The notes beneath the pieces are model-generated. The model did not search any database and had not been told where the DNA came from. It saw only the letters and a list, made by a program, of their open reading frames with translations. A DNA stretch of 64,000 bases, taken from IMG/VR virus record IMGVR_UViG_3300007513_000028, positions 5,674 to 69,673 of that record. The stretch is one strand, 5' to 3'. Source of the stretch: a virus. The position numbers and the translations under genes are program-made. Shown here piece by piece: positions 1-64,000 of this stretch. Within the stretch, counting starts at the first letter, position 1. Every line of letters starts with the position of its first letter.

Positions 1-1
1 T

Positions 2-1084
2 ACTGCGGGTGCCTTGGATGTTGCCGGGGATTTGCTTTCTGGGGAAATTCCTGATATTCCTGACCTACCATCCCTAGATGATATTGGTGCAAAATTAAAT
101 CTTGATGCCCTGAAAGATTTGATTCCTGATCTTGATAAAATTGAGTTGCCGACGCCTGACTTTAGTATGTTAGAAAATGCATGGGATGACATTTCTGGTG
201 CAGTCTCTGATACCTGGGGTGAAATTTCGGCTCTTCCTGGGAAACTTGCAGATGCCATACGAGATGAAGAACCGCCCGAGGCAGATGCAGCAATGCCCGC
301 CGCCGAAGGCGAATCAGAAGAGACTTCTCCGGTGACAGAAGGAACTCGGTCAACTGTAGGTGATATTATTCTATATATTCCTTTTGGCATTTCAGAAACA
401 TATCAGGCAAATTGGAGCGGTGGAAATCTTGGAATTTATGGTGCAATTGATACAAAGGGAATTGATACTGCTCTTAGTAAATTGGGTTCTGCCGTGTTGA
501 ATAAAAATTCTGAGGCGATTCGCGATGCAGTAAGTTCTGGGTATGATGCTCTCCAGGCAGCCGCAGATAACGCTGGAGCCAATAAGTCGGGATTCACCGC
601 AGAATTTTTGGGAAGAGGCCTCGGCGCGGCGCTTCAGAATGATGCGATTGTAAAACATAAACTAAAATTAGAATCTGGCGGAGGGGGAGAGCGAGGCCTT
701 TCTGTAAATCCACATTTTGATTTATTCTTTGATGGGGTCAATAATCGAACATTTACTTTTGATTTTAAAATGGCTCCAAAAAATGCAACAGAGGCTGCTA
801 ATATTGCGAGTATTGTGCGAATGTTTAAGACTCATGCAGCCCCCGGTGAAAATGCAGGAATGACTCGTTATTGGACATATCCTCATGTATTCCAAATTGA
901 ATATTGGAATCTTGAAAATACTCATAGAATTAAAGATTGTGCCCTGGTCAATATTAATGTCAACTATAGCGGAATTGGGGATAATCACACCTTCTATGAT
1001 GGTTATCCAATTCAGACTGACATATCTTTGACCTTTGCCGAAATGTCACTACTCACAAGAGAAGATTTTGAACAAGGATTCTAA
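2..1084 (+). CDS. gp48: Baseplate tail-tube cap, gp48-like (5' end probably outside the window)
   Basis: C-terminal motifs NPHFDLFFDGVNNRTFTFDFKMAPKN..EA and YPHVFQIEY..KDCALVNINVNYS..ISLTFAE match gp48. It lies directly upstream of gp53, and the frame is open to the window edge. Confidence 0.85.
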   Translation, partial: TAGALDVAGDLLSGEIPDIPDLPSLDDIGAKLNLDALKDLIPDLDKIELPTPDFSMLENAWDDISGAVSDTWGEISALPGKLADAIRDEEPPEADAAMPAAEGESEETSPVTEGTRSTVGDIILYIPFGISETYQANWSGGNLGIYGAIDTKGIDTALSKLGSAVLNKNSEAIRDAVSSGYDALQAAADNAGANKSGFTAEFLGRGLGAALQNDAIVKHKLKLESGGGGERGLSVNPHFDLFFDGVNNRTFTFDFKMAPKNATEAANIASIVRMFKTHAAPGENAGMTRYWTYPHVFQIEYWNLENTHRIKDCALVNINVNYSGIGDNHTFYDGYPIQTDISLTFAEMSLLTREDFEQGF

Positions 1085-1089
1085 TATAG

Positions 1090-1737
1090 ATGGCAGATGG
1101 TAAATATTTTAAATACTTTCCGACAGTTCCTTATGATACCTTTGATGGCTCAGGCCAGTACAGGGTGGTCACGGATATATTCAAACGGGTTCGAGCAACC
1201 CTCGGAGCCAGAACTGACAAAACAATATATTACAATTATCAGGTAAGAGACAAAGAGCGCCCGGAGCATTTGGCATACAAGTATTATGGCGACGTTCGGT
1301 ATCATTGGGTAATTCTTTTGATGAATGAAATTCGCGACCCTCAATGGTGTTGGCCTCTGGACATGAATACTTTTGACAAGTATATCATAGAAAAATATGG
1401 AAGTGCCGAGGTTGCACGGGCGCAGCATTCTCATTATGAAACAAAAGAAATACTCGCCCCGGCGACCGACGATAATTATACGGTCGGAGATGTTATTCTT
1501 CCGGCGGGCCAGATTATTCATAATGGGGATGACTTTACATATACATATGCGCCAACAATAAACGGAGTCCTTCAAGCAGAAAGGTCGTGGGCAGCAATTG
1601 ATACCAACAAAAATGTTTCTGCCTATGACAAAGAATTACAAGACAATGAAGATAAAAGAAAAATAATTTTCCTTAGACGAAACCTGCTTCCAGAATTTGT
1701 GAGTGAATTTGAAAGCCTGGTTGTGAAGAAGAGATAG
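1090..1737 (+). CDS. gp53: Baseplate wedge protein gp53 (LysM-like)
   Basis: YFKYFP, ERPEHLAYKYYGD..YHWVILLMNEI.DP..WPL and SAYDKE..NEDKRKI are typical gp53 motifs. Confidence 0.92.
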   Translation: MADGKYFKYFPTVPYDTFDGSGQYRVVTDIFKRVRATLGARTDKTIYYNYQVRDKERPEHLAYKYYGDVRYHWVILLMNEIRDPQWCWPLDMNTFDKYIIEKYGSAEVARAQHSHYETKEILAPATDDNYTVGDVILPAGQIIHNGDDFTYTYAPTINGVLQAERSWAAIDTNKNVSAYDKELQDNEDKRKIIFLRRNLLPEFVSEFESLVVKKR

Positions 1738-1740
1738 CGA

Positions 1741-3054
1741 ATGTTGGATGACCCAAAATATCAAGGAGCGGGCGATGTTATCGTTTCGCAATGTAATGTC
1801 ATTTCAACAAATGGAAAACACTTGACGGAGTTTGGACCCAAAGCCTGGAATACAATAATTTTGACAGAAAGTATGGGATTAACCGGAGATGATCCTCAAA
1901 TTATTTCTGGAGAAATAAAAATTCTTGATGCAGTTAATATATACAATGAAATGAGATTTCATGGTGATGAAATTGTTATTTTGCATTTTAATACTCCCCA
2001 AAAAAAGGAAATTGTTTTTATAGGACGAGTATATGATATTGATTTGGCTTCTTTTGAGTCCAGAAGATTAATTACCTTAAAATTTTGTTCTGGAGAAAAA
2101 ATAACTTCAGATTCGACTAGAATTCATAAAACATATAGAAACGTAAATATAAAAACAATAGTAAACGATCTTTATGCTCCTTTGTTGGCAGTATCCGATA
2201 AAAAAATTGTAATTTCAGATACAAAAAATGATTGTAGTGTGAGTTTTGCAAATAAATCGCCAATTGAGGCTTTAAATATGATAGCAAAAGTCGCAAGACC
2301 ATCCAAGTACAAAGGATCTAGTTATATTTTTTATGAACATCTTGATGGATATTTTCAATTTATGCCACTTGAACATATTGTAAATCCAGCCGAACGAGAG
2401 CCTGTGATGATTTATAACTATGATACGCCAAAACCCGGAGCAACTGCCAAGGATTTATCCTCAATGGCCAGAATTCGGAAGTTTCGTGTTCTGGAGTTAC
2501 CAAATATGATTAATAATATTAAATCTGGATTATATGCATCAACTGTTGTTACGAACGACTTATTGAAACGCCAACATACTGTAAATGTATTTGATTATGA
2601 AGATTCATACAATGATTATAAGCATGTGAATTTTAATGAAGTTTCTGGAAACAAAACACTACTTACAAATAGTAAAATTTTGAGTAAACGGCGTGCGAGT
2701 CATTATCGGTTTGTTCCTACTAATTTTAAATCATTTGATACAGATCGAAATTTTACAGACGAGCGAGCCGACACAGTTTTAGAAAGGGTTTCTCAGCTTA
2801 ACCAAATAAATCAGATTAAATTAGAAGTTTCGGTTTCGGGTGATAGTCAACGTCGAGTTGGAGAAATTATTGAAATAAATGTTCCAGCCATAGAGGTAAA
2901 GACAGGAGCAGATGCTGCAAGAATAGATACAAATTTTTCAGGAAGATATTTGGTTTCTAAAATAAAACATATTATATTTAACGGGCAATATACAACAATA
3001 ATGGAATTGTCGAGAGATTCGTGGCCAGTTCCTCTTCCAGAAAGGGTAATTTAA
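1741..3054 (+). CDS. Putative baseplate hub protein (gp27/Mu gp44-like fold)
   Basis: Lies between gp53 and gp5. C-terminal GDS.RRVG..I.I..P...FSGRYLVSKIKH...YTTIMELSRDS pattern resembles hub proteins. Confidence 0.65.
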   Translation: MLDDPKYQGAGDVIVSQCNVISTNGKHLTEFGPKAWNTIILTESMGLTGDDPQIISGEIKILDAVNIYNEMRFHGDEIVILHFNTPQKKEIVFIGRVYDIDLASFESRRLITLKFCSGEKITSDSTRIHKTYRNVNIKTIVNDLYAPLLAVSDKKIVISDTKNDCSVSFANKSPIEALNMIAKVARPSKYKGSSYIFYEHLDGYFQFMPLEHIVNPAEREPVMIYNYDTPKPGATAKDLSSMARIRKFRVLELPNMINNIKSGLYASTVVTNDLLKRQHTVNVFDYEDSYNDYKHVNFNEVSGNKTLLTNSKILSKRRASHYRFVPTNFKSFDTDRNFTDERADTVLERVSQLNQINQIKLEVSVSGDSQRRVGEIIEINVPAIEVKTGADAARIDTNFSGRYLVSKIKHIIFNGQYTTIMELSRDSWPVPLPERVI

Positions 3055-3057
3055 GTT

Positions 3058-4359
3058 ATGCAACAACAAGATGTCCTTGGAATCGGGCAGACAGGAAATT
3101 TTCATTGGTGGGAAGGCGTGGTCGAAGATAATCTCGATCCTCTCGGCGCTGGCCGATGCAAGGTTCGGATTCTTGGTCACAATTCTCCGGCAAAAGAGGA
3201 TACGCCAACAGCAGAATTGCCTTGGGCGTATCCTGTCATGCCCCTGAACAGTACACATGGAAAGATTGTTGCACTAAAGCCAGGAACCCGTGTTTTTGGA
3301 TTCTTTCGCGATGGTCTGGATCGCCAGCAGCCCGTAATGTTGGGAACAATTAATATTGGTTTTGAGAATGCAGGAAAAATGGAAAATTATATTGAAGATA
3401 CTCCTTCCCCCACGTTCGATGTTGGCGGAAATGATGTTCCAATTATTATAGGAAAGCCTGCTCCGAGGATGGGGGATTATGGATTTTTTGATGATCGCGA
3501 AGGTTCGGGTGGAGTAATAGACGGCCAACCAAGAAAATCTAAAGTTATTCCAGATGCAGATAAGCGCGGAGTGTTGAACCAAGAAGATGTCACGGATTAT
3601 TATCCATTAAAACCAAATGAAATTAATACTCCAAGACTGGCCAGAGGAATTATAGAAGGAACGATTCCTGCTGCACATGCACATGGCGGCGCACAAACCC
3701 TTGTCACAAAGGTCAAGAGATTAAGTGATAATATAACTGCCGATACGGTTGTGGAACCGAAGACAAAATTTGGCGCACAGTATCCGTTTAATACTGTAGA
3801 AGAATCAGACAGCGGGCATCTTCGCGAAGTCGATGATACCCCTGGAGCAGAGCGCCTTAAAGAAACCCATCGTACCGGAACGTTCTATGAAATTCATCCA
3901 GACGGAACAAAAGTTACAAAGGTGGTCGGAGATAATTTCTCGGTCACGATTGGCGACGATGCCGTAAAGGTTGAAGGTTCCTGTGCAGTTCATATTGTAG
4001 GCGAAGCCGATATTTATTGCGAAAAGGATATTCGAGTAAGGACTGAAAAGACAGCCGACATTATGGTGGTAGAATCTGCGGACGTTTCTGTTGGAACGCA
4101 TTTGACGGCCGCCGTCGGCCAAGATATGAGCGCAACGTGTGGAGGCACGGCAAAGGTTACTGCTGTAGGAGATGCACTAATAAAGGGGTTCGGTAATGTT
4201 GATGTTGCCGCAGAAAAAGATATATATCTTGCTGCCGGAGGGTCTATGACATTTAAAGATTCTTCTGTCGAAGATGCGGTCGCAAACGTAGACGAAATTA
4301 TCAAAGATATTGTGGATGGCCGAGGCAACTTGAGAAAACGAGTGGATGCGAACGCCTAA
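3058..4359 (+). CDS. gp5: Baseplate central spike gp5-like (OB fold + beta-helix, no lysozyme domain recognised)
   Basis: WWEGVVEDNLDPLGAGRCKVRILG, LPWAYP, YPFNTVEESDSGH..EVDDTPGAER..HRTGTFYEIHPDG, followed by beta-helix-like repeats. Confidence 0.92.
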   Translation: MQQQDVLGIGQTGNFHWWEGVVEDNLDPLGAGRCKVRILGHNSPAKEDTPTAELPWAYPVMPLNSTHGKIVALKPGTRVFGFFRDGLDRQQPVMLGTINIGFENAGKMENYIEDTPSPTFDVGGNDVPIIIGKPAPRMGDYGFFDDREGSGGVIDGQPRKSKVIPDADKRGVLNQEDVTDYYPLKPNEINTPRLARGIIEGTIPAAHAHGGAQTLVTKVKRLSDNITADTVVEPKTKFGAQYPFNTVEESDSGHLREVDDTPGAERLKETHRTGTFYEIHPDGTKVTKVVGDNFSVTIGDDAVKVEGSCAVHIVGEADIYCEKDIRVRTEKTADIMVVESADVSVGTHLTAAVGQDMSATCGGTAKVTAVGDALIKGFGNVDVAAEKDIYLAAGGSMTFKDSSVEDAVANVDEIIKDIVDGRGNLRKRVDANA

Positions 4360-4362
4360 ATA
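4355..4362 (+). promoter_or_regulatory. Possible T4-type late promoter variant (CCTAAATA) upstream of gp25
   Basis: TAAATA core overlaps the gp5 stop, about 20 nt before the gp25 start. The same variant occurs before gp3. Confidence 0.5.
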
Positions 4363-4382
4363 CATAAAGGGAGGACTGTAAA

Positions 4383-4772
4383 TTGCCAGTAGCCAAAAAA
4401 TGGGCAGATTTTGATTTGGATTTTACTGCACACCCCAATACAGGGGAACTCAGCATGAAATATGATGCCGATGCAATTATCAAATCTGTAAGAAATCTAA
4501 TATTGACAAACCATTATGAGCGGGCATTTCATCCCGAACTCGGCTCTAATCTTATGAAGCAATTGTTTGAGCCGATGACATTTGCAACGGCATTGAGAAT
4601 CAAGGGTGCCATTGCAGAAACCCTAAATAATTTTGAACCAAGAGTGACTGTGAATGAACTCCAAGTTGAAGCAAGAGAAGAAGAAAATGGATACATAGTA
4701 TATCTCAGATTTTTTATCATCAACGAAGAAACGGAAAGAGTTTCAAAATTCTTTTTGGAGAGAAATAGATAA
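4383..4772 (+). CDS. gp25: Baseplate wedge gp25 (TTG start)
   Basis: D.DLDF..HP..G, AII.SVRNLILT..YER.FHPELGS and FEPRV motifs; GGAGG Shine-Dalgarno upstream of TTG. Confidence 0.93.
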   Translation: MPVAKKWADFDLDFTAHPNTGELSMKYDADAIIKSVRNLILTNHYERAFHPELGSNLMKQLFEPMTFATALRIKGAIAETLNNFEPRVTVNELQVEAREEENGYIVYLRFFIINEETERVSKFFLERNR

Positions 4773-4774
4773 AA

Positions 4775-6649
4775 ATGGCCACCTCTTATACTACCACCTC
4801 AAATAAACTAAAGATTACAGAACTTGATTTTGATTCAATCAAGTCGGCATTAAAAACATATCTGAAGGGTCAGACCGAATTTGAAGGATATGATTTTGAT
4901 GGTTCTGCCATGAGTATTCTTCTTGATATTCTTGCATACAATACGCATTATAATGGATTCTATACGAACATGCTCGCAAGTGAAATGTTCATGGATAGTG
5001 CCTCTCTGCGGTCTTCTGTAGTTTCGCTCGCCAAGCATCTTGGATATACTCCGGCTTCAAAAAAAGGATCTTCTGTCGAAATTGATGTAACCTTTCAGGG
5101 AACGGGGTCGAGTATTTTAATTCCAAAGGGTGCCAAGTTTACATCTAAAATTGGAACAAACATATATACCTATCTTGCAACAGAGTCTCGCGTTGCCAAG
5201 TTAGATTCTTCTACTCTGACATATGTTGCAAAGAATGTCAAGATTAAAGAAGGAATTGCATTTTCGTCCACACAGACTGTGGTTGGAACGACAACAAACG
5301 AAACATTTGAAATTCCAAATGAAGAAGTTGACCTTGACACGCTTACTGTTGCCGTTGGTGGAGACATCTATACCAAGGCAGATGATTTTACCGAAATGAC
5401 ATCGACAACCAAAGCCTATTTTATTCAAGAAGGAAATCATAACAAATATGAAATTTATTTTGGGGATGGTGTAATTGGAAATAAACCAACTGCCGGAGAT
5501 CTGGTTCAACTGGAATATAATGTTTCGGTCTTGGGCAGCGAGGGAAATGGTGCAAAAACATTTGTTTTGGCCGAGCCACTCATCGGAGCAACGTCGGCTA
5601 CTGTTGCCCTGTCTCCTCTGTATACACGATCATCGGGAGGTTCCGAGCGCGAAGAGACTTCCACGATTCGGATTCAGGCTCCAAGGCAATATTCGCTTCA
5701 GAAGAGAGTTGTTACCGGAAATGATTATAAGACAAGATTAGAAAATGATTATAATATTGTAGAGTCAGTAAAGGTGTGGGGAGGAGAAGACAATAATCCT
5801 CCGGCATATGGTCGAGTTTTTATCTCCATCAAGCCAAAGGCAGGATATGTTCTTTCTCGGGCCGAGGCTCATCGGGTGGAGCAAGATATTCTTCAAAAAC
5901 GAAATGTGGTGACAGTAAAACCAAAATTTGTTGATCCCGACTATCTTTGGATTATTCCTGATATTCTTGTTGCATATGATCCGAGAAAGTCGGCAAGGAC
6001 TGCCGATCAGTTGAAGGCATTGGTGTCGGCATCAATCCTTAAATACACATCAGATAATTTAAATAAATTTGATAATTATTTTAGATTTTCGGTATTATCA
6101 AGAGCAATTGATGACACCGAAGAAAGTATTTTAAATAATAATATGAGAATTGCAATCAAGAAACGCATCAAGCCCATCATGCGTGTTCAGGGTTCCTATC
6201 GAGTTCATTTTGATAATCCATTGTACAGGCCATATGCAAGAAATCAGCCCGTAATTCAATCTTCCTTGTTTACCTATTTGGGACATAAAAATTGTATGAT
6301 TATTGATGTGGATGGGATTTTAAAAATTGTTCAGACGGGTGGGGGAACTTCTATTGCTGGATTTAATAGTCCCGAGAAAGCGCGTACAGATTATGGGACA
6401 CCAATTGATTCTAATATTGGGTCTGTTGATTATAATTCGGGGGAGATGCTTGTTGGTCCGCTCAGAGCTACGACAATTGCAGATGGTTCTGAATATATTT
6501 ATTTTTCAGCAAAACCAAGAATTGATGATATAATGGCAAGAGAGAATACTATTGTTACCATTGACAGTTCTGATATTACAGTAAATTGTATTGATGATAC
6601 AGATAGAAATCGCCCTTCTATATTAGAAGATAGCGGTCATGGGTATTAA
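4775..6649 (+). CDS. gp6: Baseplate wedge gp6
   Basis: ELDFDSIK..LK.YL, YDFDGSAMSILLDILAYNTHYN, YFGDGVIG and WGGEDNNPPAYGRVFISIKP motifs. Confidence 0.95.
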   Translation: MATSYTTTSNKLKITELDFDSIKSALKTYLKGQTEFEGYDFDGSAMSILLDILAYNTHYNGFYTNMLASEMFMDSASLRSSVVSLAKHLGYTPASKKGSSVEIDVTFQGTGSSILIPKGAKFTSKIGTNIYTYLATESRVAKLDSSTLTYVAKNVKIKEGIAFSSTQTVVGTTTNETFEIPNEEVDLDTLTVAVGGDIYTKADDFTEMTSTTKAYFIQEGNHNKYEIYFGDGVIGNKPTAGDLVQLEYNVSVLGSEGNGAKTFVLAEPLIGATSATVALSPLYTRSSGGSEREETSTIRIQAPRQYSLQKRVVTGNDYKTRLENDYNIVESVKVWGGEDNNPPAYGRVFISIKPKAGYVLSRAEAHRVEQDILQKRNVVTVKPKFVDPDYLWIIPDILVAYDPRKSARTADQLKALVSASILKYTSDNLNKFDNYFRFSVLSRAIDDTEESILNNNMRIAIKKRIKPIMRVQGSYRVHFDNPLYRPYARNQPVIQSSLFTYLGHKNCMIIDVDGILKIVQTGGGTSIAGFNSPEKARTDYGTPIDSNIGSVDYNSGEMLVGPLRATTIADGSEYIYFSAKPRIDDIMARENTIVTIDSSDITVNCIDDTDRNRPSILEDSGHGY

Positions 6650-6673
6650 TAATAAAAGGGAACTGTATACATT

Positions 6674-9600
6674 ATGGCAGCAATAATTAAAACTGCAAAT
6701 ACGCATCAGACTTCTCTTTTGGTGTCAGAACAGATCCCGGATTTTATTCGGGGAGATCATCCTAAATTTGTTACATTTATTGAAAAATATTATGAGTTTC
6801 TTGCTCAGGCTAATTCTGGAATTGCGACTTCGGACGGCCTTTCTCATTATTATGGCGCAGATCATGCAACAAAGGTTATTACCGATATTAATGATATTGA
6901 TACAACAGATCTTGATAAGTTTATTGGGTCTTTTCAAAAACAATATGGCCACGGTCTTCCCCAACAGGTGGCAGATGCAGCCGACCGAAGACTTTTATAT
7001 AAGAATCTAGTTGATTTTTATCGTGCAGTAGGAACAGAAGATTCCTTTAAGATGCTCTTTCGCCTTTTGTTTAATGATGAAATTGAACTCTATTATCCGT
7101 TTCAGGATGTTTTGATTGCCAGCGGAGGAAATTATACAAAAGAATCTAGGATTAGGGTTAATTATGTTGAAAATCTGAATGACATTGAGAATACGAGGAT
7201 TGTTGGGGCCACTTCGGGCGCATACGGAACTGTAGAACGGGTCCAAGTTCTTCCAGGGGGAAGTGACTCGTTTATTACAGGAAGAATTGGAAACACATCT
7301 ACTTCATATACTTCTGGAGTGTCAAATACTGAAATTTATGACCCGATGAAATATCTTGAACATGGAAGTTCTACAGCCCACATATACATGACAGATCAAT
7401 CTGGAAATTTTGATTTCTTTGAAGATATTTATGTGGATGATGTCAATTCGACAGTTTCAAATACAATAGTGTTGCCCATGACAAAAAGTATGTTGGTTTT
7501 TGAGGATTTTCAGTATGGATCTACAAATAATGTTATTTCTATGTATGATGGGCTGGTTCATCAGCGGGCAAATAGCACAAACCCTCCGTGGGGGTCTGCA
7601 AATATTGATTATAGCAATACCGGAATATGGCATACCACCGGAGACGGCACCGGGGAAATTAAATTAGTCTCCAATGTCTATGGCTCATATGGTGGGGTTG
7701 TATTAGAAATTGGAAACAATAGTACGCTCGCTTCTGCGACTGGCGATCAAAGACATATTGTATTTGCAAAGAATGTGGGAATTGGTGGTGAGGATCGTCT
7801 TTATCGAATGTCCATTCGTGCCAGGGATTTGGGTGGAAATTCTGCCGTATCTGTTGCCGAAGGAAATCGCTTTTCGGCCGGAGTTTCTTGCGTTCGTCAT
7901 GACCTCAGAAAGTTGAGTGCAGACAATTACAAAGATCAATGGGAAGATCCACTTTGGTTGGTTTCTCATAAGCAGGCAATTGATGATGAGTTTTTTGTAT
8001 ATACGGCATATTTCAAGGGAAGAGAAACAAGAAGAAATGTTGGAGGTTCTCCCTATTCTGCAAAGAATTATGGCAATGGCGGCCGAAGGGATTTGACGAG
8101 CGGAACCCGATATTATAATTCTGCCCAGAAGGCAGTAGATCGAGAAGTGCTTCTTCCGTTTAATACCACTTTCATCAAACCAACCTTCAAGGTAAATGAG
8201 CCCGGAGATGGTGCAACATATTCACAGGGAATCACACAGATTGATTTTATTTCTCTTGAAGAACTTACTCCCATGCAGACTCAATTGGGTATGCATAGCG
8301 GAAGTTATAGTGACGAGCGGAGTCTTCTTTCGACAACAGGGGCACATATACAGGATGGCCATTATTGGCAAATCTATGCATATGATATTCGTTCCAAACA
8401 ACAAATAAAAGACTATGCAACGGTCGTCCGCGAGGCAGTTCATCCAGCCGGAATGAAGATGTTCGGCACGACAATTTCAGAGAGTTCTCGAAGAATGAGT
8501 GACATGATTGATGTGAAGCCTGGGAAGATTACACAACTTACAGACAATTCGTTACTCATCGACCAATACCCTGCATGGTCCCCCGATGGCACCCAGATTG
8601 CTTTCTCCCGCTATACCAATCCCGCCCTGACCCTCTATGAAATTTTTAAGATGGATGTCGATGGAACTAATGTTCGGAGCCTCATGCCAGGGTGGGGGTC
8701 CGGCTTGTACCCTGCATGGTCCCCCGATGGCACCAAGATTGCCTTTGAGTCAAAAATACATAGCTGGCTGTGGGGGGATGCTGATGCGTATGCTCCTGTT
8801 GGTTCATATCAAAATGAGATTTATGTGATGGATGCGGGCGGAGTTGTTGATACCGACGAATTTCCGTTTCACACGGCAGCGTCTTTAACAAGACTCACAC
8901 ATGATGCTCAGTCGGTGACTCCCCTGCGGGCTGATGCGCCCATCGCCGACCTTCCAAGAAAGCGGCAGCCCGCATGGTCCCCCGATGGCACCAAGATTGC
9001 CTTTGTCGCAAACACAGCCATCGCCGAGGGCGAATTCAGGGACCAAATCTATGTGATAAACGCAGATGGAACAAACCAGACGAGACTCACGAATAGTGCT
9101 ACGGGTGATCGCGGTCCTTCATGGTCCCCTGACGGCACCAAGATTGGCTTTTACTCCTACCCGCATCCGAATGATGCTGGGTCTGGTAATTACAATAAAA
9201 TCTTTGTGATGAATGCAGATGGGACGAATCGGACGAAAATCCCAAATCATTCTCCTTCTATCCACCCCCCCGGTGTCATGAATGATTACTATCCACGGTG
9301 GTCCCCCGATGGCACCAAGGTTGCCATTCAATCATGGAATATGGCTCATGCCGATTCGGCCCCGCCCAATCACAATTTTGATATTAAAGTGATGAACGAA
9401 GATGGAAGTAATCCGATATGGCTGACGAGTAATGTTGCGGTTGATCGGGGCCCCGCATGGTCCCCTGATGGCACCCAGATTGCCTTTTCCTCTTCCAGAG
9501 GCGTCGGTAATTTTGGAAACACTGACATCTATGTAATTGACGTAAAAGAACGTTCCAACACAAACCTCCTCGACACCTTCTCCCCGGAATCTCTGGATTC

Positions 9601-12109
9601 CCTTGCAGGATGGTGGAGCGCAGATTCGGTTGTTCCAGAAAATTTTCAGGTCAAGAGAGATGTTCCGGGAGGAACCTCAAATGCAGTTTTTGGCTCAACT
9701 AAAAATCGTCTTCCCCTCGGTTGGTTTTCTGACTTTGATGATACTGGTGTAATTGTTCCTGACGATTTTGACCACATTGGCCAAACCTATAGAAATGTGT
9801 CAGCAAATAATGCTTCGGTGTCTTCGATGTTATTTTCTGATGGTGGGGATGCCCGCGACCGTCTTGGATTGGCTGCGGACACAAAAAATAAAAGAGGTTT
9901 GGACAAAAACATATTAAAACTAACTTCAGATAGTTGGACAACACTCTCCCAAGTCGGCTTGCACTATAACCCAGATGACCAAAAATATTGGCAGGCAGGC
10001 GGCCGCTCTGATTATTATTATCCAATTGTATTAGAACCATTCAAAATGTGGGTTCTTAGTTATTGGGAAATGACATCGAATGTTATGACTGAGGTGGCTC
10101 AGGGACAAAATTATAGTGGGATGTCTGCAACCCTGGCTACCGCAAATTCTTCTACTGTTTTAAGGGTAAATTCCACACATTCTCATGTATCTTCTGAGTA
10201 TGGAGATTCCGATTTTTATAGCCAGGTGGGCCATGTCCGTGGCTATGGGTTGCAAGAAAACTATGTATGGCAAAGAAATGCAACAACATTGGATATGCGG
10301 AGATCTCCGGCAACCCGGGCCCGGCTGTCAATAAGCATTCCTCATAGAATCCCAGCCGGAGGAGACTATTCGGCAAATGTAGTACAATGGTTCGATGGGT
10401 TTATGCTCGAAGAATATTCTAATACTGTTCATGGCTGGATTCCCGGCCTTACGGGCGAGGGCACAAGCGGGACTGCTCATGGATATGATGCCGTTTTCCC
10501 ATATAAAACTCCATATGTCAAGCCAGGATACTCTGGAGCAAACGTTATTTCATGGAACGACCGAAGCCCAAACAAGCATCATGTGTATGCAAATACTCAT
10601 GGTGGAATTTTTTATACCCCTCAGTATGTTGCCAATGCAATTAACGGTATGCCTGCGATTCGCTTTTCGGCAAATACAGTAATCAATAATCCAACGCCAA
10701 GGAGATCTGCCTATGTGTGGTCTGACCACACAGGAAGCGCAAGCAAGGTATATGAATGGAGTTCCATTGGTGGCCCGGGAACAGACAAGCCTCCGACTGT
10801 AGGCTTACAGGCAACAAAGAGTCTTGCTTCTAATACACTTTCCGTTCCTGTTGCAAATACATGGACAGTCATGGCGGTTGTTCAATCTAATCTTACAATC
10901 AATTCTTCATTTTATGACTCCACTCTTAATCCAATGATAATCAATTCTGGGTATGGCGGAAACAAGGACTCTCTATCAGACGGCGCATTAAACCAGCCCG
11001 GAACGTTATCTTTAGGATATGATGTTGATGGAACAATGGGCGCCGTTTTAATCAATACAACAAATTCAACAGGTGGAATTGAGCAGACAAATACGGCAAC
11101 GGTTTCGACGTTCGGGGCCGCCTCTCCCAATACTGCCAGACCTTTGACAAATACTTCTTATGCCACAGGAAAAAATGTATTCAGAATTGTTGGTGTTTCT
11201 ATCAATGCTGCATCTGGGTCAACTTCCGAACTTTTGAATTTCCATGTTGATGGTCGTCGGTTTTCAAATTCAGAAATTAATAATATTTCAAACGATTTGA
11301 GTCGAACTGGGTTGAGTAATCAATTACAGCAGAATTATGTTACTTCGATTGGTGCCTGGGCACCATCAAATAATACAATTTGGGACACAGGAACTCATGG
11401 TGTGAATGCAAAATATCCATACGGAACTGCAAGTTGGGACGGAGATATTGCAGAAATTGTTGTATTCAATGAAAAACTTTCAAATACAAAAATTGCACTT
11501 GTCGAAGGGTATCTGGCTCACAAATATAGACTGCAAGAACATCTAATTCACAAAGACGGAACCACAAACGAAACCGAAGTATATCGGTGGGAATATGCAA
11601 ACACGCAAAATGGATGGGAGTTTTTGAACCAGCATTCCTCTGTCCCCATTACATATGTGTGGGAAGGCGGAGATTCCAATAATTATATTCAAGTCACCGG
11701 GTCTGGTCAACAGACAATGCAAATTACCTTGCCGACCCACATTCATGGAGCCGCATATGACAAGGTAGGATTTAGATATAAGATGACCGCCGCCGGAATG
11801 GAGCCAACATCAAACACATATGCATTCAAATGGAAGAACGATGATAGTGAAACCTTACATTCCCTCCCTGATCTCGGAGATGATGGCCACAACGGGCTTA
11901 ATGTCTGGACGGAGAAGTATTTTGACTTGTCTGGTCAGGCTGAATGGGTAGGAAAGAAAATTACATATTTGCAGTATGATATGAATGAGGGCACCGAAAC
12001 AGTAAACCAGATAGATTGGGTGTATGTGTCAGGAAATAATCATCCGCATCCATATAGATACAATGCCCCCACAGCAGTTGGAGCAAATAATTGGAATATT
12101 AATTATTAA
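6674..12109 (+). CDS. gp7: Baseplate wedge initiator gp7-like, enlarged by inserted jelly-roll, TolB-like propeller and LamG-like domains
   Basis: QIPDFIR..HPKFV.FIEKYYEFL, FYRAVGTEDSFK.LFR.LF and IQDGHYWQ.YAY..HPAGMKMFG motifs; lies between gp6 and gp8. Confidence 0.85.
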   Translation: MAAIIKTANTHQTSLLVSEQIPDFIRGDHPKFVTFIEKYYEFLAQANSGIATSDGLSHYYGADHATKVITDINDIDTTDLDKFIGSFQKQYGHGLPQQVADAADRRLLYKNLVDFYRAVGTEDSFKMLFRLLFNDEIELYYPFQDVLIASGGNYTKESRIRVNYVENLNDIENTRIVGATSGAYGTVERVQVLPGGSDSFITGRIGNTSTSYTSGVSNTEIYDPMKYLEHGSSTAHIYMTDQSGNFDFFEDIYVDDVNSTVSNTIVLPMTKSMLVFEDFQYGSTNNVISMYDGLVHQRANSTNPPWGSANIDYSNTGIWHTTGDGTGEIKLVSNVYGSYGGVVLEIGNNSTLASATGDQRHIVFAKNVGIGGEDRLYRMSIRARDLGGNSAVSVAEGNRFSAGVSCVRHDLRKLSADNYKDQWEDPLWLVSHKQAIDDEFFVYTAYFKGRETRRNVGGSPYSAKNYGNGGRRDLTSGTRYYNSAQKAVDREVLLPFNTTFIKPTFKVNEPGDGATYSQGITQIDFISLEELTPMQTQLGMHSGSYSDERSLLSTTGAHIQDGHYWQIYAYDIRSKQQIKDYATVVREAVHPAGMKMFGTTISESSRRMSDMIDVKPGKITQLTDNSLLIDQYPAWSPDGTQIAFSRYTNPALTLYEIFKMDVDGTNVRSLMPGWGSGLYPAWSPDGTKIAFESKIHSWLWGDADAYAPVGSYQNEIYVMDAGGVVDTDEFPFHTAASLTRLTHDAQSVTPLRADAPIADLPRKRQPAWSPDGTKIAFVANTAIAEGEFRDQIYVINADGTNQTRLTNSATGDRGPSWSPDGTKIGFYSYPHPNDAGSGNYNKIFVMNADGTNRTKIPNHSPSIHPPGVMNDYYPRWSPDGTKVAIQSWNMAHADSAPPNHNFDIKVMNEDGSNPIWLTSNVAVDRGPAWSPDGTQIAFSSSRGVGNFGNTDIYVIDVKERSNTNLLDTFSPESLDSLAGWWSADSVVPENFQVKRDVPGGTSNAVFGSTKNRLPLGWFSDFDDTGVIVPDDFDHIGQTYRNVSANNASVSSMLFSDGGDARDRLGLAADTKNKRGLDKNILKLTSDSWTTLSQVGLHYNPDDQKYWQAGGRSDYYYPIVLEPFKMWVLSYWEMTSNVMTEVAQGQNYSGMSATLATANSSTVLRVNSTHSHVSSEYGDSDFYSQVGHVRGYGLQENYVWQRNATTLDMRRSPATRARLSISIPHRIPAGGDYSANVVQWFDGFMLEEYSNTVHGWIPGLTGEGTSGTAHGYDAVFPYKTPYVKPGYSGANVISWNDRSPNKHHVYANTHGGIFYTPQYVANAINGMPAIRFSANTVINNPTPRRSAYVWSDHTGSASKVYEWSSIGGPGTDKPPTVGLQATKSLASNTLSVPVANTWTVMAVVQSNLTINSSFYDSTLNPMIINSGYGGNKDSLSDGALNQPGTLSLGYDVDGTMGAVLINTTNSTGGIEQTNTATVSTFGAASPNTARPLTNTSYATGKNVFRIVGVSINAASGSTSELLNFHVDGRRFSNSEINNISNDLSRTGLSNQLQQNYVTSIGAWAPSNNTIWDTGTHGVNAKYPYGTASWDGDIAEIVVFNEKLSNTKIALVEGYLAHKYRLQEHLIHKDGTTNETEVYRWEYANTQNGWEFLNQHSSVPITYVWEGGDSNNYIQVTGSGQQTMQITLPTHIHGAAYDKVGFRYKMTAAGMEPTSNTYAFKWKNDDSETLHSLPDLGDDGHNGLNVWTEKYFDLSGQAEWVGKKITYLQYDMNEGTETVNQIDWVYVSGNNHPHPYRYNAPTAVGANNWNINY
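8571..9490 (+). repeat. Six in-frame PD40/TolB-type repeats (WSPDGT[KQ][IV]), near-identical at DNA level
   Basis: Core tggtcccc[ct]ga[ct]ggcacc[ca]ag recurs near 8576, 8717, 8975, 9122, 9299 and 9458. Confidence 0.9.
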
Positions 12110-12118
12110 ATAATGTAT

Positions 12119-12126
12119 TATAAATA
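12119..12126 (+). promoter_or_regulatory. T4-type late promoter TATAAATA
   Basis: Exact consensus in the gp7-gp8 intergenic region. Confidence 0.85.
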
Positions 12127-12156
12127 GTAATATACATCTGTCAGGAGACATACTCT

Positions 12157-13878
12157 TTGCCATCTTTTATTGGAAAAAAGTTTAGCGTATACAACGCAAA
12201 CACATTTGCACATTCATTTGCAAGAGATCCTATATATCTTTATGTAGGAAAGGTTGCCGCCTGGGCCGACGAAGACAATCCTCCTTCGGCAAATGATGTT
12301 CCCGCAGATCATAATAATATATGGAACAAAATGGCTGGTTTGGTTCGTGTCAATCGAAATCAAGTTTCTCTTGGAATTACGCGAAATGATTGGTTGACTG
12401 GAACCAAATATGAAATGTATCATTCTGCAAACACCAAGTTGGGGACCAATTATCATGTTCTTGCAGGAGTGATGGACAGAGATGTATATAAATGTATTGA
12501 CAACAATGGATATTCTCCATCTTCGTCAAAACCAACACACAAAAACTTGGGAGCCACGAAAGAAATTGATGGATATGTCTGGAAATATATGTATACCATT
12601 CCAGAAACAACTTTCAAAAAGTTTGCAACATCAACCGTAATTCCTGCATTCAGAGATGGAGATGTTTCGAGTTTTAGTAAATTAGGAAGGATTCTTCATC
12701 TTCCCATTTCTGCAAACAGTAGTACAGGAATTGGTGCATATTATCGTGGCCACGGATTTGTCAATGGCAGCTATTCTGCTCTTGCCTCGAATGCAACTAT
12801 TTACACAACGGTTCATGCAAACTCTGCAACAAACCAGTTGAAAATAATTGCAGATTCTGGTCTGGCGATCCAACAAGACTACTATAATAATTGTGCATTC
12901 ATGATTACATCAGGAAAAGCAAAGGGGACTTATAGGAGAATTTCTGATTCTTGGCCTGATGGTGTCGAGAGAGATGTTGGATATTCACAAGACAAGGCAA
13001 CAAATTTATTTTTTAATACTTCGGTCAGTAATATTGCAAATGGAGACATGTTTAAGATTGGTCCGATAGTGACTGTATCTGGCGATATAAATGGTCGAGG
13101 ATTTTTGGGAATTGGAAATGTTAACAGATATGGAAATGTTACTTCTATTGATGTTGCATTGACCGGAACTAATTATGCAAATTCAGATGCAACTGTTTCT
13201 GTTTTGGGCCATTATCATGCCACAACAAATTCTCTGTATGACGGTACGGGTGCATTGGTAGATCTTGCAATTCCCCCATCGGGCGGAGGCCATGGATATA
13301 ATCCTCTGATGGAATTGAATGCAAAATATGTAATTGTTTCTCCAGAAACCCCTCTACCAAAAGATCATCAGACAGGAATTTTTGCAGGATATAATAATGA
13401 AATTCGACAGGTGGGTTTGATAAAGAATCCAATAAATTCTGTTACTGGACTGCCTGCATATGGTGCGTCTTATGATGCACGAACAACTCTTTATTTTGCT
13501 TCTCCGACCAGTATTAAATTTGAAAAAGACCAAAGGGTGTACAATACGAGTGACCCGGTTGGATCTGAATCTGCATCGGGCCTAGTTCATAGTATTTGTG
13601 GAGATTCTCAGAATCAATATTTGGCATTATCGGATGTGCAGGGGCAGTTTGCAAATGGAGATGTTGTTTATAATAGATTAGGAGATACTGCAACAATTGC
13701 AAGTGCCAATTTGGCATTTCATAAGTATCCAATTAATTCAGAAATAAAACCTGTGAATTCAGTAATTAATCCTCAACTTGCTAAATATACAGGAGAAATA
13801 TTATATCATGAAAACATTTCTCCAATTACAAGAAGAATAGACCAAAAAGAAAATTTTAAATTTGTTTTTGAGTTCTAA
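12157..13878 (+). CDS. gp8: Baseplate wedge gp8-like (TTG start)
   Basis: YLYVGK..AW.DE..PP, VYKCIDN..S..KPT, DGYVWKYMYTI, RQVGLIKNP and C-terminal YTGEILY.ENISPI.R..DQKE.FK.VFEF motifs; AGGAG Shine-Dalgarno. Confidence 0.9.
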   Translation: MPSFIGKKFSVYNANTFAHSFARDPIYLYVGKVAAWADEDNPPSANDVPADHNNIWNKMAGLVRVNRNQVSLGITRNDWLTGTKYEMYHSANTKLGTNYHVLAGVMDRDVYKCIDNNGYSPSSSKPTHKNLGATKEIDGYVWKYMYTIPETTFKKFATSTVIPAFRDGDVSSFSKLGRILHLPISANSSTGIGAYYRGHGFVNGSYSALASNATIYTTVHANSATNQLKIIADSGLAIQQDYYNNCAFMITSGKAKGTYRRISDSWPDGVERDVGYSQDKATNLFFNTSVSNIANGDMFKIGPIVTVSGDINGRGFLGIGNVNRYGNVTSIDVALTGTNYANSDATVSVLGHYHATTNSLYDGTGALVDLAIPPSGGGHGYNPLMELNAKYVIVSPETPLPKDHQTGIFAGYNNEIRQVGLIKNPINSVTGLPAYGASYDARTTLYFASPTSIKFEKDQRVYNTSDPVGSESASGLVHSICGDSQNQYLALSDVQGQFANGDVVYNRLGDTATIASANLAFHKYPINSEIKPVNSVINPQLAKYTGEILYHENISPITRRIDQKENFKFVFEF

Positions 13879-13881
13879 ATA
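13874..13881 (+). promoter_or_regulatory. Possible late promoter variant (TCTAAATA)
   Basis: TAAATA core overlaps the gp8 stop, upstream of the VrlC-like gene. Confidence 0.45.
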
Positions 13882-13913
13882 ATATAAGAAGTTAGATTTT
13901 AAAAGGAAATCTC

Positions 13914-16900
13914 ATGCCTATCGACTTTAACAGACATCCATATTATGATGATTTTAATGAAGATAATCAATATTATCGTTTGTTGTTTCAGCCTGGCCGG
14001 GCAGTTCAGGCCAGAGAGTTAACACAAATACAAACTTTCTTTCAAAATCAACTTGAACGTCTTGGTAAGCATATATTCAAAGATGGGGCAAAGGTGTGGG
14101 GAGGGAAAATTATATATGACAGGAATGATACAAAATGGCTGGCAGTAAAGGCGCAAGACATCCACGGAAATCCTGTCAGAATTCGTGACATCACACCCGG
14201 CCTTCTTATTAGAAAAACTTCTCAGGCATCATCGGGCGGAGCAGATATTGCTGTTGAGGCAAGAATTACTGGAGTGATTCCTGCCGAACTTCATGATCCA
14301 GATACAATTTATTTTAAATGGCTAAAGGGAGAAGATGAAGGATTTGGTGCAGATGAAACATTAAGAATTTGTGATGCCGTTAGCGGAAGGGTCAGATATA
14401 CAGTAACTACATTAGAATTAGATTCACAGAATAAACAACGACATTATGGGTCTTCTTCTTCATTTACTGTCGAGCCGGGAGTTTATTTTTGGAAGGGTCT
14501 TTTTATTAAATCGGCAGGTGGGAGTATAAAACTTGCCAAATATAATAATACAACAACATATCGCGTTGGCTTGGCAATAAGTGAGTCCATTGACCAAACT
14601 GATCCGCGAAGTCTTGATCCATCTTCGCATACTTCAAATTATTCGGCGCCCGGTGCAGATAGATATAAAGTAGAAACAACTTTAATTAAGATTGGAGAGG
14701 GAGTTCTTTTTGATGAAAGAACTGTTCCAAATTTTATTGAAATTGCAAGAATTGATACTGGAAATCTTTTGGTCAGCGAAGACGGAACAGGAGATGGGAT
14801 TTATAGTGTTCTGGGTCGTGAATTAGCCAAACGAACATACGAAGAGAGTGGAAATTATATTGTTCAGGGATACAATATTAATGTTAAAAATAAGACAACA
14901 AGGGATAATCCAAAACTTGTTGCAAAATTATCAGAAGGGGTTTCTTATGTTAAGGGGAATCGCCATTCGTTAAATCATCAAAATATTGTTGAGGTTGATA
15001 AGGGTCGTGATCTTCTTACCGAAGATCTTAATCTAAAAAATGATTATGGAGATAATTTTGTTTTGGTCTATGATCGAGCGGCAGCGGTTGCTCATCCAGA
15101 AAATGCAAATGGGCTTTTTGTTGTAGGTTCTGGTGCCGGAAAATCTACCGCAGACACCGATCTTGAGGGCCGTCGCGGAGAAGCAGTTTCTGTGCATTGT
15201 GTTCCTCATAAACTGGTAAGAGATCATTCGCTGACCACGACAGACACATGGAACTCCACTTTGATTGGAACCGTCCGACCCATTCAGATGGTATACAATA
15301 AAAAGGCATCGACAAAATCAAAACAGGCAGGAAGGCTTGGAGATGTATATAGTCTCTGGCTGGGCGATTTTCAGAGTTCTCCAATTGCAAATGTGACGAG
15401 CGTCACAAATATTATTACTGATGTTTCTGCAACAGGAAATGCAGCCTTTACAACGTATACACACTCGACCTGGCCAAACGGAATTACTGCAAACGATAAG
15501 ATTTCTGCTGTCGGTTCTTCTGATGCCAATTTTAATGTTGATTTTAGGGATGTTGTTACTTCAAATGCAACTGCAATTGTTATTGCGGGCGGTGAATTTT
15601 CAGGAGCATCTACAACAGGAAGCCCGATGTCACTTCATCGAACGTCTGGCAAAAACACAAGCCCGTATTCTACGCTCGTTCTTGATGAAAATTCTTCGGC
15701 TGCATGGAATGGATCATATATTGGCGCAAGCATTTCGGTAGGAAATTGTTCTCCGAGAACTATTGTTGATTATGTCGGAACTAACTCCTCGGCAGAAACA
15801 AAATACAATATACGAAATGGGTGGTCAAAGCGAGGAATGGTTATCCTTGACAGACCGCTAGAAGAGGACGGGGCCCCATACATACCTCAATATGGAGATA
15901 AGTATACAATAAACCTCACAATGAAGCAGGCTCGATCTGTTGTCTATAATCAAAATATGACTTCGACAGGTGTCGGCCAATATCCAGCCACACTAAATCA
16001 AATGTGGGACATTGATCCAATATCTGGAATCAAGGATAAGGATATAAGTCTTTTGACTGATGAAGTATATGGGAATCGAGTTGATGGGGAGTGTAAATAT
16101 AATAAGTATGGAGAAACGCCAGAGGGAGAAGATGCTCTTTTGTTTTCTACGGGCCGTCAGGCAACCAAGACGCTAAAGACGGTTGGAACTTTTGACGGTG
16201 GCTTGGCTGGTAATACTATAGTTTATTATACAGAATGTTCTGTCAAGACCGCCGGAGGCAGCGCCGCCACCTTAGACTTTGGAACTGCTCCGGTGGCAAG
16301 CGATTTTGTATTTTTTGCACGACCGAAGGCATATCCATATAGTACAACTTTGGATACTGATTCTACAGCCGAAATAAAAGAGAACTTTATTCTGTCCAAT
16401 ATGACCACGGGCGAGATCTTGACTGATAAGATTACCCGAGTTGTGGTCGATGGTGCCGATAATATTACAGTCACTACCAGCCCCAATTTTGCTTCTGGTC
16501 AGAAGTATGTTCTCATATTTACTGCACGGGCAGAATTTGCAAGCCCGGCTTACAAGAGTAGAATTGCTGCAAATACATCGCATTCGATTACTGTGCCTGC
16601 CAGCGGAGATTTGACAGATTTTTCCAGAGGGCAAGTGTATGTTGCAGACGGATATGGAACAACTTCGGGTTCTCGAATTTCTTTATTGAAACCAGACGGA
16701 TTTAAATTGCATAAGGTGGTTCATCAGGTTGATAATACAACTGCCAATACGGATATTGCAAATGCAGACAAGGATGTAACTTCTCGATTTAGTTTTGACT
16801 CCGGGCAACGAGACATGTTTTATGACAATGCTTCTATTATTTTGAAGCCGGACGTTGATGCTCCGACAGGAAATCTTTTTGTTATCTTTGACCATTTCAA

Positions 16901-19900
16901 GAGAATGTCCGGGCCAAAGGGCGGAACTGATTTTAACGGAGCAGCCGCCGCAGAAAACATTACTTCCCCGAGTTATTTTTCTGTTGATTCTTATCAATAT
17001 ACAACAGATATTGTTCTTAGTTCTGTTTCTACAGCCGGATTTAAAGTTGGGCAAAGAATTACTTCAAATTCTGGGGTGTCTGCCTATGTTGCCGAGTATG
17101 CAAATAATACAGGAAATTATGCAAAGGTTAGTTTGATTGATGTGACTTCTTCTCCGTCAAGCACGACTGCAAAATTTGTTGCCGATGAATTTATTAAAGG
17201 ATTCAATCCAGATGCAGCAGCAGGAGAAGGGGCAACTGTTGCCGGAAAAATTAAGACTCTTACTGAAGCAGATTTAAAATATAGCGAAATTCCGGTATAT
17301 ACCAGTCGAGGAAAGAAGACATATCCACTTCGTAATATGCTAGATTTTCGAGCCTATGTTTCTTCAAATACACGAACGAGTGATACCATATCAGATTCTT
17401 TGATGGCACCAATTCCGACAAGATCATCAATCAAGGCTGGCCGGGGTGGTGGTGCAGGCTTGGCCCTGAGAACGAATCCCATGACAACTCCTGTCAAATT
17501 AAAGCATTTTTCAGGAAGAATTGATAAATTGGTTGTAACGGATGATGGTAATTATAAAATGATTAGAGGCACTTCGGCTGTAAATCCATATCCTCCGAAG
17601 GATGATGACAATGATAAATCATTAACTCTTTTTACTCTTGAAATTCCTCCTTATACGTTTGAATCAAAAGAAGTTCAAATTAAAGAAAATCTTGCTCGCC
17701 GCCATACCATGAAAGATATTGGCAGATTAGCCAAAAGAGTAGAAAATCTTGAATATTATGTTTCTTTGAATGCACTTGAAAAGGCTGCATCTGAAATGGA
17801 TGTTACTTTTGCAGACGGAACTTCTCGTTTCAAGAATGGCATTCTTGTAGATAATTTTAATGGGCATGGCGTTGTTGATGTCCTAAAAAATGGTTCGGCA
17901 GTTGGAAAGGGAGTCATGCGACCCCGAGGAATCCCCGGAACGCGGGGAGCCTATAATTTACACATGGCGACGTATTCGGACGAAACCAAGCATTCGGCAG
18001 GGATTGCAACAACCGGAGCGCGAGCAACTCGCCCAGAAGTGGTCATGTTGGACTATACAGTAAAGCCGTTAATTACTCAGCCAGTAGCCACAGACGCAGA
18101 AAGTGTTAATCCATTTGACCTTCAAAATTTTACAGGAACTCTTAGGGTAACCCCGGACAATGACCGATGGATGGATACGACAAAGATTCCAGAATACAAT
18201 TCGTTTGTAAATGGTGTTCTTGATAATCTTGCGGGAATTGACGAAACCGATCCTAAGTATGAAGGAGATGATGGGCAGCAGCTTCTTTATGACGATATTG
18301 CAAATGCAATTAAGGCAATGCCAGATTTTTGGGATGATATTTCCGGGGCTCTTCGTCCGGGTGACGATATAATTGGAACTTCTTTTCATAATTCAGACGA
18401 AAGTATGAATGCAGCAGAAGTTGGAAAAAATATCTCTCTACAAGGAGTAACAGACCAAAAATTTAATACAAGTGAAATTGATGCCGCCATTACCACACAT
18501 GGCCTTACCGATGGGATGATAAAAAATACGGGCATTCTTCCGTATATTCGTTCCAGAGATGTTATTATACACGGAGAGGGCTTAAAGCCAAATCATAAGG
18601 CAACAGTCTTGTTTGAAAATGTCGGAGTCGAGCGATACTTTAGTCGTGCAAATGAAATTTACCTTTCTCGTACAGGAACAGACTTGTTTCAACCTGAAAT
18701 TGATGGTTCATATGAAGTCATTAGATTGTCCTCTGGGGCCGAAACAGCAAATGCAGTTCTTCTTGCCGTCCGAGAGCCCAACTTTCGAGACTCCAAGACA
18801 GCCGCCGAAGGTACTCTGATTGGATATATTGTTCCTGAATTTAATGAAGAGTCTGGTCAGATTAAATATAGTCAATTTGCAGATGGGTATTATGATGCAA
18901 ACTGGGCAGCTTCCGGCGCAGATATTAAATCTCATGGTTTCCAGGGAACGGCATCTGGAAGAACAATCACAGGATTTAATTCTGGTGCAATTGCAACTCT
19001 GACAACCGGAGGAACAACTCATTATTATAATGGGCATTATTCTGGGCAAGCCAGAAATACGTCTTCAAACACTACTCATATTCATTTGTCTCCAGACGCC
19101 CATAGATATGTTCCAAACAATTTTGGAGATGACACAAAACTCGACAAGAACTTGGGTCTTCCGAAAGAGACAATAATTAAAATTGTAGAGGGAGCAGGTG
19201 CTGGTCAGGAATGCAAAGCAAACAATTTAATATATACCGAAGGGTCAACCAATACTCCTGTTATTGAATTGGTTTCTACGGCACAGGGTTCGACCGGGCT
19301 TTCAACTGCCATTGACGGAACCAGCGTCTATACAATTGGAATGCGATCTATTAATCCAAATAACAGAGAGCAAGGAATAACTCAAGTCGGTTCGCGGGGA
19401 GACATGACAAATCATTATGGAGAAAAGTTGGGTATATTGCATCTTCCTTCTAGCACAAGAACTGAGTGGACTGCCGGAAGAAAATTGGTTGAAATTATTG
19501 ATAGGTATAGTAAAGAAGAGTGGTTGGTGAGTAGTTATGCTTCTGCATATTATCATGCAGAAGGCCAAGAACAAGAAGAAGTTGAGGCTTCACCGAAGAG
19601 ATTGGAAATGTTGAAAGAGGTGAGAAGTCGTCTGAATGCTTTCCGAATAAATGACCACCCAGAAGATCTTGGATATGTTCCGGCTGTAAATAATGAGGAT
19701 GGAACAGAAGGTCGTTTGGCTGTTGTTACCGGGGTAGAGGTCGCAAACGGAACATGGACTGCAATCAATACACATGGGATTGCATTTGTCCAGGGCGGCG
19801 GAGAATTTGGCACAATTAGCGAAACCACTCAAGAATTGTTGGCATCTTCATTGTCTGGTGTCTGGCAATACTTGAAGGATGAATTCCCAGGAATTTATGA

Positions 19901-19940
19901 AAAATATTATTCAATTCACGGTGGCGTGCAAATTGAATAA
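13914..19940 (+). CDS. Large VrlC/DUF4815-like virion structural protein, N-terminal part
   Basis: PYYDDF...YYRLLFQPGRAVQARELTQIQ, NYSAPGADRYK, LAKRTYEESGNY, FDSGQRD.FYD, TMKDIG.L.KRVENLEYY.SL..LE and RFKNGILVDNF motifs. Confidence 0.85.
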   Translation: MPIDFNRHPYYDDFNEDNQYYRLLFQPGRAVQARELTQIQTFFQNQLERLGKHIFKDGAKVWGGKIIYDRNDTKWLAVKAQDIHGNPVRIRDITPGLLIRKTSQASSGGADIAVEARITGVIPAELHDPDTIYFKWLKGEDEGFGADETLRICDAVSGRVRYTVTTLELDSQNKQRHYGSSSSFTVEPGVYFWKGLFIKSAGGSIKLAKYNNTTTYRVGLAISESIDQTDPRSLDPSSHTSNYSAPGADRYKVETTLIKIGEGVLFDERTVPNFIEIARIDTGNLLVSEDGTGDGIYSVLGRELAKRTYEESGNYIVQGYNINVKNKTTRDNPKLVAKLSEGVSYVKGNRHSLNHQNIVEVDKGRDLLTEDLNLKNDYGDNFVLVYDRAAAVAHPENANGLFVVGSGAGKSTADTDLEGRRGEAVSVHCVPHKLVRDHSLTTTDTWNSTLIGTVRPIQMVYNKKASTKSKQAGRLGDVYSLWLGDFQSSPIANVTSVTNIITDVSATGNAAFTTYTHSTWPNGITANDKISAVGSSDANFNVDFRDVVTSNATAIVIAGGEFSGASTTGSPMSLHRTSGKNTSPYSTLVLDENSSAAWNGSYIGASISVGNCSPRTIVDYVGTNSSAETKYNIRNGWSKRGMVILDRPLEEDGAPYIPQYGDKYTINLTMKQARSVVYNQNMTSTGVGQYPATLNQMWDIDPISGIKDKDISLLTDEVYGNRVDGECKYNKYGETPEGEDALLFSTGRQATKTLKTVGTFDGGLAGNTIVYYTECSVKTAGGSAATLDFGTAPVASDFVFFARPKAYPYSTTLDTDSTAEIKENFILSNMTTGEILTDKITRVVVDGADNITVTTSPNFASGQKYVLIFTARAEFASPAYKSRIAANTSHSITVPASGDLTDFSRGQVYVADGYGTTSGSRISLLKPDGFKLHKVVHQVDNTTANTDIANADKDVTSRFSFDSGQRDMFYDNASIILKPDVDAPTGNLFVIFDHFKRMSGPKGGTDFNGAAAAENITSPSYFSVDSYQYTTDIVLSSVSTAGFKVGQRITSNSGVSAYVAEYANNTGNYAKVSLIDVTSSPSSTTAKFVADEFIKGFNPDAAAGEGATVAGKIKTLTEADLKYSEIPVYTSRGKKTYPLRNMLDFRAYVSSNTRTSDTISDSLMAPIPTRSSIKAGRGGGAGLALRTNPMTTPVKLKHFSGRIDKLVVTDDGNYKMIRGTSAVNPYPPKDDDNDKSLTLFTLEIPPYTFESKEVQIKENLARRHTMKDIGRLAKRVENLEYYVSLNALEKAASEMDVTFADGTSRFKNGILVDNFNGHGVVDVLKNGSAVGKGVMRPRGIPGTRGAYNLHMATYSDETKHSAGIATTGARATRPEVVMLDYTVKPLITQPVATDAESVNPFDLQNFTGTLRVTPDNDRWMDTTKIPEYNSFVNGVLDNLAGIDETDPKYEGDDGQQLLYDDIANAIKAMPDFWDDISGALRPGDDIIGTSFHNSDESMNAAEVGKNISLQGVTDQKFNTSEIDAAITTHGLTDGMIKNTGILPYIRSRDVIIHGEGLKPNHKATVLFENVGVERYFSRANEIYLSRTGTDLFQPEIDGSYEVIRLSSGAETANAVLLAVREPNFRDSKTAAEGTLIGYIVPEFNEESGQIKYSQFADGYYDANWAASGADIKSHGFQGTASGRTITGFNSGAIATLTTGGTTHYYNGHYSGQARNTSSNTTHIHLSPDAHRYVPNNFGDDTKLDKNLGLPKETIIKIVEGAGAGQECKANNLIYTEGSTNTPVIELVSTAQGSTGLSTAIDGTSVYTIGMRSINPNNREQGITQVGSRGDMTNHYGEKLGILHLPSSTRTEWTAGRKLVEIIDRYSKEEWLVSSYASAYYHAEGQEQEEVEASPKRLEMLKEVRSRLNAFRINDHPEDLGYVPAVNNEDGTEGRLAVVTGVEVANGTWTAINTHGIAFVQGGGEFGTISETTQELLASSLSGVWQYLKDEFPGIYEKYYSIHGGVQIE

Positions 19941-19969
19941 ATGTAGAAATGTTTAGGAGATTTTAGCCA

Positions 19970-22930
19970 ATGCCGATGCACACTTCGGACACAAGATTAC
20001 AACATTTAGACTGTCTTAAAAAATTAGGATGGTTAGGATTTGATGTTACTCATATGGGCGACCCTGATGGGTATCTATTATCCCCCTGTTGTGAACATGG
20101 GTATCGGGTTGTATATGGCCCCAGACCGAAATTAGACTGGGAACGCGCAAAGACAGGAATGACCAGAAATCAAGATCCGTCTACTAAGTCTGGAGGAAGT
20201 CTTGAGGGTGTGTGGAATTGGGAAGATTCCCAAGGCGGCGATCAGGCATCCTTTTTTACTCATGAACAAAGATTAGGAAATGATGGAAGTTGGGTTTTGA
20301 TTGCAGGTGCCCGTCAGGATGCATCGGGGGCCCCGATTGACGCATATGCAAAATGGTGGGCCACGAGTCAGAGTGATGCGGATACGATTGAAGAAGAATT
20401 GGTTGGCGCAGGTTCGGCAGGCAATTTAGGGTCGCATTCAAATCCTCAATGGGGCGGCCATGTGGGGCAAGGTGGCGACTGGTTGGGAAGAAGGCAAAGC
20501 TGGAGGCATGAAGAACATTGGCATCATGCCGGGGGAATGTTTCATAATTTAAGAAGGTGGACTAAGGCTCATAAAAATGCTTCATTTGGAGGGCATGGTG
20601 GTGGTCAGTTTGGAGCTTCTACTGGAGGGATTGCCGACCCTGGCCTCGGAGAGTCTTCGGGTCTTCCTGATTTGGATGAAAAATTTGCTGCAAGTTCTAT
20701 TTGGTGGGTCAAGTATGGAAATCGAGCCTTTCTTGGAGTGACAAAGTGCATTGATCCTCTTGGCGCACAACAAGAACGAGATGACCACGGAAATCATGGA
20801 GTTGGTTCAAATTGGCGCGGTCTGGGTCTGGACGATTTTGATGTAAATGGAGTTGTCCCTCCAGGCGCCTCTGCCCAAGGTGGATATGTTCCAAAGATTC
20901 TTTTTTGGGGAGGAGAAATTCTTGGTGCCCAGGGAAATGCAATTACTGATGCAGCCGGAGAAATTACTGGAATTGAAATAACTGATCCCGGTGTGTCTGT
21001 GGTCACAGACATTGATGATTCCACTATTGAAATTCCCAATGTCTCGGTATCAATGCCCCATCATTATAAGGGATTTGAAGCAACTGCAACGGTGTCTACT
21101 GAACTTGAAGACATCAAGGCGGCATTGCCTGGCCTGATTAAGACAAAAGAAGAAATGATGGGGGAGCTTTGCGATGGATATAATGATCCAATTGCACAGA
21201 CCTTTTTAATAAATGGAATTGCACATCCAGATGGAGTATTTGTTCCGAGTATTGATGTTTGTTTTCAGAGCAAGCCAGAGTGGGGAGGACAAATTCCTGT
21301 GTTTTTAGAAATTCGCCCAACCATTAATGGATTTCCTCATTCGGAAAAATTTATTGCGTCCAAGATGCTATATCCAAATAAGGTGCATGTTGCAAGTGGG
21401 CATAGTGTAGAAGATTTTGCGCTGCCTCCTTGGGAAAGCCCAATAGACCATCATACAGAAACTGTAGAGGTCGAAGGTGCAAAGGCAGTTTCTTTTCCTA
21501 ATTTTAATGATGAATTTGCATATACGCGATTTGAATTTGATTATCCTCATTACTTGGAACCGGGAGAATATTCAATTGTTATTCGGTCGAATGACAGTTC
21601 ATATCGGTGCTGGATTGCAGATACCCGTGGCGAGGCAGTTGTTGGAGACAAGACATTGGCTCAATTTGATGATGATGGCTACGAAAAGGTCAGCGGAACA
21701 TATGCCAAACAATATGGCGGTTCATTTTTCAGGTCACAGAACGGAAGAACATGGACCCCAGATCAATGGCAGGACTTGATGTTCAGGGTGAACCAATGCA
21801 CCTTTGGTGGAAGTAAAATTTCTCCTGAGATTGGAGATGTGGACTTTGTTGCAGGAACAAATTTGGATTCTCATTTTGAATATGACAGACTTAAATTAAA
21901 TATGTTTTCTACAATAATTCCGAATCGTTCTTCGACAAAGATTACTGGATCTGTTTATGCTCAGAAATCTTCGGATTCCGAAGGAACCCTTTCTGTTATT
22001 GAGGGAGAATCTGGTTCATTGTTTTCTGAAACAGAGGACACAGGAACCCGCGACATGCCAGAAAGAATGAAATTATATGCAGGAAAATCATATGGCGATG
22101 CATCATTCAAGGCAAGTTTCGAGTTGAGTACGACAAATCCAGATGTGTCTCCTGTGATTGATGCAAGAAATTCTTATATTGTTCCTATACGAAATGAAAT
22201 TAATTCGGGAGGCCTAAGGAAAGAAAATATTAATATTTCGGCTGTGGGTTCAAATTATCAAAACAACGACAGGTTTCAGGTGAACGGCGGGGGAAGCACA
22301 GAAACTGCATATTTTAAGGTGACAGTCGATGGAAGCGATAGAATTAAGTCTCTTGTCATGTGTGACTCTGGCGGAACTGAAAAAACAGAATCTGGAAAGG
22401 GGTTTTATACTTCAAAAGATATTGTAGTCAGCAATTCAGGTACAATGGGTTCTGCATCTGCCGGAGGTTCTGCCTTTGAAATTTTATCCGAAGAAGGTCA
22501 AGAAGGAGGAAATGCAAAGGCTCGATATGTCACTCGCCCAGTCAATCTTGCAGCAGGAATGACTGCAAGAGGCATTCGAGTTTATTTGACGGCACAACAA
22601 CCCTATGGGTCGAGTATGTATGTATATCATAAGGTTCTTGCAGAAGAAGATGCAGAAGATATTAATCGAAAGAAATGGAAGCTCATGACAAGAACGACCC
22701 CAGACGAAGACTTTTTCTCTGGGCCCCAGTCTACATTTGAAGGCGCATCTAATCTCTCTGGAGGAGTTCATGAATATGTGTTTGATTCTGATGAAATAAT
22801 TTCATATACAACAGATGCCGGGGTGACCTATGACAGTTTTAAAACTTTTGCAATCAAGGTTGTTACTTTGGCTGACAACCCAGCCAAGGTTCCTGTCGTT
22901 AATTCTCTTCGAGCAATTGCCGTATTTTAA
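19970..22930 (+). CDS. VrlC/DUF4815-like C-terminal part, carried as a separate gene with an unrecognised N-terminal region
   Basis: DPIAQTF, GVFV.SIDV.F..KP, YL.PGEY.IV, GSFFRSQNG.TW...Q..DLMF, VSPVID and F..FAIKVV..VP.V..LRAIA motifs. It has its own AGGAG Shine-Dalgarno. Confidence 0.8.
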   Translation: MPMHTSDTRLQHLDCLKKLGWLGFDVTHMGDPDGYLLSPCCEHGYRVVYGPRPKLDWERAKTGMTRNQDPSTKSGGSLEGVWNWEDSQGGDQASFFTHEQRLGNDGSWVLIAGARQDASGAPIDAYAKWWATSQSDADTIEEELVGAGSAGNLGSHSNPQWGGHVGQGGDWLGRRQSWRHEEHWHHAGGMFHNLRRWTKAHKNASFGGHGGGQFGASTGGIADPGLGESSGLPDLDEKFAASSIWWVKYGNRAFLGVTKCIDPLGAQQERDDHGNHGVGSNWRGLGLDDFDVNGVVPPGASAQGGYVPKILFWGGEILGAQGNAITDAAGEITGIEITDPGVSVVTDIDDSTIEIPNVSVSMPHHYKGFEATATVSTELEDIKAALPGLIKTKEEMMGELCDGYNDPIAQTFLINGIAHPDGVFVPSIDVCFQSKPEWGGQIPVFLEIRPTINGFPHSEKFIASKMLYPNKVHVASGHSVEDFALPPWESPIDHHTETVEVEGAKAVSFPNFNDEFAYTRFEFDYPHYLEPGEYSIVIRSNDSSYRCWIADTRGEAVVGDKTLAQFDDDGYEKVSGTYAKQYGGSFFRSQNGRTWTPDQWQDLMFRVNQCTFGGSKISPEIGDVDFVAGTNLDSHFEYDRLKLNMFSTIIPNRSSTKITGSVYAQKSSDSEGTLSVIEGESGSLFSETEDTGTRDMPERMKLYAGKSYGDASFKASFELSTTNPDVSPVIDARNSYIVPIRNEINSGGLRKENINISAVGSNYQNNDRFQVNGGGSTETAYFKVTVDGSDRIKSLVMCDSGGTEKTESGKGFYTSKDIVVSNSGTMGSASAGGSAFEILSEEGQEGGNAKARYVTRPVNLAAGMTARGIRVYLTAQQPYGSSMYVYHKVLAEEDAEDINRKKWKLMTRTTPDEDFFSGPQSTFEGASNLSGGVHEYVFDSDEIISYTTDAGVTYDSFKTFAIKVVTLADNPAKVPVVNSLRAIAVF

Positions 22931-22954
22931 AAAAATAAAAATGGTTTTATAATA

Positions 22955-23185
22955 ATGTCACGTTTGGTTAAAACAGATAATCCAGACTATATGAAAGACG
23001 AAGACAATGGGGCATTGGTTTCTACGAATGTTCGTGCATTCAATGAACATAAACTGAAAGAAGAGCAGACACAAAAATTAAAAAATCAAGAAAACGACCT
23101 AAATAATATTAAATCTGAAGTATATGAACTTAAAAATGAAATAAGTGAAATGAAAGATTTACTTCAACAACTTTTGAAAAAATAG
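22955..23185 (+). CDS. Small coiled-coil protein typically found after VrlC-like genes in T4-like phages
   Basis: KD..NGALVSTN motif followed by heptad LNNIKSEVYELKNEISEMKDLL; synteny. Confidence 0.7.
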   Translation: MSRLVKTDNPDYMKDEDNGALVSTNVRAFNEHKLKEEQTQKLKNQENDLNNIKSEVYELKNEISEMKDLLQQLLKK

Positions 23186-23198
23186 GACGTTTTAATTA

Positions 23199-26100
23199 AT
23201 GCCCAAGTTTGATTCACCGATAAATATAAAGACTCTCAAAAGCAGAAGTAGCAATTCTGCATTGGTGCATCTTGGTGATGACAACAGAGTTGGCATAGGT
23301 ACTGAGGCTCCAGAAACAAAACTCCATGTCGATGGTGCCATTACTGCCACTGGCCTGGTTGTCCCTGCCGGAATTTTGTCTACGTCTGTGGACACCGCCG
23401 AGTTTTGGGGATTTAATCCAAAATTTGATACATGGTATTTTGATGAACTTAATTTTCCTGTGGCCAATGGATATATTCAGACATCCGGCACAGATAAAGT
23501 TGAAAAGTCTTCGGATAGTGTTCTTGGTTCCTATAGCGCCCGATGGGCCCAGAGCATAGGATCTGTCTGGGAACGAGAGGTCGAATTTCCAGAACCTCTT
23601 TATGCCAATGTCTTTGTCCAAGGAACATATTCATATAAGTTTGAGTATTATGGTTCAGGAGAACCCGGCCTTGCGATCACGCTGACACATAGAGAAAAAG
23701 CTAACAGCGACCTTTCGTCTGTTGTCGGAAAAACATGGGCTTCCGAGTATTCAAATACGTTTATTTCTCCTACATTTCCTTTGCATACGCTTGGGAGTTG
23801 GCAGACCGCCGCATGGCGAGCGCATACTCCTCCGAACCGAGAAATTACCAAACTAAAGATTGAAATTATTGCAAGTTCTGCTTTGGGGCAGACTTATGAT
23901 TCGGCAGACGCCGGGATTGAATTGAGTGGCGGCGCCGGGACTGCGACATCCATTGGTGGTGATGATGATTATGATTGGTATCTGGATGGCCTGGCATTCA
24001 ATTTTATGCATCCCGATGCAAGAATTGACCAAGAGGGAAGAATCACGGGCGCATATATTGCATATGCAGCAATTGATGATGCACACATAAAGAATATGAT
24101 TTCGTCTCCTGCGGCAAGGGTTATTGCCCCAGCCAGCCACCCCACTTCGGCTGGCTTATATGTAGACGGATTGGTTGCAAACGACGACTATGCTGCCGGG
24201 TGGAGCATATCCAAAGACGGAACCATCAAGGGAACGGACATTAAAATTTACGGTCCTGATGGCAAGGTCAAGATTTCTGGAAGTGGAATAAATCCATTTG
24301 CCGAGTGGGCTGGCCGAAGCCTTGCAGACCTTGACTCAAGTGCATCGTCCTATCTCTACGGATTGGCATTTGAGGAAAGTAACTCCACCGGGCTTATGGC
24401 CAACGTCGGATTCTTGGCAACGTCAGGAACCGATTCTGATGCCATTGTTTCCAGCGCACAGTCATTATATATTGCCAATACTGTTGATGGCACGGCATCT
24501 ATCGGAAGCGCACTTGCAAACGGAACAATTCAGTACAACGGAATTGCATCAAATGCTCCTCCGGGTTCTATTTTTACTGGCGGAAAGAATGTAGTCAAAA
24601 ATCAAGATGCCTATATTTTGTTTTTGGCCAACACGCAAAAATGGGATTCTGATATTGGTGCCCAGCAAAAGTATCATGCAAACACTCTTCTTGGTGAATA
24701 TGGCCTCTATGTTCTAGGAACACCCACAGTCGGCGGATGGGTATATCATCCCCATGCAAATGACACATGGTATTCCATTGATTCTCTTCAGTCTGGCAAT
24801 CGACTACATGAAGACGACTTTCTGGTTGTCGGTAAAATCAAAACAGATATTTCTGGCAACATTCTTTCTGGAGTTCTCCAGCCTCCGAAATCTCCAGATT
24901 CGATTACTGCTCCAGAGGCATTAACTTCTGCTCCTGCCATTAATATTCCGGTTGGTGGAATTCTTTTTGCAGATATTCATTTAAACCAATGGAATCATAC
25001 TGCAAACTCAGGTGAAGTCCAACTCACAAATTCGAGAAATAATCCAAATACTGAATTTACTTTTATCCATCCCGGAACAAATGATCCAAACGACAGCACA
25101 CTTCATACAGTAAACGGTGCCTATGGTGTTCTTACAAGCCTTGAAGATTTTCCAGGGACTCGATATATTACATTTGTGGGTGCAGATAGAACAGACGAGC
25201 AAGTGGCAGCGGGCACACCAAGCTCTCGATTTACATTACAGACTGGCCATTCTCCAGATTTTGTTGCAGCCTTTCCGCTCGGCACTCCTCCGCGATGGTA
25301 CTACAATCAAGATGAAGGAAAGTTTTCTACATTCACGCCGACTGACAGAGATTGTATTGTTGCCCGTGTGGATGCCAATGGATCAGTAGGGGCACTCACA
25401 AACATTTATCGGTATGCCGAACGCGAGGCAACCACTCCAGAGGGCGGAGTAATTTCTGATGTAATCATAAATCCCCCATTGGGAATGGCATCCGGCGGAA
25501 CTCTGTTTGCAGATCTACATGTAAATAAAGAATTTAAACAATCCGACAATACCACTCCAGCCAATACTGGTTTTGTTGCTCTGGTAAATACCGAAAATAA
25601 TCCAAGAAACAGGTTCTTTGTCATTCATCCAGACAACGGATACTTTTGGGAAGTTGCAAATACTGGTCGCGGCGTCGTAACCAACTTAAATAACGGAGTG
25701 CGAACTGGGGGTTCAAATACAGGAACCCGACATATTGCATTCGTCGGAGGCACCTGGCCGCACGAAGAGAACCGATTCCCGATGGCAGCCGGATATGAAA
25801 ATGTTTCCAATGATTTTATTGCAGTAACCAAATATCATCCAGACACAGGAAAGATACATCCAACTTCTGGAGTATGGTATTACGACAATGGGCAGAATGC
25901 GACCACCACGTTTACTGTCAATGCCAATGATTTTATTATTGCCACACTCAGTTCGTTCAATGCACAGACAGATGGGATCGACCAAGTAACCCGCTGGTCC
26001 GGCCGTGCCGCACAGATTGAAATCAACGGAGAAATGGTAACCGTTGACAGCATAAGGAACGATCTGTTGGGTGGCATTGCTCATGTACTCGACTATGCCG

Positions 26101-29100
26101 AAACGGCTGCAAACACGGCAATGGATCAGGCAATTCTTGCATATGATCTTGCTGCCAATGCGTCTGCCAATGCAACAAAATCTTTGGGGCTTCTTGATAA
26201 TCAGAATGTTATTTATTTTACAGAAGAAGGTTCTGCTGCTCCTACGAGTGGAACCTATGGGAATGCTCAGTCTGATGTTGCATGGACATACAATGACATA
26301 TGGATTAATACGAGTATCTACGGCAGGCATCTTGATGGGTCGTGGAGTACCAATGCAATTTTCAGGTATGCCAATTCGGGCGGCGGCTTTGACGATTCTT
26401 CTGCAACAGAGACTTCTTCTGGTTCGACGGTGGGGCTGGCATGGAGAAGCGACCGCACCAATCCTACTGGGCGTGCATATATTGTTGGCCTCGAAGGAAG
26501 AGATTTGGCAGACAGGGCTCAAATTAATTTCTATGTCCCAAGGTCCGCAGAAGTCTATCCGTTTTATGGTCCGAATGTCGCCGTTCTTTCTACGGGAGAA
26601 TTAAATAGAAATCCAGAAGGCGACCAATGGTATGACATATTCGGAAATCCTCCAGAGAATCATCTTTATATCTATAGAACAAATACTGCATTTAGTAATA
26701 ATTCACACTATAAGGTAAGCACAGAAGACGGATTTGTTTCGGCAGCCCATAAGGGATATATTTCAACAGGCCTGGGTGCCTGGGCCCAGACGGTTCACAA
26801 TACTGCAACATCTGGTCTTTGGGACGAGACAACAAAGCCAACAGGATGGTGGGACTTTCAGGATGGTGCCGCAGGAGATGCAACAGGTCTTGTAGACTCA
26901 GAAAGAAATGCAAGGATTGCCGCCGATCAAATAATAGATGACAGCGCAGCAAATGCACTTTCGAGAGCAGCAGATGCACAGGCGGCCGCCGACAGGGAAA
27001 TCCTTGCATTCTTTGAGATTGGTGCGCCGACTGCCACAAGCAATGGTGATGTCTGGATCAAGACAGACACCGCAATTGATTCCACAGGAACCAAGAATTT
27101 AAATTCAATCTTTGTTTCAAATACCACTTCGGGCATTCCCGGAATTGGAGCAGGGAGTGACCTTTTCTGGAACTATGGGCCAAACAATGCAATTGGTTTG
27201 ATGTATCTTGAAAGTTATTCTTCGGGTGTCTCTGGAGTATTTGATCGTGGCACTAATATTATGCCAAGAGGATATTCTCTCTTTGATGCTCCTCTGAGTG
27301 ATTATGATATTTCATTAGACCCCACACAAACAAATCTTCCATATCCATTTTTTCTTGTATCGCATAGCTCGCTTAGTGGCACTCCTAAAGATACTGTAAT
27401 AAGCATTAATACAACTTCTGGCTGGGTTGGAACAAATTCGTTAGAGGTTTCGGGAAATAGTGAAGTTTGGGCACGATTTACGCGCCAGGGCCTTTGGACC
27501 CGAGGCTCGTATAATTATCCAGCAGTTCATCTTCCAAGAGGAAAAAAATGGATTTTGTCATGGTATGCGAAATCGAATAATGCACTTCAAACTCGCATTG
27601 CCCCCGCCCTAGGCCTTCGAGACAAAGATAGCCCATCGGCAAACATAGTAACGGTTTTCAATTCCACCAATGGCAAGGGAAGACTCAGCGCCAATAATGA
27701 GTGGGAACGAATGTGGGTATATTTTGACCTCACGGGAGCAAATGCCACACACACCGATCTTGATATTACTGAATATGATTCAGAACTTTATGGAAGGGGT
27801 CTTGTTGATGGAATAAGTTCATTAGCCCCTGCCGACCCATCCCATATTTTAGTCGGTACTGGAGACTCTACCCCTTGGTCAAAACCATATGCAGCAAATC
27901 TAAATTCTATGATGATTCGATTGGATGCCGTTGCGGTAGATTCTTCAGGAGTCAAAGCAGGCTCGACCCATAATGTACACGCATGGTTCGATGCCCTCCA
28001 ACTAGAAGAAGTCCCAGACAACGTATATGCTCCGTCACAATTCAAAGAACCCTCTGATGGGACTGCAATTGTATTCGGAAGAAAAATTACAGATGGAAAG
28101 ATTGTTACCCATTATTATGATTCCAGAGACAATGGCGGCCAGCATGGACCCATTCCAAATACGACTCCGACAGGGCTTCCGAATCCACAACCGCACGGAG
28201 ACTTCTGGATTGATACAGGAAATAATAATATCATTTTCAGGTATCACCAGAATGATTTTAATGCAATTCCGACTGCTCAAAATATTTTCTGGACATCTGT
28301 AACAAACGGAGATGGCTGGTATACAACAGAAGACTTGAGGACAGGCAATGCACTCTCTACTTCCTATGATGCGCTCGCAAATGCGGCATCGGCTCGGGCG
28401 GCCGCCGACAGAGAAATCTTTGCATTCTTTGAAACTGGTTCACTTAATAATTCATCACCACCAGTCGCTTCGGGAAATGGTGATATATGGATTGATACAG
28501 ATAGTTTTGCAACGCTGAATACAAGTTCAATATATGTTGCAAGGGCACCAGGGTCCGGCGCTTGGGAACAATCTCCCGATAGTGCAATTGGTCAGGTCTA
28601 TCTTGAGGCATGGACTGCCGGAGAAACGGCATCGCGGGCAGACTCTCTTGCCATAAGTGCATTCGGAACCAGCGACCTTCCGTTCCCTGTGTATCCAGAA
28701 GCCAATGGCATCATGGGAGTGGGCGCGACAGGCAATGTGGTGTTCTATAAGAATTCGACCCAGGAGTTTGAACCCGGCACCTCCACCTCGGCCGAGGGAG
28801 AGTTTTCTGCATACAATCGCGGAGGAGTTGATTTCGTCGGACCAACCGGAAAGTTGTGGTATCCAGAATCTGGGGGTTATGGGATTCCCGAAACTGGGGC
28901 CATTCACACAAGGCTTGAAGGGGCTGGCGGCACGGGCGAAACTACTGAAGCAAGGTATATTATGTATACCAATCAAAGTGCTTCCGTGCGATTTTCGAGC
29001 CCTGCTGGCATGGGAAGTCATGACCATTTTATTACAGTCGAATGGGAACCTGTATCTGAATCGTGGCAAGCGTATGATAATAGTACCGGCGTTTTTAAGT

Positions 29101-32100
29101 TCACTCCAGACGCAGCAAATGGCGACTTTCTTGTTGGCAAAATCACAAGACCAACCGCAGTTCCAGAAGGAATAAAGACTCTGGAATCATGGGTCTTCAA
29201 GACCCTTCCTGTCCAGACACAAAATTTCACAGACGGAAAGATTGTCACTCACTTTGGAACCCACTATACTGTTTCTGGGCCGGACAAGGGCACCTGGGGC
29301 CCAATTCCAAATACAACTCCGACAGGTCTTGCAAATCCACAGCCGCATGGCGACTTCTGGATTGACACTTCAAACAACAATATTGTTTTCCGCTATCATC
29401 AGAATGATATTGATGCCGCAGTTCCTTCTGCCCAGGTAGCTTTTCATTATGCAGCCACCTCGGCTTCTCCAGATGGATGGTACTCCACAGAAGACTTGAG
29501 AACGGGCAATGCACTCTCTACTTCATATAGTGCAGTTCAGGCTGCGGCGACCGCCCAGGCAGCAGCCGATAGAGAGATTCAGGTTTTCTTTGATCCCTCG
29601 ACCACAAATTCAATTCCAAATGCTTCAGGAAACGGAGATGTTTGGATTCAAACCGATCTTGCAATAAAGGCAGATGGTTCTGCAAACACAGGAGCAATCT
29701 ATAGGGCAAATACACAAAATACAGGAGCGCACTATATTGACCTGGGTGCCAACTATATGCCGAGAGCATATACTACTTTTGAATATCCAGAAGACCAGTA
29801 TAGACGCGATAGTGTATCTGTTAAATATCCTATTTCTGAAATTGATAATTATTATGGGGCCCCGTCATGGACCGGAAATATTTCTATTGACACGACTCAT
29901 TCAAAATTTGGTGGGGCAAGCATTCGACATAGAATGCGAGAAGAGTCGTTACATTATCACGGGTTTGCGCTAGGAGCAAATTGGCCCCCCGGCACTCATC
30001 CGGGAGCGGATACCGAGGCACAATTAAATTCTTATGGGGGAATTAAAATTCCCAAAGGAAAAAAGTGGATATTTTCATATTGGACATATACTGACTCCGA
30101 TTGGTATAGTTCTGCGTCAGACCCTTTTGACGGGCAAGAGGTTTCAATATGGTTAAGAAATACCGAAACTCCGACTGCGAACCTTGCCTCTGTCCGATAC
30201 GCCCGAGCAAATATTACTGCAAAAAATAAATGGGAGCGGCAATCTGCGGTTCTGGATCTTAGATATACTTCTACAATTCCCGGAGAAGGGCTCCAAGTTC
30301 CGACCAATTTACACGGCACAGGATTGCCTAATTTCACTCTTTTAAGCACAGTCTATACTGCCGAAGGAACAGCGTCTGGCGGAGCAGCCGCCACCCCAAT
30401 TGCCTGGAATGATGTTGACGAGATTGTGCCCAGACTAACTATTGCCGATGGCGTGTCATCAAGTTCTTCTGTACGAACCTCCATTCATTCAGGAAACACA
30501 ATTTGGTATGATGGATTCATGTTGGAAGAAGACACTTCTGGCACTAATGCCAATACTCCTTCTGATGATGTTCACTACTGGCACCCAGCCCCAAACAATG
30601 GAATTGGCACCACATATCTCTTAGGATATGCAAACAATGATTATACGCGGGCCCTTGCAGACGGAAAGATTGTAAATCATTATGGTCCGAACTATGGTTC
30701 CAATCCATACTTTGGGCCAGATCCAGAGTTCACTCCCAAGGACAGGCTGGACAATCCGTCTCCGCATGGCGACCGATGGGTCAACACATCAAACAATAAT
30801 ATTGAATTTGTATACAATCAGAATAATTCAAATTATACTGCTCAGACAATTGTGTGGCATCCGGGTTCTCCATTTACCTTTAATGAACTTTCTGACCGTT
30901 CTGCATGGTACTCGACAGAAGATGACCGGGTTGCCAATGCACTTGCGTCTTCGTATAATGCCAATGCTGCTGCACTTGCTGCCCAGGGCCGTGCAGACGA
31001 TGCATACTCATCTGCGGCAGTCGCACAGGCAGCAGCCGACAGAGAAATTCTTGCGTTCTTTGCTTTACTTTCTAATGTTCCTGCTGCATCTGGAAACGGT
31101 GACATTTGGGTTGTTACTGACTACCCAGTAAATCTTGACGGAACTCCAAATGTGGCATCTCTTTATATTTCAAATACATTATCAACATCTCCTCCTGCAA
31201 TTCAAGACTCTGTAACAGCAACACAATATTGGAATCCTGCCCCAGAAAATGCAATTGGTCTTTCATATCTTGAGAGTTTTGCAGCAGGTGTCTCTGGAGC
31301 CTATCAGCGTGGTGATAATATTATTTCAAGAGGGTATTCTACCTTTGATGACCCGGCTGATTATGACATATTTAGAGGTCACGAACCAGGGGTGGGGAAA
31401 GTTTCGCGTACAGGACAAGAACCATATCCTATGACGGTGGAGGGTGGGGGAGGTATTGCGGAGAACGGCCTGGCAAATGTAACCATTGATACCACAAGGT
31501 CGCCCTCAGAAATTCCTGGGGGAAATAGTTTACGAATTAGGTCACCTCTTACTCCTTCCGGCCTAGAGGTGACATTTGCCAACGTCAATTACTATGACGA
31601 TACTACTTCTGCTGCTCATAATGGAACTTGGGCAATCAAAATTCCAACAGGAAGACGTTGGGTATTTTCTTATTATGTATCTGGAGATAATGATACATTA
31701 GCCACAGGCGCCCATAATCCATATATTATTCAATTAAATTTAAAGGATACCCAGAATCCAAACGCAAATGTGGCATACCTAAGATCAAATGAGGCCAAGT
31801 CGATACATCCAGATATTGATGAAGCAAATGTGTGGGTACGCAGATCTACTGTTATTGATTTTACGGATACCGAACATGATATGGGATGGAAGGACGGAGA
31901 CGTTCCGTGGGCTCCTGCGGGCGGAAATGGGAAAGGGCATTACCATCCGACTTTAGGGTATGATGCACCTGGCAACGGATGGCTTGTGTATGGGGCTGGG
32001 CCAGATGTTGGCGACGCGCCATACGAACCTCTGTATGCTGCCAATGTAGATAGCATGGTTATTCATTTGGGCCCGAGATGGGGCGAACAAGCCGAGGGCT

Positions 32101-35100
32101 TTCGGCGAGCAGTAGGCAATACCATGTGGTTCTCTGGATTCCAGCTTGAAGAAGTTGCATCTGATATAGTTACCCCGTCTGAATTCAAGCGACCCACAGA
32201 CAGAACCGATATTATCTTCGGCCGCCAAATCACAGACGGCAAGATTCTCACACGATATGAAACCCATTATCCAGATGATCTCTCGGGAACACATTGGGGC
32301 CCAAATCCAACCATCACTCCAAAGCAGGGTCTGCCCAATCCAGAACCCCACGGAGATAGCTGGCACAATACATCAAACAACAATCTGATTTTTAGGTATC
32401 ATCAGAACACCTCAGACAATTCTGCACAGACAATGTTCTGGACGGCAAGCACAGATCCAGAGGCTCCTTCTGGATGGTACTCGACAGAAGACCCGCGAAC
32501 CATCATTGGCGTCAATGCAAACACGACTGCCCATGAGGCACTTGCCAATGCAGCAACAGCACAGGCGGCCGCCGACAGAGAAATTCAGTCTTTCTTTGCA
32601 GTCCATACTCCTGCACAAACTGCAAGTGGAAATGGTGATGTCTGGATTCAAATTGATAATGTATTAAAGTCAGACGGCACGGCAAACACAGGTTCAATTT
32701 TTGTGTGGAATGATGCCATTCCTGAGTGGCAACAAAGACCAGAAAGTGCAATTGGCCGAGGGTTCCTGAAGACATTCACAGAAGGAATTGGAAGCAACTG
32801 GATGTCCAAGGCATTTTCTACATTTGATGAAGATCCAAATGACTATAATCATCAGATAACTTATTTAAATCGACCAGACAGGAATACTGCTGGCGCGAAC
32901 CCCGATTGGCACAATGAACATCCCGGGGCCCCATATCAATTTTATGGTTGGCAGCATAATACACATACAACAAATACAACATATGGATATGGAGATTCTG
33001 GCAGCCTTGTTGTCACGACAAACAATGTTCTCGGCGGAACCTTTGGTTCAGAAGATGACCCGTGGACCGACTGGTATGAATCTCATTTATATATCGGAGC
33101 GGGGACATTTGACCATCCTGTATATTTCACGGACCCATATAATTATATCAGAGTTCCAAAGGGCAAGAAGTGGATTTACTCTTTCTACATCCGAACGGAC
33201 TTTGCCACTCCGACAACTGCCCCAGGTGGAAAATTTTATTTACAAGATTTTATTGTAAGAAACTCTGAAAACAAAAAAGCAAATGCAGTATATATGAATA
33301 GTTTTGAGATGGCTCCTGTGGGAACGGGGGCTGTTCCTTCCAGATGGATTCCGGTAACCGATGCTGCCGCATCTGGCTGGGAAAGAGTTTCTGGTGTTTT
33401 GGATTTATCTTCCGAGAGCTTTGTGGTTGGTAGTCAAATTGATAAGGACAATCATACGGCAGCAGGAATCTTTGAAGATAATGGCGCGACAGCCGCAAAA
33501 ATTAAATATAATGAAGTTGATGAACTTCGATTTCATTCGTATACAGGATCGCTTGTCGGAAATACAATATGGATAAGTGCGGCACAATTGGAAGAAGTTG
33601 CTGGCGAAAGAATAAATCCAAGTCCATTCCAAGAACCTTCTTCAAAGAGCCAACTTGATTTTGCCAGAGCCATTGCAGACGGAAAGATTGTCACTCACTA
33701 TGAACCAAATAGTGGAAATCCAAATTATTTGGGCCCAGACCCATCGACTTTTCCAAAGTCGGGCGAACCCAATGTGACTCCCTTTGGTGATCTTTGGGTT
33801 GATGTCGCAAATAATAATATTGTATTCCGTTATCATCAGAACACTTCAAACTATACTTCAAGAAAAGTTTATCATGCAAATACTGCACCGCATAATCATG
33901 CCGATGAATCTGGATGGTATTCCACAGAAGACCTGAGAACTCCAGATGCTGCTGCCATTATTGGCGATGACTCGACGCCGGGAACTCTTGTGTACGATAC
34001 CCAGAAGGCACTCGCAGATGCAGCAAAGGCTGCGACAGCCGCCGATGCAGAACTTTTTGTGTTCTTTGAAACAAGTTCAAACACAGACATGATTGATGAC
34101 CGTTTTGGTTATGGCTCATCGACAGGCCCGGCAACAGGAAATGGCGACATTTGGATTCATACTGACTTTGCAACAAATCCAGATGGTACTCCAAACAATC
34201 AGGCAATCTACTTTGCAAACCTGAGTACAGATGCAGCCGGGCCTGGTGTTGTCCGCATAGGAACCACAGGCTGGACACAATCCCCAGACAACGCAATAGG
34301 TCGCGGATTCATCGAACAGTTTGCGAGTGTCGGTGTGAAGAATTGGATGCACTCTGGGTATTCTCTCTTTGATGAGCCTATAGATGACTATGATATTCCT
34401 GACACCTCTTCGGGAACCAGAGCATATGGAGGTTTTACTACACGACCATGGCCAATGGGAAGAGTTCATAATGCATCTTTGCTTGAAATTGATACTTCCG
34501 GTGGTGCCAATGCATATATCGGAAGCACAAGTCTAAAATATACTCATGGCGCATCGGGTGGCGGGCAAGAATCCACAGTTGGTTTGGCAAATACATATAA
34601 TCCTGTTTCTCTTGGGCCTTGGCCAGCCAAGTATGCAATTGAGATTCCCAAGGGAAAGAGATGGATTTTTTCTAGTTATGCAAAATCTAATGATGCCTCG
34701 GCAGAATTTAGACTCCGTGTTTATGGAGCAAACATTTCTCATAGAACTACTTTTGTGGGAACCTATGATGCGAATGGAGTGTCTTTAGGAACTTCCGGTG
34801 CCTATAAAACTGTTTCGGCGGCTGATACTTGGGACAGGATTTCTGGTGTTCTTGATTTGTCTACGTCAACTAATGATTTAGACCAAATAGACCAATTAGT
34901 TATTGTATTAAATACAAAACATTCAACAACCCAGGTTCGTGAAAATTGGTTCGACGCAATCCAACTTGAAGAAGCCCCTGGGGCCAGAATCCTCCCCGGT
35001 CAATTCTCTGACCCTGACAGACAAATCAGCGATGACTTCGCACGGGCACTCTCAGACGGAAAGATTCTGACCCACTATGAACCTGCCATTGACAATCTCA

Positions 35101-38100
35101 AGGCATGGTGGATGATGGATGCCGCAAATACCTCTGGGTGGATTGCGAATGAAGTTAATCCTGGGACTTATGATGCGGTGTGGACGGAGAATGCAACTCA
35201 AAATACATTTGTTGGCGATACCATCTTTGGGGCCGGAAAGAGTGCAGACCTTCTAAATACTGCCGGAATTGGTTTGCTTGAAGATGATGATGTCAATACA
35301 TTAAACGAGACAACATATACCATTTGGTTCAAACCAACCGGGCAAAATCAAGATACTGGTGCAAGAATTATTACAAGAGATGTTTCTTCTTTTTGGGGAT
35401 TGTATTTTAGTGGTAATTGGAGTGCTTCTGCCCAGACAGGAGATGTGCTACCAGTAATATTTAATATAGCAAGTTCAGTTTCTGATACAATGTCTGCTGG
35501 CGTAAAATTTGGAGTATGGAATTTCTTTGCAATTACTCTTGATTATAATACAAAGGTAGCAAAATCATATTCTTATAATGAAATTGATGGATTTGTTGTT
35601 GAATCACCAAGCCTTACTATACCTTCGACTGCAACCCCATCTAATGATCCTGATCTAACAGACGAAGGATCTCCATTTCATATTCGTTCCGTTAAATTGG
35701 GAATTAATTCCGAATCTCCGGCAGCAAAAATAATAGAAAACCCTACCAGTCGTATACACGGAAGATATGACCATGTAAGATTCTATGACAAGGTTCTCTC
35801 CAAACCTGACATTGATGCCATCTTTAACATAAGAACCCGAACAAGAAAACAACCAGACGCCGAACTGTATCCGTACTGGTACTCCAACAATGTTGTATAT
35901 GGGCCAGACCCCGAATTTACTCCGCAGAAAAGACTCCCAAATCCTGCACCCCACGGGGATTACTGGTATGACTCTTCGGACTTCAATCGACCATTCCGAT
36001 ACAATCAGAACACTTCCAACAAGGTCGCTCAGACGGCCTACTATTCGACCATTGCATATCAAGAAGAAAAACTTGGATACGAACCCTCTGGATGGTTTAC
36101 CACAGGCGACGGAACCGCCGAAATTTCTGCCGACTCTATTGGTGATGTAGGAAGAGATGTTGCAGAATCACTTGAAAACATAAGGCGACTGAATCCTCTT
36201 GTTGACCATGAAATTAAGATTTTCTTTGAGACAGAAGGCACGACACATTTTGCAAATGCATTAGGCACGCACACCACAGCCGCCTACGGAGACATCTGGA
36301 TCAACACCAGCGACTATAATGCCAATGGCTATACTGGTGGATTGGTTTCCAATGCAATCTTCCGATGGCAGAACAGTCTCGGTTTGTCTACTGACGATAC
36401 AAGAACAGAGGCTTCGAGCGGAGCAACTCAGGGCCTGGCATGGCGTTCCGCAGAAGACGATGCATTCGGTCAAATTTATCTTTCTGCATCCTATGCCTCA
36501 AATGCAGCCGACCGATTGGTTGCAGTCTATTCGGGCTCAGGAACTGCCGAAGCAAGTGCATGGTATGGTCCGAACGTTGCATTCACCATGACAGGAATTC
36601 GGAATCCAAATCCAGATGGTGATCTCTGGTATGACACAGGAAATAATAATATTGCTCATGTGTTCAACAAGGTCAATGGCACCTGGCCCGAGTTTGCACA
36701 GACTGTTCATTCTGATGCATCTTCAATGGTTTCCGAAGGATGGTACAGACTTGAAGACCTTCGGGCGGCGTCGGCCGACCGCGCCCGTGAGATTGCACTT
36801 GCGACAGGAACGGACAGGCACGCTCAGATATTTACCAGTACAACTGCTCCGACAACATCAACAGGCAATGGTGATATTTGGGTTGATACGAGTGATATAT
36901 TAAATTCTGATGGTACTGCAAATTATGATGCAATTTATATTGCAAATACAAAAGACCCCACTTCTATTCCTGCAAATGATGGAAGAGGCTGGACAGTAGA
37001 ACCAAATAGTGGTCTTGGTCGTTCACATCTTGAAAGACTTATGGGCGAATCAGGAAGAAATTGGATGCCAGCCGCAATCTCTTTGTGGAATTCACCTTCT
37101 GTAGATTATCAAATATTACACGCAAGTACAACTTGGCACACAAATCCATTGCCTCCCGAACCATTACATAGATTTCATTCGTATGTGGTGCTTCGGACTC
37201 CCCGGCCGCATACTTATTATAATACAAGTGGCGGGCTTTCTTCAACAGATGGAATTGCAGGTGTCGGAAATACTGCGCGTATTGAAATTATTTCTGATAC
37301 AAATGTTGGTCCGACAGGAAATAGTTATATTAGTGGAAAGGCATTCCGAACATATACTGGAAATACTATAGACTCAGATGGCAATTCTCATGAGACAGAT
37401 TATTTGCTAAGTTGGTTTGCGAATGCTGCTGCCAGCGAAGAGTCTGCATGGGAATCACCTGCTGTGATTGACATTCCAAGAGGAAGAGATTGGATTCTTT
37501 CTTATTATACAAAATCCTATAGCTATCCTGCCATCAGCCCTGCCGGTAACCGGACTGGAGAATTAAGAGTATACGCTAAAAAGAAATATGATGATGACGG
37601 AAGCGCAAATACATGGCATACTGCCCGAGATGGCGGGCTTGGTTTTGACGTGAGCGCCCCCCCATACCCCACTCAAGGAGAATGGGTAAGAAGACATAGC
37701 TTTCTTAACTTTTCTCGCGACGGCCAAGAAGGCGGCAGGTATGGAACTAATTATTCTATAAAAGAAGGAAGTGAAGTATATAATGGAGTCTTTGAAGGTG
37801 CTGATGGTGGGCTTGCTACTGTTGGTGCGACTGTAGATATTACTAATCCTGAATATGTAGAGTATACAGCCGAAGCAGATGGTTTTAGACCAACTCATAC
37901 ACTAGACAGCGGTGATTTCGCACAATTTGCAGGAGTGGACGGGGGACTTGTTACTGCAAATGTTCAATCGGTTGTCGATCATAACATGCCCGGAGTCCAA
38001 AGTATCACGTTTGGGCGCATCAACTGGAAAACAACCGTGGATACTACAATGGGAGGGGCGGACGGCAAGCAAACGGATATTCGTTGGTCTGGAACTCCTG

Positions 38101-40838
38101 CGGTCGGCGGCGCATGGACAAAAGTTTACTTTAATATGTCATCTCTCCCTGAGTGGAATGACAGAACAATAACAGAAGTTCAACTTACTCCTTATTATAC
38201 TCTTGATACAGGTGACAAGTATCGAGTTGCAAATGTAACCATTTCAGCTTCGACAGTACCAGAAAGAAAAGAAATAGATGCATTAATGTTGAGTCCTGTT
38301 ATTCATTATGGTAATCAGGATGTATTCTGGGATGGATTCCAACTTGAAGATGTCACAGGAACAGACAGAAGAACACCAGGGCCTTTCCAATCACCAGATG
38401 ATGCAGGCCAAATTGATTTCTCTCGCGCAATTGCAGACGGCAAGACAGTCTACTTTGTCAGCAACGCATTCCACACCTCTGGTGATGACCATGCATATGG
38501 TCCGAACCCATCAACGACCGACAATGGCTTGACAAACCCAGAACCATACGGAGACAAGTGGATTAGTCTTTCGCCTCCATACAAGACCTATCTGTATTTC
38601 TCTAATGCAACAAATAAGATTGCACAGACAGCCTTCCATACGCCTACCACCTATGCCATTGCCAATTATGCAAACACGAACTGGCCCTTCGGAACGTCAA
38701 ATAATTCTACGGGTTGGTACGAATATCGAGACACAGGTGATGCTCTTTCCCAAGAAGGTCTGCAAGTCAAACTTCACATGGATTCTATTTTTCGAGTTCC
38801 AATTGGCGAGGCAATATGGACCGAAAACTCACTCACAAATCTCATTAATTCTCTTATTACACTTCGAGAAGACCATAATCAAGAGGCACCATATCTCGAT
38901 CTCGGAGACATCACAGCATTCGGAGAGACAAGAGAACTTTTCCTGAATTCTGTTCCGCCAAGAGATGCAAACCTTATGGGTCATTGGACATTCAATTCAT
39001 TTGGTGTGGATGACAATGGTGTACGATACCTTCCTGACGCGACTGGCCGAGGAAACCATGCACGGGTTGTCGGATATACTGCAAATCAGGCTGCATTCTC
39101 TGAACACGCACCCGGCGAAGGATTTGTGAATGTCTCTGGAAATCTTTCTTTGAATAATTTTTCAGGAACTATTGATACAGTACCTTCCAAAGAAGACGAC
39201 GGTCATATTGTTATTGCACAACATGGAGACAATTCTGTCACAAATCTACAGATTGATGGGCAACCTTATACTGCATTGAATATTGCAGACACGGCAACGT
39301 TCAATAAGGGGACGTTCTGTTTCTGGGTCAAGCCAGGAACACAAATTCAATCTGGCGGCTCCGGCGGCCATGGGATTTTTGGAAGACACCTTGCTGGTTG
39401 GGGAAGTTTGCGTATCGTTACCCAAGATTCTGGTGCCGCGCAACCCGATGCAAACAATGAGGTTTCTCTCGATTGGTTTTATCCTTCTCAATGGGACGAC
39501 CCTGCTAGTAATTGGGCAGGCCTGGCGTTAGCCAATCCCGATTCAAGTGATGCTGATTGGGTTCATCCTCCTGTTAATAATATAAATCGAGGATTTAAAC
39601 AGGATGAATGGCATTTTGTTGCATGGCAATGGGACTTTGATTCGACAGTAAGTGGAGAAAAGTATACGCGACTTTGGATATATCGTGATGGTGCAGGATT
39701 ATTGTATAATGGCTTAAAGACTGCAAATGATGATATGACCGCAAGCTATGATGCTGTTGAGTATATGGGGCTGGGAGACAGCTATGCATTGGTTCTGGGG
39801 GCCATGGGAACTGAGGTCAGCGTTGCCGAAGGCGGCCCGCTCGGAACAGAAGCCATGAGGTCTGGAAATCCCCGCGCAGTCGGGAACTACGACGAAGCCC
39901 GATTGTATTCAGAGGTTCTGTCTGCAAGAAATCTCCGATGGCTCTTTGAGACTCCTTCTGGGCGACCCGTTGCTGCTCCGAATCGACCTGGGATTGGTGT
40001 CAAGAAGGGGTATATTAATTTCTTTGAGAGTCCACCTACTGGTACTAATATGCCGTTTGCAGTATACACAAACAGCGTGGCATATTTCCACGGATTTGAC
40101 GTAGACGGAAACCCAGCCGATGTGAAACCATACATTTCGTTTAATGGAAATGTCAAGTATTTGGAAAAGGGGCATCTAAAGGTTGGAATTAGTTCTGAGG
40201 AAGCCGCCAGAGCGGTTCAAGGAAATACTGGATATGTAATGTATAATGATACTGCATATGTTGATGGTTATGATTCTACGGGCTCCTTTCCCTATCTCGA
40301 CCCAGATTCAAATTATGTTTTTGCAATGCCCATTGGAGCAAATTCAACACAACCTCACACATGGAAGTATCAACAGTTTTGGAACCTCCTCCCGGCAAGT
40401 CAGGAAAAACCAGGCTGGGAATATTTTACACCAAACGATAATAAAGATTTGGTTGTGGGTGAAATGAGACTTGCAAATTCTTCTGAAACAGGACTCCCCA
40501 CCGACGACCCGGCAGACAAGTGGCTCCAAATAGAATCCATCGAAGCCTATCAGATGGCTCGGAAACCGAGTGTGGTCCGAGAAGCCTACAACTTCAACAT
40601 CAGACCGGAAGATTTTGAAACTTTCCAAGACAACCACTTCTTTGCAAATGCACAATTCTGGACAACAGACAAGATGCACGGAACATACATTGCAGATGCA
40701 AGCATTGCAAATGCACAAATTCAATCATTGGCAGCCGACAAGATTGAGGCAGGTGTGATCGAAGCCAAGGTCACAGTCGGCGGAGAAGCCTCCATTGTCA
40801 TTGATGGTGTGAACAATCGAATCATTGTCAAAGATTAA
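23199..40838 (+). CDS. Giant (5879 aa) modular tail-fibre/adhesin protein
   Basis: Uninterrupted 17.6-kb ORF. It has an N-terminal RVGIGT.AP..KLHV.G fibre motif, repeated GD.W scaffold modules, jelly-roll and LamG-like passengers, and a C-terminal YIADASIANAQIQSLAADKI motif. Confidence 0.85.
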   Translation: MPKFDSPINIKTLKSRSSNSALVHLGDDNRVGIGTEAPETKLHVDGAITATGLVVPAGILSTSVDTAEFWGFNPKFDTWYFDELNFPVANGYIQTSGTDKVEKSSDSVLGSYSARWAQSIGSVWEREVEFPEPLYANVFVQGTYSYKFEYYGSGEPGLAITLTHREKANSDLSSVVGKTWASEYSNTFISPTFPLHTLGSWQTAAWRAHTPPNREITKLKIEIIASSALGQTYDSADAGIELSGGAGTATSIGGDDDYDWYLDGLAFNFMHPDARIDQEGRITGAYIAYAAIDDAHIKNMISSPAARVIAPASHPTSAGLYVDGLVANDDYAAGWSISKDGTIKGTDIKIYGPDGKVKISGSGINPFAEWAGRSLADLDSSASSYLYGLAFEESNSTGLMANVGFLATSGTDSDAIVSSAQSLYIANTVDGTASIGSALANGTIQYNGIASNAPPGSIFTGGKNVVKNQDAYILFLANTQKWDSDIGAQQKYHANTLLGEYGLYVLGTPTVGGWVYHPHANDTWYSIDSLQSGNRLHEDDFLVVGKIKTDISGNILSGVLQPPKSPDSITAPEALTSAPAINIPVGGILFADIHLNQWNHTANSGEVQLTNSRNNPNTEFTFIHPGTNDPNDSTLHTVNGAYGVLTSLEDFPGTRYITFVGADRTDEQVAAGTPSSRFTLQTGHSPDFVAAFPLGTPPRWYYNQDEGKFSTFTPTDRDCIVARVDANGSVGALTNIYRYAEREATTPEGGVISDVIINPPLGMASGGTLFADLHVNKEFKQSDNTTPANTGFVALVNTENNPRNRFFVIHPDNGYFWEVANTGRGVVTNLNNGVRTGGSNTGTRHIAFVGGTWPHEENRFPMAAGYENVSNDFIAVTKYHPDTGKIHPTSGVWYYDNGQNATTTFTVNANDFIIATLSSFNAQTDGIDQVTRWSGRAAQIEINGEMVTVDSIRNDLLGGIAHVLDYAETAANTAMDQAILAYDLAANASANATKSLGLLDNQNVIYFTEEGSAAPTSGTYGNAQSDVAWTYNDIWINTSIYGRHLDGSWSTNAIFRYANSGGGFDDSSATETSSGSTVGLAWRSDRTNPTGRAYIVGLEGRDLADRAQINFYVPRSAEVYPFYGPNVAVLSTGELNRNPEGDQWYDIFGNPPENHLYIYRTNTAFSNNSHYKVSTEDGFVSAAHKGYISTGLGAWAQTVHNTATSGLWDETTKPTGWWDFQDGAAGDATGLVDSERNARIAADQIIDDSAANALSRAADAQAAADREILAFFEIGAPTATSNGDVWIKTDTAIDSTGTKNLNSIFVSNTTSGIPGIGAGSDLFWNYGPNNAIGLMYLESYSSGVSGVFDRGTNIMPRGYSLFDAPLSDYDISLDPTQTNLPYPFFLVSHSSLSGTPKDTVISINTTSGWVGTNSLEVSGNSEVWARFTRQGLWTRGSYNYPAVHLPRGKKWILSWYAKSNNALQTRIAPALGLRDKDSPSANIVTVFNSTNGKGRLSANNEWERMWVYFDLTGANATHTDLDITEYDSELYGRGLVDGISSLAPADPSHILVGTGDSTPWSKPYAANLNSMMIRLDAVAVDSSGVKAGSTHNVHAWFDALQLEEVPDNVYAPSQFKEPSDGTAIVFGRKITDGKIVTHYYDSRDNGGQHGPIPNTTPTGLPNPQPHGDFWIDTGNNNIIFRYHQNDFNAIPTAQNIFWTSVTNGDGWYTTEDLRTGNALSTSYDALANAASARAAADREIFAFFETGSLNNSSPPVASGNGDIWIDTDSFATLNTSSIYVARAPGSGAWEQSPDSAIGQVYLEAWTAGETASRADSLAISAFGTSDLPFPVYPEANGIMGVGATGNVVFYKNSTQEFEPGTSTSAEGEFSAYNRGGVDFVGPTGKLWYPESGGYGIPETGAIHTRLEGAGGTGETTEARYIMYTNQSASVRFSSPAGMGSHDHFITVEWEPVSESWQAYDNSTGVFKFTPDAANGDFLVGKITRPTAVPEGIKTLESWVFKTLPVQTQNFTDGKIVTHFGTHYTVSGPDKGTWGPIPNTTPTGLANPQPHGDFWIDTSNNNIVFRYHQNDIDAAVPSAQVAFHYAATSASPDGWYSTEDLRTGNALSTSYSAVQAAATAQAAADREIQVFFDPSTTNSIPNASGNGDVWIQTDLAIKADGSANTGAIYRANTQNTGAHYIDLGANYMPRAYTTFEYPEDQYRRDSVSVKYPISEIDNYYGAPSWTGNISIDTTHSKFGGASIRHRMREESLHYHGFALGANWPPGTHPGADTEAQLNSYGGIKIPKGKKWIFSYWTYTDSDWYSSASDPFDGQEVSIWLRNTETPTANLASVRYARANITAKNKWERQSAVLDLRYTSTIPGEGLQVPTNLHGTGLPNFTLLSTVYTAEGTASGGAAATPIAWNDVDEIVPRLTIADGVSSSSSVRTSIHSGNTIWYDGFMLEEDTSGTNANTPSDDVHYWHPAPNNGIGTTYLLGYANNDYTRALADGKIVNHYGPNYGSNPYFGPDPEFTPKDRLDNPSPHGDRWVNTSNNNIEFVYNQNNSNYTAQTIVWHPGSPFTFNELSDRSAWYSTEDDRVANALASSYNANAAALAAQGRADDAYSSAAVAQAAADREILAFFALLSNVPAASGNGDIWVVTDYPVNLDGTPNVASLYISNTLSTSPPAIQDSVTATQYWNPAPENAIGLSYLESFAAGVSGAYQRGDNIISRGYSTFDDPADYDIFRGHEPGVGKVSRTGQEPYPMTVEGGGGIAENGLANVTIDTTRSPSEIPGGNSLRIRSPLTPSGLEVTFANVNYYDDTTSAAHNGTWAIKIPTGRRWVFSYYVSGDNDTLATGAHNPYIIQLNLKDTQNPNANVAYLRSNEAKSIHPDIDEANVWVRRSTVIDFTDTEHDMGWKDGDVPWAPAGGNGKGHYHPTLGYDAPGNGWLVYGAGPDVGDAPYEPLYAANVDSMVIHLGPRWGEQAEGFRRAVGNTMWFSGFQLEEVASDIVTPSEFKRPTDRTDIIFGRQITDGKILTRYETHYPDDLSGTHWGPNPTITPKQGLPNPEPHGDSWHNTSNNNLIFRYHQNTSDNSAQTMFWTASTDPEAPSGWYSTEDPRTIIGVNANTTAHEALANAATAQAAADREIQSFFAVHTPAQTASGNGDVWIQIDNVLKSDGTANTGSIFVWNDAIPEWQQRPESAIGRGFLKTFTEGIGSNWMSKAFSTFDEDPNDYNHQITYLNRPDRNTAGANPDWHNEHPGAPYQFYGWQHNTHTTNTTYGYGDSGSLVVTTNNVLGGTFGSEDDPWTDWYESHLYIGAGTFDHPVYFTDPYNYIRVPKGKKWIYSFYIRTDFATPTTAPGGKFYLQDFIVRNSENKKANAVYMNSFEMAPVGTGAVPSRWIPVTDAAASGWERVSGVLDLSSESFVVGSQIDKDNHTAAGIFEDNGATAAKIKYNEVDELRFHSYTGSLVGNTIWISAAQLEEVAGERINPSPFQEPSSKSQLDFARAIADGKIVTHYEPNSGNPNYLGPDPSTFPKSGEPNVTPFGDLWVDVANNNIVFRYHQNTSNYTSRKVYHANTAPHNHADESGWYSTEDLRTPDAAAIIGDDSTPGTLVYDTQKALADAAKAATAADAELFVFFETSSNTDMIDDRFGYGSSTGPATGNGDIWIHTDFATNPDGTPNNQAIYFANLSTDAAGPGVVRIGTTGWTQSPDNAIGRGFIEQFASVGVKNWMHSGYSLFDEPIDDYDIPDTSSGTRAYGGFTTRPWPMGRVHNASLLEIDTSGGANAYIGSTSLKYTHGASGGGQESTVGLANTYNPVSLGPWPAKYAIEIPKGKRWIFSSYAKSNDASAEFRLRVYGANISHRTTFVGTYDANGVSLGTSGAYKTVSAADTWDRISGVLDLSTSTNDLDQIDQLVIVLNTKHSTTQVRENWFDAIQLEEAPGARILPGQFSDPDRQISDDFARALSDGKILTHYEPAIDNLKAWWMMDAANTSGWIANEVNPGTYDAVWTENATQNTFVGDTIFGAGKSADLLNTAGIGLLEDDDVNTLNETTYTIWFKPTGQNQDTGARIITRDVSSFWGLYFSGNWSASAQTGDVLPVIFNIASSVSDTMSAGVKFGVWNFFAITLDYNTKVAKSYSYNEIDGFVVESPSLTIPSTATPSNDPDLTDEGSPFHIRSVKLGINSESPAAKIIENPTSRIHGRYDHVRFYDKVLSKPDIDAIFNIRTRTRKQPDAELYPYWYSNNVVYGPDPEFTPQKRLPNPAPHGDYWYDSSDFNRPFRYNQNTSNKVAQTAYYSTIAYQEEKLGYEPSGWFTTGDGTAEISADSIGDVGRDVAESLENIRRLNPLVDHEIKIFFETEGTTHFANALGTHTTAAYGDIWINTSDYNANGYTGGLVSNAIFRWQNSLGLSTDDTRTEASSGATQGLAWRSAEDDAFGQIYLSASYASNAADRLVAVYSGSGTAEASAWYGPNVAFTMTGIRNPNPDGDLWYDTGNNNIAHVFNKVNGTWPEFAQTVHSDASSMVSEGWYRLEDLRAASADRAREIALATGTDRHAQIFTSTTAPTTSTGNGDIWVDTSDILNSDGTANYDAIYIANTKDPTSIPANDGRGWTVEPNSGLGRSHLERLMGESGRNWMPAAISLWNSPSVDYQILHASTTWHTNPLPPEPLHRFHSYVVLRTPRPHTYYNTSGGLSSTDGIAGVGNTARIEIISDTNVGPTGNSYISGKAFRTYTGNTIDSDGNSHETDYLLSWFANAAASEESAWESPAVIDIPRGRDWILSYYTKSYSYPAISPAGNRTGELRVYAKKKYDDDGSANTWHTARDGGLGFDVSAPPYPTQGEWVRRHSFLNFSRDGQEGGRYGTNYSIKEGSEVYNGVFEGADGGLATVGATVDITNPEYVEYTAEADGFRPTHTLDSGDFAQFAGVDGGLVTANVQSVVDHNMPGVQSITFGRINWKTTVDTTMGGADGKQTDIRWSGTPAVGGAWTKVYFNMSSLPEWNDRTITEVQLTPYYTLDTGDKYRVANVTISASTVPERKEIDALMLSPVIHYGNQDVFWDGFQLEDVTGTDRRTPGPFQSPDDAGQIDFSRAIADGKTVYFVSNAFHTSGDDHAYGPNPSTTDNGLTNPEPYGDKWISLSPPYKTYLYFSNATNKIAQTAFHTPTTYAIANYANTNWPFGTSNNSTGWYEYRDTGDALSQEGLQVKLHMDSIFRVPIGEAIWTENSLTNLINSLITLREDHNQEAPYLDLGDITAFGETRELFLNSVPPRDANLMGHWTFNSFGVDDNGVRYLPDATGRGNHARVVGYTANQAAFSEHAPGEGFVNVSGNLSLNNFSGTIDTVPSKEDDGHIVIAQHGDNSVTNLQIDGQPYTALNIADTATFNKGTFCFWVKPGTQIQSGGSGGHGIFGRHLAGWGSLRIVTQDSGAAQPDANNEVSLDWFYPSQWDDPASNWAGLALANPDSSDADWVHPPVNNINRGFKQDEWHFVAWQWDFDSTVSGEKYTRLWIYRDGAGLLYNGLKTANDDMTASYDAVEYMGLGDSYALVLGAMGTEVSVAEGGPLGTEAMRSGNPRAVGNYDEARLYSEVLSARNLRWLFETPSGRPVAAPNRPGIGVKKGYINFFESPPTGTNMPFAVYTNSVAYFHGFDVDGNPADVKPYISFNGNVKYLEKGHLKVGISSEEAARAVQGNTGYVMYNDTAYVDGYDSTGSFPYLDPDSNYVFAMPIGANSTQPHTWKYQQFWNLLPASQEKPGWEYFTPNDNKDLVVGEMRLANSSETGLPTDDPADKWLQIESIEAYQMARKPSVVREAYNFNIRPEDFETFQDNHFFANAQFWTTDKMHGTYIADASIANAQIQSLAADKIEAGVIEAKVTVGGEASIVIDGVNNRIIVKD
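26190..38750 (+). repeat. Alternating internal scaffold repeats A (AADREI.AFF..GNGD.W) and B (DGKI.THY..P.PHGD.W..NNNI.FRY.QN..GWY.TEDLR)
   Basis: A-type near 26991, 28407, 29568, 31038, 32574, 34044, 36204 and 36813. B-type near 28092, 29232, 30660, 32235, 33678, 35055 and 38436. Confidence 0.9.
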
Positions 40839-40858
40839 TTGGAGACATATATAATATT

Positions 40859-43585
40859 ATGGCAGACAGAGTATTACTTGGAAAGAATACAAATACCGGG
40901 GAGGTAGGGCTTTGGGTTTCAAAACCCGGAGCCAATGTTATTCATTTGGCCGGAAATTCCTATATGGAATCCCTTGGAAATTGGTATGGGTATCAGAAAG
41001 AATTTGATGATTCTCCTGAGACTGCATGGACATTTTATACTTCGGGAACAGGGGATGATGGAATGACTGATGTGGGGGTCAATGGATATGCATATGACCC
41101 AGGAGATCCTGTTGGCCATTCCAACTCTCTCCGCTGGCGATGGCGTTCAGTAAGTCATGCTACTGCAAATACAAGAGTTCCACAAATAAAAAGAAGTAAA
41201 AACAATACGTTTTTAGTATCTCCAACCGGATACAGTACACGATTATATACAGAAGATTTATTTATTCAAGATACTGCTCCGTCAAGTTTATCTGGATTAG
41301 GTTATTTTGCTGGCCCTGATTCTTTTTCAGGAACAGTTCATAATGTAATTGAAATGAAAATTAGAAGAAATATGAATCACCCAGCCCCGCCGCCGTCAAA
41401 TACAAGCGATTTTAGATTTTATTTTATATCCACTCCAGTAGCAGGATGCCCGGTGACGGGAGGGTCTACTCCGCTTGCCACATTTGCAAACAATGTTGTT
41501 GGGTCCGATGGGAGTGTCTACGGTCATCCTGTTTTTTGGGCTCGAAAAAATGGCGGGGTAACTACTCAACAAAAAAATAATTATTCTGGATTTCAATTTG
41601 AATATCCTACGGGCGTCTATGCCGACACATATAATACTGGGGGAATTTGGTTTGTAGAGGCAGGCGTCACTAGCCCAGACGGAACCGGCCAAGGTATTGT
41701 TTACCCGACAGGAAAGTCATCTTCCGCAGAAAATAAATGGGATACTTTGCTTCCAGATGGGGAATGGCATATTTTAGAATGGGATATGAGTGAAGATAAA
41801 ATATGGTCTGACCCATACGGGCACATGGAAGATTGGATAGAGACAGCAAAAGCATATAATGCAGATACTTCTCCTACTGGAATAAGGCGAGAAAATCCAG
41901 AAGTTCCATATAATGAACCGCATTTAAATGATGGCCGCCGACCTTACTCTTCTGACTATAATATATCTCGGCTGATGTTTCTTCCTTTGTCGGGTATTAC
42001 TTGGAACCCAGATTGGGCAGCCTTGGACGAAGACCCAGCCAACCCTCCTTGGTTATTTGAAATTGATTATGTCCGCGTCAAAAAAAAGGGAGTTCCAAAT
42101 GATGTAGGAAAATATGGAAGCGTAAAAGATTCCTTGGTATTTTCCTCTGATTGGCAAGAAACTGGCCTTGTGCATCAGGAAGGAACCGTGACCATTGGCA
42201 CCCAAAAGGCAAACATTGACGGGACCACATCTCCAAAAAGTTTTGATAAAGCTGACCACACATCCACTCTTTCTAATGGGCTAATTACCTTTCCAAAACT
42301 TCCATACATACCTGTTGTATTATTTCAAAGATATGATGCAGCATCTGGCGGCGGAGAGACTGCAAATTCATATCCAGGGGGCGAGCAAGAATTTTCCATT
42401 GCAACAACCAAATGGGAAGACCATTTATATCCAACCATAAGCACAGACCCAAGAGGAGTTAACAAAGGTTGGGATATTAATTTGAAAACAGCGTCTGGAG
42501 TTACAGCCCAGCCCTGGTGGGGGACAATAAGTCAATTTCTTCCCTCTGAGTTCGGCGGCATCGGAGCCCCCCTCGACATTACAGATTATTCACATTACAA
42601 TCAATATGCAGACGATGGTTCTGAGATTTTTCCTTCTGTAACAGAATCTCTTCCGTGGAACGATACGCCAATCCCTGCTCCTTCTTATCGCGCCGGAAAT
42701 ACTTTTTCTTCTGACCATGCATTTTATTTTTCGGAAATGCGAACGTTTGCATATGCGCGGGCAGGAAAAGATCGTTTTTATTTGACTTGTAGAAATGCAA
42801 TTGCCCAAGAGGGCACCGAATCTTTATGGAATTTATCTCCGACACTCCCCGAAGCGGCAACAGCAAACCAAGGGGCGGCCGCATTCAATAGTTCATCCAT
42901 GAGGGAGTCATATGGAAATTGGGGAATGTTTCATCCTGCGCTTATTCTGTTTAATACTGATGGCACATGGAAACATTTTTCTGAGGGCCTGACATTAAAA
43001 CCGAGTGTCACAGACACTAATGCAAATACTTTTTTGATAGACCTAGAGGGGACCGAGGCTGGAACTGATTATTCTCAATTTAAATGGTGGTTAAATTATT
43101 CGGGGTATCCTTTTGTGTATGATGGAAGTATTGCAAGACCGTCCGACCCGATACCGACAGACAAAGCAGCATTTAAAGACAGGGCTGCCAATGGATCATA
43201 CTATGGAGATACTGGAGGATTTTATCCATATAGATACCATAAACTGCCAAGCGAGGTGGAGTTTTCAGGGCAACTTTCCTTGTCTCAATACTCAGTCAAA
43301 CGGCTGTCCTCTCCTGGGATATTTCATCCAGAAGGAGTGGTTCCAAAAAGCAGCCCGGCATTTAATAACAGAAATGCCGCCGATGGCCTGACTCTGCATG
43401 ATCCAATATACAACCAAACAAGTTATATTGGGGGATCTGGGAACAAGGTGTCAATTGGTGGGGCTGGTGATGCCTTTCCCACCTTTGATCCCGCCAATGC
43501 AAATCCTCCAGTATACAAATATTGGGTTTTGCGAATTCCGGCATCAATTCAAGGATATACTCCCAATGAGAGTCAGGGAGGATAA
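40859..43585 (+). CDS. Putative fibre-tip/adaptor protein 1 (DRVLLGK family)
   Basis: MADRVLLGK...GLWVSKPGANV, paralogous to the next two genes; GGAG Shine-Dalgarno. Confidence 0.7.
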   Translation: MADRVLLGKNTNTGEVGLWVSKPGANVIHLAGNSYMESLGNWYGYQKEFDDSPETAWTFYTSGTGDDGMTDVGVNGYAYDPGDPVGHSNSLRWRWRSVSHATANTRVPQIKRSKNNTFLVSPTGYSTRLYTEDLFIQDTAPSSLSGLGYFAGPDSFSGTVHNVIEMKIRRNMNHPAPPPSNTSDFRFYFISTPVAGCPVTGGSTPLATFANNVVGSDGSVYGHPVFWARKNGGVTTQQKNNYSGFQFEYPTGVYADTYNTGGIWFVEAGVTSPDGTGQGIVYPTGKSSSAENKWDTLLPDGEWHILEWDMSEDKIWSDPYGHMEDWIETAKAYNADTSPTGIRRENPEVPYNEPHLNDGRRPYSSDYNISRLMFLPLSGITWNPDWAALDEDPANPPWLFEIDYVRVKKKGVPNDVGKYGSVKDSLVFSSDWQETGLVHQEGTVTIGTQKANIDGTTSPKSFDKADHTSTLSNGLITFPKLPYIPVVLFQRYDAASGGGETANSYPGGEQEFSIATTKWEDHLYPTISTDPRGVNKGWDINLKTASGVTAQPWWGTISQFLPSEFGGIGAPLDITDYSHYNQYADDGSEIFPSVTESLPWNDTPIPAPSYRAGNTFSSDHAFYFSEMRTFAYARAGKDRFYLTCRNAIAQEGTESLWNLSPTLPEAATANQGAAAFNSSSMRESYGNWGMFHPALILFNTDGTWKHFSEGLTLKPSVTDTNANTFLIDLEGTEAGTDYSQFKWWLNYSGYPFVYDGSIARPSDPIPTDKAAFKDRAANGSYYGDTGGFYPYRYHKLPSEVEFSGQLSLSQYSVKRLSSPGIFHPEGVVPKSSPAFNNRNAADGLTLHDPIYNQTSYIGGSGNKVSIGGAGDAFPTFDPANANPPVYKYWVLRIPASIQGYTPNESQGG

Positions 43586-43591
43586 TCTCAC

Positions 43592-44914
43592 ATGGACAGA
43601 GTCCTCCTGGGAAAAAATTTGACAATGGAATATGAATACGGTTATCGAGAAGAATTTACTCCTACGGGATCAGGAACCTCAAGTTTTGAAATGTATGATC
43701 CCGGAGTTGGTGATGCAAGCTCACTTACCAATTACGGCCCAGGGTTTTTATCGTGGACGACCGGAGCAAAGTTTAAAAGAAGTGGAACAGATACTTTATT
43801 ATATACTGGAAACTATGGTGGGTTAATTTTTTCTACCCCTGCCTTTGTTGACCCACAGTCTGTACCTTGGGGGTCTGCTCCATCTTCTGATGCAATTAAT
43901 CCAAACCTATATCCAATTGTTGAAATGCGACTTCGACGACTTCAGACTTCTGGAAATTATCCAGCCGATGCCGCCGGAGGATTCAAATGTTTTTTTGTTG
44001 CAAAAAATCAAAACCAGACGGGTTTCTCCACAGGCTCTCCGACATTTTATGTTCAATGGAATTGGCCTGTTCATCTTTCTTCGGTCGATGACGATTATTC
44101 CACATATAATTCAACTTCGGTTAATTGGAAGACGGTTTTCCCTGACTCAGAGGTGGCTGCCGGACCAAGTGATTATAAAATTTTGAGATGGGATATGGAT
44201 AAAAATTCTAATATAACAAAAAATTGGAATGCATTGGGGAACAATAGTAGAGTCATTGTGGTACGGTTTGATTTTCATACATCCGGCGCAACAGGATCTG
44301 GTTGGGTTCCAGAAAGCGAACCCATGTGGGAAATTGATTATGTCGGGGCCAGGGCGCGAGAATATTTGAATTTTAGTAAATATTTTTATAGGTCGGGCAA
44401 GACTGGGCTTTTTATTTCAAAACCCGGAGCCAATGTCATGTCATGTTCTGATGGAGATTTAATTTTTGATTCTAGTGCAGATGCATACATGCAGACACTT
44501 CAGACAGGATTTGTCAATGTTCCCCCCGCGCCCGACAGAAATACACCCAAAACAGTTGCAGTTCATACAGGAGTAAGAACTCCGGGAAATACCGGAACAG
44601 CCGTGGTTCATTGGAACGTCATGCTGCCATCATCAAACGTTCATGATAAATTTTTTTCATCTAGTTATGGCACCGCCTCGTCGGAGTGTCAGGTCGTGAC
44701 TAATAATCCATTTGTGAATTTAGATTATATTAATTTAGAAGGCCCATTAAAAACTGGATTGGTTCCTGGGTTTGGTCTTTCGGCGCGAACCTCTGCAAAT
44801 ACCGATAACCATCCAGGCTCTGCAAATACTATTGATATATACTTTACCAATGGTTCTCCAAATAAGAATCAACTTTTGGCTTGGACATTATTCAAAGAGA
44901 GGGGTGACACCTAA
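43592..44914 (+). CDS. Putative fibre-tip/adaptor protein 2 (DRVLLGK family)
   Basis: MDRVLLGK, then an insert, then GLFISKPGANV..LIFDSS; GGAGG Shine-Dalgarno. Confidence 0.7.
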   Translation: MDRVLLGKNLTMEYEYGYREEFTPTGSGTSSFEMYDPGVGDASSLTNYGPGFLSWTTGAKFKRSGTDTLLYTGNYGGLIFSTPAFVDPQSVPWGSAPSSDAINPNLYPIVEMRLRRLQTSGNYPADAAGGFKCFFVAKNQNQTGFSTGSPTFYVQWNWPVHLSSVDDDYSTYNSTSVNWKTVFPDSEVAAGPSDYKILRWDMDKNSNITKNWNALGNNSRVIVVRFDFHTSGATGSGWVPESEPMWEIDYVGARAREYLNFSKYFYRSGKTGLFISKPGANVMSCSDGDLIFDSSADAYMQTLQTGFVNVPPAPDRNTPKTVAVHTGVRTPGNTGTAVVHWNVMLPSSNVHDKFFSSSYGTASSECQVVTNNPFVNLDYINLEGPLKTGLVPGFGLSARTSANTDNHPGSANTIDIYFTNGSPNKNQLLAWTLFKERGDT

Positions 44915-44920
44915 AAAATT

Positions 44921-47900
44921 ATGGATAGAGTTATCTTAGGGAAACATGCAAATACTCTTCTCAATGAAGTTGGGCTTTATGTATCAAAACCGGGAGCAAA
45001 TGTTCTAGATCCACAGACATATCTTGATGGCAATTTGATGTTTTCATCGACAGATGCAAGTTCTTTGAATATAATCCAATCGGGGGCATTTAAGATAACC
45101 TGTGAGCGAGAGCCTGTGGCTTTGTCTGGGACTACGCCATCTGTTGGAACTCATAATTTAGAAAGAATATTTCAAATATCATTAAAAGATATTTTTGGAA
45201 GCGGGGGAAATCATTGCCCATGCCCACCAGCCATCGAGGGATTTGCCCACACGACCGCAACTGCGGCTGGCAGAAGAAAAGATAGGTTTATCTGGGCAAC
45301 ACATTACAGGGCGGTGGGGACTCCTGAACAAAAACAGGCAGCAGTAGATTTTGGTCTGGCCCAAAGTCCCCCCATTACCATACCGTATGACACCTGGGCA
45401 GACAATAGGGATGATGCACAAAGGGCTTTGAGAGATGCAACTGGCCTGTGGAGTTTTTATATGGATGTTGCCGGAGCAGAATCCAATCTTCCTATAAATT
45501 ATAATAATCCTCATTATCCCGGTGCCGGACATTGCAAAACTGTTTTTTCTGAAACACGACATGATTATGGAGGGGCAGGAAATCCAACATCCATCCCTTC
45601 TGGATATATATCAACCTCCCCGGTTTATGATAGCGAATGGATATGGGACGGGGATGTTGCATACAATCCCATTAATGGTTCGTTTGTGGGCGCCGGGCCC
45701 TGGGGAGACTCTCGGCTCGATGAAGGCACCCAAGAATTTTCTAACTATGAAGCGGGTGGGAGTTGGGCGCAGCAGACAGACCTTGTTGTTCGCTCTTGTG
45801 TTGTAACTGACGGAGCGCATGGAGGCGATCCAGTCCAACCCGATCCCGCGCTCATGGGCGGCGTTCCTAGTGACCTAAAGGTTGGAGCAATGCTAAGAAT
45901 GCCAGAATCAAGTTGGGGCTTCGGTTCGGAAAGCCTTCCGTTTAGCACAGATCCGTTCGACCAGCGTTATGGCGAATGGGGTGACTGGGACCATCCAAAC
46001 ACCAATTTTGCCCGCGCAGCAGATTTTTGGATGGCGGTTATTCCATATGTACAGGTGCCCTATACGGACATATGGGGAGATCCCAATCATCCTCTGAGTG
46101 GCTACTACGGCCCGGACTGGCAAGTCACGGACCCAAATTGGAGTCCAGTTGTCACGATGACTCCGCAAATGTGGATGCTAAATCCAGCCATGCCCGGAAG
46201 TGCTGCCATTCACGAACTCAATGAAGAATATAAGGAATTTGGGGCAACGGTGACGACAGTAACAAACCTTGGAATTGGAATAGACGAGCATTTCTATCAT
46301 GATTCTGAACGACCAACAAACCTTTCTGCAATGACCTGGGGCGGTTGGTATAGTTCAAAGGAAGACGTTATGGAAGGAAATTATATAGACAGAGGAAATG
46401 TTACAATTCCTATTATTAATCCGCTGCCCGATGGAGAAATTCCAGAAGTTGCAATTCGTTTTGCAGTCGGGTCTTCAGGAAAAGATGGAAAACAGGTAAG
46501 ATTTCATCCCTGGTATGCAAATGTTGCAACAACCCCAACATCCGATTGGGCCCCAGACTGGGACGACTTTACATATACAAATGAAGATGAAATTGTCCAC
46601 ATGGACAGCCCTTGGGTACGATTTAAATGGGGAGGAATTGGAAGTAATCTTTATAGTGGAGTGTCTCTTCATGAAAATGCTAGAGAGGCGTGGGAGGCAA
46701 TATGGACTCCAGAAGAACTTGATGCGCTTGAATCTTTGGGTGTTGCGCTTCCAGGGGTGAATCCAGTAGGCACTCCCAAATCCCGTAAATTATGGGAAAG
46801 CGCATTGGGCCATTCTGTGGGAGTTTCTGGTCTTTTTCATTTTTCCAATTCAACTCATCTTTCTGTAGAAGCACATATGACTCCCACACACACAGGCTTG
46901 CGAAGACCTGTTGTTTTTTCGCCACTTGACCACGCAGCCTGGGATTCGCGAAGGAATGCCCTAGAAGATTATGCCGCAATAAAGCGCAAAACTCCTTCTG
47001 CGGGAGACGGATACACGGGCTGGCCGCGTTCGTATACAAACTTAGAATATCTTCCTGCAACAACCCATGATAGATTTGGTTCTGGTGCGATTGGCGGCAT
47101 AGGCACGGCAGCGCCCCAACTGAATGGAACAGATTCTTTGTATGGTTGGCTCGGTCATCCATTACAATATTTTTCAAATCCATTTTCAAATACCATGTGT
47201 ACATTTTATACACATATGCAGCCCCCGTTTATAGACCAATATGACCCCGCCACCTATCCTCTCCATTATCATGGAAGGCAATGGGCACTAGAAATCGACC
47301 AAGTAAATCTAGGCGAGACTTATCATACAGATTCTTTGGGAGTTTCTCATCGAATTCCTGTATGGGGTCCAGATATTCCAGGAATTTCTTCACAGGCAGA
47401 TAGTGATGAATGGTGGGTGCTGGGCGGCTTTTTGTCCGAAGGAGAGGGAATTCAGTGGCCACCAGGGCATGAGTTTGGAAATTGGAGTGATGATGTAGCT
47501 TGGCAGGGTAGTATGGGGATGGGAGGGGCTGGCCCTGCAAGAACTTTGGGCCTTTCTGAGGGTGATTCTAATTGTTGGGATACTTATTATTGTTCGTATG
47601 TGATATATTCACACGGAAGAAAACCAGATGTGTCGGCTCAACAATCAAATACCATTACTGTGAGCGCCCGCTCCTCTACTCTTGCCGGGGGAAATATGAT
47701 AAACCCATTGAAGTACAGGGGGGATGCAGACGATGATGATATGAGATATTTTAATTTGAATTTTCCTGATGATTTTGTAGGAACTCCCGGCGATCCTGCA
47801 ACAGACCCATTTCATAATCACAGAGATGAATCTGGAAGAATATATGGAAGTCTGAATATTATTTTTGAAATTCCTGAATATGATACCCCCGGAGTTGATC

Positions 47901-49060
47901 CAATGTATATTGGTTCGGAGGAGTTTGAACAGTTTTTTATGAAAACCGGATCTGGCCTTTCTGATTTTAAACTTATGGGAAAACCAAAGCCAGCAATCAC
48001 CTTTGATCTTTCTGGTCGTAACTTTAATTTTATTAATAATCAAAATCTTAATTTGATTATCAAAAATCATGGAATTGTTCTGGGCGGTGGCGGGGCTGGT
48101 GGATATGGCGGCCATTATAATTATGACCTCAACCCCGGAGAAACTGTACCCGGAGGAAAAACTTCGGCAGGCGATGCTCCCTTAAAAATTGGCGGTGGTG
48201 GCGGCGGTGCCGGGGGCGGAAGTGGTCGTGGAAATAATCCTGCTGGCACTCTACATGATTCAAATTATTCCTATGCAGGAACAGGAAAGGCAGGCAGCGG
48301 ATATGGTCGTGCAATACTAATTGGCGGTTCATTAGACGAAACATGGAGCGCAGAAATGCAGGGCGAGACTGGTACGGATATTACATTGCACACATCAGCA
48401 AATCCAAGTTATAGAAATGTCTCTGGTGGGGCAGGAGGTCTTGCCGGAACTGTAGAAACAATAAATCGCGTGGACTCGCTTCAGCCCGATTATGGTTCTG
48501 ATGGAGGAGACTGTTTTTTTATTATTCATGACGAAACATATCTTCCTAACATAGAAATAATAAATATTGGTTCGGGTTCTAATTCTACACAAGTGAATGA
48601 TGCAATGATGCGTTCCGGTGGTGGTGGCGCAGGTGGTGGCGCAGGCGGAGAAATTGTAAATGAAGACCGACCGTCGGGAAAGGTCTTTGGGGCGACTGGC
48701 GCAGAGGCAGGATATAATGGAAATCCCGACACTTCGACCAGCGGAGAAAATAGTAGGTATCAGTGGCCTGGTGGGGCTGCGGGATATTTGGTGGGCGCAT
48801 ATGCAGACAGTCTCTTTGATGTTTTTGATGGAGAATATAATGTCGGCTGGCCTGAAGTTCCGCCGGGTGCCGTGACAACATACCCAGAAAATACAGAAGA
48901 AGGAATATATGACAAGGTTCGTGCGGCATACGCAGGAAAAATTACAGTAAGAAATGAAGCATCAACAGAAACAATTTATGCAAGACACCCCAACGGAGCC
49001 ACCACGCCGGGAACCGCCGGATGGTCCCTTGGAGTAGGTTCTTCTGAATATAAGAAATAA
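44921..49060 (+). CDS. Putative fibre-tip protein 3 (DRVILGK family) with C-terminal glycine-rich gp38-like adhesin domain
   Basis: MDRVILGK...GLYVSKPGANV..LMFSS; C-terminal LIIKNHGIVLGGGGAGG, GGGGGGAGGGSG and SGGGGAGGGAGG motifs. Confidence 0.7.
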   Translation: MDRVILGKHANTLLNEVGLYVSKPGANVLDPQTYLDGNLMFSSTDASSLNIIQSGAFKITCEREPVALSGTTPSVGTHNLERIFQISLKDIFGSGGNHCPCPPAIEGFAHTTATAAGRRKDRFIWATHYRAVGTPEQKQAAVDFGLAQSPPITIPYDTWADNRDDAQRALRDATGLWSFYMDVAGAESNLPINYNNPHYPGAGHCKTVFSETRHDYGGAGNPTSIPSGYISTSPVYDSEWIWDGDVAYNPINGSFVGAGPWGDSRLDEGTQEFSNYEAGGSWAQQTDLVVRSCVVTDGAHGGDPVQPDPALMGGVPSDLKVGAMLRMPESSWGFGSESLPFSTDPFDQRYGEWGDWDHPNTNFARAADFWMAVIPYVQVPYTDIWGDPNHPLSGYYGPDWQVTDPNWSPVVTMTPQMWMLNPAMPGSAAIHELNEEYKEFGATVTTVTNLGIGIDEHFYHDSERPTNLSAMTWGGWYSSKEDVMEGNYIDRGNVTIPIINPLPDGEIPEVAIRFAVGSSGKDGKQVRFHPWYANVATTPTSDWAPDWDDFTYTNEDEIVHMDSPWVRFKWGGIGSNLYSGVSLHENAREAWEAIWTPEELDALESLGVALPGVNPVGTPKSRKLWESALGHSVGVSGLFHFSNSTHLSVEAHMTPTHTGLRRPVVFSPLDHAAWDSRRNALEDYAAIKRKTPSAGDGYTGWPRSYTNLEYLPATTHDRFGSGAIGGIGTAAPQLNGTDSLYGWLGHPLQYFSNPFSNTMCTFYTHMQPPFIDQYDPATYPLHYHGRQWALEIDQVNLGETYHTDSLGVSHRIPVWGPDIPGISSQADSDEWWVLGGFLSEGEGIQWPPGHEFGNWSDDVAWQGSMGMGGAGPARTLGLSEGDSNCWDTYYCSYVIYSHGRKPDVSAQQSNTITVSARSSTLAGGNMINPLKYRGDADDDDMRYFNLNFPDDFVGTPGDPATDPFHNHRDESGRIYGSLNIIFEIPEYDTPGVDPMYIGSEEFEQFFMKTGSGLSDFKLMGKPKPAITFDLSGRNFNFINNQNLNLIIKNHGIVLGGGGAGGYGGHYNYDLNPGETVPGGKTSAGDAPLKIGGGGGGAGGGSGRGNNPAGTLHDSNYSYAGTGKAGSGYGRAILIGGSLDETWSAEMQGETGTDITLHTSANPSYRNVSGGAGGLAGTVETINRVDSLQPDYGSDGGDCFFIIHDETYLPNIEIINIGSGSNSTQVNDAMMRSGGGGAGGGAGGEIVNEDRPSGKVFGATGAEAGYNGNPDTSTSGENSRYQWPGGAAGYLVGAYADSLFDVFDGEYNVGWPEVPPGAVTTYPENTEEGIYDKVRAAYAGKITVRNEASTETIYARHPNGATTPGTAGWSLGVGSSEYKK

Positions 49061-49080
49061 AAAGAAAGGAAATTTATTCA

Positions 49081-49344
49081 ATGCATAATATTTCTGCAAA
49101 TATACATAGTATAAGCACTTCAAAAAAAACTTGTGTGGTGTCCATAAAGGATAATTCAGATTATGTAATAGAGAACGTCAACATAGGGCTGGAATTGAAC
49201 CCCGACAATACTGCAAACACCGTATGGATTCGTAATAAAATTAAATATATTACTTCTCTTTATATCAAATCAAAAGAAGACGAAAAGAACCCAGGAACAT
49301 TAAAGGATACAATCACATTAAAAACAGAGGAGCCATTGTTTTGA
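49081..49344 (+). CDS. Hypothetical protein
   Basis: ORF with AAGGA Shine-Dalgarno, in operon order, AT-rich. Confidence 0.6.
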   Translation: MHNISANIHSISTSKKTCVVSIKDNSDYVIENVNIGLELNPDNTANTVWIRNKIKYITSLYIKSKEDEKNPGTLKDTITLKTEEPLF

Positions 49345-49835
49345 GAAAAACAACAATGATTGCAACAGAGGGCCATTTTCTTTTTATTGCAAAAACAACA
49401 AGAAAAAAAGATTTGCAATATGAAGCACACGACAAGCCAAATGGAAATCCTATTGGATTTTTTGTGTCGGGAACCTCAAACACGTTTACGGCAGATTCGG
49501 ATTTTAATTGGAGTCCATATTCCAGCACATCTGCCCCAATATTACATACTCGGTCCTGTCATAGTTTGTTTGGTGCCGTTGCGACTTCTGATGAAACCCT
49601 GTATGTTTCAATTATTCCGAGGGAAGGATCTGTCGAAGGAACTTGGGCATCATTAAATAATGCAACAACAGATGAATTAGATAAATTAAAAACCACAAAA
49701 ACCTCATTCGTGCTTGAACTTGATTGTTCGAGTAATATATTCAAGGATTTAAATACATTTGAAACTATTCCAGAAAGCGAAGCAATAAATATTATAGATG
49801 AAAATGAAATTACATTTGATTTTAATGGAGTTTAA
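49341..49835 (+). CDS. Hypothetical protein (TTG start)
   Basis: GAGGAG at 49327-49332; TTGA start/stop overlap with the upstream ORF. Confidence 0.6.
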   Translation: MRKTTMIATEGHFLFIAKTTRKKDLQYEAHDKPNGNPIGFFVSGTSNTFTADSDFNWSPYSSTSAPILHTRSCHSLFGAVATSDETLYVSIIPREGSVEGTWASLNNATTDELDKLKTTKTSFVLELDCSSNIFKDLNTFETIPESEAINIIDENEITFDFNGV

Positions 49836-49837
49836 TA

Positions 49838-50308
49838 ATGGCTATTTTTAATAAAACAATTTATGCATATGAGCCGTCCACCGGAATATTATCATATACA
49901 ATAGACAATCCAACATCAGATCATATAAAAAATTTAAGAGATAGAAAAATTACATTTCATATAGACTCTCCTGGGAAATTTTCTCCGAGCGCATATGTGA
50001 CAAAAAATGCAATTACGGGGCAAACAGAATCAATTGCTCCAGTCCAACACATAAATTTTGTACAGGTCAGCAACAACGTTCTTGTTGCCAATGGAACAGA
50101 TGTTGTTTTAGTTTCAAATTTAGTTTCGGGTTCTGTTTTAGAATATGACGGAGAATCATTTACGGCAAATAATACAGATAATAGTGTTGAATTTACTGCA
50201 AATGGAATTTCCGCCAACCCTAACGAAAATTATATTTCTTTTAAGGTTTCTTGTTATGGTTATTATTCAAAAAATTATACAATTGCCCTTACAGGAGTAA
50301 TTCAATGA
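49838..50308 (+). CDS. Hypothetical beta-rich protein, probably tail accessory
   Basis: Tightly packed ORF with GGAG Shine-Dalgarno; ATGA overlap with the next gene. Confidence 0.6.
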   Translation: MAIFNKTIYAYEPSTGILSYTIDNPTSDHIKNLRDRKITFHIDSPGKFSPSAYVTKNAITGQTESIAPVQHINFVQVSNNVLVANGTDVVLVSNLVSGSVLEYDGESFTANNTDNSVEFTANGISANPNENYISFKVSCYGYYSKNYTIALTGVIQ

Positions 50309-50595
50309 AATTTCATAAAAACAATACAAATAATTTGTTAACTTTAGATCTATTGGAAAAACAAAAGAAACAGCAAGAACACGCAAGAAAACATGCCGAA
50401 GAGGTCAGAAAAAGAAAAGAGGAAATAGAAAAAATAAAAGAAAGACAAAAGAAACGGGCAGATGCATATCCCAGCATTACAGATCAATTGGATATGTTAT
50501 GGCATGATATTGACAATGGAAATATTTCTGCAAATGTTGCCTCTGGTACATGGTATAGGAAGATTAAGGCAGTCAAGGAATCCAATCCTTTATAA
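50305..50595 (+). CDS. Small tail-fibre-associated protein (R..AYPSI.DQLDMLWH motif); start reassigned to ATG 50305
   Basis: Motif RADAYPSITDQLDMLWHDID..W..IKAVK..P is familiar from small proteins near phage fibre genes; AGGAG upstream of 50305. Confidence 0.65.
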   Translation: MKFHKNNTNNLLTLDLLEKQKKQQEHARKHAEEVRKRKEEIEKIKERQKKRADAYPSITDQLDMLWHDIDNGNISANVASGTWYRKIKAVKESNPL

Positions 50596-50598
50596 ATA
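50591..50598 (+). promoter_or_regulatory. T4-type late promoter TATAAATA
   Basis: Exact consensus upstream of the neck gene cluster. Confidence 0.85.
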
Positions 50599-50640
50599 GT
50601 ATTAGATAAACTATATTCTTATCGGACATGGGTTTATAAT

Positions 50641-51030
50641 ATGGCCAGCAGATATAAAAACATAATAATCGACCAAGGGACAGACTTTTCTGCCAATCTT
50701 GAGATATATAAAACCCCGGCGTCCACGGCAAAGGAATCCCTTGGGGCGCAACATTATGCAAATTCTCAAATGAGAAAAAGTTATTATCATACAAATTCTG
50801 TTCTTACGTTCACAACTTCTGTCGATATTGATTCAGATTCTGTTACAATTACTGCAAACAATATACAGACAAAGGCAATTAAATCTGGAAGATATTTGTA
50901 TGAAGTGGTAATTACATTTACTGGAGGCGCAACCGATGATAAATGGAGGGCAGTAGAAGGAATTGCCACGGTGACCCCATCAGTAGAACTTGGTTCAATG
51001 TATACAGGAGGCTCAAGTGGCTACACCTAG
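50641..51030 (+). CDS. Conserved small virion protein upstream of gp13 (Ig/BppU-like)
   Basis: NIIIDQGTDFS..QMRKSY..GRYLYEV..RAVEG.ATVTP motif, common in T4-like environmental phages. Confidence 0.7.
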   Translation: MASRYKNIIIDQGTDFSANLEIYKTPASTAKESLGAQHYANSQMRKSYYHTNSVLTFTTSVDIDSDSVTITANNIQTKAIKSGRYLYEVVITFTGGATDDKWRAVEGIATVTPSVELGSMYTGGSSGYT

Positions 51031-51766
51031 TACCCGAGAGGAATTTAAAGACTATTGTCTCCGACGCCTGGGGCATCCTGTTGTTGAGATTAATGTAGAC
51101 GAACTCCAGATGGAAGATCGTATTGATGATGCCTTGCGCTTCTGGCAGGAATATCATTTTGATGGCACAGAACAGGTTTATATCACCCACAAAGTTTTGG
51201 CTGAAGACATTACAAATAAATATTTGACTCTTACTGGCTACGAAAATTCAATTATTGGAATTAGTCGAATGCTCAAGACTACCGGCCAGACCACAAACAT
51301 GTTTTCGATTCGTTATCAGATGGCATTTAATGACATTGCCACATACAGTACCCGTGGTGTCCGAGAAATGTCAAACTATTGGATGAGGCTTTCGCACCTG
51401 AATATGATTTCGGATTTAATTACTGGGATGAGCAATATTCGATTCAATAGAAAAACTAATAATCTCCATATTGATTGGGATTGGTCAACTGATATTTCGG
51501 CGGGAGACTATATTGTATTAGAAGCCCATCAAAAGGTTGGAGAGGTTTCTGAATTGTGGGGAGATACATTTTTGAAAAATTATGCAACGGCACTCATCAA
51601 AGAACAATGGGGAACAAATTTAAGTAAGTTTGAAGGAGTGCAGTTGCCCGGCGGCGTCACTCTCAACGGGCGGGCAATTCTTGAAGATGCTCGCATAGAA
51701 ATAGAAAGATTGAAAGAACAAATGTCTCTTTCTTTCGAGCTTCCTGTAGACTTTTTGGTGGGGTAA
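51017..51766 (+). CDS. gp13: Neck protein gp13 (GTG start at 51017)
   Basis: P.TREEFKDYCLRRLG.PV.EINV, YHFDG and QWGTNLSKFEGVQLPGGVTLNG motifs; AGGAGG at 51006-51011. Confidence 0.95.
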   Translation: MATPSTREEFKDYCLRRLGHPVVEINVDELQMEDRIDDALRFWQEYHFDGTEQVYITHKVLAEDITNKYLTLTGYENSIIGISRMLKTTGQTTNMFSIRYQMAFNDIATYSTRGVREMSNYWMRLSHLNMISDLITGMSNIRFNRKTNNLHIDWDWSTDISAGDYIVLEAHQKVGEVSELWGDTFLKNYATALIKEQWGTNLSKFEGVQLPGGVTLNGRAILEDARIEIERLKEQMSLSFELPVDFLVG

Positions 51767-51774
51767 CATAGCCC

Positions 51775-52461
51775 ATGCCTACTAATTTTTACATAAATAA
51801 TTTTGAGAGTTCTCCAGAACAAAATCTTATTCATGATTTGATTATAGAGAGTATTAAATTTTATGGAATGGATGTCTATTGGATTCCCCGGCTTTCTTCT
51901 GTTACAGGCCGGGATCAACTTTATGGAGAAGATTCTTTATCCTACTTCAATCTTGCGCGGACAATTGAGATGTACATCAAAAATGTCGAGGGATTTGAAG
52001 GCGAAGGGGAATTTCTTTCTAAATTTGGATTAGACATTCGAGATCAAATTACTTTTACAGTTTCGATCAGACGGTTTCATCAACTTGGAGCGGTAGAAGA
52101 ACTTCCAACGGTCCCTGCCTCACAATCTCCTTTTGCCAGGCCCCGCGAAGGAGATTTAATATATCTTCCGTTAAACAGAAAATTATTTGAGATTCAATTT
52201 GTGGAACATGAATCTTTATTTTATACTGCCGGAACTCTTCCTGTATATGATTTGCGATGCGAATTGTTTGTATACAACAATCAGAAATTTAGTACAGGGA
52301 TTGCAGAGATTGATAACATTGCATCCAAGTATGCCTATGGAAATACAATGCCTGCCTTTAATGCAAATACAGGAACAACCTGGGTAGACAATACTCTAAT
52401 AGAAAATTCTGCAAATGCAATTCTTGATTTCTCGGAAACAAATCCGTTTGGAGATTTTTAA
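51775..52461 (+). CDS. gp14: Neck protein gp14
   Basis: EQNLI.DLIIESIK.YG.DVY.IPR, RPREGDLIY.P and LDFSETNPFG motifs. Confidence 0.95.
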   Translation: MPTNFYINNFESSPEQNLIHDLIIESIKFYGMDVYWIPRLSSVTGRDQLYGEDSLSYFNLARTIEMYIKNVEGFEGEGEFLSKFGLDIRDQITFTVSIRRFHQLGAVEELPTVPASQSPFARPREGDLIYLPLNRKLFEIQFVEHESLFYTAGTLPVYDLRCELFVYNNQKFSTGIAEIDNIASKYAYGNTMPAFNANTGTTWVDNTLIENSANAILDFSETNPFGDF

Positions 52462-52464
52462 ATC

Positions 52465-53292
52465 ATGTTGGCCAATACTTTTTCGCACGGGCTGGTCCGA
52501 GATTATGTAATTTCATTCGGAACACTCTTCAATAACATTAAAATTAACCGCCGGGCTGCCTCTGGTGGAGATGCCGACACAATTGCAATTCCTCTTACCT
52601 ATGCCCCTCGACAACGATACCTTGAGCGCATCAATGGTGACTTAAATTTAGATAGGCCTGTGGCATTGACTCTTCCGAGAATGTCTTTTGAAATGACGGG
52701 CATGACATATTCATCAGAGCGAAAACTGAATACAATGAATCGGACACACCGAACAAGAACAGCCGGATCAAATGCAAATACAATGATTTTTTCTTCATTT
52801 GCTCCGGTCCCTTATGATTTTAATTTTCAATTGAACATATATGTGGGCAATATTGAAGACGGAACGCACATCATCGAACAAATTCTTCCTTATTTTACGC
52901 CAGAGTTTACAGTAAGTCTGCGGCGAGTGAGTGATTTGGAATTAAATATTGACCTTCCTATTATTTTGACTTCAGTTTCCACAGAAGATAATTATGAAGG
53001 AAATCTTGAAGACAGAAGGTTTATTATATGGACACTTGATTTTACTCTCAAGGGGCAGTTATATGGTTTTATTACATTAAACAATGCAATTGTCAACAAG
53101 TCATACATCAATCTACATCCAACCATGAATGTTGACTCTGCCAACTCATATGACCAAATTCAAATCCGCCCTGCCATGTTTGCCAACGGAATGCCGACAA
53201 CAAATGCATCCCTGAGTGTTCCGGTTGGAGAAATTAGAGCAAATGATAACTTTGGTATTGCGACGGACATCGTAAACATATTGGGAGATTAA
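52465..53292 (+). CDS. gp15: Tail sheath stabiliser/terminator gp15
   Basis: FGTLFNNI.I, LPRMSFEM, PVPY and IIEQILPYFTP motifs. Confidence 0.95.
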   Translation: MLANTFSHGLVRDYVISFGTLFNNIKINRRAASGGDADTIAIPLTYAPRQRYLERINGDLNLDRPVALTLPRMSFEMTGMTYSSERKLNTMNRTHRTRTAGSNANTMIFSSFAPVPYDFNFQLNIYVGNIEDGTHIIEQILPYFTPEFTVSLRRVSDLELNIDLPIILTSVSTEDNYEGNLEDRRFIIWTLDFTLKGQLYGFITLNNAIVNKSYINLHPTMNVDSANSYDQIQIRPAMFANGMPTTNASLSVPVGEIRANDNFGIATDIVNILGD

Positions 53293-53296
53293 TACT

Positions 53297-53728
53297 GTGG
53301 CAATTAATGATGATGATGATGAAGAAGTCAAAGAAGCCGAGCTTGTGGAACTTACGACCCAGACGCTAGAAGTGATGAGAAAAAACCACCAAGACGAAGA
53401 CTATGAGTATGTCAGAAATAATCTTCAGGATATTATTGCAAAGGGTGGCTCTGCTCTTGATGGAATTCTTGAGCTTGCAAAAGATTCTGACCATCCCAGG
53501 GCATGGGAGGTGTTTGGTCAAATCATGCGACAACTTTCCGAAACAAACAAAGACCTCATTGAACTCCAGAAGGACATGAAGAAAATCAAAGACGAAGAAG
53601 GTGTCAAGAATGTCACGCAGAATGCAATTTTTATGGGGTCAACAAAGGAACTTCAAAAGTTTCTTCGGGGTCAGGGCCATGTCAGTCAGAAACTAAAAGA
53701 TTCAAAGAGAAAGAAATCGGATGGGTGA
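53297..53728 (+). CDS. gp16: Terminase small subunit gp16 (GTG start)
   Basis: DYEYVR.NL, A..SDHPRA.EV and NAIFMGSTKELQK motifs. Confidence 0.93.
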   Translation: MAINDDDDEEVKEAELVELTTQTLEVMRKNHQDEDYEYVRNNLQDIIAKGGSALDGILELAKDSDHPRAWEVFGQIMRQLSETNKDLIELQKDMKKIKDEEGVKNVTQNAIFMGSTKELQKFLRGQGHVSQKLKDSKRKKSDG

Positions 53729-55337
53729 TGACGCATATCTGGGCAACCCGCTCCTAAAACCAGCCGGGGTTCCTCATAACTATACCGAAGAGGAATTGTC
53801 GGAGTATATCAAATGCTCCAAGAAGCCACAGTATTTTATTGAGAACTACATCAAGGTGGTTCATGTGGATGAAGGGCTGATTCCCTTCAAGCTATACAAA
53901 TTTCAAAAACAAATGGTCAAGACGATTCATAACAATCGGTTCTCTATTTTCTGTACACCGAGACAGGTAGGCAAATCCACCACGGTTGTCTCATATTTCC
54001 TTTGGTATATCCTGTTCAACGAGTCAGTCAACATTGCCATCCTGGCCAACAAGGGCTCACTCGCACGGGACATCCTGGGCAGACTCCAGCTTGCATACGA
54101 AAACCTTCCGAAGTTCTTGCAGCAGGGTGTTCTTGTGTGGAACAAGGGCAACCTCGAAATTGAAAACGGTTCCAAAGTGGTCGCCGCATCCACTTCCAGT
54201 TCGGCAATTCGTGGTGGTTCCTATAACATGATTCTTCTTGACGAGTTTGCATTCGTTCCGCCAAACATTGCCGATGAGTTCATGTCTTCTGTCTATCCTA
54301 CGATTTCTTCGGGTACATCCACAAAGATTGTGGTTGTTTCCACTCCAAACGGATTGAATCACTTCTATAAGATGTGGGAGGATGCAAAGGACAAGAAGAA
54401 CAACTATGTGCCCCTTGAAGTCCATTGGACAGATGTCCCTGGAAGGGACAATCTATGGAAAACCGAAACCATTCGCAACATCGGAAAGGAACGCTGGGCC
54501 CAGGAGTTTGAAGGAGAGTTTGTCGGCGGCCTGAACACGCTGATTTCTGGAAGCACATTAAAAAACATGGTGTTCAAGAATCCTGTCGAAAATAATAAAG
54601 GTCTTGATATATATGAATTGCCCAAAGAAGACCATCTGTATGTAATGACGGTAGATGTGTCTCTCGGAGAAGACCTTGATTATTCTGCATTCTCTGTCAT
54701 TGATGCAACAGAGTTTCCGTATAAACAGGTTGCCAAGTATCGCAATGCCTCAATTACCCCTCTGATATATCCTAATGTCATTGCATCGGTGGCTGAGAAA
54801 TATAATCAAGCCTATGTTCTTGTGGAAGTCAATGGAATTGGAAAACAGGTTGCCGACATTCTCCACAACGAAATTGAATATGAAAATATTGTGATGATTT
54901 CCACACGCGGCCGCGCAGGGCAAGTATTTGATTCTGGATTCGGCAAAGGCACCACAGACCTGGGACTCACCATGTCCAAGAAAGTCAAACAGGTCGGATG
55001 TTCCATGCTCAAAAGTCTGATCGAAGAGAGTAAATTAATTGTCAATGATTTTGATACCATTTCAGAATTGAGTTCTTTTGTTTCCAAGGCAGGGTCATAC
55101 GAAGCTGATGTCGGATGTCATGATGATCTTGTGATGACGCTTTTGTTGTTTGCATGGCTGTCTTCTCAGCCACATTTCAAGGACATCACAGACCTTGACA
55201 TCCGAAAACAACTCTTAGAAGAGAAGATGCGACTATTGGAAGAAGATATTTTACCTTTTGGTTTTGTGGATGCCGGAATGGAAGAACAAACATTTACGGA
55301 TGGCGACGGGCAAGTTTGGTTTCATGTAAATGATTGA
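53721..55337 (+). CDS. gp17: Terminase large subunit gp17
   Basis: YLGNP.LK, Walker A PRQVGKST, Walker B ILLDEFAF, STPNG.NHFY and HDDLVM motifs. Confidence 0.97.
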   Translation: MGDDAYLGNPLLKPAGVPHNYTEEELSEYIKCSKKPQYFIENYIKVVHVDEGLIPFKLYKFQKQMVKTIHNNRFSIFCTPRQVGKSTTVVSYFLWYILFNESVNIAILANKGSLARDILGRLQLAYENLPKFLQQGVLVWNKGNLEIENGSKVVAASTSSSAIRGGSYNMILLDEFAFVPPNIADEFMSSVYPTISSGTSTKIVVVSTPNGLNHFYKMWEDAKDKKNNYVPLEVHWTDVPGRDNLWKTETIRNIGKERWAQEFEGEFVGGLNTLISGSTLKNMVFKNPVENNKGLDIYELPKEDHLYVMTVDVSLGEDLDYSAFSVIDATEFPYKQVAKYRNASITPLIYPNVIASVAEKYNQAYVLVEVNGIGKQVADILHNEIEYENIVMISTRGRAGQVFDSGFGKGTTDLGLTMSKKVKQVGCSMLKSLIEESKLIVNDFDTISELSSFVSKAGSYEADVGCHDDLVMTLLLFAWLSSQPHFKDITDLDIRKQLLEEKMRLLEEDILPFGFVDAGMEEQTFTDGDGQVWFHVND

Positions 55338-55354
55338 ATGAAAAACTCCTTTTT

Positions 55355-55362
55355 TATAAATA
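55355..55362 (+). promoter_or_regulatory. T4-type late promoter TATAAATA
   Basis: Exact consensus upstream of gp18. Confidence 0.88.
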
Positions 55363-55419
55363 TTCAGGAATTAGTTTATGGTCATTTGAGCTTGCCATAT
55401 CCTCAAAGGAGAAAATACA

Positions 55420-57171
55420 ATGCCATTTCAAGTTTCCCCCGGTGTAAATGTATCTGAAATTGACTTGACGACTGTCATCCCCGCAGTCTCGACTGCCATC
55501 GGTGCATTTGCAGGACGGTTCACATGGGGCCCCGTAGACAAGGTTACTCTGGTCAACTCAGAAGACACCCTCGTTTCTATGTTTGGAAAGCCCGATTCAA
55601 ATACCGATGTTGATTTTTTTACTGCCGCAAACTTCTTGGCGTATTCAAATGCCCTGCGACTGGTTCGCGTTGCTCCCACAACGGCATATAATGCCCACGA
55701 AAATTCTTTAGGGACAGGAGTTCAAATCAAAAATAATGAAGACTTTGATGGAAATGAGCCTACAAGCAATACCTTTTTTGCCAAGTATCCAGGGCAACTT
55801 GGAAATCAACTGACTGTTGAACTCTGTGACCATGCCGGAACGATTAACGGGGCAAACGGATTCTCCAATTGGTGGCCAAACACATACTTCTCTGATGCTC
55901 CGGGAACATCCGATTGGGCAGCCGACCGTAGTGCAACTGGCGACGAACTGCATATTGCAGTCATTGACTCTCCCCTTGGGCACTTTTCTGGTGTTGCAAA
56001 CGGTGTGCTGGAATTGTATCCCTTTCTTTCAAAGGCATCGGATGCAAAAGATAATGCCGGAGACAATATTTACTTCAAGACGGTAATTAATAACAAATCT
56101 AAGTATATTCGAGTTGCGTCGGCAACTGCGGCAACCGAAGCCACTTATGGAACGCTTGCGGCAGACGGCACCACGTTTGGAAATACTGCCGCCGGTCGGG
56201 CATCTCTGAAACTCGGAGGAGGATCAGATGGACCCGCAAACTTTTCTGCGGCAACCTTCCAGACTGGATATGACCGTTTTGCAGATTCCGACCAAGAAGA
56301 TGTTTCCTTAATCATGGCAGGAGCGGGCGGCGCATCGGTTTCTGGCGAAGGCGACCGAGAAACCAATATCAAGTATGCAATTGATATTGCAACCACGCGC
56401 AAGGACGCCGTAACATTCTATTCTCCCACCAAGGAGGATATTGTACAGGCATCCGATGCTGCCACCGCCCTGGATAATGTTACCAACAAACTCACAGGAT
56501 TCAAGCCCAATAAAATCAACAAAAATACATCCTATGCATTCTGCGATAGTGGATGGAAGTATCAGTATGACAAGTACAATGATGTCTATCGTTGGGTTCC
56601 TCTGAATGGCGACATTGCAGGTCTGACTGCACGGACGGACAACACAAGAGATACATGGTGGAGTCCTGCCGGATACAACCGTGGTCAAATCAAGAACGTT
56701 GTCAAGTTGGCATACAACCCTTCAAAGGCACATCGGGACGAACTATACAAGAATGGAGTGAACCCCGTTGTGACATTCCCGGGCCAAGGAACACTTCTCT
56801 ATGGGGACAAGACCTCTCAGAGCAAGCCAAGTGCCTTTGACCGAATCAATGTCCGACGATTGTTCATCCTATTGGAAAAGGCAATCTCGACTGCCGCCAA
56901 GTTCTCACTCTTTGAATTCAATGACGAGTTCACTCGGGCTCAATTCCGAAACATGGTTGAACCATTCCTTCGGGATGTCAAGGGTCGAAGAGGTATCAAT
57001 GAGTTCAAGGTTGTGTGTGACGAAACAAACAATCCGGGGAGCGTCATTGACCGAAATGAATTCGTTGGTGATATTTACATCAAACCTGCTCGCTCAATCA
57101 ACTTCATTCAGTTGAACTTTATTGCCGTCAAGACTGGGGTTGATTTCTCAGAAGTTGTAGGCAAATTCTAA
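55420..57171 (+). CDS. gp18: Tail sheath protein gp18
   Basis: SPGVNVSEIDLT, WWSPAGYNRG, AFDRINVRRLF and FEFNDEFTR motifs. Confidence 0.97.
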   Translation: MPFQVSPGVNVSEIDLTTVIPAVSTAIGAFAGRFTWGPVDKVTLVNSEDTLVSMFGKPDSNTDVDFFTAANFLAYSNALRLVRVAPTTAYNAHENSLGTGVQIKNNEDFDGNEPTSNTFFAKYPGQLGNQLTVELCDHAGTINGANGFSNWWPNTYFSDAPGTSDWAADRSATGDELHIAVIDSPLGHFSGVANGVLELYPFLSKASDAKDNAGDNIYFKTVINNKSKYIRVASATAATEATYGTLAADGTTFGNTAAGRASLKLGGGSDGPANFSAATFQTGYDRFADSDQEDVSLIMAGAGGASVSGEGDRETNIKYAIDIATTRKDAVTFYSPTKEDIVQASDAATALDNVTNKLTGFKPNKINKNTSYAFCDSGWKYQYDKYNDVYRWVPLNGDIAGLTARTDNTRDTWWSPAGYNRGQIKNVVKLAYNPSKAHRDELYKNGVNPVVTFPGQGTLLYGDKTSQSKPSAFDRINVRRLFILLEKAISTAAKFSLFEFNDEFTRAQFRNMVEPFLRDVKGRRGINEFKVVCDETNNPGSVIDRNEFVGDIYIKPARSINFIQLNFIAVKTGVDFSEVVGKF

Positions 57172-57180
57172 GGATTAGAG

Positions 57181-57188
57181 CATAAATA
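57181..57188 (+). promoter_or_regulatory. Late promoter variant CATAAATA
   Basis: One mismatch to consensus, intergenic upstream of gp19. Confidence 0.7.
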
Positions 57189-57219
57189 GAATTAGGATAC
57201 ATATCAAGGAGAGTAAATA

Positions 57220-57762
57220 ATGCCTTTTTCAATTAATAATTTCAGAGCCGAGCTTGTTGGCCAGGGTGCCCGACCCAATCTATATGAGGTCACGATTCCC
57301 TTTCCGGGTGCAGTAAATCCCGGCGAAGCGGGTCAGAAAATGACTTTTATGTGCAAGGGTGCCCAGATTCCCGGAGCAGACATCGGTCTTGTTGAAGTTC
57401 CCTACTTTGGTAGGAATATTAAGTTGGCAGGCAATCGAACGTTTGCCGAATGGACAACGACTGTCATTAATGACGAAGACTTTGCCATTCATGCCGGGCT
57501 TGTCAATTGGATGAATTCCATCCAGGGACATGGCGAAAACTTGAGGACTATTGCAGGAAATGATTATCAGGTTGATGCACAGGTGACGCATTACAAGAAA
57601 GAGGGTGAAGTTGCCAAAATGATTACCATGATTAATTGTTGGCCTTCCTCGGTTGCAGCCATTGAATTAGGATGGGATCAAAATGATGCAGTCGAAGAGT
57701 TTGCCGTCACATGGCAATATGATTACTGGCAGATTGCAGACGACAAGACACAAACAACCTAA
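57220..57762 (+). CDS. gp19: Tail tube protein gp19
   Basis: GARPNLYEV, VPYFGR.IKLAGNRTF.EW..TV.NDEDF and EEF.VTW.YDYW motifs. Confidence 0.96.
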   Translation: MPFSINNFRAELVGQGARPNLYEVTIPFPGAVNPGEAGQKMTFMCKGAQIPGADIGLVEVPYFGRNIKLAGNRTFAEWTTTVINDEDFAIHAGLVNWMNSIQGHGENLRTIAGNDYQVDAQVTHYKKEGEVAKMITMINCWPSSVAAIELGWDQNDAVEEFAVTWQYDYWQIADDKTQTT

Positions 57763-57768
57763 TCAAAA

Positions 57769-57835
57769 CCTATCCGGCAGGGGAACATATATACACATAT
57801 AGGTATTATATATCAATCCACCCCTGCTGGAGAGG
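57769..57835 (+). promoter_or_regulatory. Long inverted repeat that would pair with the gp20 ribosome-binding site
   Basis: cctatccggcagggg (57769-57783) pairs with cccctgctggagagg (57821-57835), with one mismatch and one G-U pair. Confidence 0.6.
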
Positions 57836-57844
57836 CTACATTTT

Positions 57845-59530
57845 ATGGCAATTAAATTATTAGGCTTCACAATTGGAAGGGACAAAGAAGATGTTCCCGA
57901 AGAACGTCTTCAATCGTTTTCTCTTCCAGAAAATCTTGATGCAGCATTAACCGTAGAGTCGGCGCCCAATGTAACTGGTGGTGCCTATGGAACGTATCTT
58001 GATCTTGAGGGTTCTGTCAAGGATGAAATTGAGTTAATCACTCGTTATCGCGAAATGTCCATGAACCCAGAGGTCGAGCTTGCCATTGATGATATTATAA
58101 ATGAAGCAGTCATCACAGAGCAAGGAAAGTCTCCTGTTGCAATTTCTCTTGGTGGGATTGACATTCCAGACTCAATCAAGAATAAAATTTCAGATGAGTT
58201 TGATGAAGTTTTGCGCTTGCTCTCTTTTCATGAATTTGCCTATGACATATTTAAAAAGTGGTATGTTGATGGAAGATTATATTATCATGTAATGATTGAT
58301 ACCAAGAATCCAAGAGATGGTATTCAAGAACTTCGCCCGGTTGATCCAAGACAAGTCAAAAAGGTGCGCGAGGTCAAGGGAAAGAATTCTCAAAACAAAT
58401 CATTGGTATCTTTGCCCAAGAATGTAACTGAATATTACTTGTATTATCCGGGCGGCATTGCCCCAAGAGTTGGATATAGTAGCAGCAGCGATCAAACTGG
58501 CCTGCGAATTGCGAAGGACAGCATATCACATATTCATTCCGGTATTCTTGACCCCACAAAGAAAATGATTTTGGGCAATCTTCATAAGGCAATCAAGCCC
58601 ATGAATCAACTCAAAATGCTTGAAGACGCAACAGTCATCTATCGAATTTCTCGGGCCCCGGAAAGGCGCATCTTTTATGTCGATGTCGGAAACCTTCCAA
58701 AGATAAAAGCAGAACAATATCTTTCGAGTATTATGTCAAAGTTCAAGAACAAGGTCGTGTATGATACTGCCACCGGAGAGGTGCGTGATGACCGCAAGCA
58801 CATGTCCATGCTTGAAGACTACTGGCTTCCCCGTAGAGAGGGCGGCCGTGGTACGGAAATCACGACACTTCCCGGAGGCACAAATCTTGGAGAGATTGAA
58901 GACATTATCTACTTCAAGAAGAAACTCTACAAGGCATTGGGTGTTCCTGTTTCAAGGCTTGAACCAGAGGGATCGTTTTCTTTGGGTCGAGCAACAGAAA
59001 TCACACGCGATGAAGTCAAGTTTGGTAAGTTTGTCAATCGACTTCGTTACCGATTCTCTACGTTGTTTGATGATTTGCTCGGAAAGCAATTACAACTCAA
59101 GGGCATTTTGTCCAAAGAAGACTGGGATGTCATCAAGACGTTGGTAGAATATAATTTCCGACAAGATTCACACTTTGCCGAACTCAAGCACACGGAAATT
59201 ATGCGCGAGCGGATGGAAATTGCACAGACAATGGATGAATATATTGGCAAATATTATTCTCAAGAATGGCTTCGTAAGAATGTTCTTTCTCAGACAGAAG
59301 AGGAAATCAAACAAATAGATAATGAAATTGCCGATGAAGTCAAAGAGGGAGATATTGACCCGGATGCGATTCTTGGAAATCATGAAGAAGAAGACGATTC
59401 AGATAACAATGGTGCCGACAGAAATCCTCAGAGGCAGCAACAACAGGAAACGTCATCCCCAAAAGACAAATTAAAAACAATTAAACTGGTGAATGCCAAA
59501 CAAAGACAACTTGCTGAAGATGCTAAGTAA
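57845..59530 (+). CDS. gp20: Portal protein gp20
   Basis: WYVDGRLYYH, IYRISRAPERRIFYVDVGNLPK and EDYWLPRREGGRGTEITTLPGG motifs. Confidence 0.97.
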   Translation: MAIKLLGFTIGRDKEDVPEERLQSFSLPENLDAALTVESAPNVTGGAYGTYLDLEGSVKDEIELITRYREMSMNPEVELAIDDIINEAVITEQGKSPVAISLGGIDIPDSIKNKISDEFDEVLRLLSFHEFAYDIFKKWYVDGRLYYHVMIDTKNPRDGIQELRPVDPRQVKKVREVKGKNSQNKSLVSLPKNVTEYYLYYPGGIAPRVGYSSSSDQTGLRIAKDSISHIHSGILDPTKKMILGNLHKAIKPMNQLKMLEDATVIYRISRAPERRIFYVDVGNLPKIKAEQYLSSIMSKFKNKVVYDTATGEVRDDRKHMSMLEDYWLPRREGGRGTEITTLPGGTNLGEIEDIIYFKKKLYKALGVPVSRLEPEGSFSLGRATEITRDEVKFGKFVNRLRYRFSTLFDDLLGKQLQLKGILSKEDWDVIKTLVEYNFRQDSHFAELKHTEIMRERMEIAQTMDEYIGKYYSQEWLRKNVLSQTEEEIKQIDNEIADEVKEGDIDPDAILGNHEEEDDSDNNGADRNPQRQQQQETSSPKDKLKTIKLVNAKQRQLAEDAK

Positions 59531-59538
59531 TATAAATA
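59531..59538 (+). promoter_or_regulatory. T4-type late promoter TATAAATA
   Basis: Exact consensus immediately after the gp20 stop. Confidence 0.88.
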
Positions 59539-59558
59539 AAGAATAGGAGATATTTATA

Positions 59559-59741
59559 ATGAAAACTACAATTAAAGCGGCAATCAAAGATGCTCTTGGG
59601 GAAAAGCCTTCCGAAATGGCAGACAAGATAAATTCTGTTTTATTTTCTAAGGTTTCCGATGCCCTTAAAACGAAAAAGATGGAAGTTTCAAATCGCTGGT
59701 TGAATGATGTTGAAGCTGCATCCGAAGACGAGGAAGCATAA
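59559..59741 (+). CDS. Small prohead core protein (gp67-like position)
   Basis: Lies between gp20 and gp21, helical with an acidic C-terminus; AGGAG Shine-Dalgarno. Confidence 0.65.
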   Translation: MKTTIKAAIKDALGEKPSEMADKINSVLFSKVSDALKTKKMEVSNRWLNDVEAASEDEEA

Positions 59742-59743
59742 CA

Positions 59744-60400
59744 ATGAAGCTAATCACCGAAATCATGACAGACGAAAATATTGAGTTTGTCACAGAAGAG
59801 AATGCCAAAGGTGAAAAGAGTCATTATATCAAGGGCGTGTTCATGCAAGCCGAACAAAAGAATCGCAATGGCCGCATCTATCCCAAAGAAGTCCTGAACA
59901 AAGAAGTATACAAGTACATCGGAAACTATGTTGACCAGAACAGGGCATTTGGAGAACTTGGCCACCCCGATGGTCCGGTAGTCAACCTTGAACGAGTTTC
60001 GCATATGATTAAGGAACTCAAGGAAGATGGAAACAACTGGATTGGCAAGGCAAAGATCATGGACACTCCCTATGGCAAGATTGTCAAGAATCTCATTGAC
60101 GAAGGTGCCAAGTTGGGTGTTTCTTCACGCGGCATGGGTTCACTCAAGAATCAACGTGGAACCAATGTGGTTCAAGATGACTTTTATCTTGCAACTGCCG
60201 CAGATATTGTTGCAGACCCGTCTGCTCCAGAAGCATTTGTCGAGGGTATCATGGAGGGGAAGGAATGGATCTGGGATAATGGCGTCATACGAGAAAAAGA
60301 AATAGAACAATACAAGAAGCAAGTAAACATGGAAGCAAGAAGGAAGGAGTTGGAAGAGGCAAAGATAAATCTCTTCAAAAACTTCTTGTCAAAATTGTAG
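59744..60400 (+). CDS. gp21: Prohead protease gp21
   Basis: NRNGRIYP, GELGHP, GVSSRGMGSL and DIVADPSAP.AFV motifs. Confidence 0.97.
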   Translation: MKLITEIMTDENIEFVTEENAKGEKSHYIKGVFMQAEQKNRNGRIYPKEVLNKEVYKYIGNYVDQNRAFGELGHPDGPVVNLERVSHMIKELKEDGNNWIGKAKIMDTPYGKIVKNLIDEGAKLGVSSRGMGSLKNQRGTNVVQDDFYLATAADIVADPSAPEAFVEGIMEGKEWIWDNGVIREKEIEQYKKQVNMEARRKELEEAKINLFKNFLSKL

Positions 60401-60404
60401 GATT

Positions 60405-60412
60405 TATAAATA
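60405..60412 (+). promoter_or_regulatory. T4-type late promoter TATAAATA
   Basis: Exact consensus upstream of gp22. Confidence 0.88.
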
Positions 60413-60462
60413 ACTAAGAATAACCTTTGGATTCTTCCATTCTTTCTAAGGAGATGGATATA

Positions 60463-61731
60463 ATGGCAACCGAATTAAATACCGCAGAAATCTCAATTGA
60501 TGAAGAAATTGACCAGATTGCAAATGATATTGCAAATGAGATTGAATACGAATTGGCAGAAGATTCTACCGAATCTCCAGACAAGCCTGGAAGTGGTGCA
60601 ACTGGTTCTGCTCCTGAGAGTGGTAAGGTAACAAAGGCCGCCACACCCAAGGGCAAGAAGTTGAGCAAGAAGAAGGTCAAGGCAGGGGCAGAAACCAAGG
60701 GAGAGGGCGACGATCCTTCCGAAATTGAAGTCTATGAAGAAGAAGAGACTAATGCGGAAGAGTCTGCCGAAGAGGTGGCCGAAGAGAGCGACCTTCCCAC
60801 GACCAAGCAAGAAATGATTCGTTCAATCTTTGAAACCATGAAGGACACAGATGCCGAAAAGCTGGCAGGTGCATATGCCAAGCTCATGGACGACCTTCTT
60901 GGAGAAGCTGTAGAAGAAGATGAGGATGACGATTCAATTGAAATTCCCCTTTCCATTGAGCGCACGGTCATTACCAGCGATGATATTGATATTTCAGAAG
61001 ACCTTAATGCAATCTTTGGAGAGAATGATCTCTCAGAAGAATTCAAGTCACAGGTTCAGACAATTTTTGAAGCTGCCGTGGTTGCAAAGATTAATTCTGA
61101 ACTGGAATCAATGGAAGCATCATTTGGTGCCAAGTTGCAGGAATCAGAGGCATCCATCCTTTCCACAATCACCGACAAGGTGGATAGTTATCTGTCCTAT
61201 GTTGTAGAAGAATGGATCAAGGACAACGAACTTGCAATCGAGCGCGGGATCAAGTCGGAAATTACCGAAGAATTTATTGGTGGACTCAAGCAACTGTTTG
61301 AAGACCATTACATTGATGTTCCAGAAGAGAAGGTCGATGTGGTAGACAGTCTTGCCGAGCGAGTTGACCAGTTGGAACAAGAACTCAATGAAACCGTCGA
61401 AAAAAATATTGACCTTTTTTCAAAGGTCAAAGGATTTCAAAAGGATGAAATTCTGACAAGCCTTTCTGATGAACTGACTGATATTGAATCAGAGAAGATG
61501 AAGGGCCTTGCAGAGGGAGTTGCTTTTGAAGATGTAGACCAATATCGAACTGCTCTTGAGACAATTAAAGAGAATTATTTCCCAAGGACAGTTCATGGAA
61601 AGACGACCACCCTTGATGAAGAGTTTGAAGTTTCTGAGAATGGTCTTGCAGGCACCGAAGAGGCACCACCAAACTCTACGATGGCTGCATATGTAAGTAC
61701 GCTTGGAAGAACTGTTGTTGAAAATCAATAA
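60463..61731 (+). CDS. gp22: Prohead core scaffold gp22 (start reassigned to ATG 60463)
   Basis: LSEEFK..TIFEAAV, VDSYLSYVVEEW..NELAIE.G and LKQLFEDHYIDVPEEK motifs; AAGGAG at 60448-60453. Confidence 0.93.
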   Translation: MATELNTAEISIDEEIDQIANDIANEIEYELAEDSTESPDKPGSGATGSAPESGKVTKAATPKGKKLSKKKVKAGAETKGEGDDPSEIEVYEEEETNAEESAEEVAEESDLPTTKQEMIRSIFETMKDTDAEKLAGAYAKLMDDLLGEAVEEDEDDDSIEIPLSIERTVITSDDIDISEDLNAIFGENDLSEEFKSQVQTIFEAAVVAKINSELESMEASFGAKLQESEASILSTITDKVDSYLSYVVEEWIKDNELAIERGIKSEITEEFIGGLKQLFEDHYIDVPEEKVDVVDSLAERVDQLEQELNETVEKNIDLFSKVKGFQKDEILTSLSDELTDIESEKMKGLAEGVAFEDVDQYRTALETIKENYFPRTVHGKTTTLDEEFEVSENGLAGTEEAPPNSTMAAYVSTLGRTVVENQ

Positions 61732-61733
61732 TT

Positions 61734-61741
61734 TATAAATA
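61734..61741 (+). promoter_or_regulatory. T4-type late promoter TATAAATA
   Basis: Exact consensus upstream of gp23. Confidence 0.9.
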
Positions 61742-61800
61742 AACATTAGGATACTGTTGAAGAGATTATCTAATTCAACGATTTTTTAAGGAGTAAACAC

Positions 61801-63144
61801 ATGTTGAATGAACAGCTAGTTAACAAATGGCAACCAGTTCTTGACCATACGGATCTTCCTGAGATCAAGAATAATTACCGAAAGGTTGTCACAGCACACA
61901 TGCTTGAGCAGCAAGAGATAGCTCTTCAAGAACAAGCATCAGTAACAGGAGCGGGTTCGACAAGTCTTCTTGGCGAATCTCTTGCCCCAGAAACAGTCAC
62001 GGGCGATGTTGCCAAGTTTGACCCTGTTCTTATCAGCCTTGTGCGACGAACTGCTCCTAATCTCATTGCATTTGATGTCATGGGTGTCCAGCCAATGTCC
62101 GGCCCGACGGGTCTGATTTTTGCACTTCGCCCAACATATGGCACGCGGAACGAAGGCGATGCCGATGGCGCAAATGCATTCTACGACGAAGCCAAGTCTG
62201 GTTATTCGGCTGCCAATCCAAACACAGGCGCAAACAAGCCTGTCTGGAATGGCACCGGGCACGCCAACCTCATGTTCAATGCCGCGTCAACCGAAGATGT
62301 TGGTATTCTTACAGGTAACACGACAGCAAAGGGCGAGGCATGGGGCTCTGCTGCAACCAACCAGATTCCTTCCATGTCATTCAAGATCGACAAGTCGAGT
62401 GTGACTGCCGTTACTCGGGCCCTCAAGGCAGAGTATTCGGTAGAACTGGCACAGGACTTGAAGGCAATTCATGGTCTTGATGCCGAGACTGAGCTTGCAA
62501 ATATTCTCACGACCGAGATCAACGCAGAAATCAATCGTGAAATTGTTCGCTCGATTTACATGAGTTGTACTGGCAGACCTGCCATTGACGCCCGAGGTGC
62601 CGCACCTTCTGGTAATAATGCAGCAGGGCTTGGTTCACTTGATGGTCGCTGGCTTGTGGAGCGATTCAAGGCTCTTGTCTACAAGATTGAGACAGAAGCC
62701 AATGCCATTGCAAAGAACACTCGTCGAGGGAAGGGCAACTTCATTCTCTGCTCAAGTGATGTTGCTTCTGCTCTTGCAACGGCTGGTGTTCTTGACCCGA
62801 CTGCCGCACTCACGGTAGACGACACAGGAAGCACATTTGCCGGAACCATTGGTGCAGGACTCAAGGTCTACATTGACCCCTACTCCTTCACCGCAGACGA
62901 CTTTGTGTGTGTCGGATATAAGGGATCGTCGCCATATGACGCAGGAATGTTCTACTGCCCATACGTTCCACTCCAGATGGTCCGTGCAATTGGCGAGGAA
63001 ACATTCCAACCCAAGATTGGATTCAAGACCCGCTACGGTGTCGGTGTGAATCCATTTGCAACGACAACTGGCATCTCCACCGTGGCGATTGGTCAGAACA
63101 ACCGATACTACAGGGCATTTGCAGTCAACAATCTTGCTGGCTAG
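61801..63144 (+). CDS. gp23: Major capsid protein gp23
   Basis: GVQPMSGPTGLIFA, RALKAEYS.ELAQDLKAIHGLDAE and FYCPYVPLQM..FQPKIGFKTRYG motifs. Confidence 0.98.
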   Translation: MLNEQLVNKWQPVLDHTDLPEIKNNYRKVVTAHMLEQQEIALQEQASVTGAGSTSLLGESLAPETVTGDVAKFDPVLISLVRRTAPNLIAFDVMGVQPMSGPTGLIFALRPTYGTRNEGDADGANAFYDEAKSGYSAANPNTGANKPVWNGTGHANLMFNAASTEDVGILTGNTTAKGEAWGSAATNQIPSMSFKIDKSSVTAVTRALKAEYSVELAQDLKAIHGLDAETELANILTTEINAEINREIVRSIYMSCTGRPAIDARGAAPSGNNAAGLGSLDGRWLVERFKALVYKIETEANAIAKNTRRGKGNFILCSSDVASALATAGVLDPTAALTVDDTGSTFAGTIGAGLKVYIDPYSFTADDFVCVGYKGSSPYDAGMFYCPYVPLQMVRAIGEETFQPKIGFKTRYGVGVNPFATTTGISTVAIGQNNRYYRAFAVNNLAG

Positions 63145-63160
63145 TAATACCAAGTAGTAT

Positions 63161-63218
63161 AAAAAAAGAAATCGAGGGGTGTCTTTCTCATACAGAGAGA
63201 CACTCCTCGTTTCTTTTC
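63161..63218 (+). terminator. Rho-independent terminator after gp23 (possibly bidirectional)
   Basis: Stem cgaggggtgtctttct / agagagacactcctcg with a short loop, followed by tttctttt and preceded by an A-tract. Confidence 0.85.
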
Positions 63219-63230
63219 GGCCGCCCGTCG

Positions 63231-63238
63231 CCTAAATA
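63231..63238 (+). promoter_or_regulatory. Late promoter variant CCTAAATA upstream of gp3
   Basis: TAAATA core lies between the terminator and the AGGAGG Shine-Dalgarno of gp3. Confidence 0.6.
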
Positions 63239-63258
63239 CACAATAGGAGGCACCGTGC

Positions 63259-63762
63259 ATGGCAAAATCATTCAATTCACCAGACAACATCAACTACCTA
63301 TCTCCTGTAGGGTTTCGATTTTATATTGAAGTGCTTCCGAACACCAATTGGTTTCTGACTTCGGTAAACCTCCCCGGAATCACTCTTGGTGAAGCCCCCC
63401 AGCCTACCCCATTTCTTCAGACGGCAGTCCCCGGAGACACCCTTGTTTTTGACCCATTGAACATTCAGTTTCTTGTGGACGAAGACCTTCAGAATTGGAA
63501 GGAACTCTATGACTGGATGGCTGGCCTGGGATTCCCTCACGAATATCCAGAATATGACGCCCAAAAGGAAAAGCACATTTATTCAGATGCAACGCTCACC
63601 GTCCTGAATTCAAATATGAACCCCAATTATCAAATTATATTTAAAGACCTATTTCCAACTAATTTATCAGAAGTTTTATTTGATTCGGCATCTGCCGATA
63701 TTGAAGGAATCAAGGCATCGGCAACCTTCAGGTATCTGACATATACCTACGAAAAAATTTGA
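63259..63762 (+). CDS. gp3: Tail tube terminator / tail completion gp3-like
   Basis: NYLSPVGFRF, VNLPGI.LG, FLVDEDL.NW.EL..WM, YSDATL.VLNSN and F.DLFP..LS motifs; found after gp23 as in marine T4-like phages. Confidence 0.88.
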   Translation: MAKSFNSPDNINYLSPVGFRFYIEVLPNTNWFLTSVNLPGITLGEAPQPTPFLQTAVPGDTLVFDPLNIQFLVDEDLQNWKELYDWMAGLGFPHEYPEYDAQKEKHIYSDATLTVLNSNMNPNYQIIFKDLFPTNLSEVLFDSASADIEGIKASATFRYLTYTYEKI

Positions 63763-63770
63763 GTTTGGGC

Positions 63771-63798
63771 TTGACACCTCTTGTTTGGTGATTATAAT
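63771..63798 (+). promoter_or_regulatory. Sigma70-type (early/middle) promoter
   Basis: TTGACA (63771-63776), a 16-nt spacer, then TATAAT (63793-63798), upstream of uvsY. Confidence 0.8.
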
Positions 63799-63914
63799 AG
63801 GCCCCATGTGTGAGAGGACTCCAGGCTGGGGCTGGATTTTAAATAAAACTGGAGTTTTAAATAAAATAGCAATTTCACATATATTATATTGAAAATGAAA
63901 GGTATATTTAAAAC

Positions 63915-64000
63915 ATGACAACTCTTGAAGAAAAACCATTCACGTTAGAAATGATTCATGAACTCTGGGATGTGGATTCCAAGATTGACGATCTGGAGCT
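63915..64000 (+). CDS. uvsY: Recombination mediator UvsY (partial, runs off the window)
   Basis: Translates MTTLEEKPFTLEMIHELWDVDSKIDDLE, matching the L..I..W..DSKID start of UvsY; gp3-uvsY synteny. Confidence 0.75.
   Translation, partial: MTTLEEKPFTLEMIHELWDVDSKIDDLE

Follow-up and report, generated by a model that had tools for sequence, protein, structure and literature searches.

The window analysed here (64,000 nucleotides, positions 5,674 to 69,673 of the IMG/VR virus record IMGVR_UViG_3300007513_000028) contains one open reading frame of 5,879 codons plus stop, and the question is whether such a gene is real and what its product does for the phage. We conclude that the gene is real and that its product, in an uncultured marine T4-like myovirus, is probably a giant tail fibre or adhesin; the protein probably belongs to the virion and probably forms a homotrimer.

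The 5,879-residue gene is not an assembly chimera, since at least five assemblies give it at full length with 99.7–99.97% identity. The initial annotation had named a chimera as one objection that could undo its reading, and the assemblies confirm the ORF. The cluster has 14 members; five of them cover the full length (5,879 or 5,868 aa, from JGI and ENA assemblies) and are collinear, and their sole length difference is one 11-aa indel in the X1 region (aa 664–674), which is present in contigs too. The other nine are pieces; seven end at the last residue but have no start, and two begin at residue 1 and end early. Contigs of two sequencing runs, which may be the source of the window, tile the gene at even depth, and pieces of 5.4 and 21.6 kb from these runs each cross several cassettes. 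An artefact of collapsed, expanded or chimeric repeats could be suspected for any repetitive gene from a short-read metagenome, and two other runs (X5 and X9) gave numerous short pieces joined at conserved A/B motifs. However, these pieces match at 90–95% identity with sides of 20–50 letters, as relatives would, and we read them as relatives and not as copy-number variants of this phage. The repeats within the gene are also too diverged at the DNA level to collapse (at most 82% identity over 119 nt), the frame stays open over 17.6 kb, and the architecture is common to relatives. An assembly artefact is therefore hardly conceivable.

The phage is a divergent marine T4-like phage, and its portal protein shares 51–54% identity with cyanomyovirus portals. 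The giant gene lies on the same strand as the surrounding structural block, with the baseplate genes gp6, gp7 and gp8 and two genes of phrog_358 (VrlC-like) on one side and the neck genes gp13, gp14 and gp15 on the other. The two VrlC-like, adsorption-associated proteins precede it, and three further large ORFs of 908, 440 and 1379 aa, all without known function, follow downstream in the same block. The same neighbours were found in related loci, upstream of the giant in L009–L013 and L015 and downstream in L014. Directly upstream of the giant lies a 76-aa ORF, a conserved partner in the same place in L009–L012, L014 and L015, with a weak match (E 9e-5) to the virion structural protein gp106 of phage Syn9. 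The corresponding slot in Syn9 holds gp105 (VrlC-like), gp106 (the small virion protein) and gp108 (annotated as putative fiber). By neighbourhood, related loci and Syn9 synteny, the giant gene thus belongs to the tail/baseplate module. The T4 late-promoter motif TATAAATA occurs seven times in the window, a number reached by 4 of 100 shuffles, and never upstream of the giant; scans for sigma-70 promoters and terminators stayed near chance level. The absence of psbA from all five fragment records (32–59% complete) is uninformative on the host. Neither blastn nor tblastn of the giant against the collection of isolated phages gave a match.

The giant is highly repetitive: self-BLAST of 200-aa pieces returned 80 non-redundant matches (E ≤ 1e-4, 24.5–59% identity). 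Profile HMMs resolve a scaffold of nine A and nine B modules in strict alternation (Table 1). The alternation proposed by the initial annotation thus stands, but its counts of about eight A and seven B modules do not; it probably overlooked pair A8-B8 and the divergent pair at the start. Its order of passenger domains (Z1, x2, Z2, Z3, Z4, Z5, LamG1, Z6, LamG2, x3) proved exact, including the placement of Z2 within an A module and of a LamG domain within a B module. The tail of the split A module beyond Z2 (aa 2408–2482) matches positions 69–107 of the A profile with E 2.6e-9. As had been claimed, the scaffold is better conserved than the Z copies: B-A units of the window share 30–55% identity with the first unit, compared to 19–30% for the Z copies.

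Table 1. Features of the giant gene and its upstream neighbour, with positions in the window and residues of the giant protein
Feature	Residues (aa)	Positions (nt)	Strand	Remark
76-aa ORF		22955..23185	+	directly upstream of giant; coiled-coil-like C-terminal half
Giant ORF	5879 plus stop	23199..40838	+	one open frame
Conserved N-terminal region	1-575	23199..24923	+	
X1a + X1b	576-758, 759-985	24924..26153	+	tandem domain pair
A modules (n=9)	990-1103, 1255-1345, 1727-1810, 2114-2205 plus 2408-2482, 2604-2699, 3116-3198, 3606-3714, 4326-4437, 4529-4619			HMMs
B modules (n=9)	1098-1205, 1625-1725, 2005-2112, 2481-2588, 3006-3114, 3487-3591, 3946-4008 plus 4213-4320, 4431-4533, 5073-5189			HMMs
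A1 + B1	990-1103, 1098-1205	26166..26813	+	divergent first scaffold pair
A2	1255-1345	26961..27233	+	
Z1	1347-1625	27237..28073	+	passenger
B2 + A3	1625-1810	28071..28628	+	unit folded by AlphaFold
x2	1811-2004	28629..29210	+	passenger; distant relative of X1
B3	2005-2112	29211..29534	+	
A4, split	2114-2205, 2408-2482	29538..30644	+	Z2 (aa 2179-2461) inside
B4 + A5	2481-2588, 2604-2699	30639..31295	+	
Z3	2701-3006	31299..32216	+	passenger
B5 + A6	3006-3114, 3116-3198	32214..32792	+	
Z4	3193-3487	32775..33659	+	passenger
B6 + A7	3487-3591, 3606-3714	33657..34340	+	
Z5	3707-3946	34317..35036	+	passenger
B7, split	3946-4008, 4213-4320	35034..36158	+	LamG1 (aa 3975-4214; nt 35121-35840) inside
A8 + B8 + A9	4326-4437, 4431-4533, 4529-4619	36174..37055	+	
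Z6	4615-5073	37041..38417	+	passenger; nested ~200-aa insertion (~aa 4810-5030)
B9	5073-5189	38415..38765	+	last scaffold module
LamG2-like domain	5235-5588	38901..39962	+	
x3	5589-5795	39963..40583	+	
C-terminal 84 aa		40584..40835	+	tail-protein motif (IADASIANAQIQSLAADKIEAG)

The AlphaFold model of one B-A unit is confident (pLDDT 87.7) and shows two modules, each a beta nodule plus helix. Profiles of A and B align with each other (hhalign probability 71.6%, E 3.5e-5), and the two look like subtypes of one ~100-aa unit in which a helix comes after a small beta module. The repeat carries the motif pattern of an Ala-rich helix, then AD-x-I-x-x-F/Y, then GD-x-W-x-D-T, then a conserved Trp. A profile of 44 B-A units retrieved 844 representatives at E ≤ 1e-3, and in many of these proteins the repeat occurs 5–21 times. 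In a PHROG scan of 12 of these, tail protein families appeared in seven and tail fiber families in two, and all 12 carried at least one of PHROGs 33754, 25191, 1330, 38009 and 21973. One representative, P0043, has a Pfam Phage_T7_tail N-terminus (68.8 bits), and another matches a Vibrio phage 'tail fiber protein' and an Arthrobacter phage 'minor tail protein'. The link of the repeat to tail fibres is transitive, since only one of the 44 B-A units matches a PHROG directly (phrog_38009, E 3.7e-4), and it may be inflated by the Ala-rich composition. Among structures, 11 BFVD entries match the A/B unit at E ≤ 1e-3, although with low TM-scores (0.16–0.32); nine are named as tail, tail-fibre or adsorption proteins and two are nameless. 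The A/B unit has no family in Pfam and no solved relative in the PDB: a PDB profile search with the B-A unit gave nothing significant, Foldseek against the PDB no match at E ≤ 1e-3, and a wide VIA-align search a best Z of 3.5 and no solved trimeric relative. The ESM Atlas holds no entry for the B-A unit or for P0032. Pfam and PHROGs (phrog_701 included) returned no family for the giant searched as two overlapping pieces, and literature searches, in a limited literature, gave no description of this family.

The Ala-rich stretches had been taken as linking helices, and AlphaFold indeed predicts a helix at residues 94–117 of the B-A unit. The spacing from the Trp to the Asp is 23, 30, 37, 44, 51 or 72 residues in 27 of 43 units, a single class modulo 7 that comprises 6 of the 17 distinct spacing lengths; the nominal p of 3e-12 is inflated because related units were counted. 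Since the B-to-A linker lengths step by seven residues, a coiled coil fits, and the sequence pattern points to coiled-coil segments in the Ala-rich B-A helices. Two passengers, Z2 in an A module and LamG1 in a B module, are inserted within scaffold modules, which suggests that passengers are displayed on the side of the shaft. With side display, the physical length may approach that of the T4 long fibre.

LamG1 passes the Pfam family Laminin_G_3 (PF13385) with 29.7 bits against a gathering cut-off of 27.6, and it is the only passenger of the window to pass a Pfam cut-off; no Z copy does. LamG2 has no Pfam hit itself; for Laminin_G_3 its orthologue in L015 reaches 28.3 bits and that in L009 18.9 bits. 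None of 23 Z sequences matched CBM_4_9 (PF02018) at E ≤ 0.01, and Z1 reaches 13.7 bits (E 0.084), below the gathering cut-off of 25.9 bits. Among 11 relatives scanned whole, P0008 alone has a match to this family (residues 1448–1515, 35.8 bits, same cut-off), which lies about where relatives carry their first Z. To judge from these scores, the likeness of Z to CBM_4_9 may serve as a lead but does not amount to membership. The Z profile aligned neither with the LamG profile nor with the CBM_4_9-like stretch of P0055, and a homologue search with the Z alignment gave one match, a fragment. PDB profile searches with Z, x2 and X1 found nothing significant, and phmmer against the PDB with P0008, LamG1 and LamG2 found no match. 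Z3 shows clustered substitutions between near-identical strains. The initial annotation had placed x2 and the C-terminal x3 in one X family; x2 is indeed related to X1 (hhalign probability 80%, E 1.4e-5), but x3 is not recognised as a member (probability about 1%). Likewise, the extra stretch of ~200 aa within Z6 is there, but the 'Y' family proposed for it was not recognised.

Both ends of the protein match known tail or fibre proteins. Residues 14–99 match a segment of the trimeric Bdellovibrio MAT fibre Bd3182 (8OJN; E 2.5e-4), including the motif RVGIGT..P...LHV. The C-terminal 84 aa match phrog_19445 (tail tip protein Tal, E 1.5e-5), phrog_1330 (tail protein) and phrog_16534 (tail fiber protein). 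The layout is shared by 15 relatives and seven IMG/VR loci, which differ in cassette number. In the 16 giants (this protein and the 15 relatives), A and B alternate at 254 of 256 neighbouring scaffold modules, and inserts of more than 120 aa occur at 81 of 134 A-to-B junctions versus 6 of 120 B-to-A junctions. Even close relatives carry very different passengers, without orthology by position. The terminal block B-LamG-x3 looks like a dedicated distal tip; 14 of the 16 retain it, and 13 of these have the C motif as well.

Taken together, a fibre-like virion protein, as had been proposed at the outset, is the best reading of the position between baseplate and neck genes, the synteny with Syn9 virion genes, the profile and fold links of A/B, the C-terminal motif, the resemblance of the N-terminus to a trimeric fibre and the seven-residue steps of the linkers. 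The gene itself, the arrangement of its modules, its family, its synteny and the fold of the repeat come directly from the analysis, and we infer location in the virion, trimeric state, side display and glycan binding. We propose that a single ancient repeat of phage tail fibres, present 18 times, makes up the shaft; each time it forms a four- or five-stranded beta nodule and then a helix, and it occurs in two alternating subtypes. B would be joined to A by an Ala-rich helix that varies in length by sevens and forms coiled-coil segments, with the B-helix-A dyad as the basic unit. Globular passengers (six Z, two LamG-type, x2 and x3) would be looped out as side domains, in most cases between an A and the B that follows it. 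Anchoring of the fibre at the baseplate periphery, beside the VrlC-like proteins, may fall to the conserved first 1000 aa (N, X1a and X1b), and the passengers and the C-terminal B-LamG-x3-C block may bind surface glycans during adsorption.

Other roles of the protein have to be weighed against this proposal. The giant might be an accessory appendage of the virion, a whisker- or hair-like decoration on baseplate or tail, and not the primary receptor-binding fibre. Its lectin-like domains would then hold the phage weakly and reversibly to particles, mucus or non-host surfaces, or act as environmental sensors, and specific adsorption would be left to the three large downstream ORFs or the VrlC-like proteins. 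The presence of these candidates on both sides of the gene is in agreement with such a division of labour, and passenger variation without positional orthology suits accessory binding and a role in host range equally. However, the conserved terminal block resembles a dedicated tip and the relatives of the repeat bear tail-fibre annotations, and we regard an accessory role as unlikely. That the protein is not packaged at all, but is secreted or placed on the cell surface late in infection and alters the infected cell or its surroundings, would agree with the Pfam and PHROG results, in which no domain for attachment to a known partner in the baseplate was seen. Yet its gene is embedded on the same strand within the structural block, between conserved flanking genes, and the product ends in a tail-protein motif; a non-virion protein is thus very improbable.

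The oligomeric state raises a similar question. A monomeric chain of beads, comparable to Ig-domain or adhesin chains and with the helices as mere spacers, would agree with a monomer model that is confident without partners, and neither VIA-align nor Foldseek found a solved trimeric relative of the A/B unit. The steps of seven residues in the linkers argue against such a chain, as do the likeness of the N-terminus to a solved trimeric fibre, the T7-fibre N-terminus on a protein built of the same repeats and the BFVD matches to tail fibres. We consider a monomer improbable and a trimeric tail fibre the preferred reading.

Marine T4-like phages are reported to have no recognisable homologues of the T4 fibres (for cyanomyoviruses, of g34, g35 and g37; PMC2984593), and host recognition is therefore largely unknown. 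The giant family is a concrete candidate for this function with a simple, testable design, in which a shaft repeat that is widespread in phage tail proteins, yet has no Pfam family or solved structure, offers defined slots for varied lectin-like domains. If confirmed, the design would explain how cassette exchange can change host range, enrich phage fibre biology by a new structural family and provide a natural scaffold on which several binding domains could be displayed. A further idea, which we hold to be rather unlikely, is that of combinatorial display: the A/B dyads would be a fixed scaffold with slots, their conserved sequences (DNA too) would act as recombination handles, and recombination inside one phage or among phages could add, remove or exchange cassettes of passenger and flanking scaffold. 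A single fibre would then carry at least ten different lectin-like domains, or about thirty sites if it is a trimer. It would be the most multi-specific receptor-binding protein described and give one phage access to many surface glycotypes.

Compared with known systems, the size of the giant is not unique, and a repeated shaft with carbohydrate-binding modules is already known from siphophage Tal fibres. In T4, gp34 to gp37 form the long fibre on the baseplate, which serves reversible adsorption. The giant resembles this fibre in its presumed role, but T4 uses four polypeptides and the giant one, and no homology to gp34 or gp37 was detected by Pfam or PHROGs for the giant as a whole or in 15–16 pieces. 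The initial annotation had called it far longer than gp34 or gp37, which holds in residues, but its physical length may be near that of the T4 long fibre, and Syn9 gp101 is longer. The size has a precedent because gp101 (YP_717768.1) has 6076 aa and is annotated as 'virion structural protein, putative fiber'. Syn9, too, is a marine T4-like phage whose baseplate block includes giant putative fibre genes, and its gp108 (1779 aa) occupies the slot equivalent to that of the giant, after a VrlC-like gene and a small virion protein. Profiles of A, B, B-A, Z, LamG, X, N and C found nothing at E < 0.01 in six Syn9 proteins, nor did blastp at E ≤ 0.01. gp101 lies upstream of a gp10-like gene, and its tested part gave one short weak match to the gp7-like ORF of the window.

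Bdellovibrio MAT fibres such as Bd3182 (PDB 8OJN) are described as mosaic trimers with exchangeable adhesive domains, and the N-terminal motif of the giant resembles their capping-loop motif (PMC10769870). Unlike the giant, the MAT fibre is a bacterial surface protein in which the tip alone varies. Pfam found no S74 domain in the giant, and the likeness to Bd3182 is a local match to a shaft segment. The 'evolved' Tal fibre of the lactococcal phage BK5-T (1904 aa), a siphophage of a Gram-positive host, is reported as a trimer of ~140 nm with ten copies of a 3-beta shaft domain, carbohydrate-binding modules and a distal receptor-binding head (PMC9692632). Both proteins are lengthened by a repeated small shaft domain, and most BFVD entries that match the A/B unit by fold are such tail, Tal or central-fibre proteins. 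The BK5-T Tal differs in its 3-beta domains with collagen-like linkers, its gp27-like N-terminus and its place at a siphophage tail tip; it is one third the size of the giant and does not have the alternating two-subtype layout. The same motif pattern occurs in short-repeat fibres, namely the Vibrio phage D96a-type 'tail fiber protein', the Arthrobacter phage Racecar gp95 'minor tail protein', the T7-type P0043 and PHROGs 33754, 25191, 1330, 38009 and 21973, with 5–21 repeats. Their uniform units of ~70 aa carry no passengers, whereas the giant has units of 85–115 aa in two alternating subtypes and places large domains between its dyads.

The giant protein of 5879 aa, a putative tail fibre, is encoded in one uninterrupted frame, and its parent IMG/VR record of 69,673 bp has an estimated completeness of 38% (CheckV). 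The initial annotation had named an assembly chimera of collapsed or expanded repeats as what would count against its reading. JGI and ENA assemblies supply the 14 members of the protein's 90%-identity cluster. Five of them are full-length (P0001, P0018 and P0025 with 5879 aa, P0002 and P0019 with 5868 aa), collinear and 99.7-99.97% identical. The other nine are fragments, seven lacking the start but reaching the last residue and two running from the first residue and ending early. The sole length difference among the copies is an 11-aa indel in domain X1a (aa 664-674), which appears in contigs as a replacement of 43 nt by 10 nt at 25180-25224. Runs X1 and X3 may be the source of the window itself; their contigs cover the entire gene at a depth of ∼8-13, and several cassettes are crossed by single contigs (5.4 kb, 26382-31786; 21.6 kb, 32017-41500). 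The repeats are old at the DNA level, the closest pair in the gene sharing 82% identity over 119 nt. Since full-length assemblies agree, contigs span cassettes and the DNA repeats are too diverged, a chimeric origin is very unlikely. Substitutions among the nearly identical copies bunch in short patches (31788-31844, 31974-32018, 30924-30962, 25180-25224), the last of which holds the X1a indel: Z3 differs at five positions between aa 2864 and 2882 in P0024 and at three between aa 2926 and 2940 in P0018, and B4 at three between aa 2576 and 2588 in P0018. Such clustering resembles gene conversion or local recombination more than drift scattered along the gene.

Self-BLAST of 200-aa pieces of the giant yielded 80 internal matches at E≤1e-4, and profiles built from the giant itself delineated nine A and nine B modules of ∼85-115 aa each. 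The alternating scaffold claimed initially was recovered, with more modules than the estimated ∼8 A and ∼7 B, and the claimed order of the passenger domains matches the HMM map exactly. A and B are probably subtypes of a single unit: hhalign aligns 43 columns in the N-terminal halves of the A-only and B-only profiles (probability 71.6%, E 3.5e-5), the iterated A profile recruits B modules, and the pattern AD-x-I-x-x-F/Y ... GD-x-W-x-D-T ... N-x-x-I/Y ... W is common to both. Z2 and LamG1 are located within scaffold modules, therefore their chain ends must lie close together, and for this reason we take the passengers to be side domains and not in-line beads.

Features of the giant gene and its surroundings (window positions; passengers between modules in square brackets, nested passengers in braces)
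Feature	Position	Strand	Description
gp7-like baseplate wedge ORF	6674-12109	+	1811 aa; PD40 beta-propeller repeats (129.7 bits); Z-like domain at aa 1005-1258 (E 3.7e-11 vs Z profile)
First phrog_358 protein	13914-19940	+	2008 aa; matches part of Syn9 gp105; DUF4815 (165 bits)
Second phrog_358 protein	19970-22930	+	986 aa; matches part of Syn9 gp105
Small ORF	22955-23185	+	76 aa; coiled-coil-like C-terminal half; directly 5' of giant
Giant ORF	23199-40838	+	5879 aa
Giant, N side			N(1-575) - X1a - X1b - A1 - B1 - A2 - [Z1] - B2 - A3 - [x2] - B3
Giant, middle			A4{Z2} - B4 - A5 - [Z3] - B5 - A6 - [Z4] - B6 - A7 - [Z5]
Giant, C side			B7{LamG1} - A8 - B8 - A9 - [Z6] - B9 - [LamG2] - [x3] - C
Three ORFs after giant	40859-49060	+	908, 440 and 1379 aa
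Stem-loop	40908-40933	+	strong, 11 pairs, 6 G-C; ∼70 nt past giant's stop, within start of next ORF
First tail tube gene	57220-57762
Second tail-tube-like ORF	63259-63762	+	after major capsid gene; phrog_45 (E 5e-37)

The same design is found in 15 other protein clusters (3739-5319 aa) and in the giant ORFs of seven related IMG/VR loci, as far as each locus extends. Among 16 giants including the window protein, A and B alternate in 254 of 256 neighbouring scaffold-module pairs, and inserts of more than 120 aa occupy 81 of 134 A-to-B junctions versus 6 of 120 B-to-A junctions. Each protein carries 5-13 A, 6-12 B and 2-6 Z. The N-X-X-A-B-A start is conserved in 12 giants and the B-LamG-x3 end in 14, 13 of which also have the C motif. 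The B modules of the giant and of its relative P0003 are orthologous by position (identities on the diagonal 64, 70, 65, 59, 62, 66, 67, 42 and 73%), whereas the Z domains show no positional orthology, with 29-42% identity everywhere. Because of this difference, which bears out the proposed conserved scaffold with variable passengers, the scaffold is read as inherited, and the passengers as diverging or being exchanged.

Of the two predicted LamG domains, LamG1 exceeds the Pfam Laminin_G_3 cut-off (29.7 vs 27.6 bits), but LamG2 itself gave no Pfam match; against Laminin_G_3 its orthologues reach 28.3 bits (locus L015) and 18.9 bits (L009). By our reading of their motifs, the Z domains resemble jelly rolls of the CBM_4_9 type. 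The window copies fail this family (Z1, 13.7 bits), and none of 23 Z sequences matched at E≤0.01. Among 11 related giants scanned whole, only P0008 has a CBM_4_9 match (residues 1448-1515, 35.8 bits), approximately at the position of the first Z in relatives. By sequence, 'lectin-like' holds for LamG1 and is a lead for the Z domains. X1 is related to x2 (probability 80%), while no relationship of x3 to X1 or x2 could be demonstrated.

For the B-A unit (B module, Ala-rich helix, A module), 44 units were aligned, eight from the window and 36 from loci L009 and L011-L015. In the AlphaFold2 model (mean pLDDT 87.7, pTM 0.57) both modules are built of four or five short strands with a helix after them. 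The Ala-rich linker, in agreement with the helices proposed initially, is predicted as the B-to-A helix (unit residues 94-117), and a second helix with the motif NAIG..YLE closes the A module. Foldseek found no PDB relatives of the model at E≤1e-3, the best Z-score from VIA-align, run over 48,161 chains, was 3.5, and the 44-unit profile had no significant match among PDB sequences (best E 0.61). Pfam matches stayed at chance level, with 2 of 44 units hitting two different unrelated families (best E 0.0034). BFVD gave 11 fold matches at E≤1e-3, albeit with low TM-scores (0.19-0.32); nine are named tail, tail-fibre or adsorption proteins and two are unnamed.

At E≤1e-3 the 44-unit profile matched 844 proteins in a set of 1.84 billion representatives (378 at 1e-10, 69 at 1e-30), many with 5-21 matched stretches. 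In one of them, P0055, the repeat unit of ∼70 aa runs from an Ala-rich helix through AD-K-I-x-T-F-Y-Q to GDLWIDTD; this protein matches genes for a 'tail fiber protein' (Vibrio phage) and a 'minor tail protein' (Arthrobacter phage). P0043 begins with Pfam Phage_T7_tail (68.8 bits). When 12 repeat-bearing proteins were compared with PHROGs, 11 matched phrog_33754 (function unknown), seven matched tail protein families (phrog_1330, 38009, 21973, 23593, 35520) and two carried tail fiber PHROGs; a direct PHROG match was found in 1 of the 44 B-A units only. The A/B unit is probably a widespread tail-fibre repeat, although its connection to the tail families runs through intermediate proteins and may be favoured by the high Ala content.

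If the linker is a coiled coil that holds the modules on either side in a fixed register, its length should change by whole heptads. The spacing from the invariant Trp ending B to the Asp opening A, measured in 43 of the 44 units, is 23, 30, 37, 44, 51 or 72 residues in 27 of 43, one class modulo 7 (nominal binomial p 3e-12, inflated by related units); among 17 distinct lengths, six belong to this class. The N-terminal profile of the giant matches PDB 8OJN chain C (residues 10-94, E 2.5e-4), a solved trimeric Bdellovibrio fibre comprising Bd3182 residues 632-922 (PMC10769870), which is a modest hint at a threefold fibre.

Because its portal is 51-54% identical to cyanomyovirus portals, the phage is classed by sequence as a divergent marine T4-like phage. 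According to PHROGs, gp48, gp53, gp5, gp6, the gp7-like ORF, gp8 and the two consecutive phrog_358 proteins lie upstream of the giant, and gp13/14/15, terminase, sheath, tube, portal, protease, scaffold and major capsid protein further downstream. No other ORF of the window except the gp7-like one has a module in common with the giant. In Rhizobium T4-like phages, the second phrog_358 protein matches a VrlC-like 'adsorption associated tail protein'. The 76-aa ORF is kept at the same place in six related loci (L009-L012, L014, L015; 38-66% identity), weakly matches Syn9 gp106 (78 aa, annotated virion structural protein; E 9e-5) and may be a fibre partner or assembly factor. Neither PHROGs nor Pfam matched the three ORFs directly after the giant; their homologues follow the giant in L014, and the ORFs may encode additional components of the fibre or baseplate.

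Beyond the layout, predicted unit fold, family and synteny demonstrated here, we propose that 18 nodules linked by short coiled coils make up a homotrimeric shaft, which would be anchored to the baseplate via the conserved N-terminal third, while about ten kinds of side domain and the conserved distal block would bind surface glycans. Since a large share of the mass would project sideways, the shaft might be about as long as the T4 long fibre, ∼100-200 nm by our own rough, uncomputed estimate.

According to section 13 of a review (PMC2984593), cyanomyoviruses lack wac, g10, g11, g12, g34, g35 and g37, and unknown structural proteins may stand in for them. By location, the Syn9 putative fibres are closest to the giant: gp108 ('putative fiber', 1779 aa) occupies the corresponding slot, and gp101 elsewhere in the block has 6076 aa ('virion structural protein, putative fiber'). 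No giant-derived profile matched these Syn9 proteins. The size of the giant has a precedent in gp101, but its family does not; the literature searched held no account of this family. New in the giant are the strict alternation of two subtypes that leaves defined slots, the many and varied passengers of a single chain, and a shaft unit without Pfam family or solved structure. In its workings the giant comes closest to the extended siphophage Tal, as in BK5-T, described as combining a repeated shaft domain with CBMs over ∼140 nm (PMC9692632).

Follow-up and report, generated by a model that had tools for sequence, protein, structure and literature searches.

Three tandem paralogs behind a giant putative fibre gene share one beta scaffold and may form a heterotrimeric fibre-end cap

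Introduction

The window analysed here comprises 64,000 nt of an uncultured T4-like phage (IMG/VR record IMGVR_UViG_3300007513_000028). Directly downstream of a giant gene, it contains three tandem genes with the same short motifs and long insertions at different positions. What are these proteins, and why do they lie behind this particular gene? Sequence comparison indicates that genes 1–3 are enlarged forms of a small set of three proteins that as yet has no name. Here, we describe their common scaffold, the inserts and the small homologues, and consider how the set might act at the end of a fibre. The features discussed are as follows.

23199..40838, + strand: giant protein, 5879 aa, read as the cap-bearing fibre; C-terminus like those of fibre genes preceding triads elsewhere
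~40812-40835, + strand: predicted docking strand of the giant protein, within its last residues ...IVIDGVNNRIIVKD, like other fibre ends
40859..43585, + strand: gene 1, putative p1-type cap paralog, 908 aa (HMM match in two pieces)
40859..40939, + strand: gene 1 head, strands b1-b2, residues 1-27 (DRVLLGK, GLWVSKPGANV; HMM)
40940..42130, + strand: insert A of gene 1 between strands b2 and b3, residues 28-424 (YGYQKEF ... EMKIRR ... ILEWDM ... EIDYV; hhalign with the gene 2 insert)
42131..42358, + strand: gene 1 scaffold resumption, residues 425-500 (SLVFSS, LVHQEG, LPYIPVVLFQRYD; HMM 30-80 against residues 423-500)
42359..43513, + strand: gene 1 second insert, ~residues 501-885, kept in gene 1 orthologues (alignment with P0014)
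43514..43540, + strand: gene 1 closing strand YKYWVLRIP, matching PPTYKYWVLRVP of P0014
43592..44914, + strand: gene 2, putative p2-type cap paralog, 440 aa (HMM, family alignment A2)
43619..44392, + strand: insert within the b1-b2 hairpin turn of gene 2 (residues 10-267), a homologue of insert A in gene 1 (hhalign)
44393..44911, + strand: gene 2 unbroken scaffold, residues 268-440 (GLFISKPGANV, LIFDSS, LQTG, AVVHWNVML, IDIYFTNGS, LLAWTLFKERG)
44921..49060, + strand: gene 3, putative third cap paralog, p3 type uncertain, 1379 aa (HMM, residues 1-73)
44921..45106, + strand: gene 3 unbroken head, residues 1-62 (motif positions)
45107..46438, + strand: gene 3 first insert, residues 63-506 (from the positions of FKITCE and IPEVAIRFAV in P0003, P0013 and P0015)
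47585..47617, + strand: gene 3 probable closing strand YYCSYVIYSHG (FYVSYVVYSTG in P0013; YYCSYVIYGH in the second gene 3 ORF of locus L002)
47618..49057, + strand: C-terminal extension of gene 3, containing runs rich in glycine (GGGGAGGYGG, GGGGGGAGGG, GGGGAGGGAGG; from sequence)

Results

A common scaffold interrupted at different points

The initial annotation had described tandem paralogs on one scaffold, with an insert of ~390 aa between GANV and LVFSS in gene 1, one of ~260 aa between RVLLGK and GLFISKPGANV in gene 2, and inserts that follow a contiguous head in gene 3. The open reading frames and their translations bear this out. In gene 1, DRVLLGK, GLWVSKPGANV and SLVFSS occupy residues 3–9, 17–27 and 425–430; 397 residues separate GANV from SLVFSS, with an insert of ~395 aa directly after GANV. 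The corresponding motifs of gene 2 (DRVLLGK, GLFISKPGANV, LIFDSS) lie at residues 2–8, 272–282 and 290–295, and an insert of ~258 aa directly follows RVLLGKN (255 aa after HMM position 8 by hmmalign). The head of gene 3 is unbroken over residues 2–55. A profile made by hmmbuild from alignment A8, with genes 1 and 3 left out, recovers gene 1 at E 1.2e-12 and gene 3 at E 1.7e-17, and gives E 1.4e-28 on gene 2. Gene 1 is matched in two pieces, HMM 1–27 falling on residues 1–29 and HMM 30–80 on the later piece listed above.

The kinship also extends to the nucleotides. As first reported, the 32-nt SKPGANV segment is identical at 29 of 32 positions between genes 1 and 2; the remaining two comparisons each give 27/32. 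When every ungapped 32-nt window of gene 1 is compared with every one of gene 2, 29 identities occur once and 23–28 in 25 pairs, presumably as overlapping windows of this one site, whereas background pairs go no higher than 22 (3 pairs). A search of the window and of the 69.7-kb record found no further copy of the head motif.

The initial list of scaffold motifs was incomplete. It missed later strands (LPYIPVVLFQRYD in gene 1, AVVHWNVML in gene 2, IPEVAIRFAV in gene 3) and C-terminal closing strands (YKYWVLRIP in gene 1, LLAWTLFKERG in gene 2). For gene 3, the closing strand is probably YYCSYVIYSHG, a choice made from the sequence and carrying no score. Since the scaffold includes these later and closing strands, genes 1 and 3 must each hold further large inserts. 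P0014, the source of the match to the gene 1 closing strand, is the gene 1 orthologue in L001 (BLASTP 2e-106). By eye, and without a score, YKYWVLRIP also resembles the ends of small p1 proteins as well as those of P0109 and P0137. Upstream ORFs in L002, L020 and L023 end in YRYWVLRIP or similar.

In an AF2 model of the minimal scaffold P0012, the head hairpin is confident (block-mean pLDDT 83–96, residues 1–60) and the closing strands reach 74–86. The scaffold part of gene 2 is modelled as all-beta, with block means of 58–87 except in a low stretch at ~347–392.

The inserts and the C-terminal extension

Homology between the inserts of genes 1 and 2 had been proposed from shared motifs. Pairwise BLASTP gives weak matches (E 0.014–0.016), whereas profile comparison (hhalign; gene 1 inserts of the window and L001 versus gene 2 inserts of the window and P0004) gives 98.4% probability and E 1e-14 over 252 collinear columns, from YGYQKEF to EIDYV. 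Judging from these alignments, a homologous domain is plugged into different loops of the two proteins. The b1–b2 turn is a recurrent insertion site, used in ~11 relatives; in P0005–P0011 and P0012, relatives with an unbroken head, the insertion point of gene 2 holds just 5–17 residues. The b2|b3 split is confined to gene 1 orthologues, and the gene 2 orthologues in L001 and L002 have no insert. Independent insertions in genes 1 and 2 would be the simplest reading; alternatively, the insert may have passed from one paralog to another.

Neither insert has a Pfam match (E<=1) or a PDB sequence match. The Atlas neighbours of gene 1 insert A are SGBP_B_XBD, CBM30 and galactose-binding-like clusters (0.88–0.91), and the nearest named neighbours of both inserts are CBM30, CBM27, SGBP_B_XBD and Exop_C, at scores (0.88–0.93) that arise by chance 4–10 times in 100. 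On the basis of these scores, the inserts are probably beta sandwiches of a glycan-binding type. Both end in EIDYV[RK]V, a strand typical of carbohydrate-binding or galactose-binding-like beta sandwiches. The AF2 model of the gene 2 insert has block-mean pLDDT mostly of 27–40, too low to serve as a model of its fold.

The stretch that matches the first insert of gene 3 is 129 residues long in L001 and 59 in L002. The C-terminal extension of gene 3 (480 aa) has no Pfam match, a weak match to PHROG 13336 (E 0.041) and no PDB sequence match. Its domain recurs behind a minimal scaffold in P0045, and behind a gene-2-type head in a 1444-aa protein of L022.

Small homologues and their gene order

Minimal homologues and their neighbourhoods, to which the initial annotation had looked for clarification, often take the form of small tandem triads behind fibre genes. 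Among 1,835,955,588 proteins, the scaffold profile finds 198 at E<=1e-3, 48 at E<=1e-10 and 18 at E<=1e-30. The family has no informative match in Pfam, PHROG, NCBIfam or PDB, and by sequence search appears to be unannotated so far. In 50 IMG/VR loci picked by motif pattern, we find three adjacent HMM matches in 24, two in 9 (5 of them cut by the locus end), one in 16 and none in 1. Three copies are thus not universal, given the 16 loci with a single match and the 4 uncut loci with two.

Triad members are 118–269 aa long and directly follow a large fibre gene ending ...NxRI[LIV]IxD. An upstream ORF ending in [RKN][ILVM]3xD is found in 22 of the 24 triad loci and in 28 of all 50, as compared with 29 such ends among the 1958 ORFs of these loci. 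Examples are NNRILISD, NKRILIAD and GKRIVIRD, the last being the fibre C-terminus of L001. L001 and L002, relatives of the window, share its gene order, upstream of gp13/14/15. In the window itself, the 5879-aa protein has no Pfam match and, among PHROGs, a weak one to the tail tip protein Tal (E 9.3e-4). Three genes of the family directly follow a gpJ-like fibre gene (phrog_31) in Brevundimonas phage MaInes and Rhizobium phage RHEph10, which makes the central fibre the partner there. Both are cultured siphophages. Fused two-copy proteins also occur (L015, P0137, P0140), and there are relatives with PD40 propellers.

Paralog type follows gene position. Position-specific HMMs, built with one locus left out at a time, assigned the right type to 60 of 69 small paralogs. 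For gene 1, the highest score comes from the p1 model (51.0 bits; p2 39.9, p3 39.0), and for gene 2 from p2 (54.1 bits; 32.3 and 34.2 for the others). Gene 3 scores 43.0 bits with p2, 37.3 with p3 and 36.4 with p1; its best model is not p3, which leaves its assignment as p3 uncertain. In a tree of 75 triad members, read without support values, positional clades are not united across subgroups.

A model of the fibre-end complex

For the small set of L048, a complex of p1, p2, p3 and three copies of the fibre's last 80 aa was modelled, with p2 as the partner. From our own shallow alignments (6–13 rows) and with six chains, an input that differs from the tool's calibration, the model passed with a score of 0.85 against 0.54 for the best control; 58 of 80 solved complexes attain this mark, as do 2 of 110 mismatched pairs. 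An unrelated protein in the place of p3 still gave 0.54. Runs share at least 85% of contacts, and the pLDDT of the partner is at least 84. In the model, fibre residues 74–78 contact p2 residues 5–9, strand b1 of p2 pairs with a C-terminal strand of the fibre, and p2 touches both p1 and p3. Residues 11–12 and 26–29 of p2, the counterparts of the two insertion points, do not appear in the confident contacts.

Discussion

The initial annotation suggested a heterotrimeric or interchangeable tip at the end of the giant fibre. The heterotrimer gains indirect support from position-specific triads behind like fibre ends and from the passed complex model, that is, from small homologues and prediction; an interchangeable tip may be the alternative. 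On balance, we think it somewhat probable that the three proteins form a heterotrimeric fibre-end cap, in which the conserved head serves as assembly core and the loops carry receptor-binding inserts. Genes 1, 2 and 3 would then be p1, p2 and p3 of a conserved, unnamed four-gene module: a trimeric tail fibre with chains ending ...NxRI[LIV]IxD and, behind it, three small paralogs of beta-sandwich type. A single copy of each paralog would join in a pseudo-threefold heterotrimer that surrounds the fibre's three C-terminal strands. In this arrangement, strand b1 (DRVLLGK) would pair with a fibre end, while b2 (GLxVSKPGANV, its hairpin partner) and the L.FDS...Q.G segment would contact the neighbouring paralogs, roles that would account for the conservation of precisely these motifs in genes 1, 2 and 3. 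In the uncultured T4-like myovirus, the scaffold would have turned into a display platform, with large inserts on surface loops: the homologous, probably glycan-binding sandwich in genes 1 and 2, the other inserts of genes 1 and 3, and the glycine-rich domain in gene 3. If so, the tip of the 5879-aa fibre would bear three different binding surfaces.

Known systems offer partial parallels. In mycobacteriophage Mysterious, according to a preprint, three consecutive genes of similar size (gp35, gp36, gp37) encode beta-sandwich proteins of ~205 aa with N-terminal beta-hairpin arms; they form heterotrimers whose N-terminal groove clamps a partner's peptide through beta-strand pairing, and six such heterotrimers encircle the baseplate, where a distal tail protein loop is what they clamp (PMC13252515). 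As described there, the strand-pairing logic is that of the L048 model, but the partner is a distal tail protein loop rather than, as we propose for the triad, a fibre C-terminus. Profile searches of PDB sequences gave no match and, within that scope, no sequence relation to the Mysterious proteins. In T2/S16-type phages, the gene for the gp38 adhesin follows that of the fibre; gp38, a protein of its own, caps the end of the trimeric long tail fibre, bears the receptor-binding surface, and has glycine-rich motifs with variable segments between them. These motifs are reminiscent of the C-terminal domain of gene 3, although that domain matches no solved chain, and gp38 is a single protein rather than three paralogs. 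Lambda-type gpJ (phrog_31) resembles the genes that precede the RHEph10 and MaInes triads. We know of no such triad in lambda, however, and the partner in the window, which lies in a T4-like baseplate/fibre module, has no gpJ match in Pfam or PHROGs.

It is also possible, though rather unlikely, that genes 1–3 encode three receptor-binding fibres or spikes that are independent of one another, each paralog being a homotrimer with the common head as adaptor, in equivalent or successive docking sites (for example, a fibre followed in series by trimers of p1, p2 and p3). Conserved N-terminal adaptors are known from multi-tailspike phages, and interchangeable receptor-binding proteins of phages are usually recognised by a conserved N-terminus joined to distal parts that vary. 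The fibre-like sizes and differing distal domains of genes 1–3 fit this picture, as do the two-copy fusions and the glycine-rich domain on another scaffold type in L022, which shows module exchange. Yet position-specific triads recur across distant phages, a pattern for which interchangeable units do not readily account; the small versions (118–150 aa) have no distal part to present; and in the complex model a single fibre end is surrounded by p1, p2 and p3 in one copy each.

Improbable, in our view, is a role as assembly factors outside the virion, with the small paralogs as chaperones for trimerisation of the fibre C-terminus and the large versions of the window as derived adhesin-chaperones. 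Fibre chaperones and tail fibre assembly proteins are typically encoded immediately downstream of the fibre gene, and the predicted contact with the last strand of the fibre would suit them equally well. Against this, Pfam, PHROGs and NCBIfam give no match to a tail-fibre-assembly family, three conserved paralogs exceed what known chaperone systems use, and the inserts of 250–800 aa in the window's versions, like the PD40 propellers of relatives, make sense for exposed virion proteins.

Finally, it is most improbable that the differing insert positions are an artefact, whether from mis-assembly, from a frameshift or because the N-terminus of gene 2 matches by chance, even though the b1 piece of gene 2 has just 9 residues: independent contigs contradict this, with P0004 (other contigs) sharing the gene 2 architecture at 72% identity, the order b1, insert, b2 recurring in P0023, P0027, P0018, P0025 and others, and the b2|b3 split repeated in gene 1 of L001, while synonymous differences among the three 5′ ends speak against recent copying.

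Genome context

The window, part of an IMG/VR record of 69,673 bases with a completeness estimate of 38%, constitutes a T4-like myovirus structural module. Homologues of gp48, gp53, gp5, gp25, gp6, gp7 and gp8 lie at 14-13878, and those of gp13, gp14, gp15, terminase, sheath, tube, portal, gp21, gp22 and gp23 follow from 50990 on. By major capsid protein, cyanophages and Methylophilales phage Melnitz are the nearest cultured phages, at only ~53% identity. From gp8 to gp13, the gene order is as follows.

13914-19940: 2008-aa protein, PHROG 358, with DUF4815
19970-22930: 986-aa protein, PHROG 358
23199-40838 (+): 5879-aa giant protein, read as a fibre; no Pfam match, single weak PHROG match
40859-43585 (+): gene 1, 908 aa
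43592-44914 (+): gene 2, 440 aa
44921-49060 (+): gene 3, 1379 aa

The gaps between the giant gene and gene 1, genes 1 and 2, and genes 2 and 3 are 20, 6 and 6 bases, respectively. Several features of this neighborhood deserve mention in their own right. The PHROG 358 pair looks split or duplicated. In the gp7-like baseplate wedge protein (6674-12109, 1811 aa), Pfam recognizes PD40 beta-propeller repeats (E 2.4e-38); domains of this kind are inserted in P0009, P0023 and P0014, relatives of genes 1 and 2. A second tail-tube-like gene (63259-63762, PHROG 45, E 5e-37) directly follows the major capsid gene, the first tube gene lying at 57220-57762. Finally, a small ORF at 50641-51030 matches PHROG 3304, "L-shaped tail fiber protein assembly" (E 3e-14), and may be a fibre chaperone gene near the triad formed by genes 1-3.

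One scaffold, interrupted at different points

The initial annotation had read genes 1-3 as copies of one scaffold interrupted at different points, and translations, motif positions and a profile HMM all bear this out. In gene 1, DRVLLGK occupies residues 3-9 and GLWVSKPGANV residues 17-27, with SLVFSS not reached until residues 425-430. The corresponding positions in gene 2 are 2-8 (DRVLLGK), 272-282 (GLFISKPGANV) and 290-295 (LIFDSS), while the entire head of gene 3 lies inside residues 2-55. An HMM of the scaffold, built from 109 family members (alignment A8) with genes 1 and 3 left out, matches gene 1 at E 1.2e-12, gene 2 at 1.4e-28 and gene 3 at 1.7e-17, and the head motifs (strand b1 [DN]R[VI]xLG, strand b2 GLxVSKPGx[ND]V, LxF[DS]S and Q.G) are present in all three. 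Gene 1 is cut in two by this HMM, positions 1-27 matching residues 1-29 and positions 30-80 matching residues 423-500. At the nucleotide level, the three 32-nt SKPGANV segments are identical at 29/32, 27/32 and 27/32 positions in pairwise comparison, against a background maximum of 22/32 for gene 1 versus gene 2. Genes 1 and 2 share 20 identical nucleotides here (40919-40938 and 44417-44436, TCAAAACCCGGAGCCAATGT, SKPGANV codons), the proteins being otherwise distant; codon-level constraint or a short gene-conversion tract could account for this identity.

Judged from the alignments, the scaffold is larger than its head. In relatives of gene 2 (alignment A2), the head is uninterrupted, and a beta core and the closing segment IDIxFxNGS...AWTLYxxKG are also present. 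Most of them carry an insert of 350-500 aa just before the closing segment, that of P0009 being a PD40 propeller (E 4.6e-20); gene 2 and its relative P0004 are without it and hold ~255 residues in the b1-b2 turn instead. The closing strands of gene 2 are placed by A2 and by the HMM, of which positions 2-124 cover residues 1-439. Those of genes 1 and 3 were placed by eye from orthologues, the HMM having no match to that part. Gene-1 orthologues end in PPxYKYWVLRIP, and gene-3 orthologues have in common IPEVAIRFAV and YYCSYVIYSHG-like strands; from these motifs, we infer that genes 1 and 3 hold further large inserts.

A natural minimal scaffold exists in P0012 (180 aa, locus L002). In its AF2 model, block-mean pLDDT is 83-96 over residues 1-60, which comprise the b1-b2 hairpin and head, and 74-86 over the closing strands; the mean is 64.7, with residues 72-146 below 50. 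The AF2 model of gene 2 has a mean pLDDT of 50.7, with the insert not folded.

Gene 3 additionally has a glycine-rich C-terminal extension of 480 aa. This domain recurs in P0045, where it follows a minimal scaffold, and in locus L022, where it is attached to a different scaffold type. In L022 (5746-14424), it is borne by a 1444-aa protein with a gene-2-type head, and the gene-3-type protein (1193 aa) has an insert of ~140 aa in the b1-b2 turn, an arrangement that is domain shuffling among paralogs. In L002 (1934-6419), the gene-3 orthologue is split into two overlapping ORFs of 782 and 755 aa, which may reflect a frameshift or sequencing error.

Inserts of genes 1 and 2

The homology earlier proposed for the inserts of genes 1 and 2 is upheld. 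BLASTP finds weak likeness between them, and two-sequence profiles give a collinear alignment of 252 columns that runs from YGYQKEF through to EIDYV, with 98.4% probability and E 1e-14. Insertion sites were surveyed in 260 family proteins and mapped by domain pieces, hmmalign having missed the gene-1 split. The b1-b2 turn contains inserts of at least 95 aa in ~11 of the 260 proteins, and these are of three or more sequence types; in 16 proteins, inserts of at least 30 aa occupy the loop that precedes the closing strands. A split between b2 and b3 occurs in the two gene-1 orthologues and in no other of these proteins. P0038, with its insert at a third site, may have an insert of the gene-1/2 type, although sequence comparison is only suggestive (profile probability 53% and E 1.3e-4 against gene 1, 10% against gene 2). 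The insert of P0023 and P0027 was also considered as a relative, at 2.6-9.4% probability, and is unsupported.

As for how the inserts came to occupy different loops, the b2-b3 insert is shared by the gene-1 orthologue of locus L001, and the b1-b2 insert is absent from the gene-2 orthologues of L001 and L002 and present in P0004. The gene-2 insert is 28% identical to the gene-1 insert of the window and 30% identical to that of L001; with values so nearly equal, it is no recent copy made within the genome. The two positions require either two insertions or one insertion and a later transfer between paralogs.

The insert has no Pfam match and no PDB profile match, and AF2 block-mean pLDDT within the gene-2 insert is mostly 27-40. 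In the Atlas, each insert independently falls near clusters of SGBP_B_XBD, CBM30, CBM27 and galactose-binding-like beta sandwiches (0.88-0.93). That the inserts may be glycan-binding beta sandwiches is thus a lead, not a result.

A family outside current libraries

Neither genes 1-3 nor ~20 relatives have an informative match in Pfam, PHROGs or NCBIfam; the exceptions are PD40 in P0009 and P0023, and two negligible PHROG matches. Nor do Pfam, PHROG and NCBIfam models of T4 gp9-gp12, gp34-gp37 or fibre assembly proteins match genes 1-3, unlike the neighboring gp5, 6, 7, 8, 13, 14, 15, 18, 19, 20 and 23, which are recognized in the window. PDB sequence searches with alignments A7, A4 and A13 and with the gene-3 C-terminus returned nothing meaningful. 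With AF2 models of gene 2 and P0012 as Foldseek queries, nothing in the PDB reached E<=0.001; the few tailspike C-terminal domains that came up, at E 0.24-1.4, were set aside. Against BFVD, the matches were solely uncharacterized small phage proteins (best E 1.4e-3).

Minimal homologues, sought together with their gene neighborhoods, do exist, and they can occur as three tandem paralogs after fibre genes. A profile search of 1.84 billion representatives recovered 198 proteins at E<=1e-3, of which 48 reach E<=1e-10 and 18 reach E<=1e-30, and many members are just 107-200 aa. No cultured phage was matched by the 8.2-kb region in megablast, or by P0001, P0002, P0109 or P0017 in tblastn; the small protein P0079, the sole query with a cultured match, hit 17 records of Rhizobium and Brevundimonas phages by tblastn. 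Related-locus searches with P0003 and P0079 found none. Two scaffold copies are fused in one polypeptide at L015 174-2046 and in P0137, P0140, P0056 and P0081.

Conserved synteny of the triad

Synteny is the key new fact about this family. In the siphophages MaInes (Brevundimonas) and RHEph10 (Rhizobium), three tandem paralogs of 118-164 aa directly follow the gpJ-like central fibre gene. The first of these in MaInes (L006 7001-7432, ON529866; 143 aa) is without annotation in the public record. A DNA pattern representing the b2 motif, scanned against IMG/VR, yielded 50 loci, which contain three adjacent HMM matches in 24 cases, two in 9 (5 of them cut by the locus end), one in 16 and none in 1. 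Three same-orientation tandem paralogs are seen in the window, in 24 of the 50 IMG/VR loci, and in L001, L006 and L007. In 22 of the 24 triad loci, the triad is immediately preceded by a large ORF (up to 3369 aa) whose product terminates in ...NNRILISD, NKRILIAD or alike. Such an ending, ...NxRI[LIV]IxD-like, is found in 29 of the 1958 ORFs of these loci, and directly upstream in 28 of the 50 loci. The giant protein of the window ends in NNRIIVKD, and the fibre of L001 in GKRIVIRD.

The paralogs also fall into types (p1, p2, p3) by gene position. When position HMMs were built with one locus left out at a time, 60 of 69 small paralogs were assigned to the position that they occupy. Gene 1 scores 51.0 bits with p1 versus 39.9 and 39.0 with p2 and p3, and gene 2 scores 54.1 bits with p2 versus 32.3 and 34.2 with p1 and p3; gene 3 scores higher with p2 (43.0) than with p3 (37.3). 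A FastTree phylogeny of 75 members shows positional clades inside subgroups, not across them.

Beside large triads, we also note a conserved ORF of ~160-177 aa (MR..ATKDHF...), located after gene 3 or between paralogs (L001 10031-10525, L002 6703-7188, L022 9332-9865).

A predicted complex and a model for the fibre tip

For the small set of locus L048, a complex was predicted from three copies of the fibre's 80 C-terminal residues plus p1, p2 and p3, each with a small alignment. The tool's verdict was "supports binding", with a score of 0.85 (runs 0.83, 0.88 and 0.85); the three controls reached 0.54 at best, in the one that had p3 replaced. In the tool's calibration, 58 of 80 solved complexes attain this mark, as do 2 of 110 mismatched pairs. 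The L048 job is unlike that calibration in having six chains and custom alignments, and it deals with distant small homologues in place of the window proteins. Contact agreement among runs was at least 85%, and the pLDDT of the partner (p2) was at least 84. In the best run, the terminal strand of the fibre (residues 74-78) contacts p2 residues 5-9, which are b1, while p2 residues 13-21 and 33-48 contact p1 and p3. Residues 11-12 and 26-29 of p2, equivalent to the insertion points of genes 2 and 1, are absent from the confident contacts. Sequence comparison turned up no solved complex of this kind, and recall by the predictor therefore seems unlikely.

A heterotrimeric tip docking on the fibre end, as suggested at the outset, is the best-supported explanation and probably correct; the case for it consists of synteny, positional orthology and one predicted complex of homologues. 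The part of the proposal that fits less well is gene 3, which matches p2 best and not p3. More tentatively, and with somewhat less confidence, we propose a widespread and so far overlooked tail module in which three ancient paralogs cap a homotrimeric fibre as a pseudo-threefold heterotrimer, their loops serving as sockets for inserts. The fibre would end in a short docking strand, and each of its chains would take one paralog. The resulting cap would break the symmetry of the fibre and place three different receptor-binding surfaces on one tip. Glycan-binding sandwiches and PD40 propellers may have been plugged repeatedly into its exposed loops, namely the b1-b2 turn, the b2-b3 connection and the loop that precedes the closing strands. 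In size, the paralogs of such modules would extend from the minimal 120 aa of siphophages to 440-1379 aa in marine T4-like phages, where they would sit on a fibre of 5879 aa.

No part of a phage genome is harder to predict than host recognition. If the model is true, a recurrent module of four genes, one for the fibre end and three for the paralogs, which no current family library annotates, would account for a block of "hypothetical proteins" that follows gpJ-like genes in cultured phages of Rhizobium and Brevundimonas, and giant fibre genes in uncultured marine T4-like phages. It would also provide a structural rationale for a symmetry-breaking tip, with three binding surfaces per trimeric fibre, and natural domain-insertion sockets of use for reading or re-targeting host range in phage-host pairs kept in the laboratory.

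T2-type fibres are capped by gp38 adhesins, which may be regarded as a functional analogue of the triad cap. The C-terminal domain of gene 3 has glycine runs, as in gp38-type polyglycine adhesins, and no sequence match in the PDB at E<=10. In the phage tail-fibre and baseplate literature, at the level of titles and listings and, for PMC13252515, of passages, we found no description of the triad module. The closest architecture described there is the gp35/36/37 heterotrimer of mycobacteriophage Mysterious. It consists of three consecutive beta-sandwich proteins whose N-terminal hairpin arms clamp a partner loop by strand pairing, and six copies are present on the distal tail protein (PMC13252515). 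The predicted L048 complex, three paralogs plus a partner strand (0.85 versus 0.54), may resemble this arrangement in architecture.
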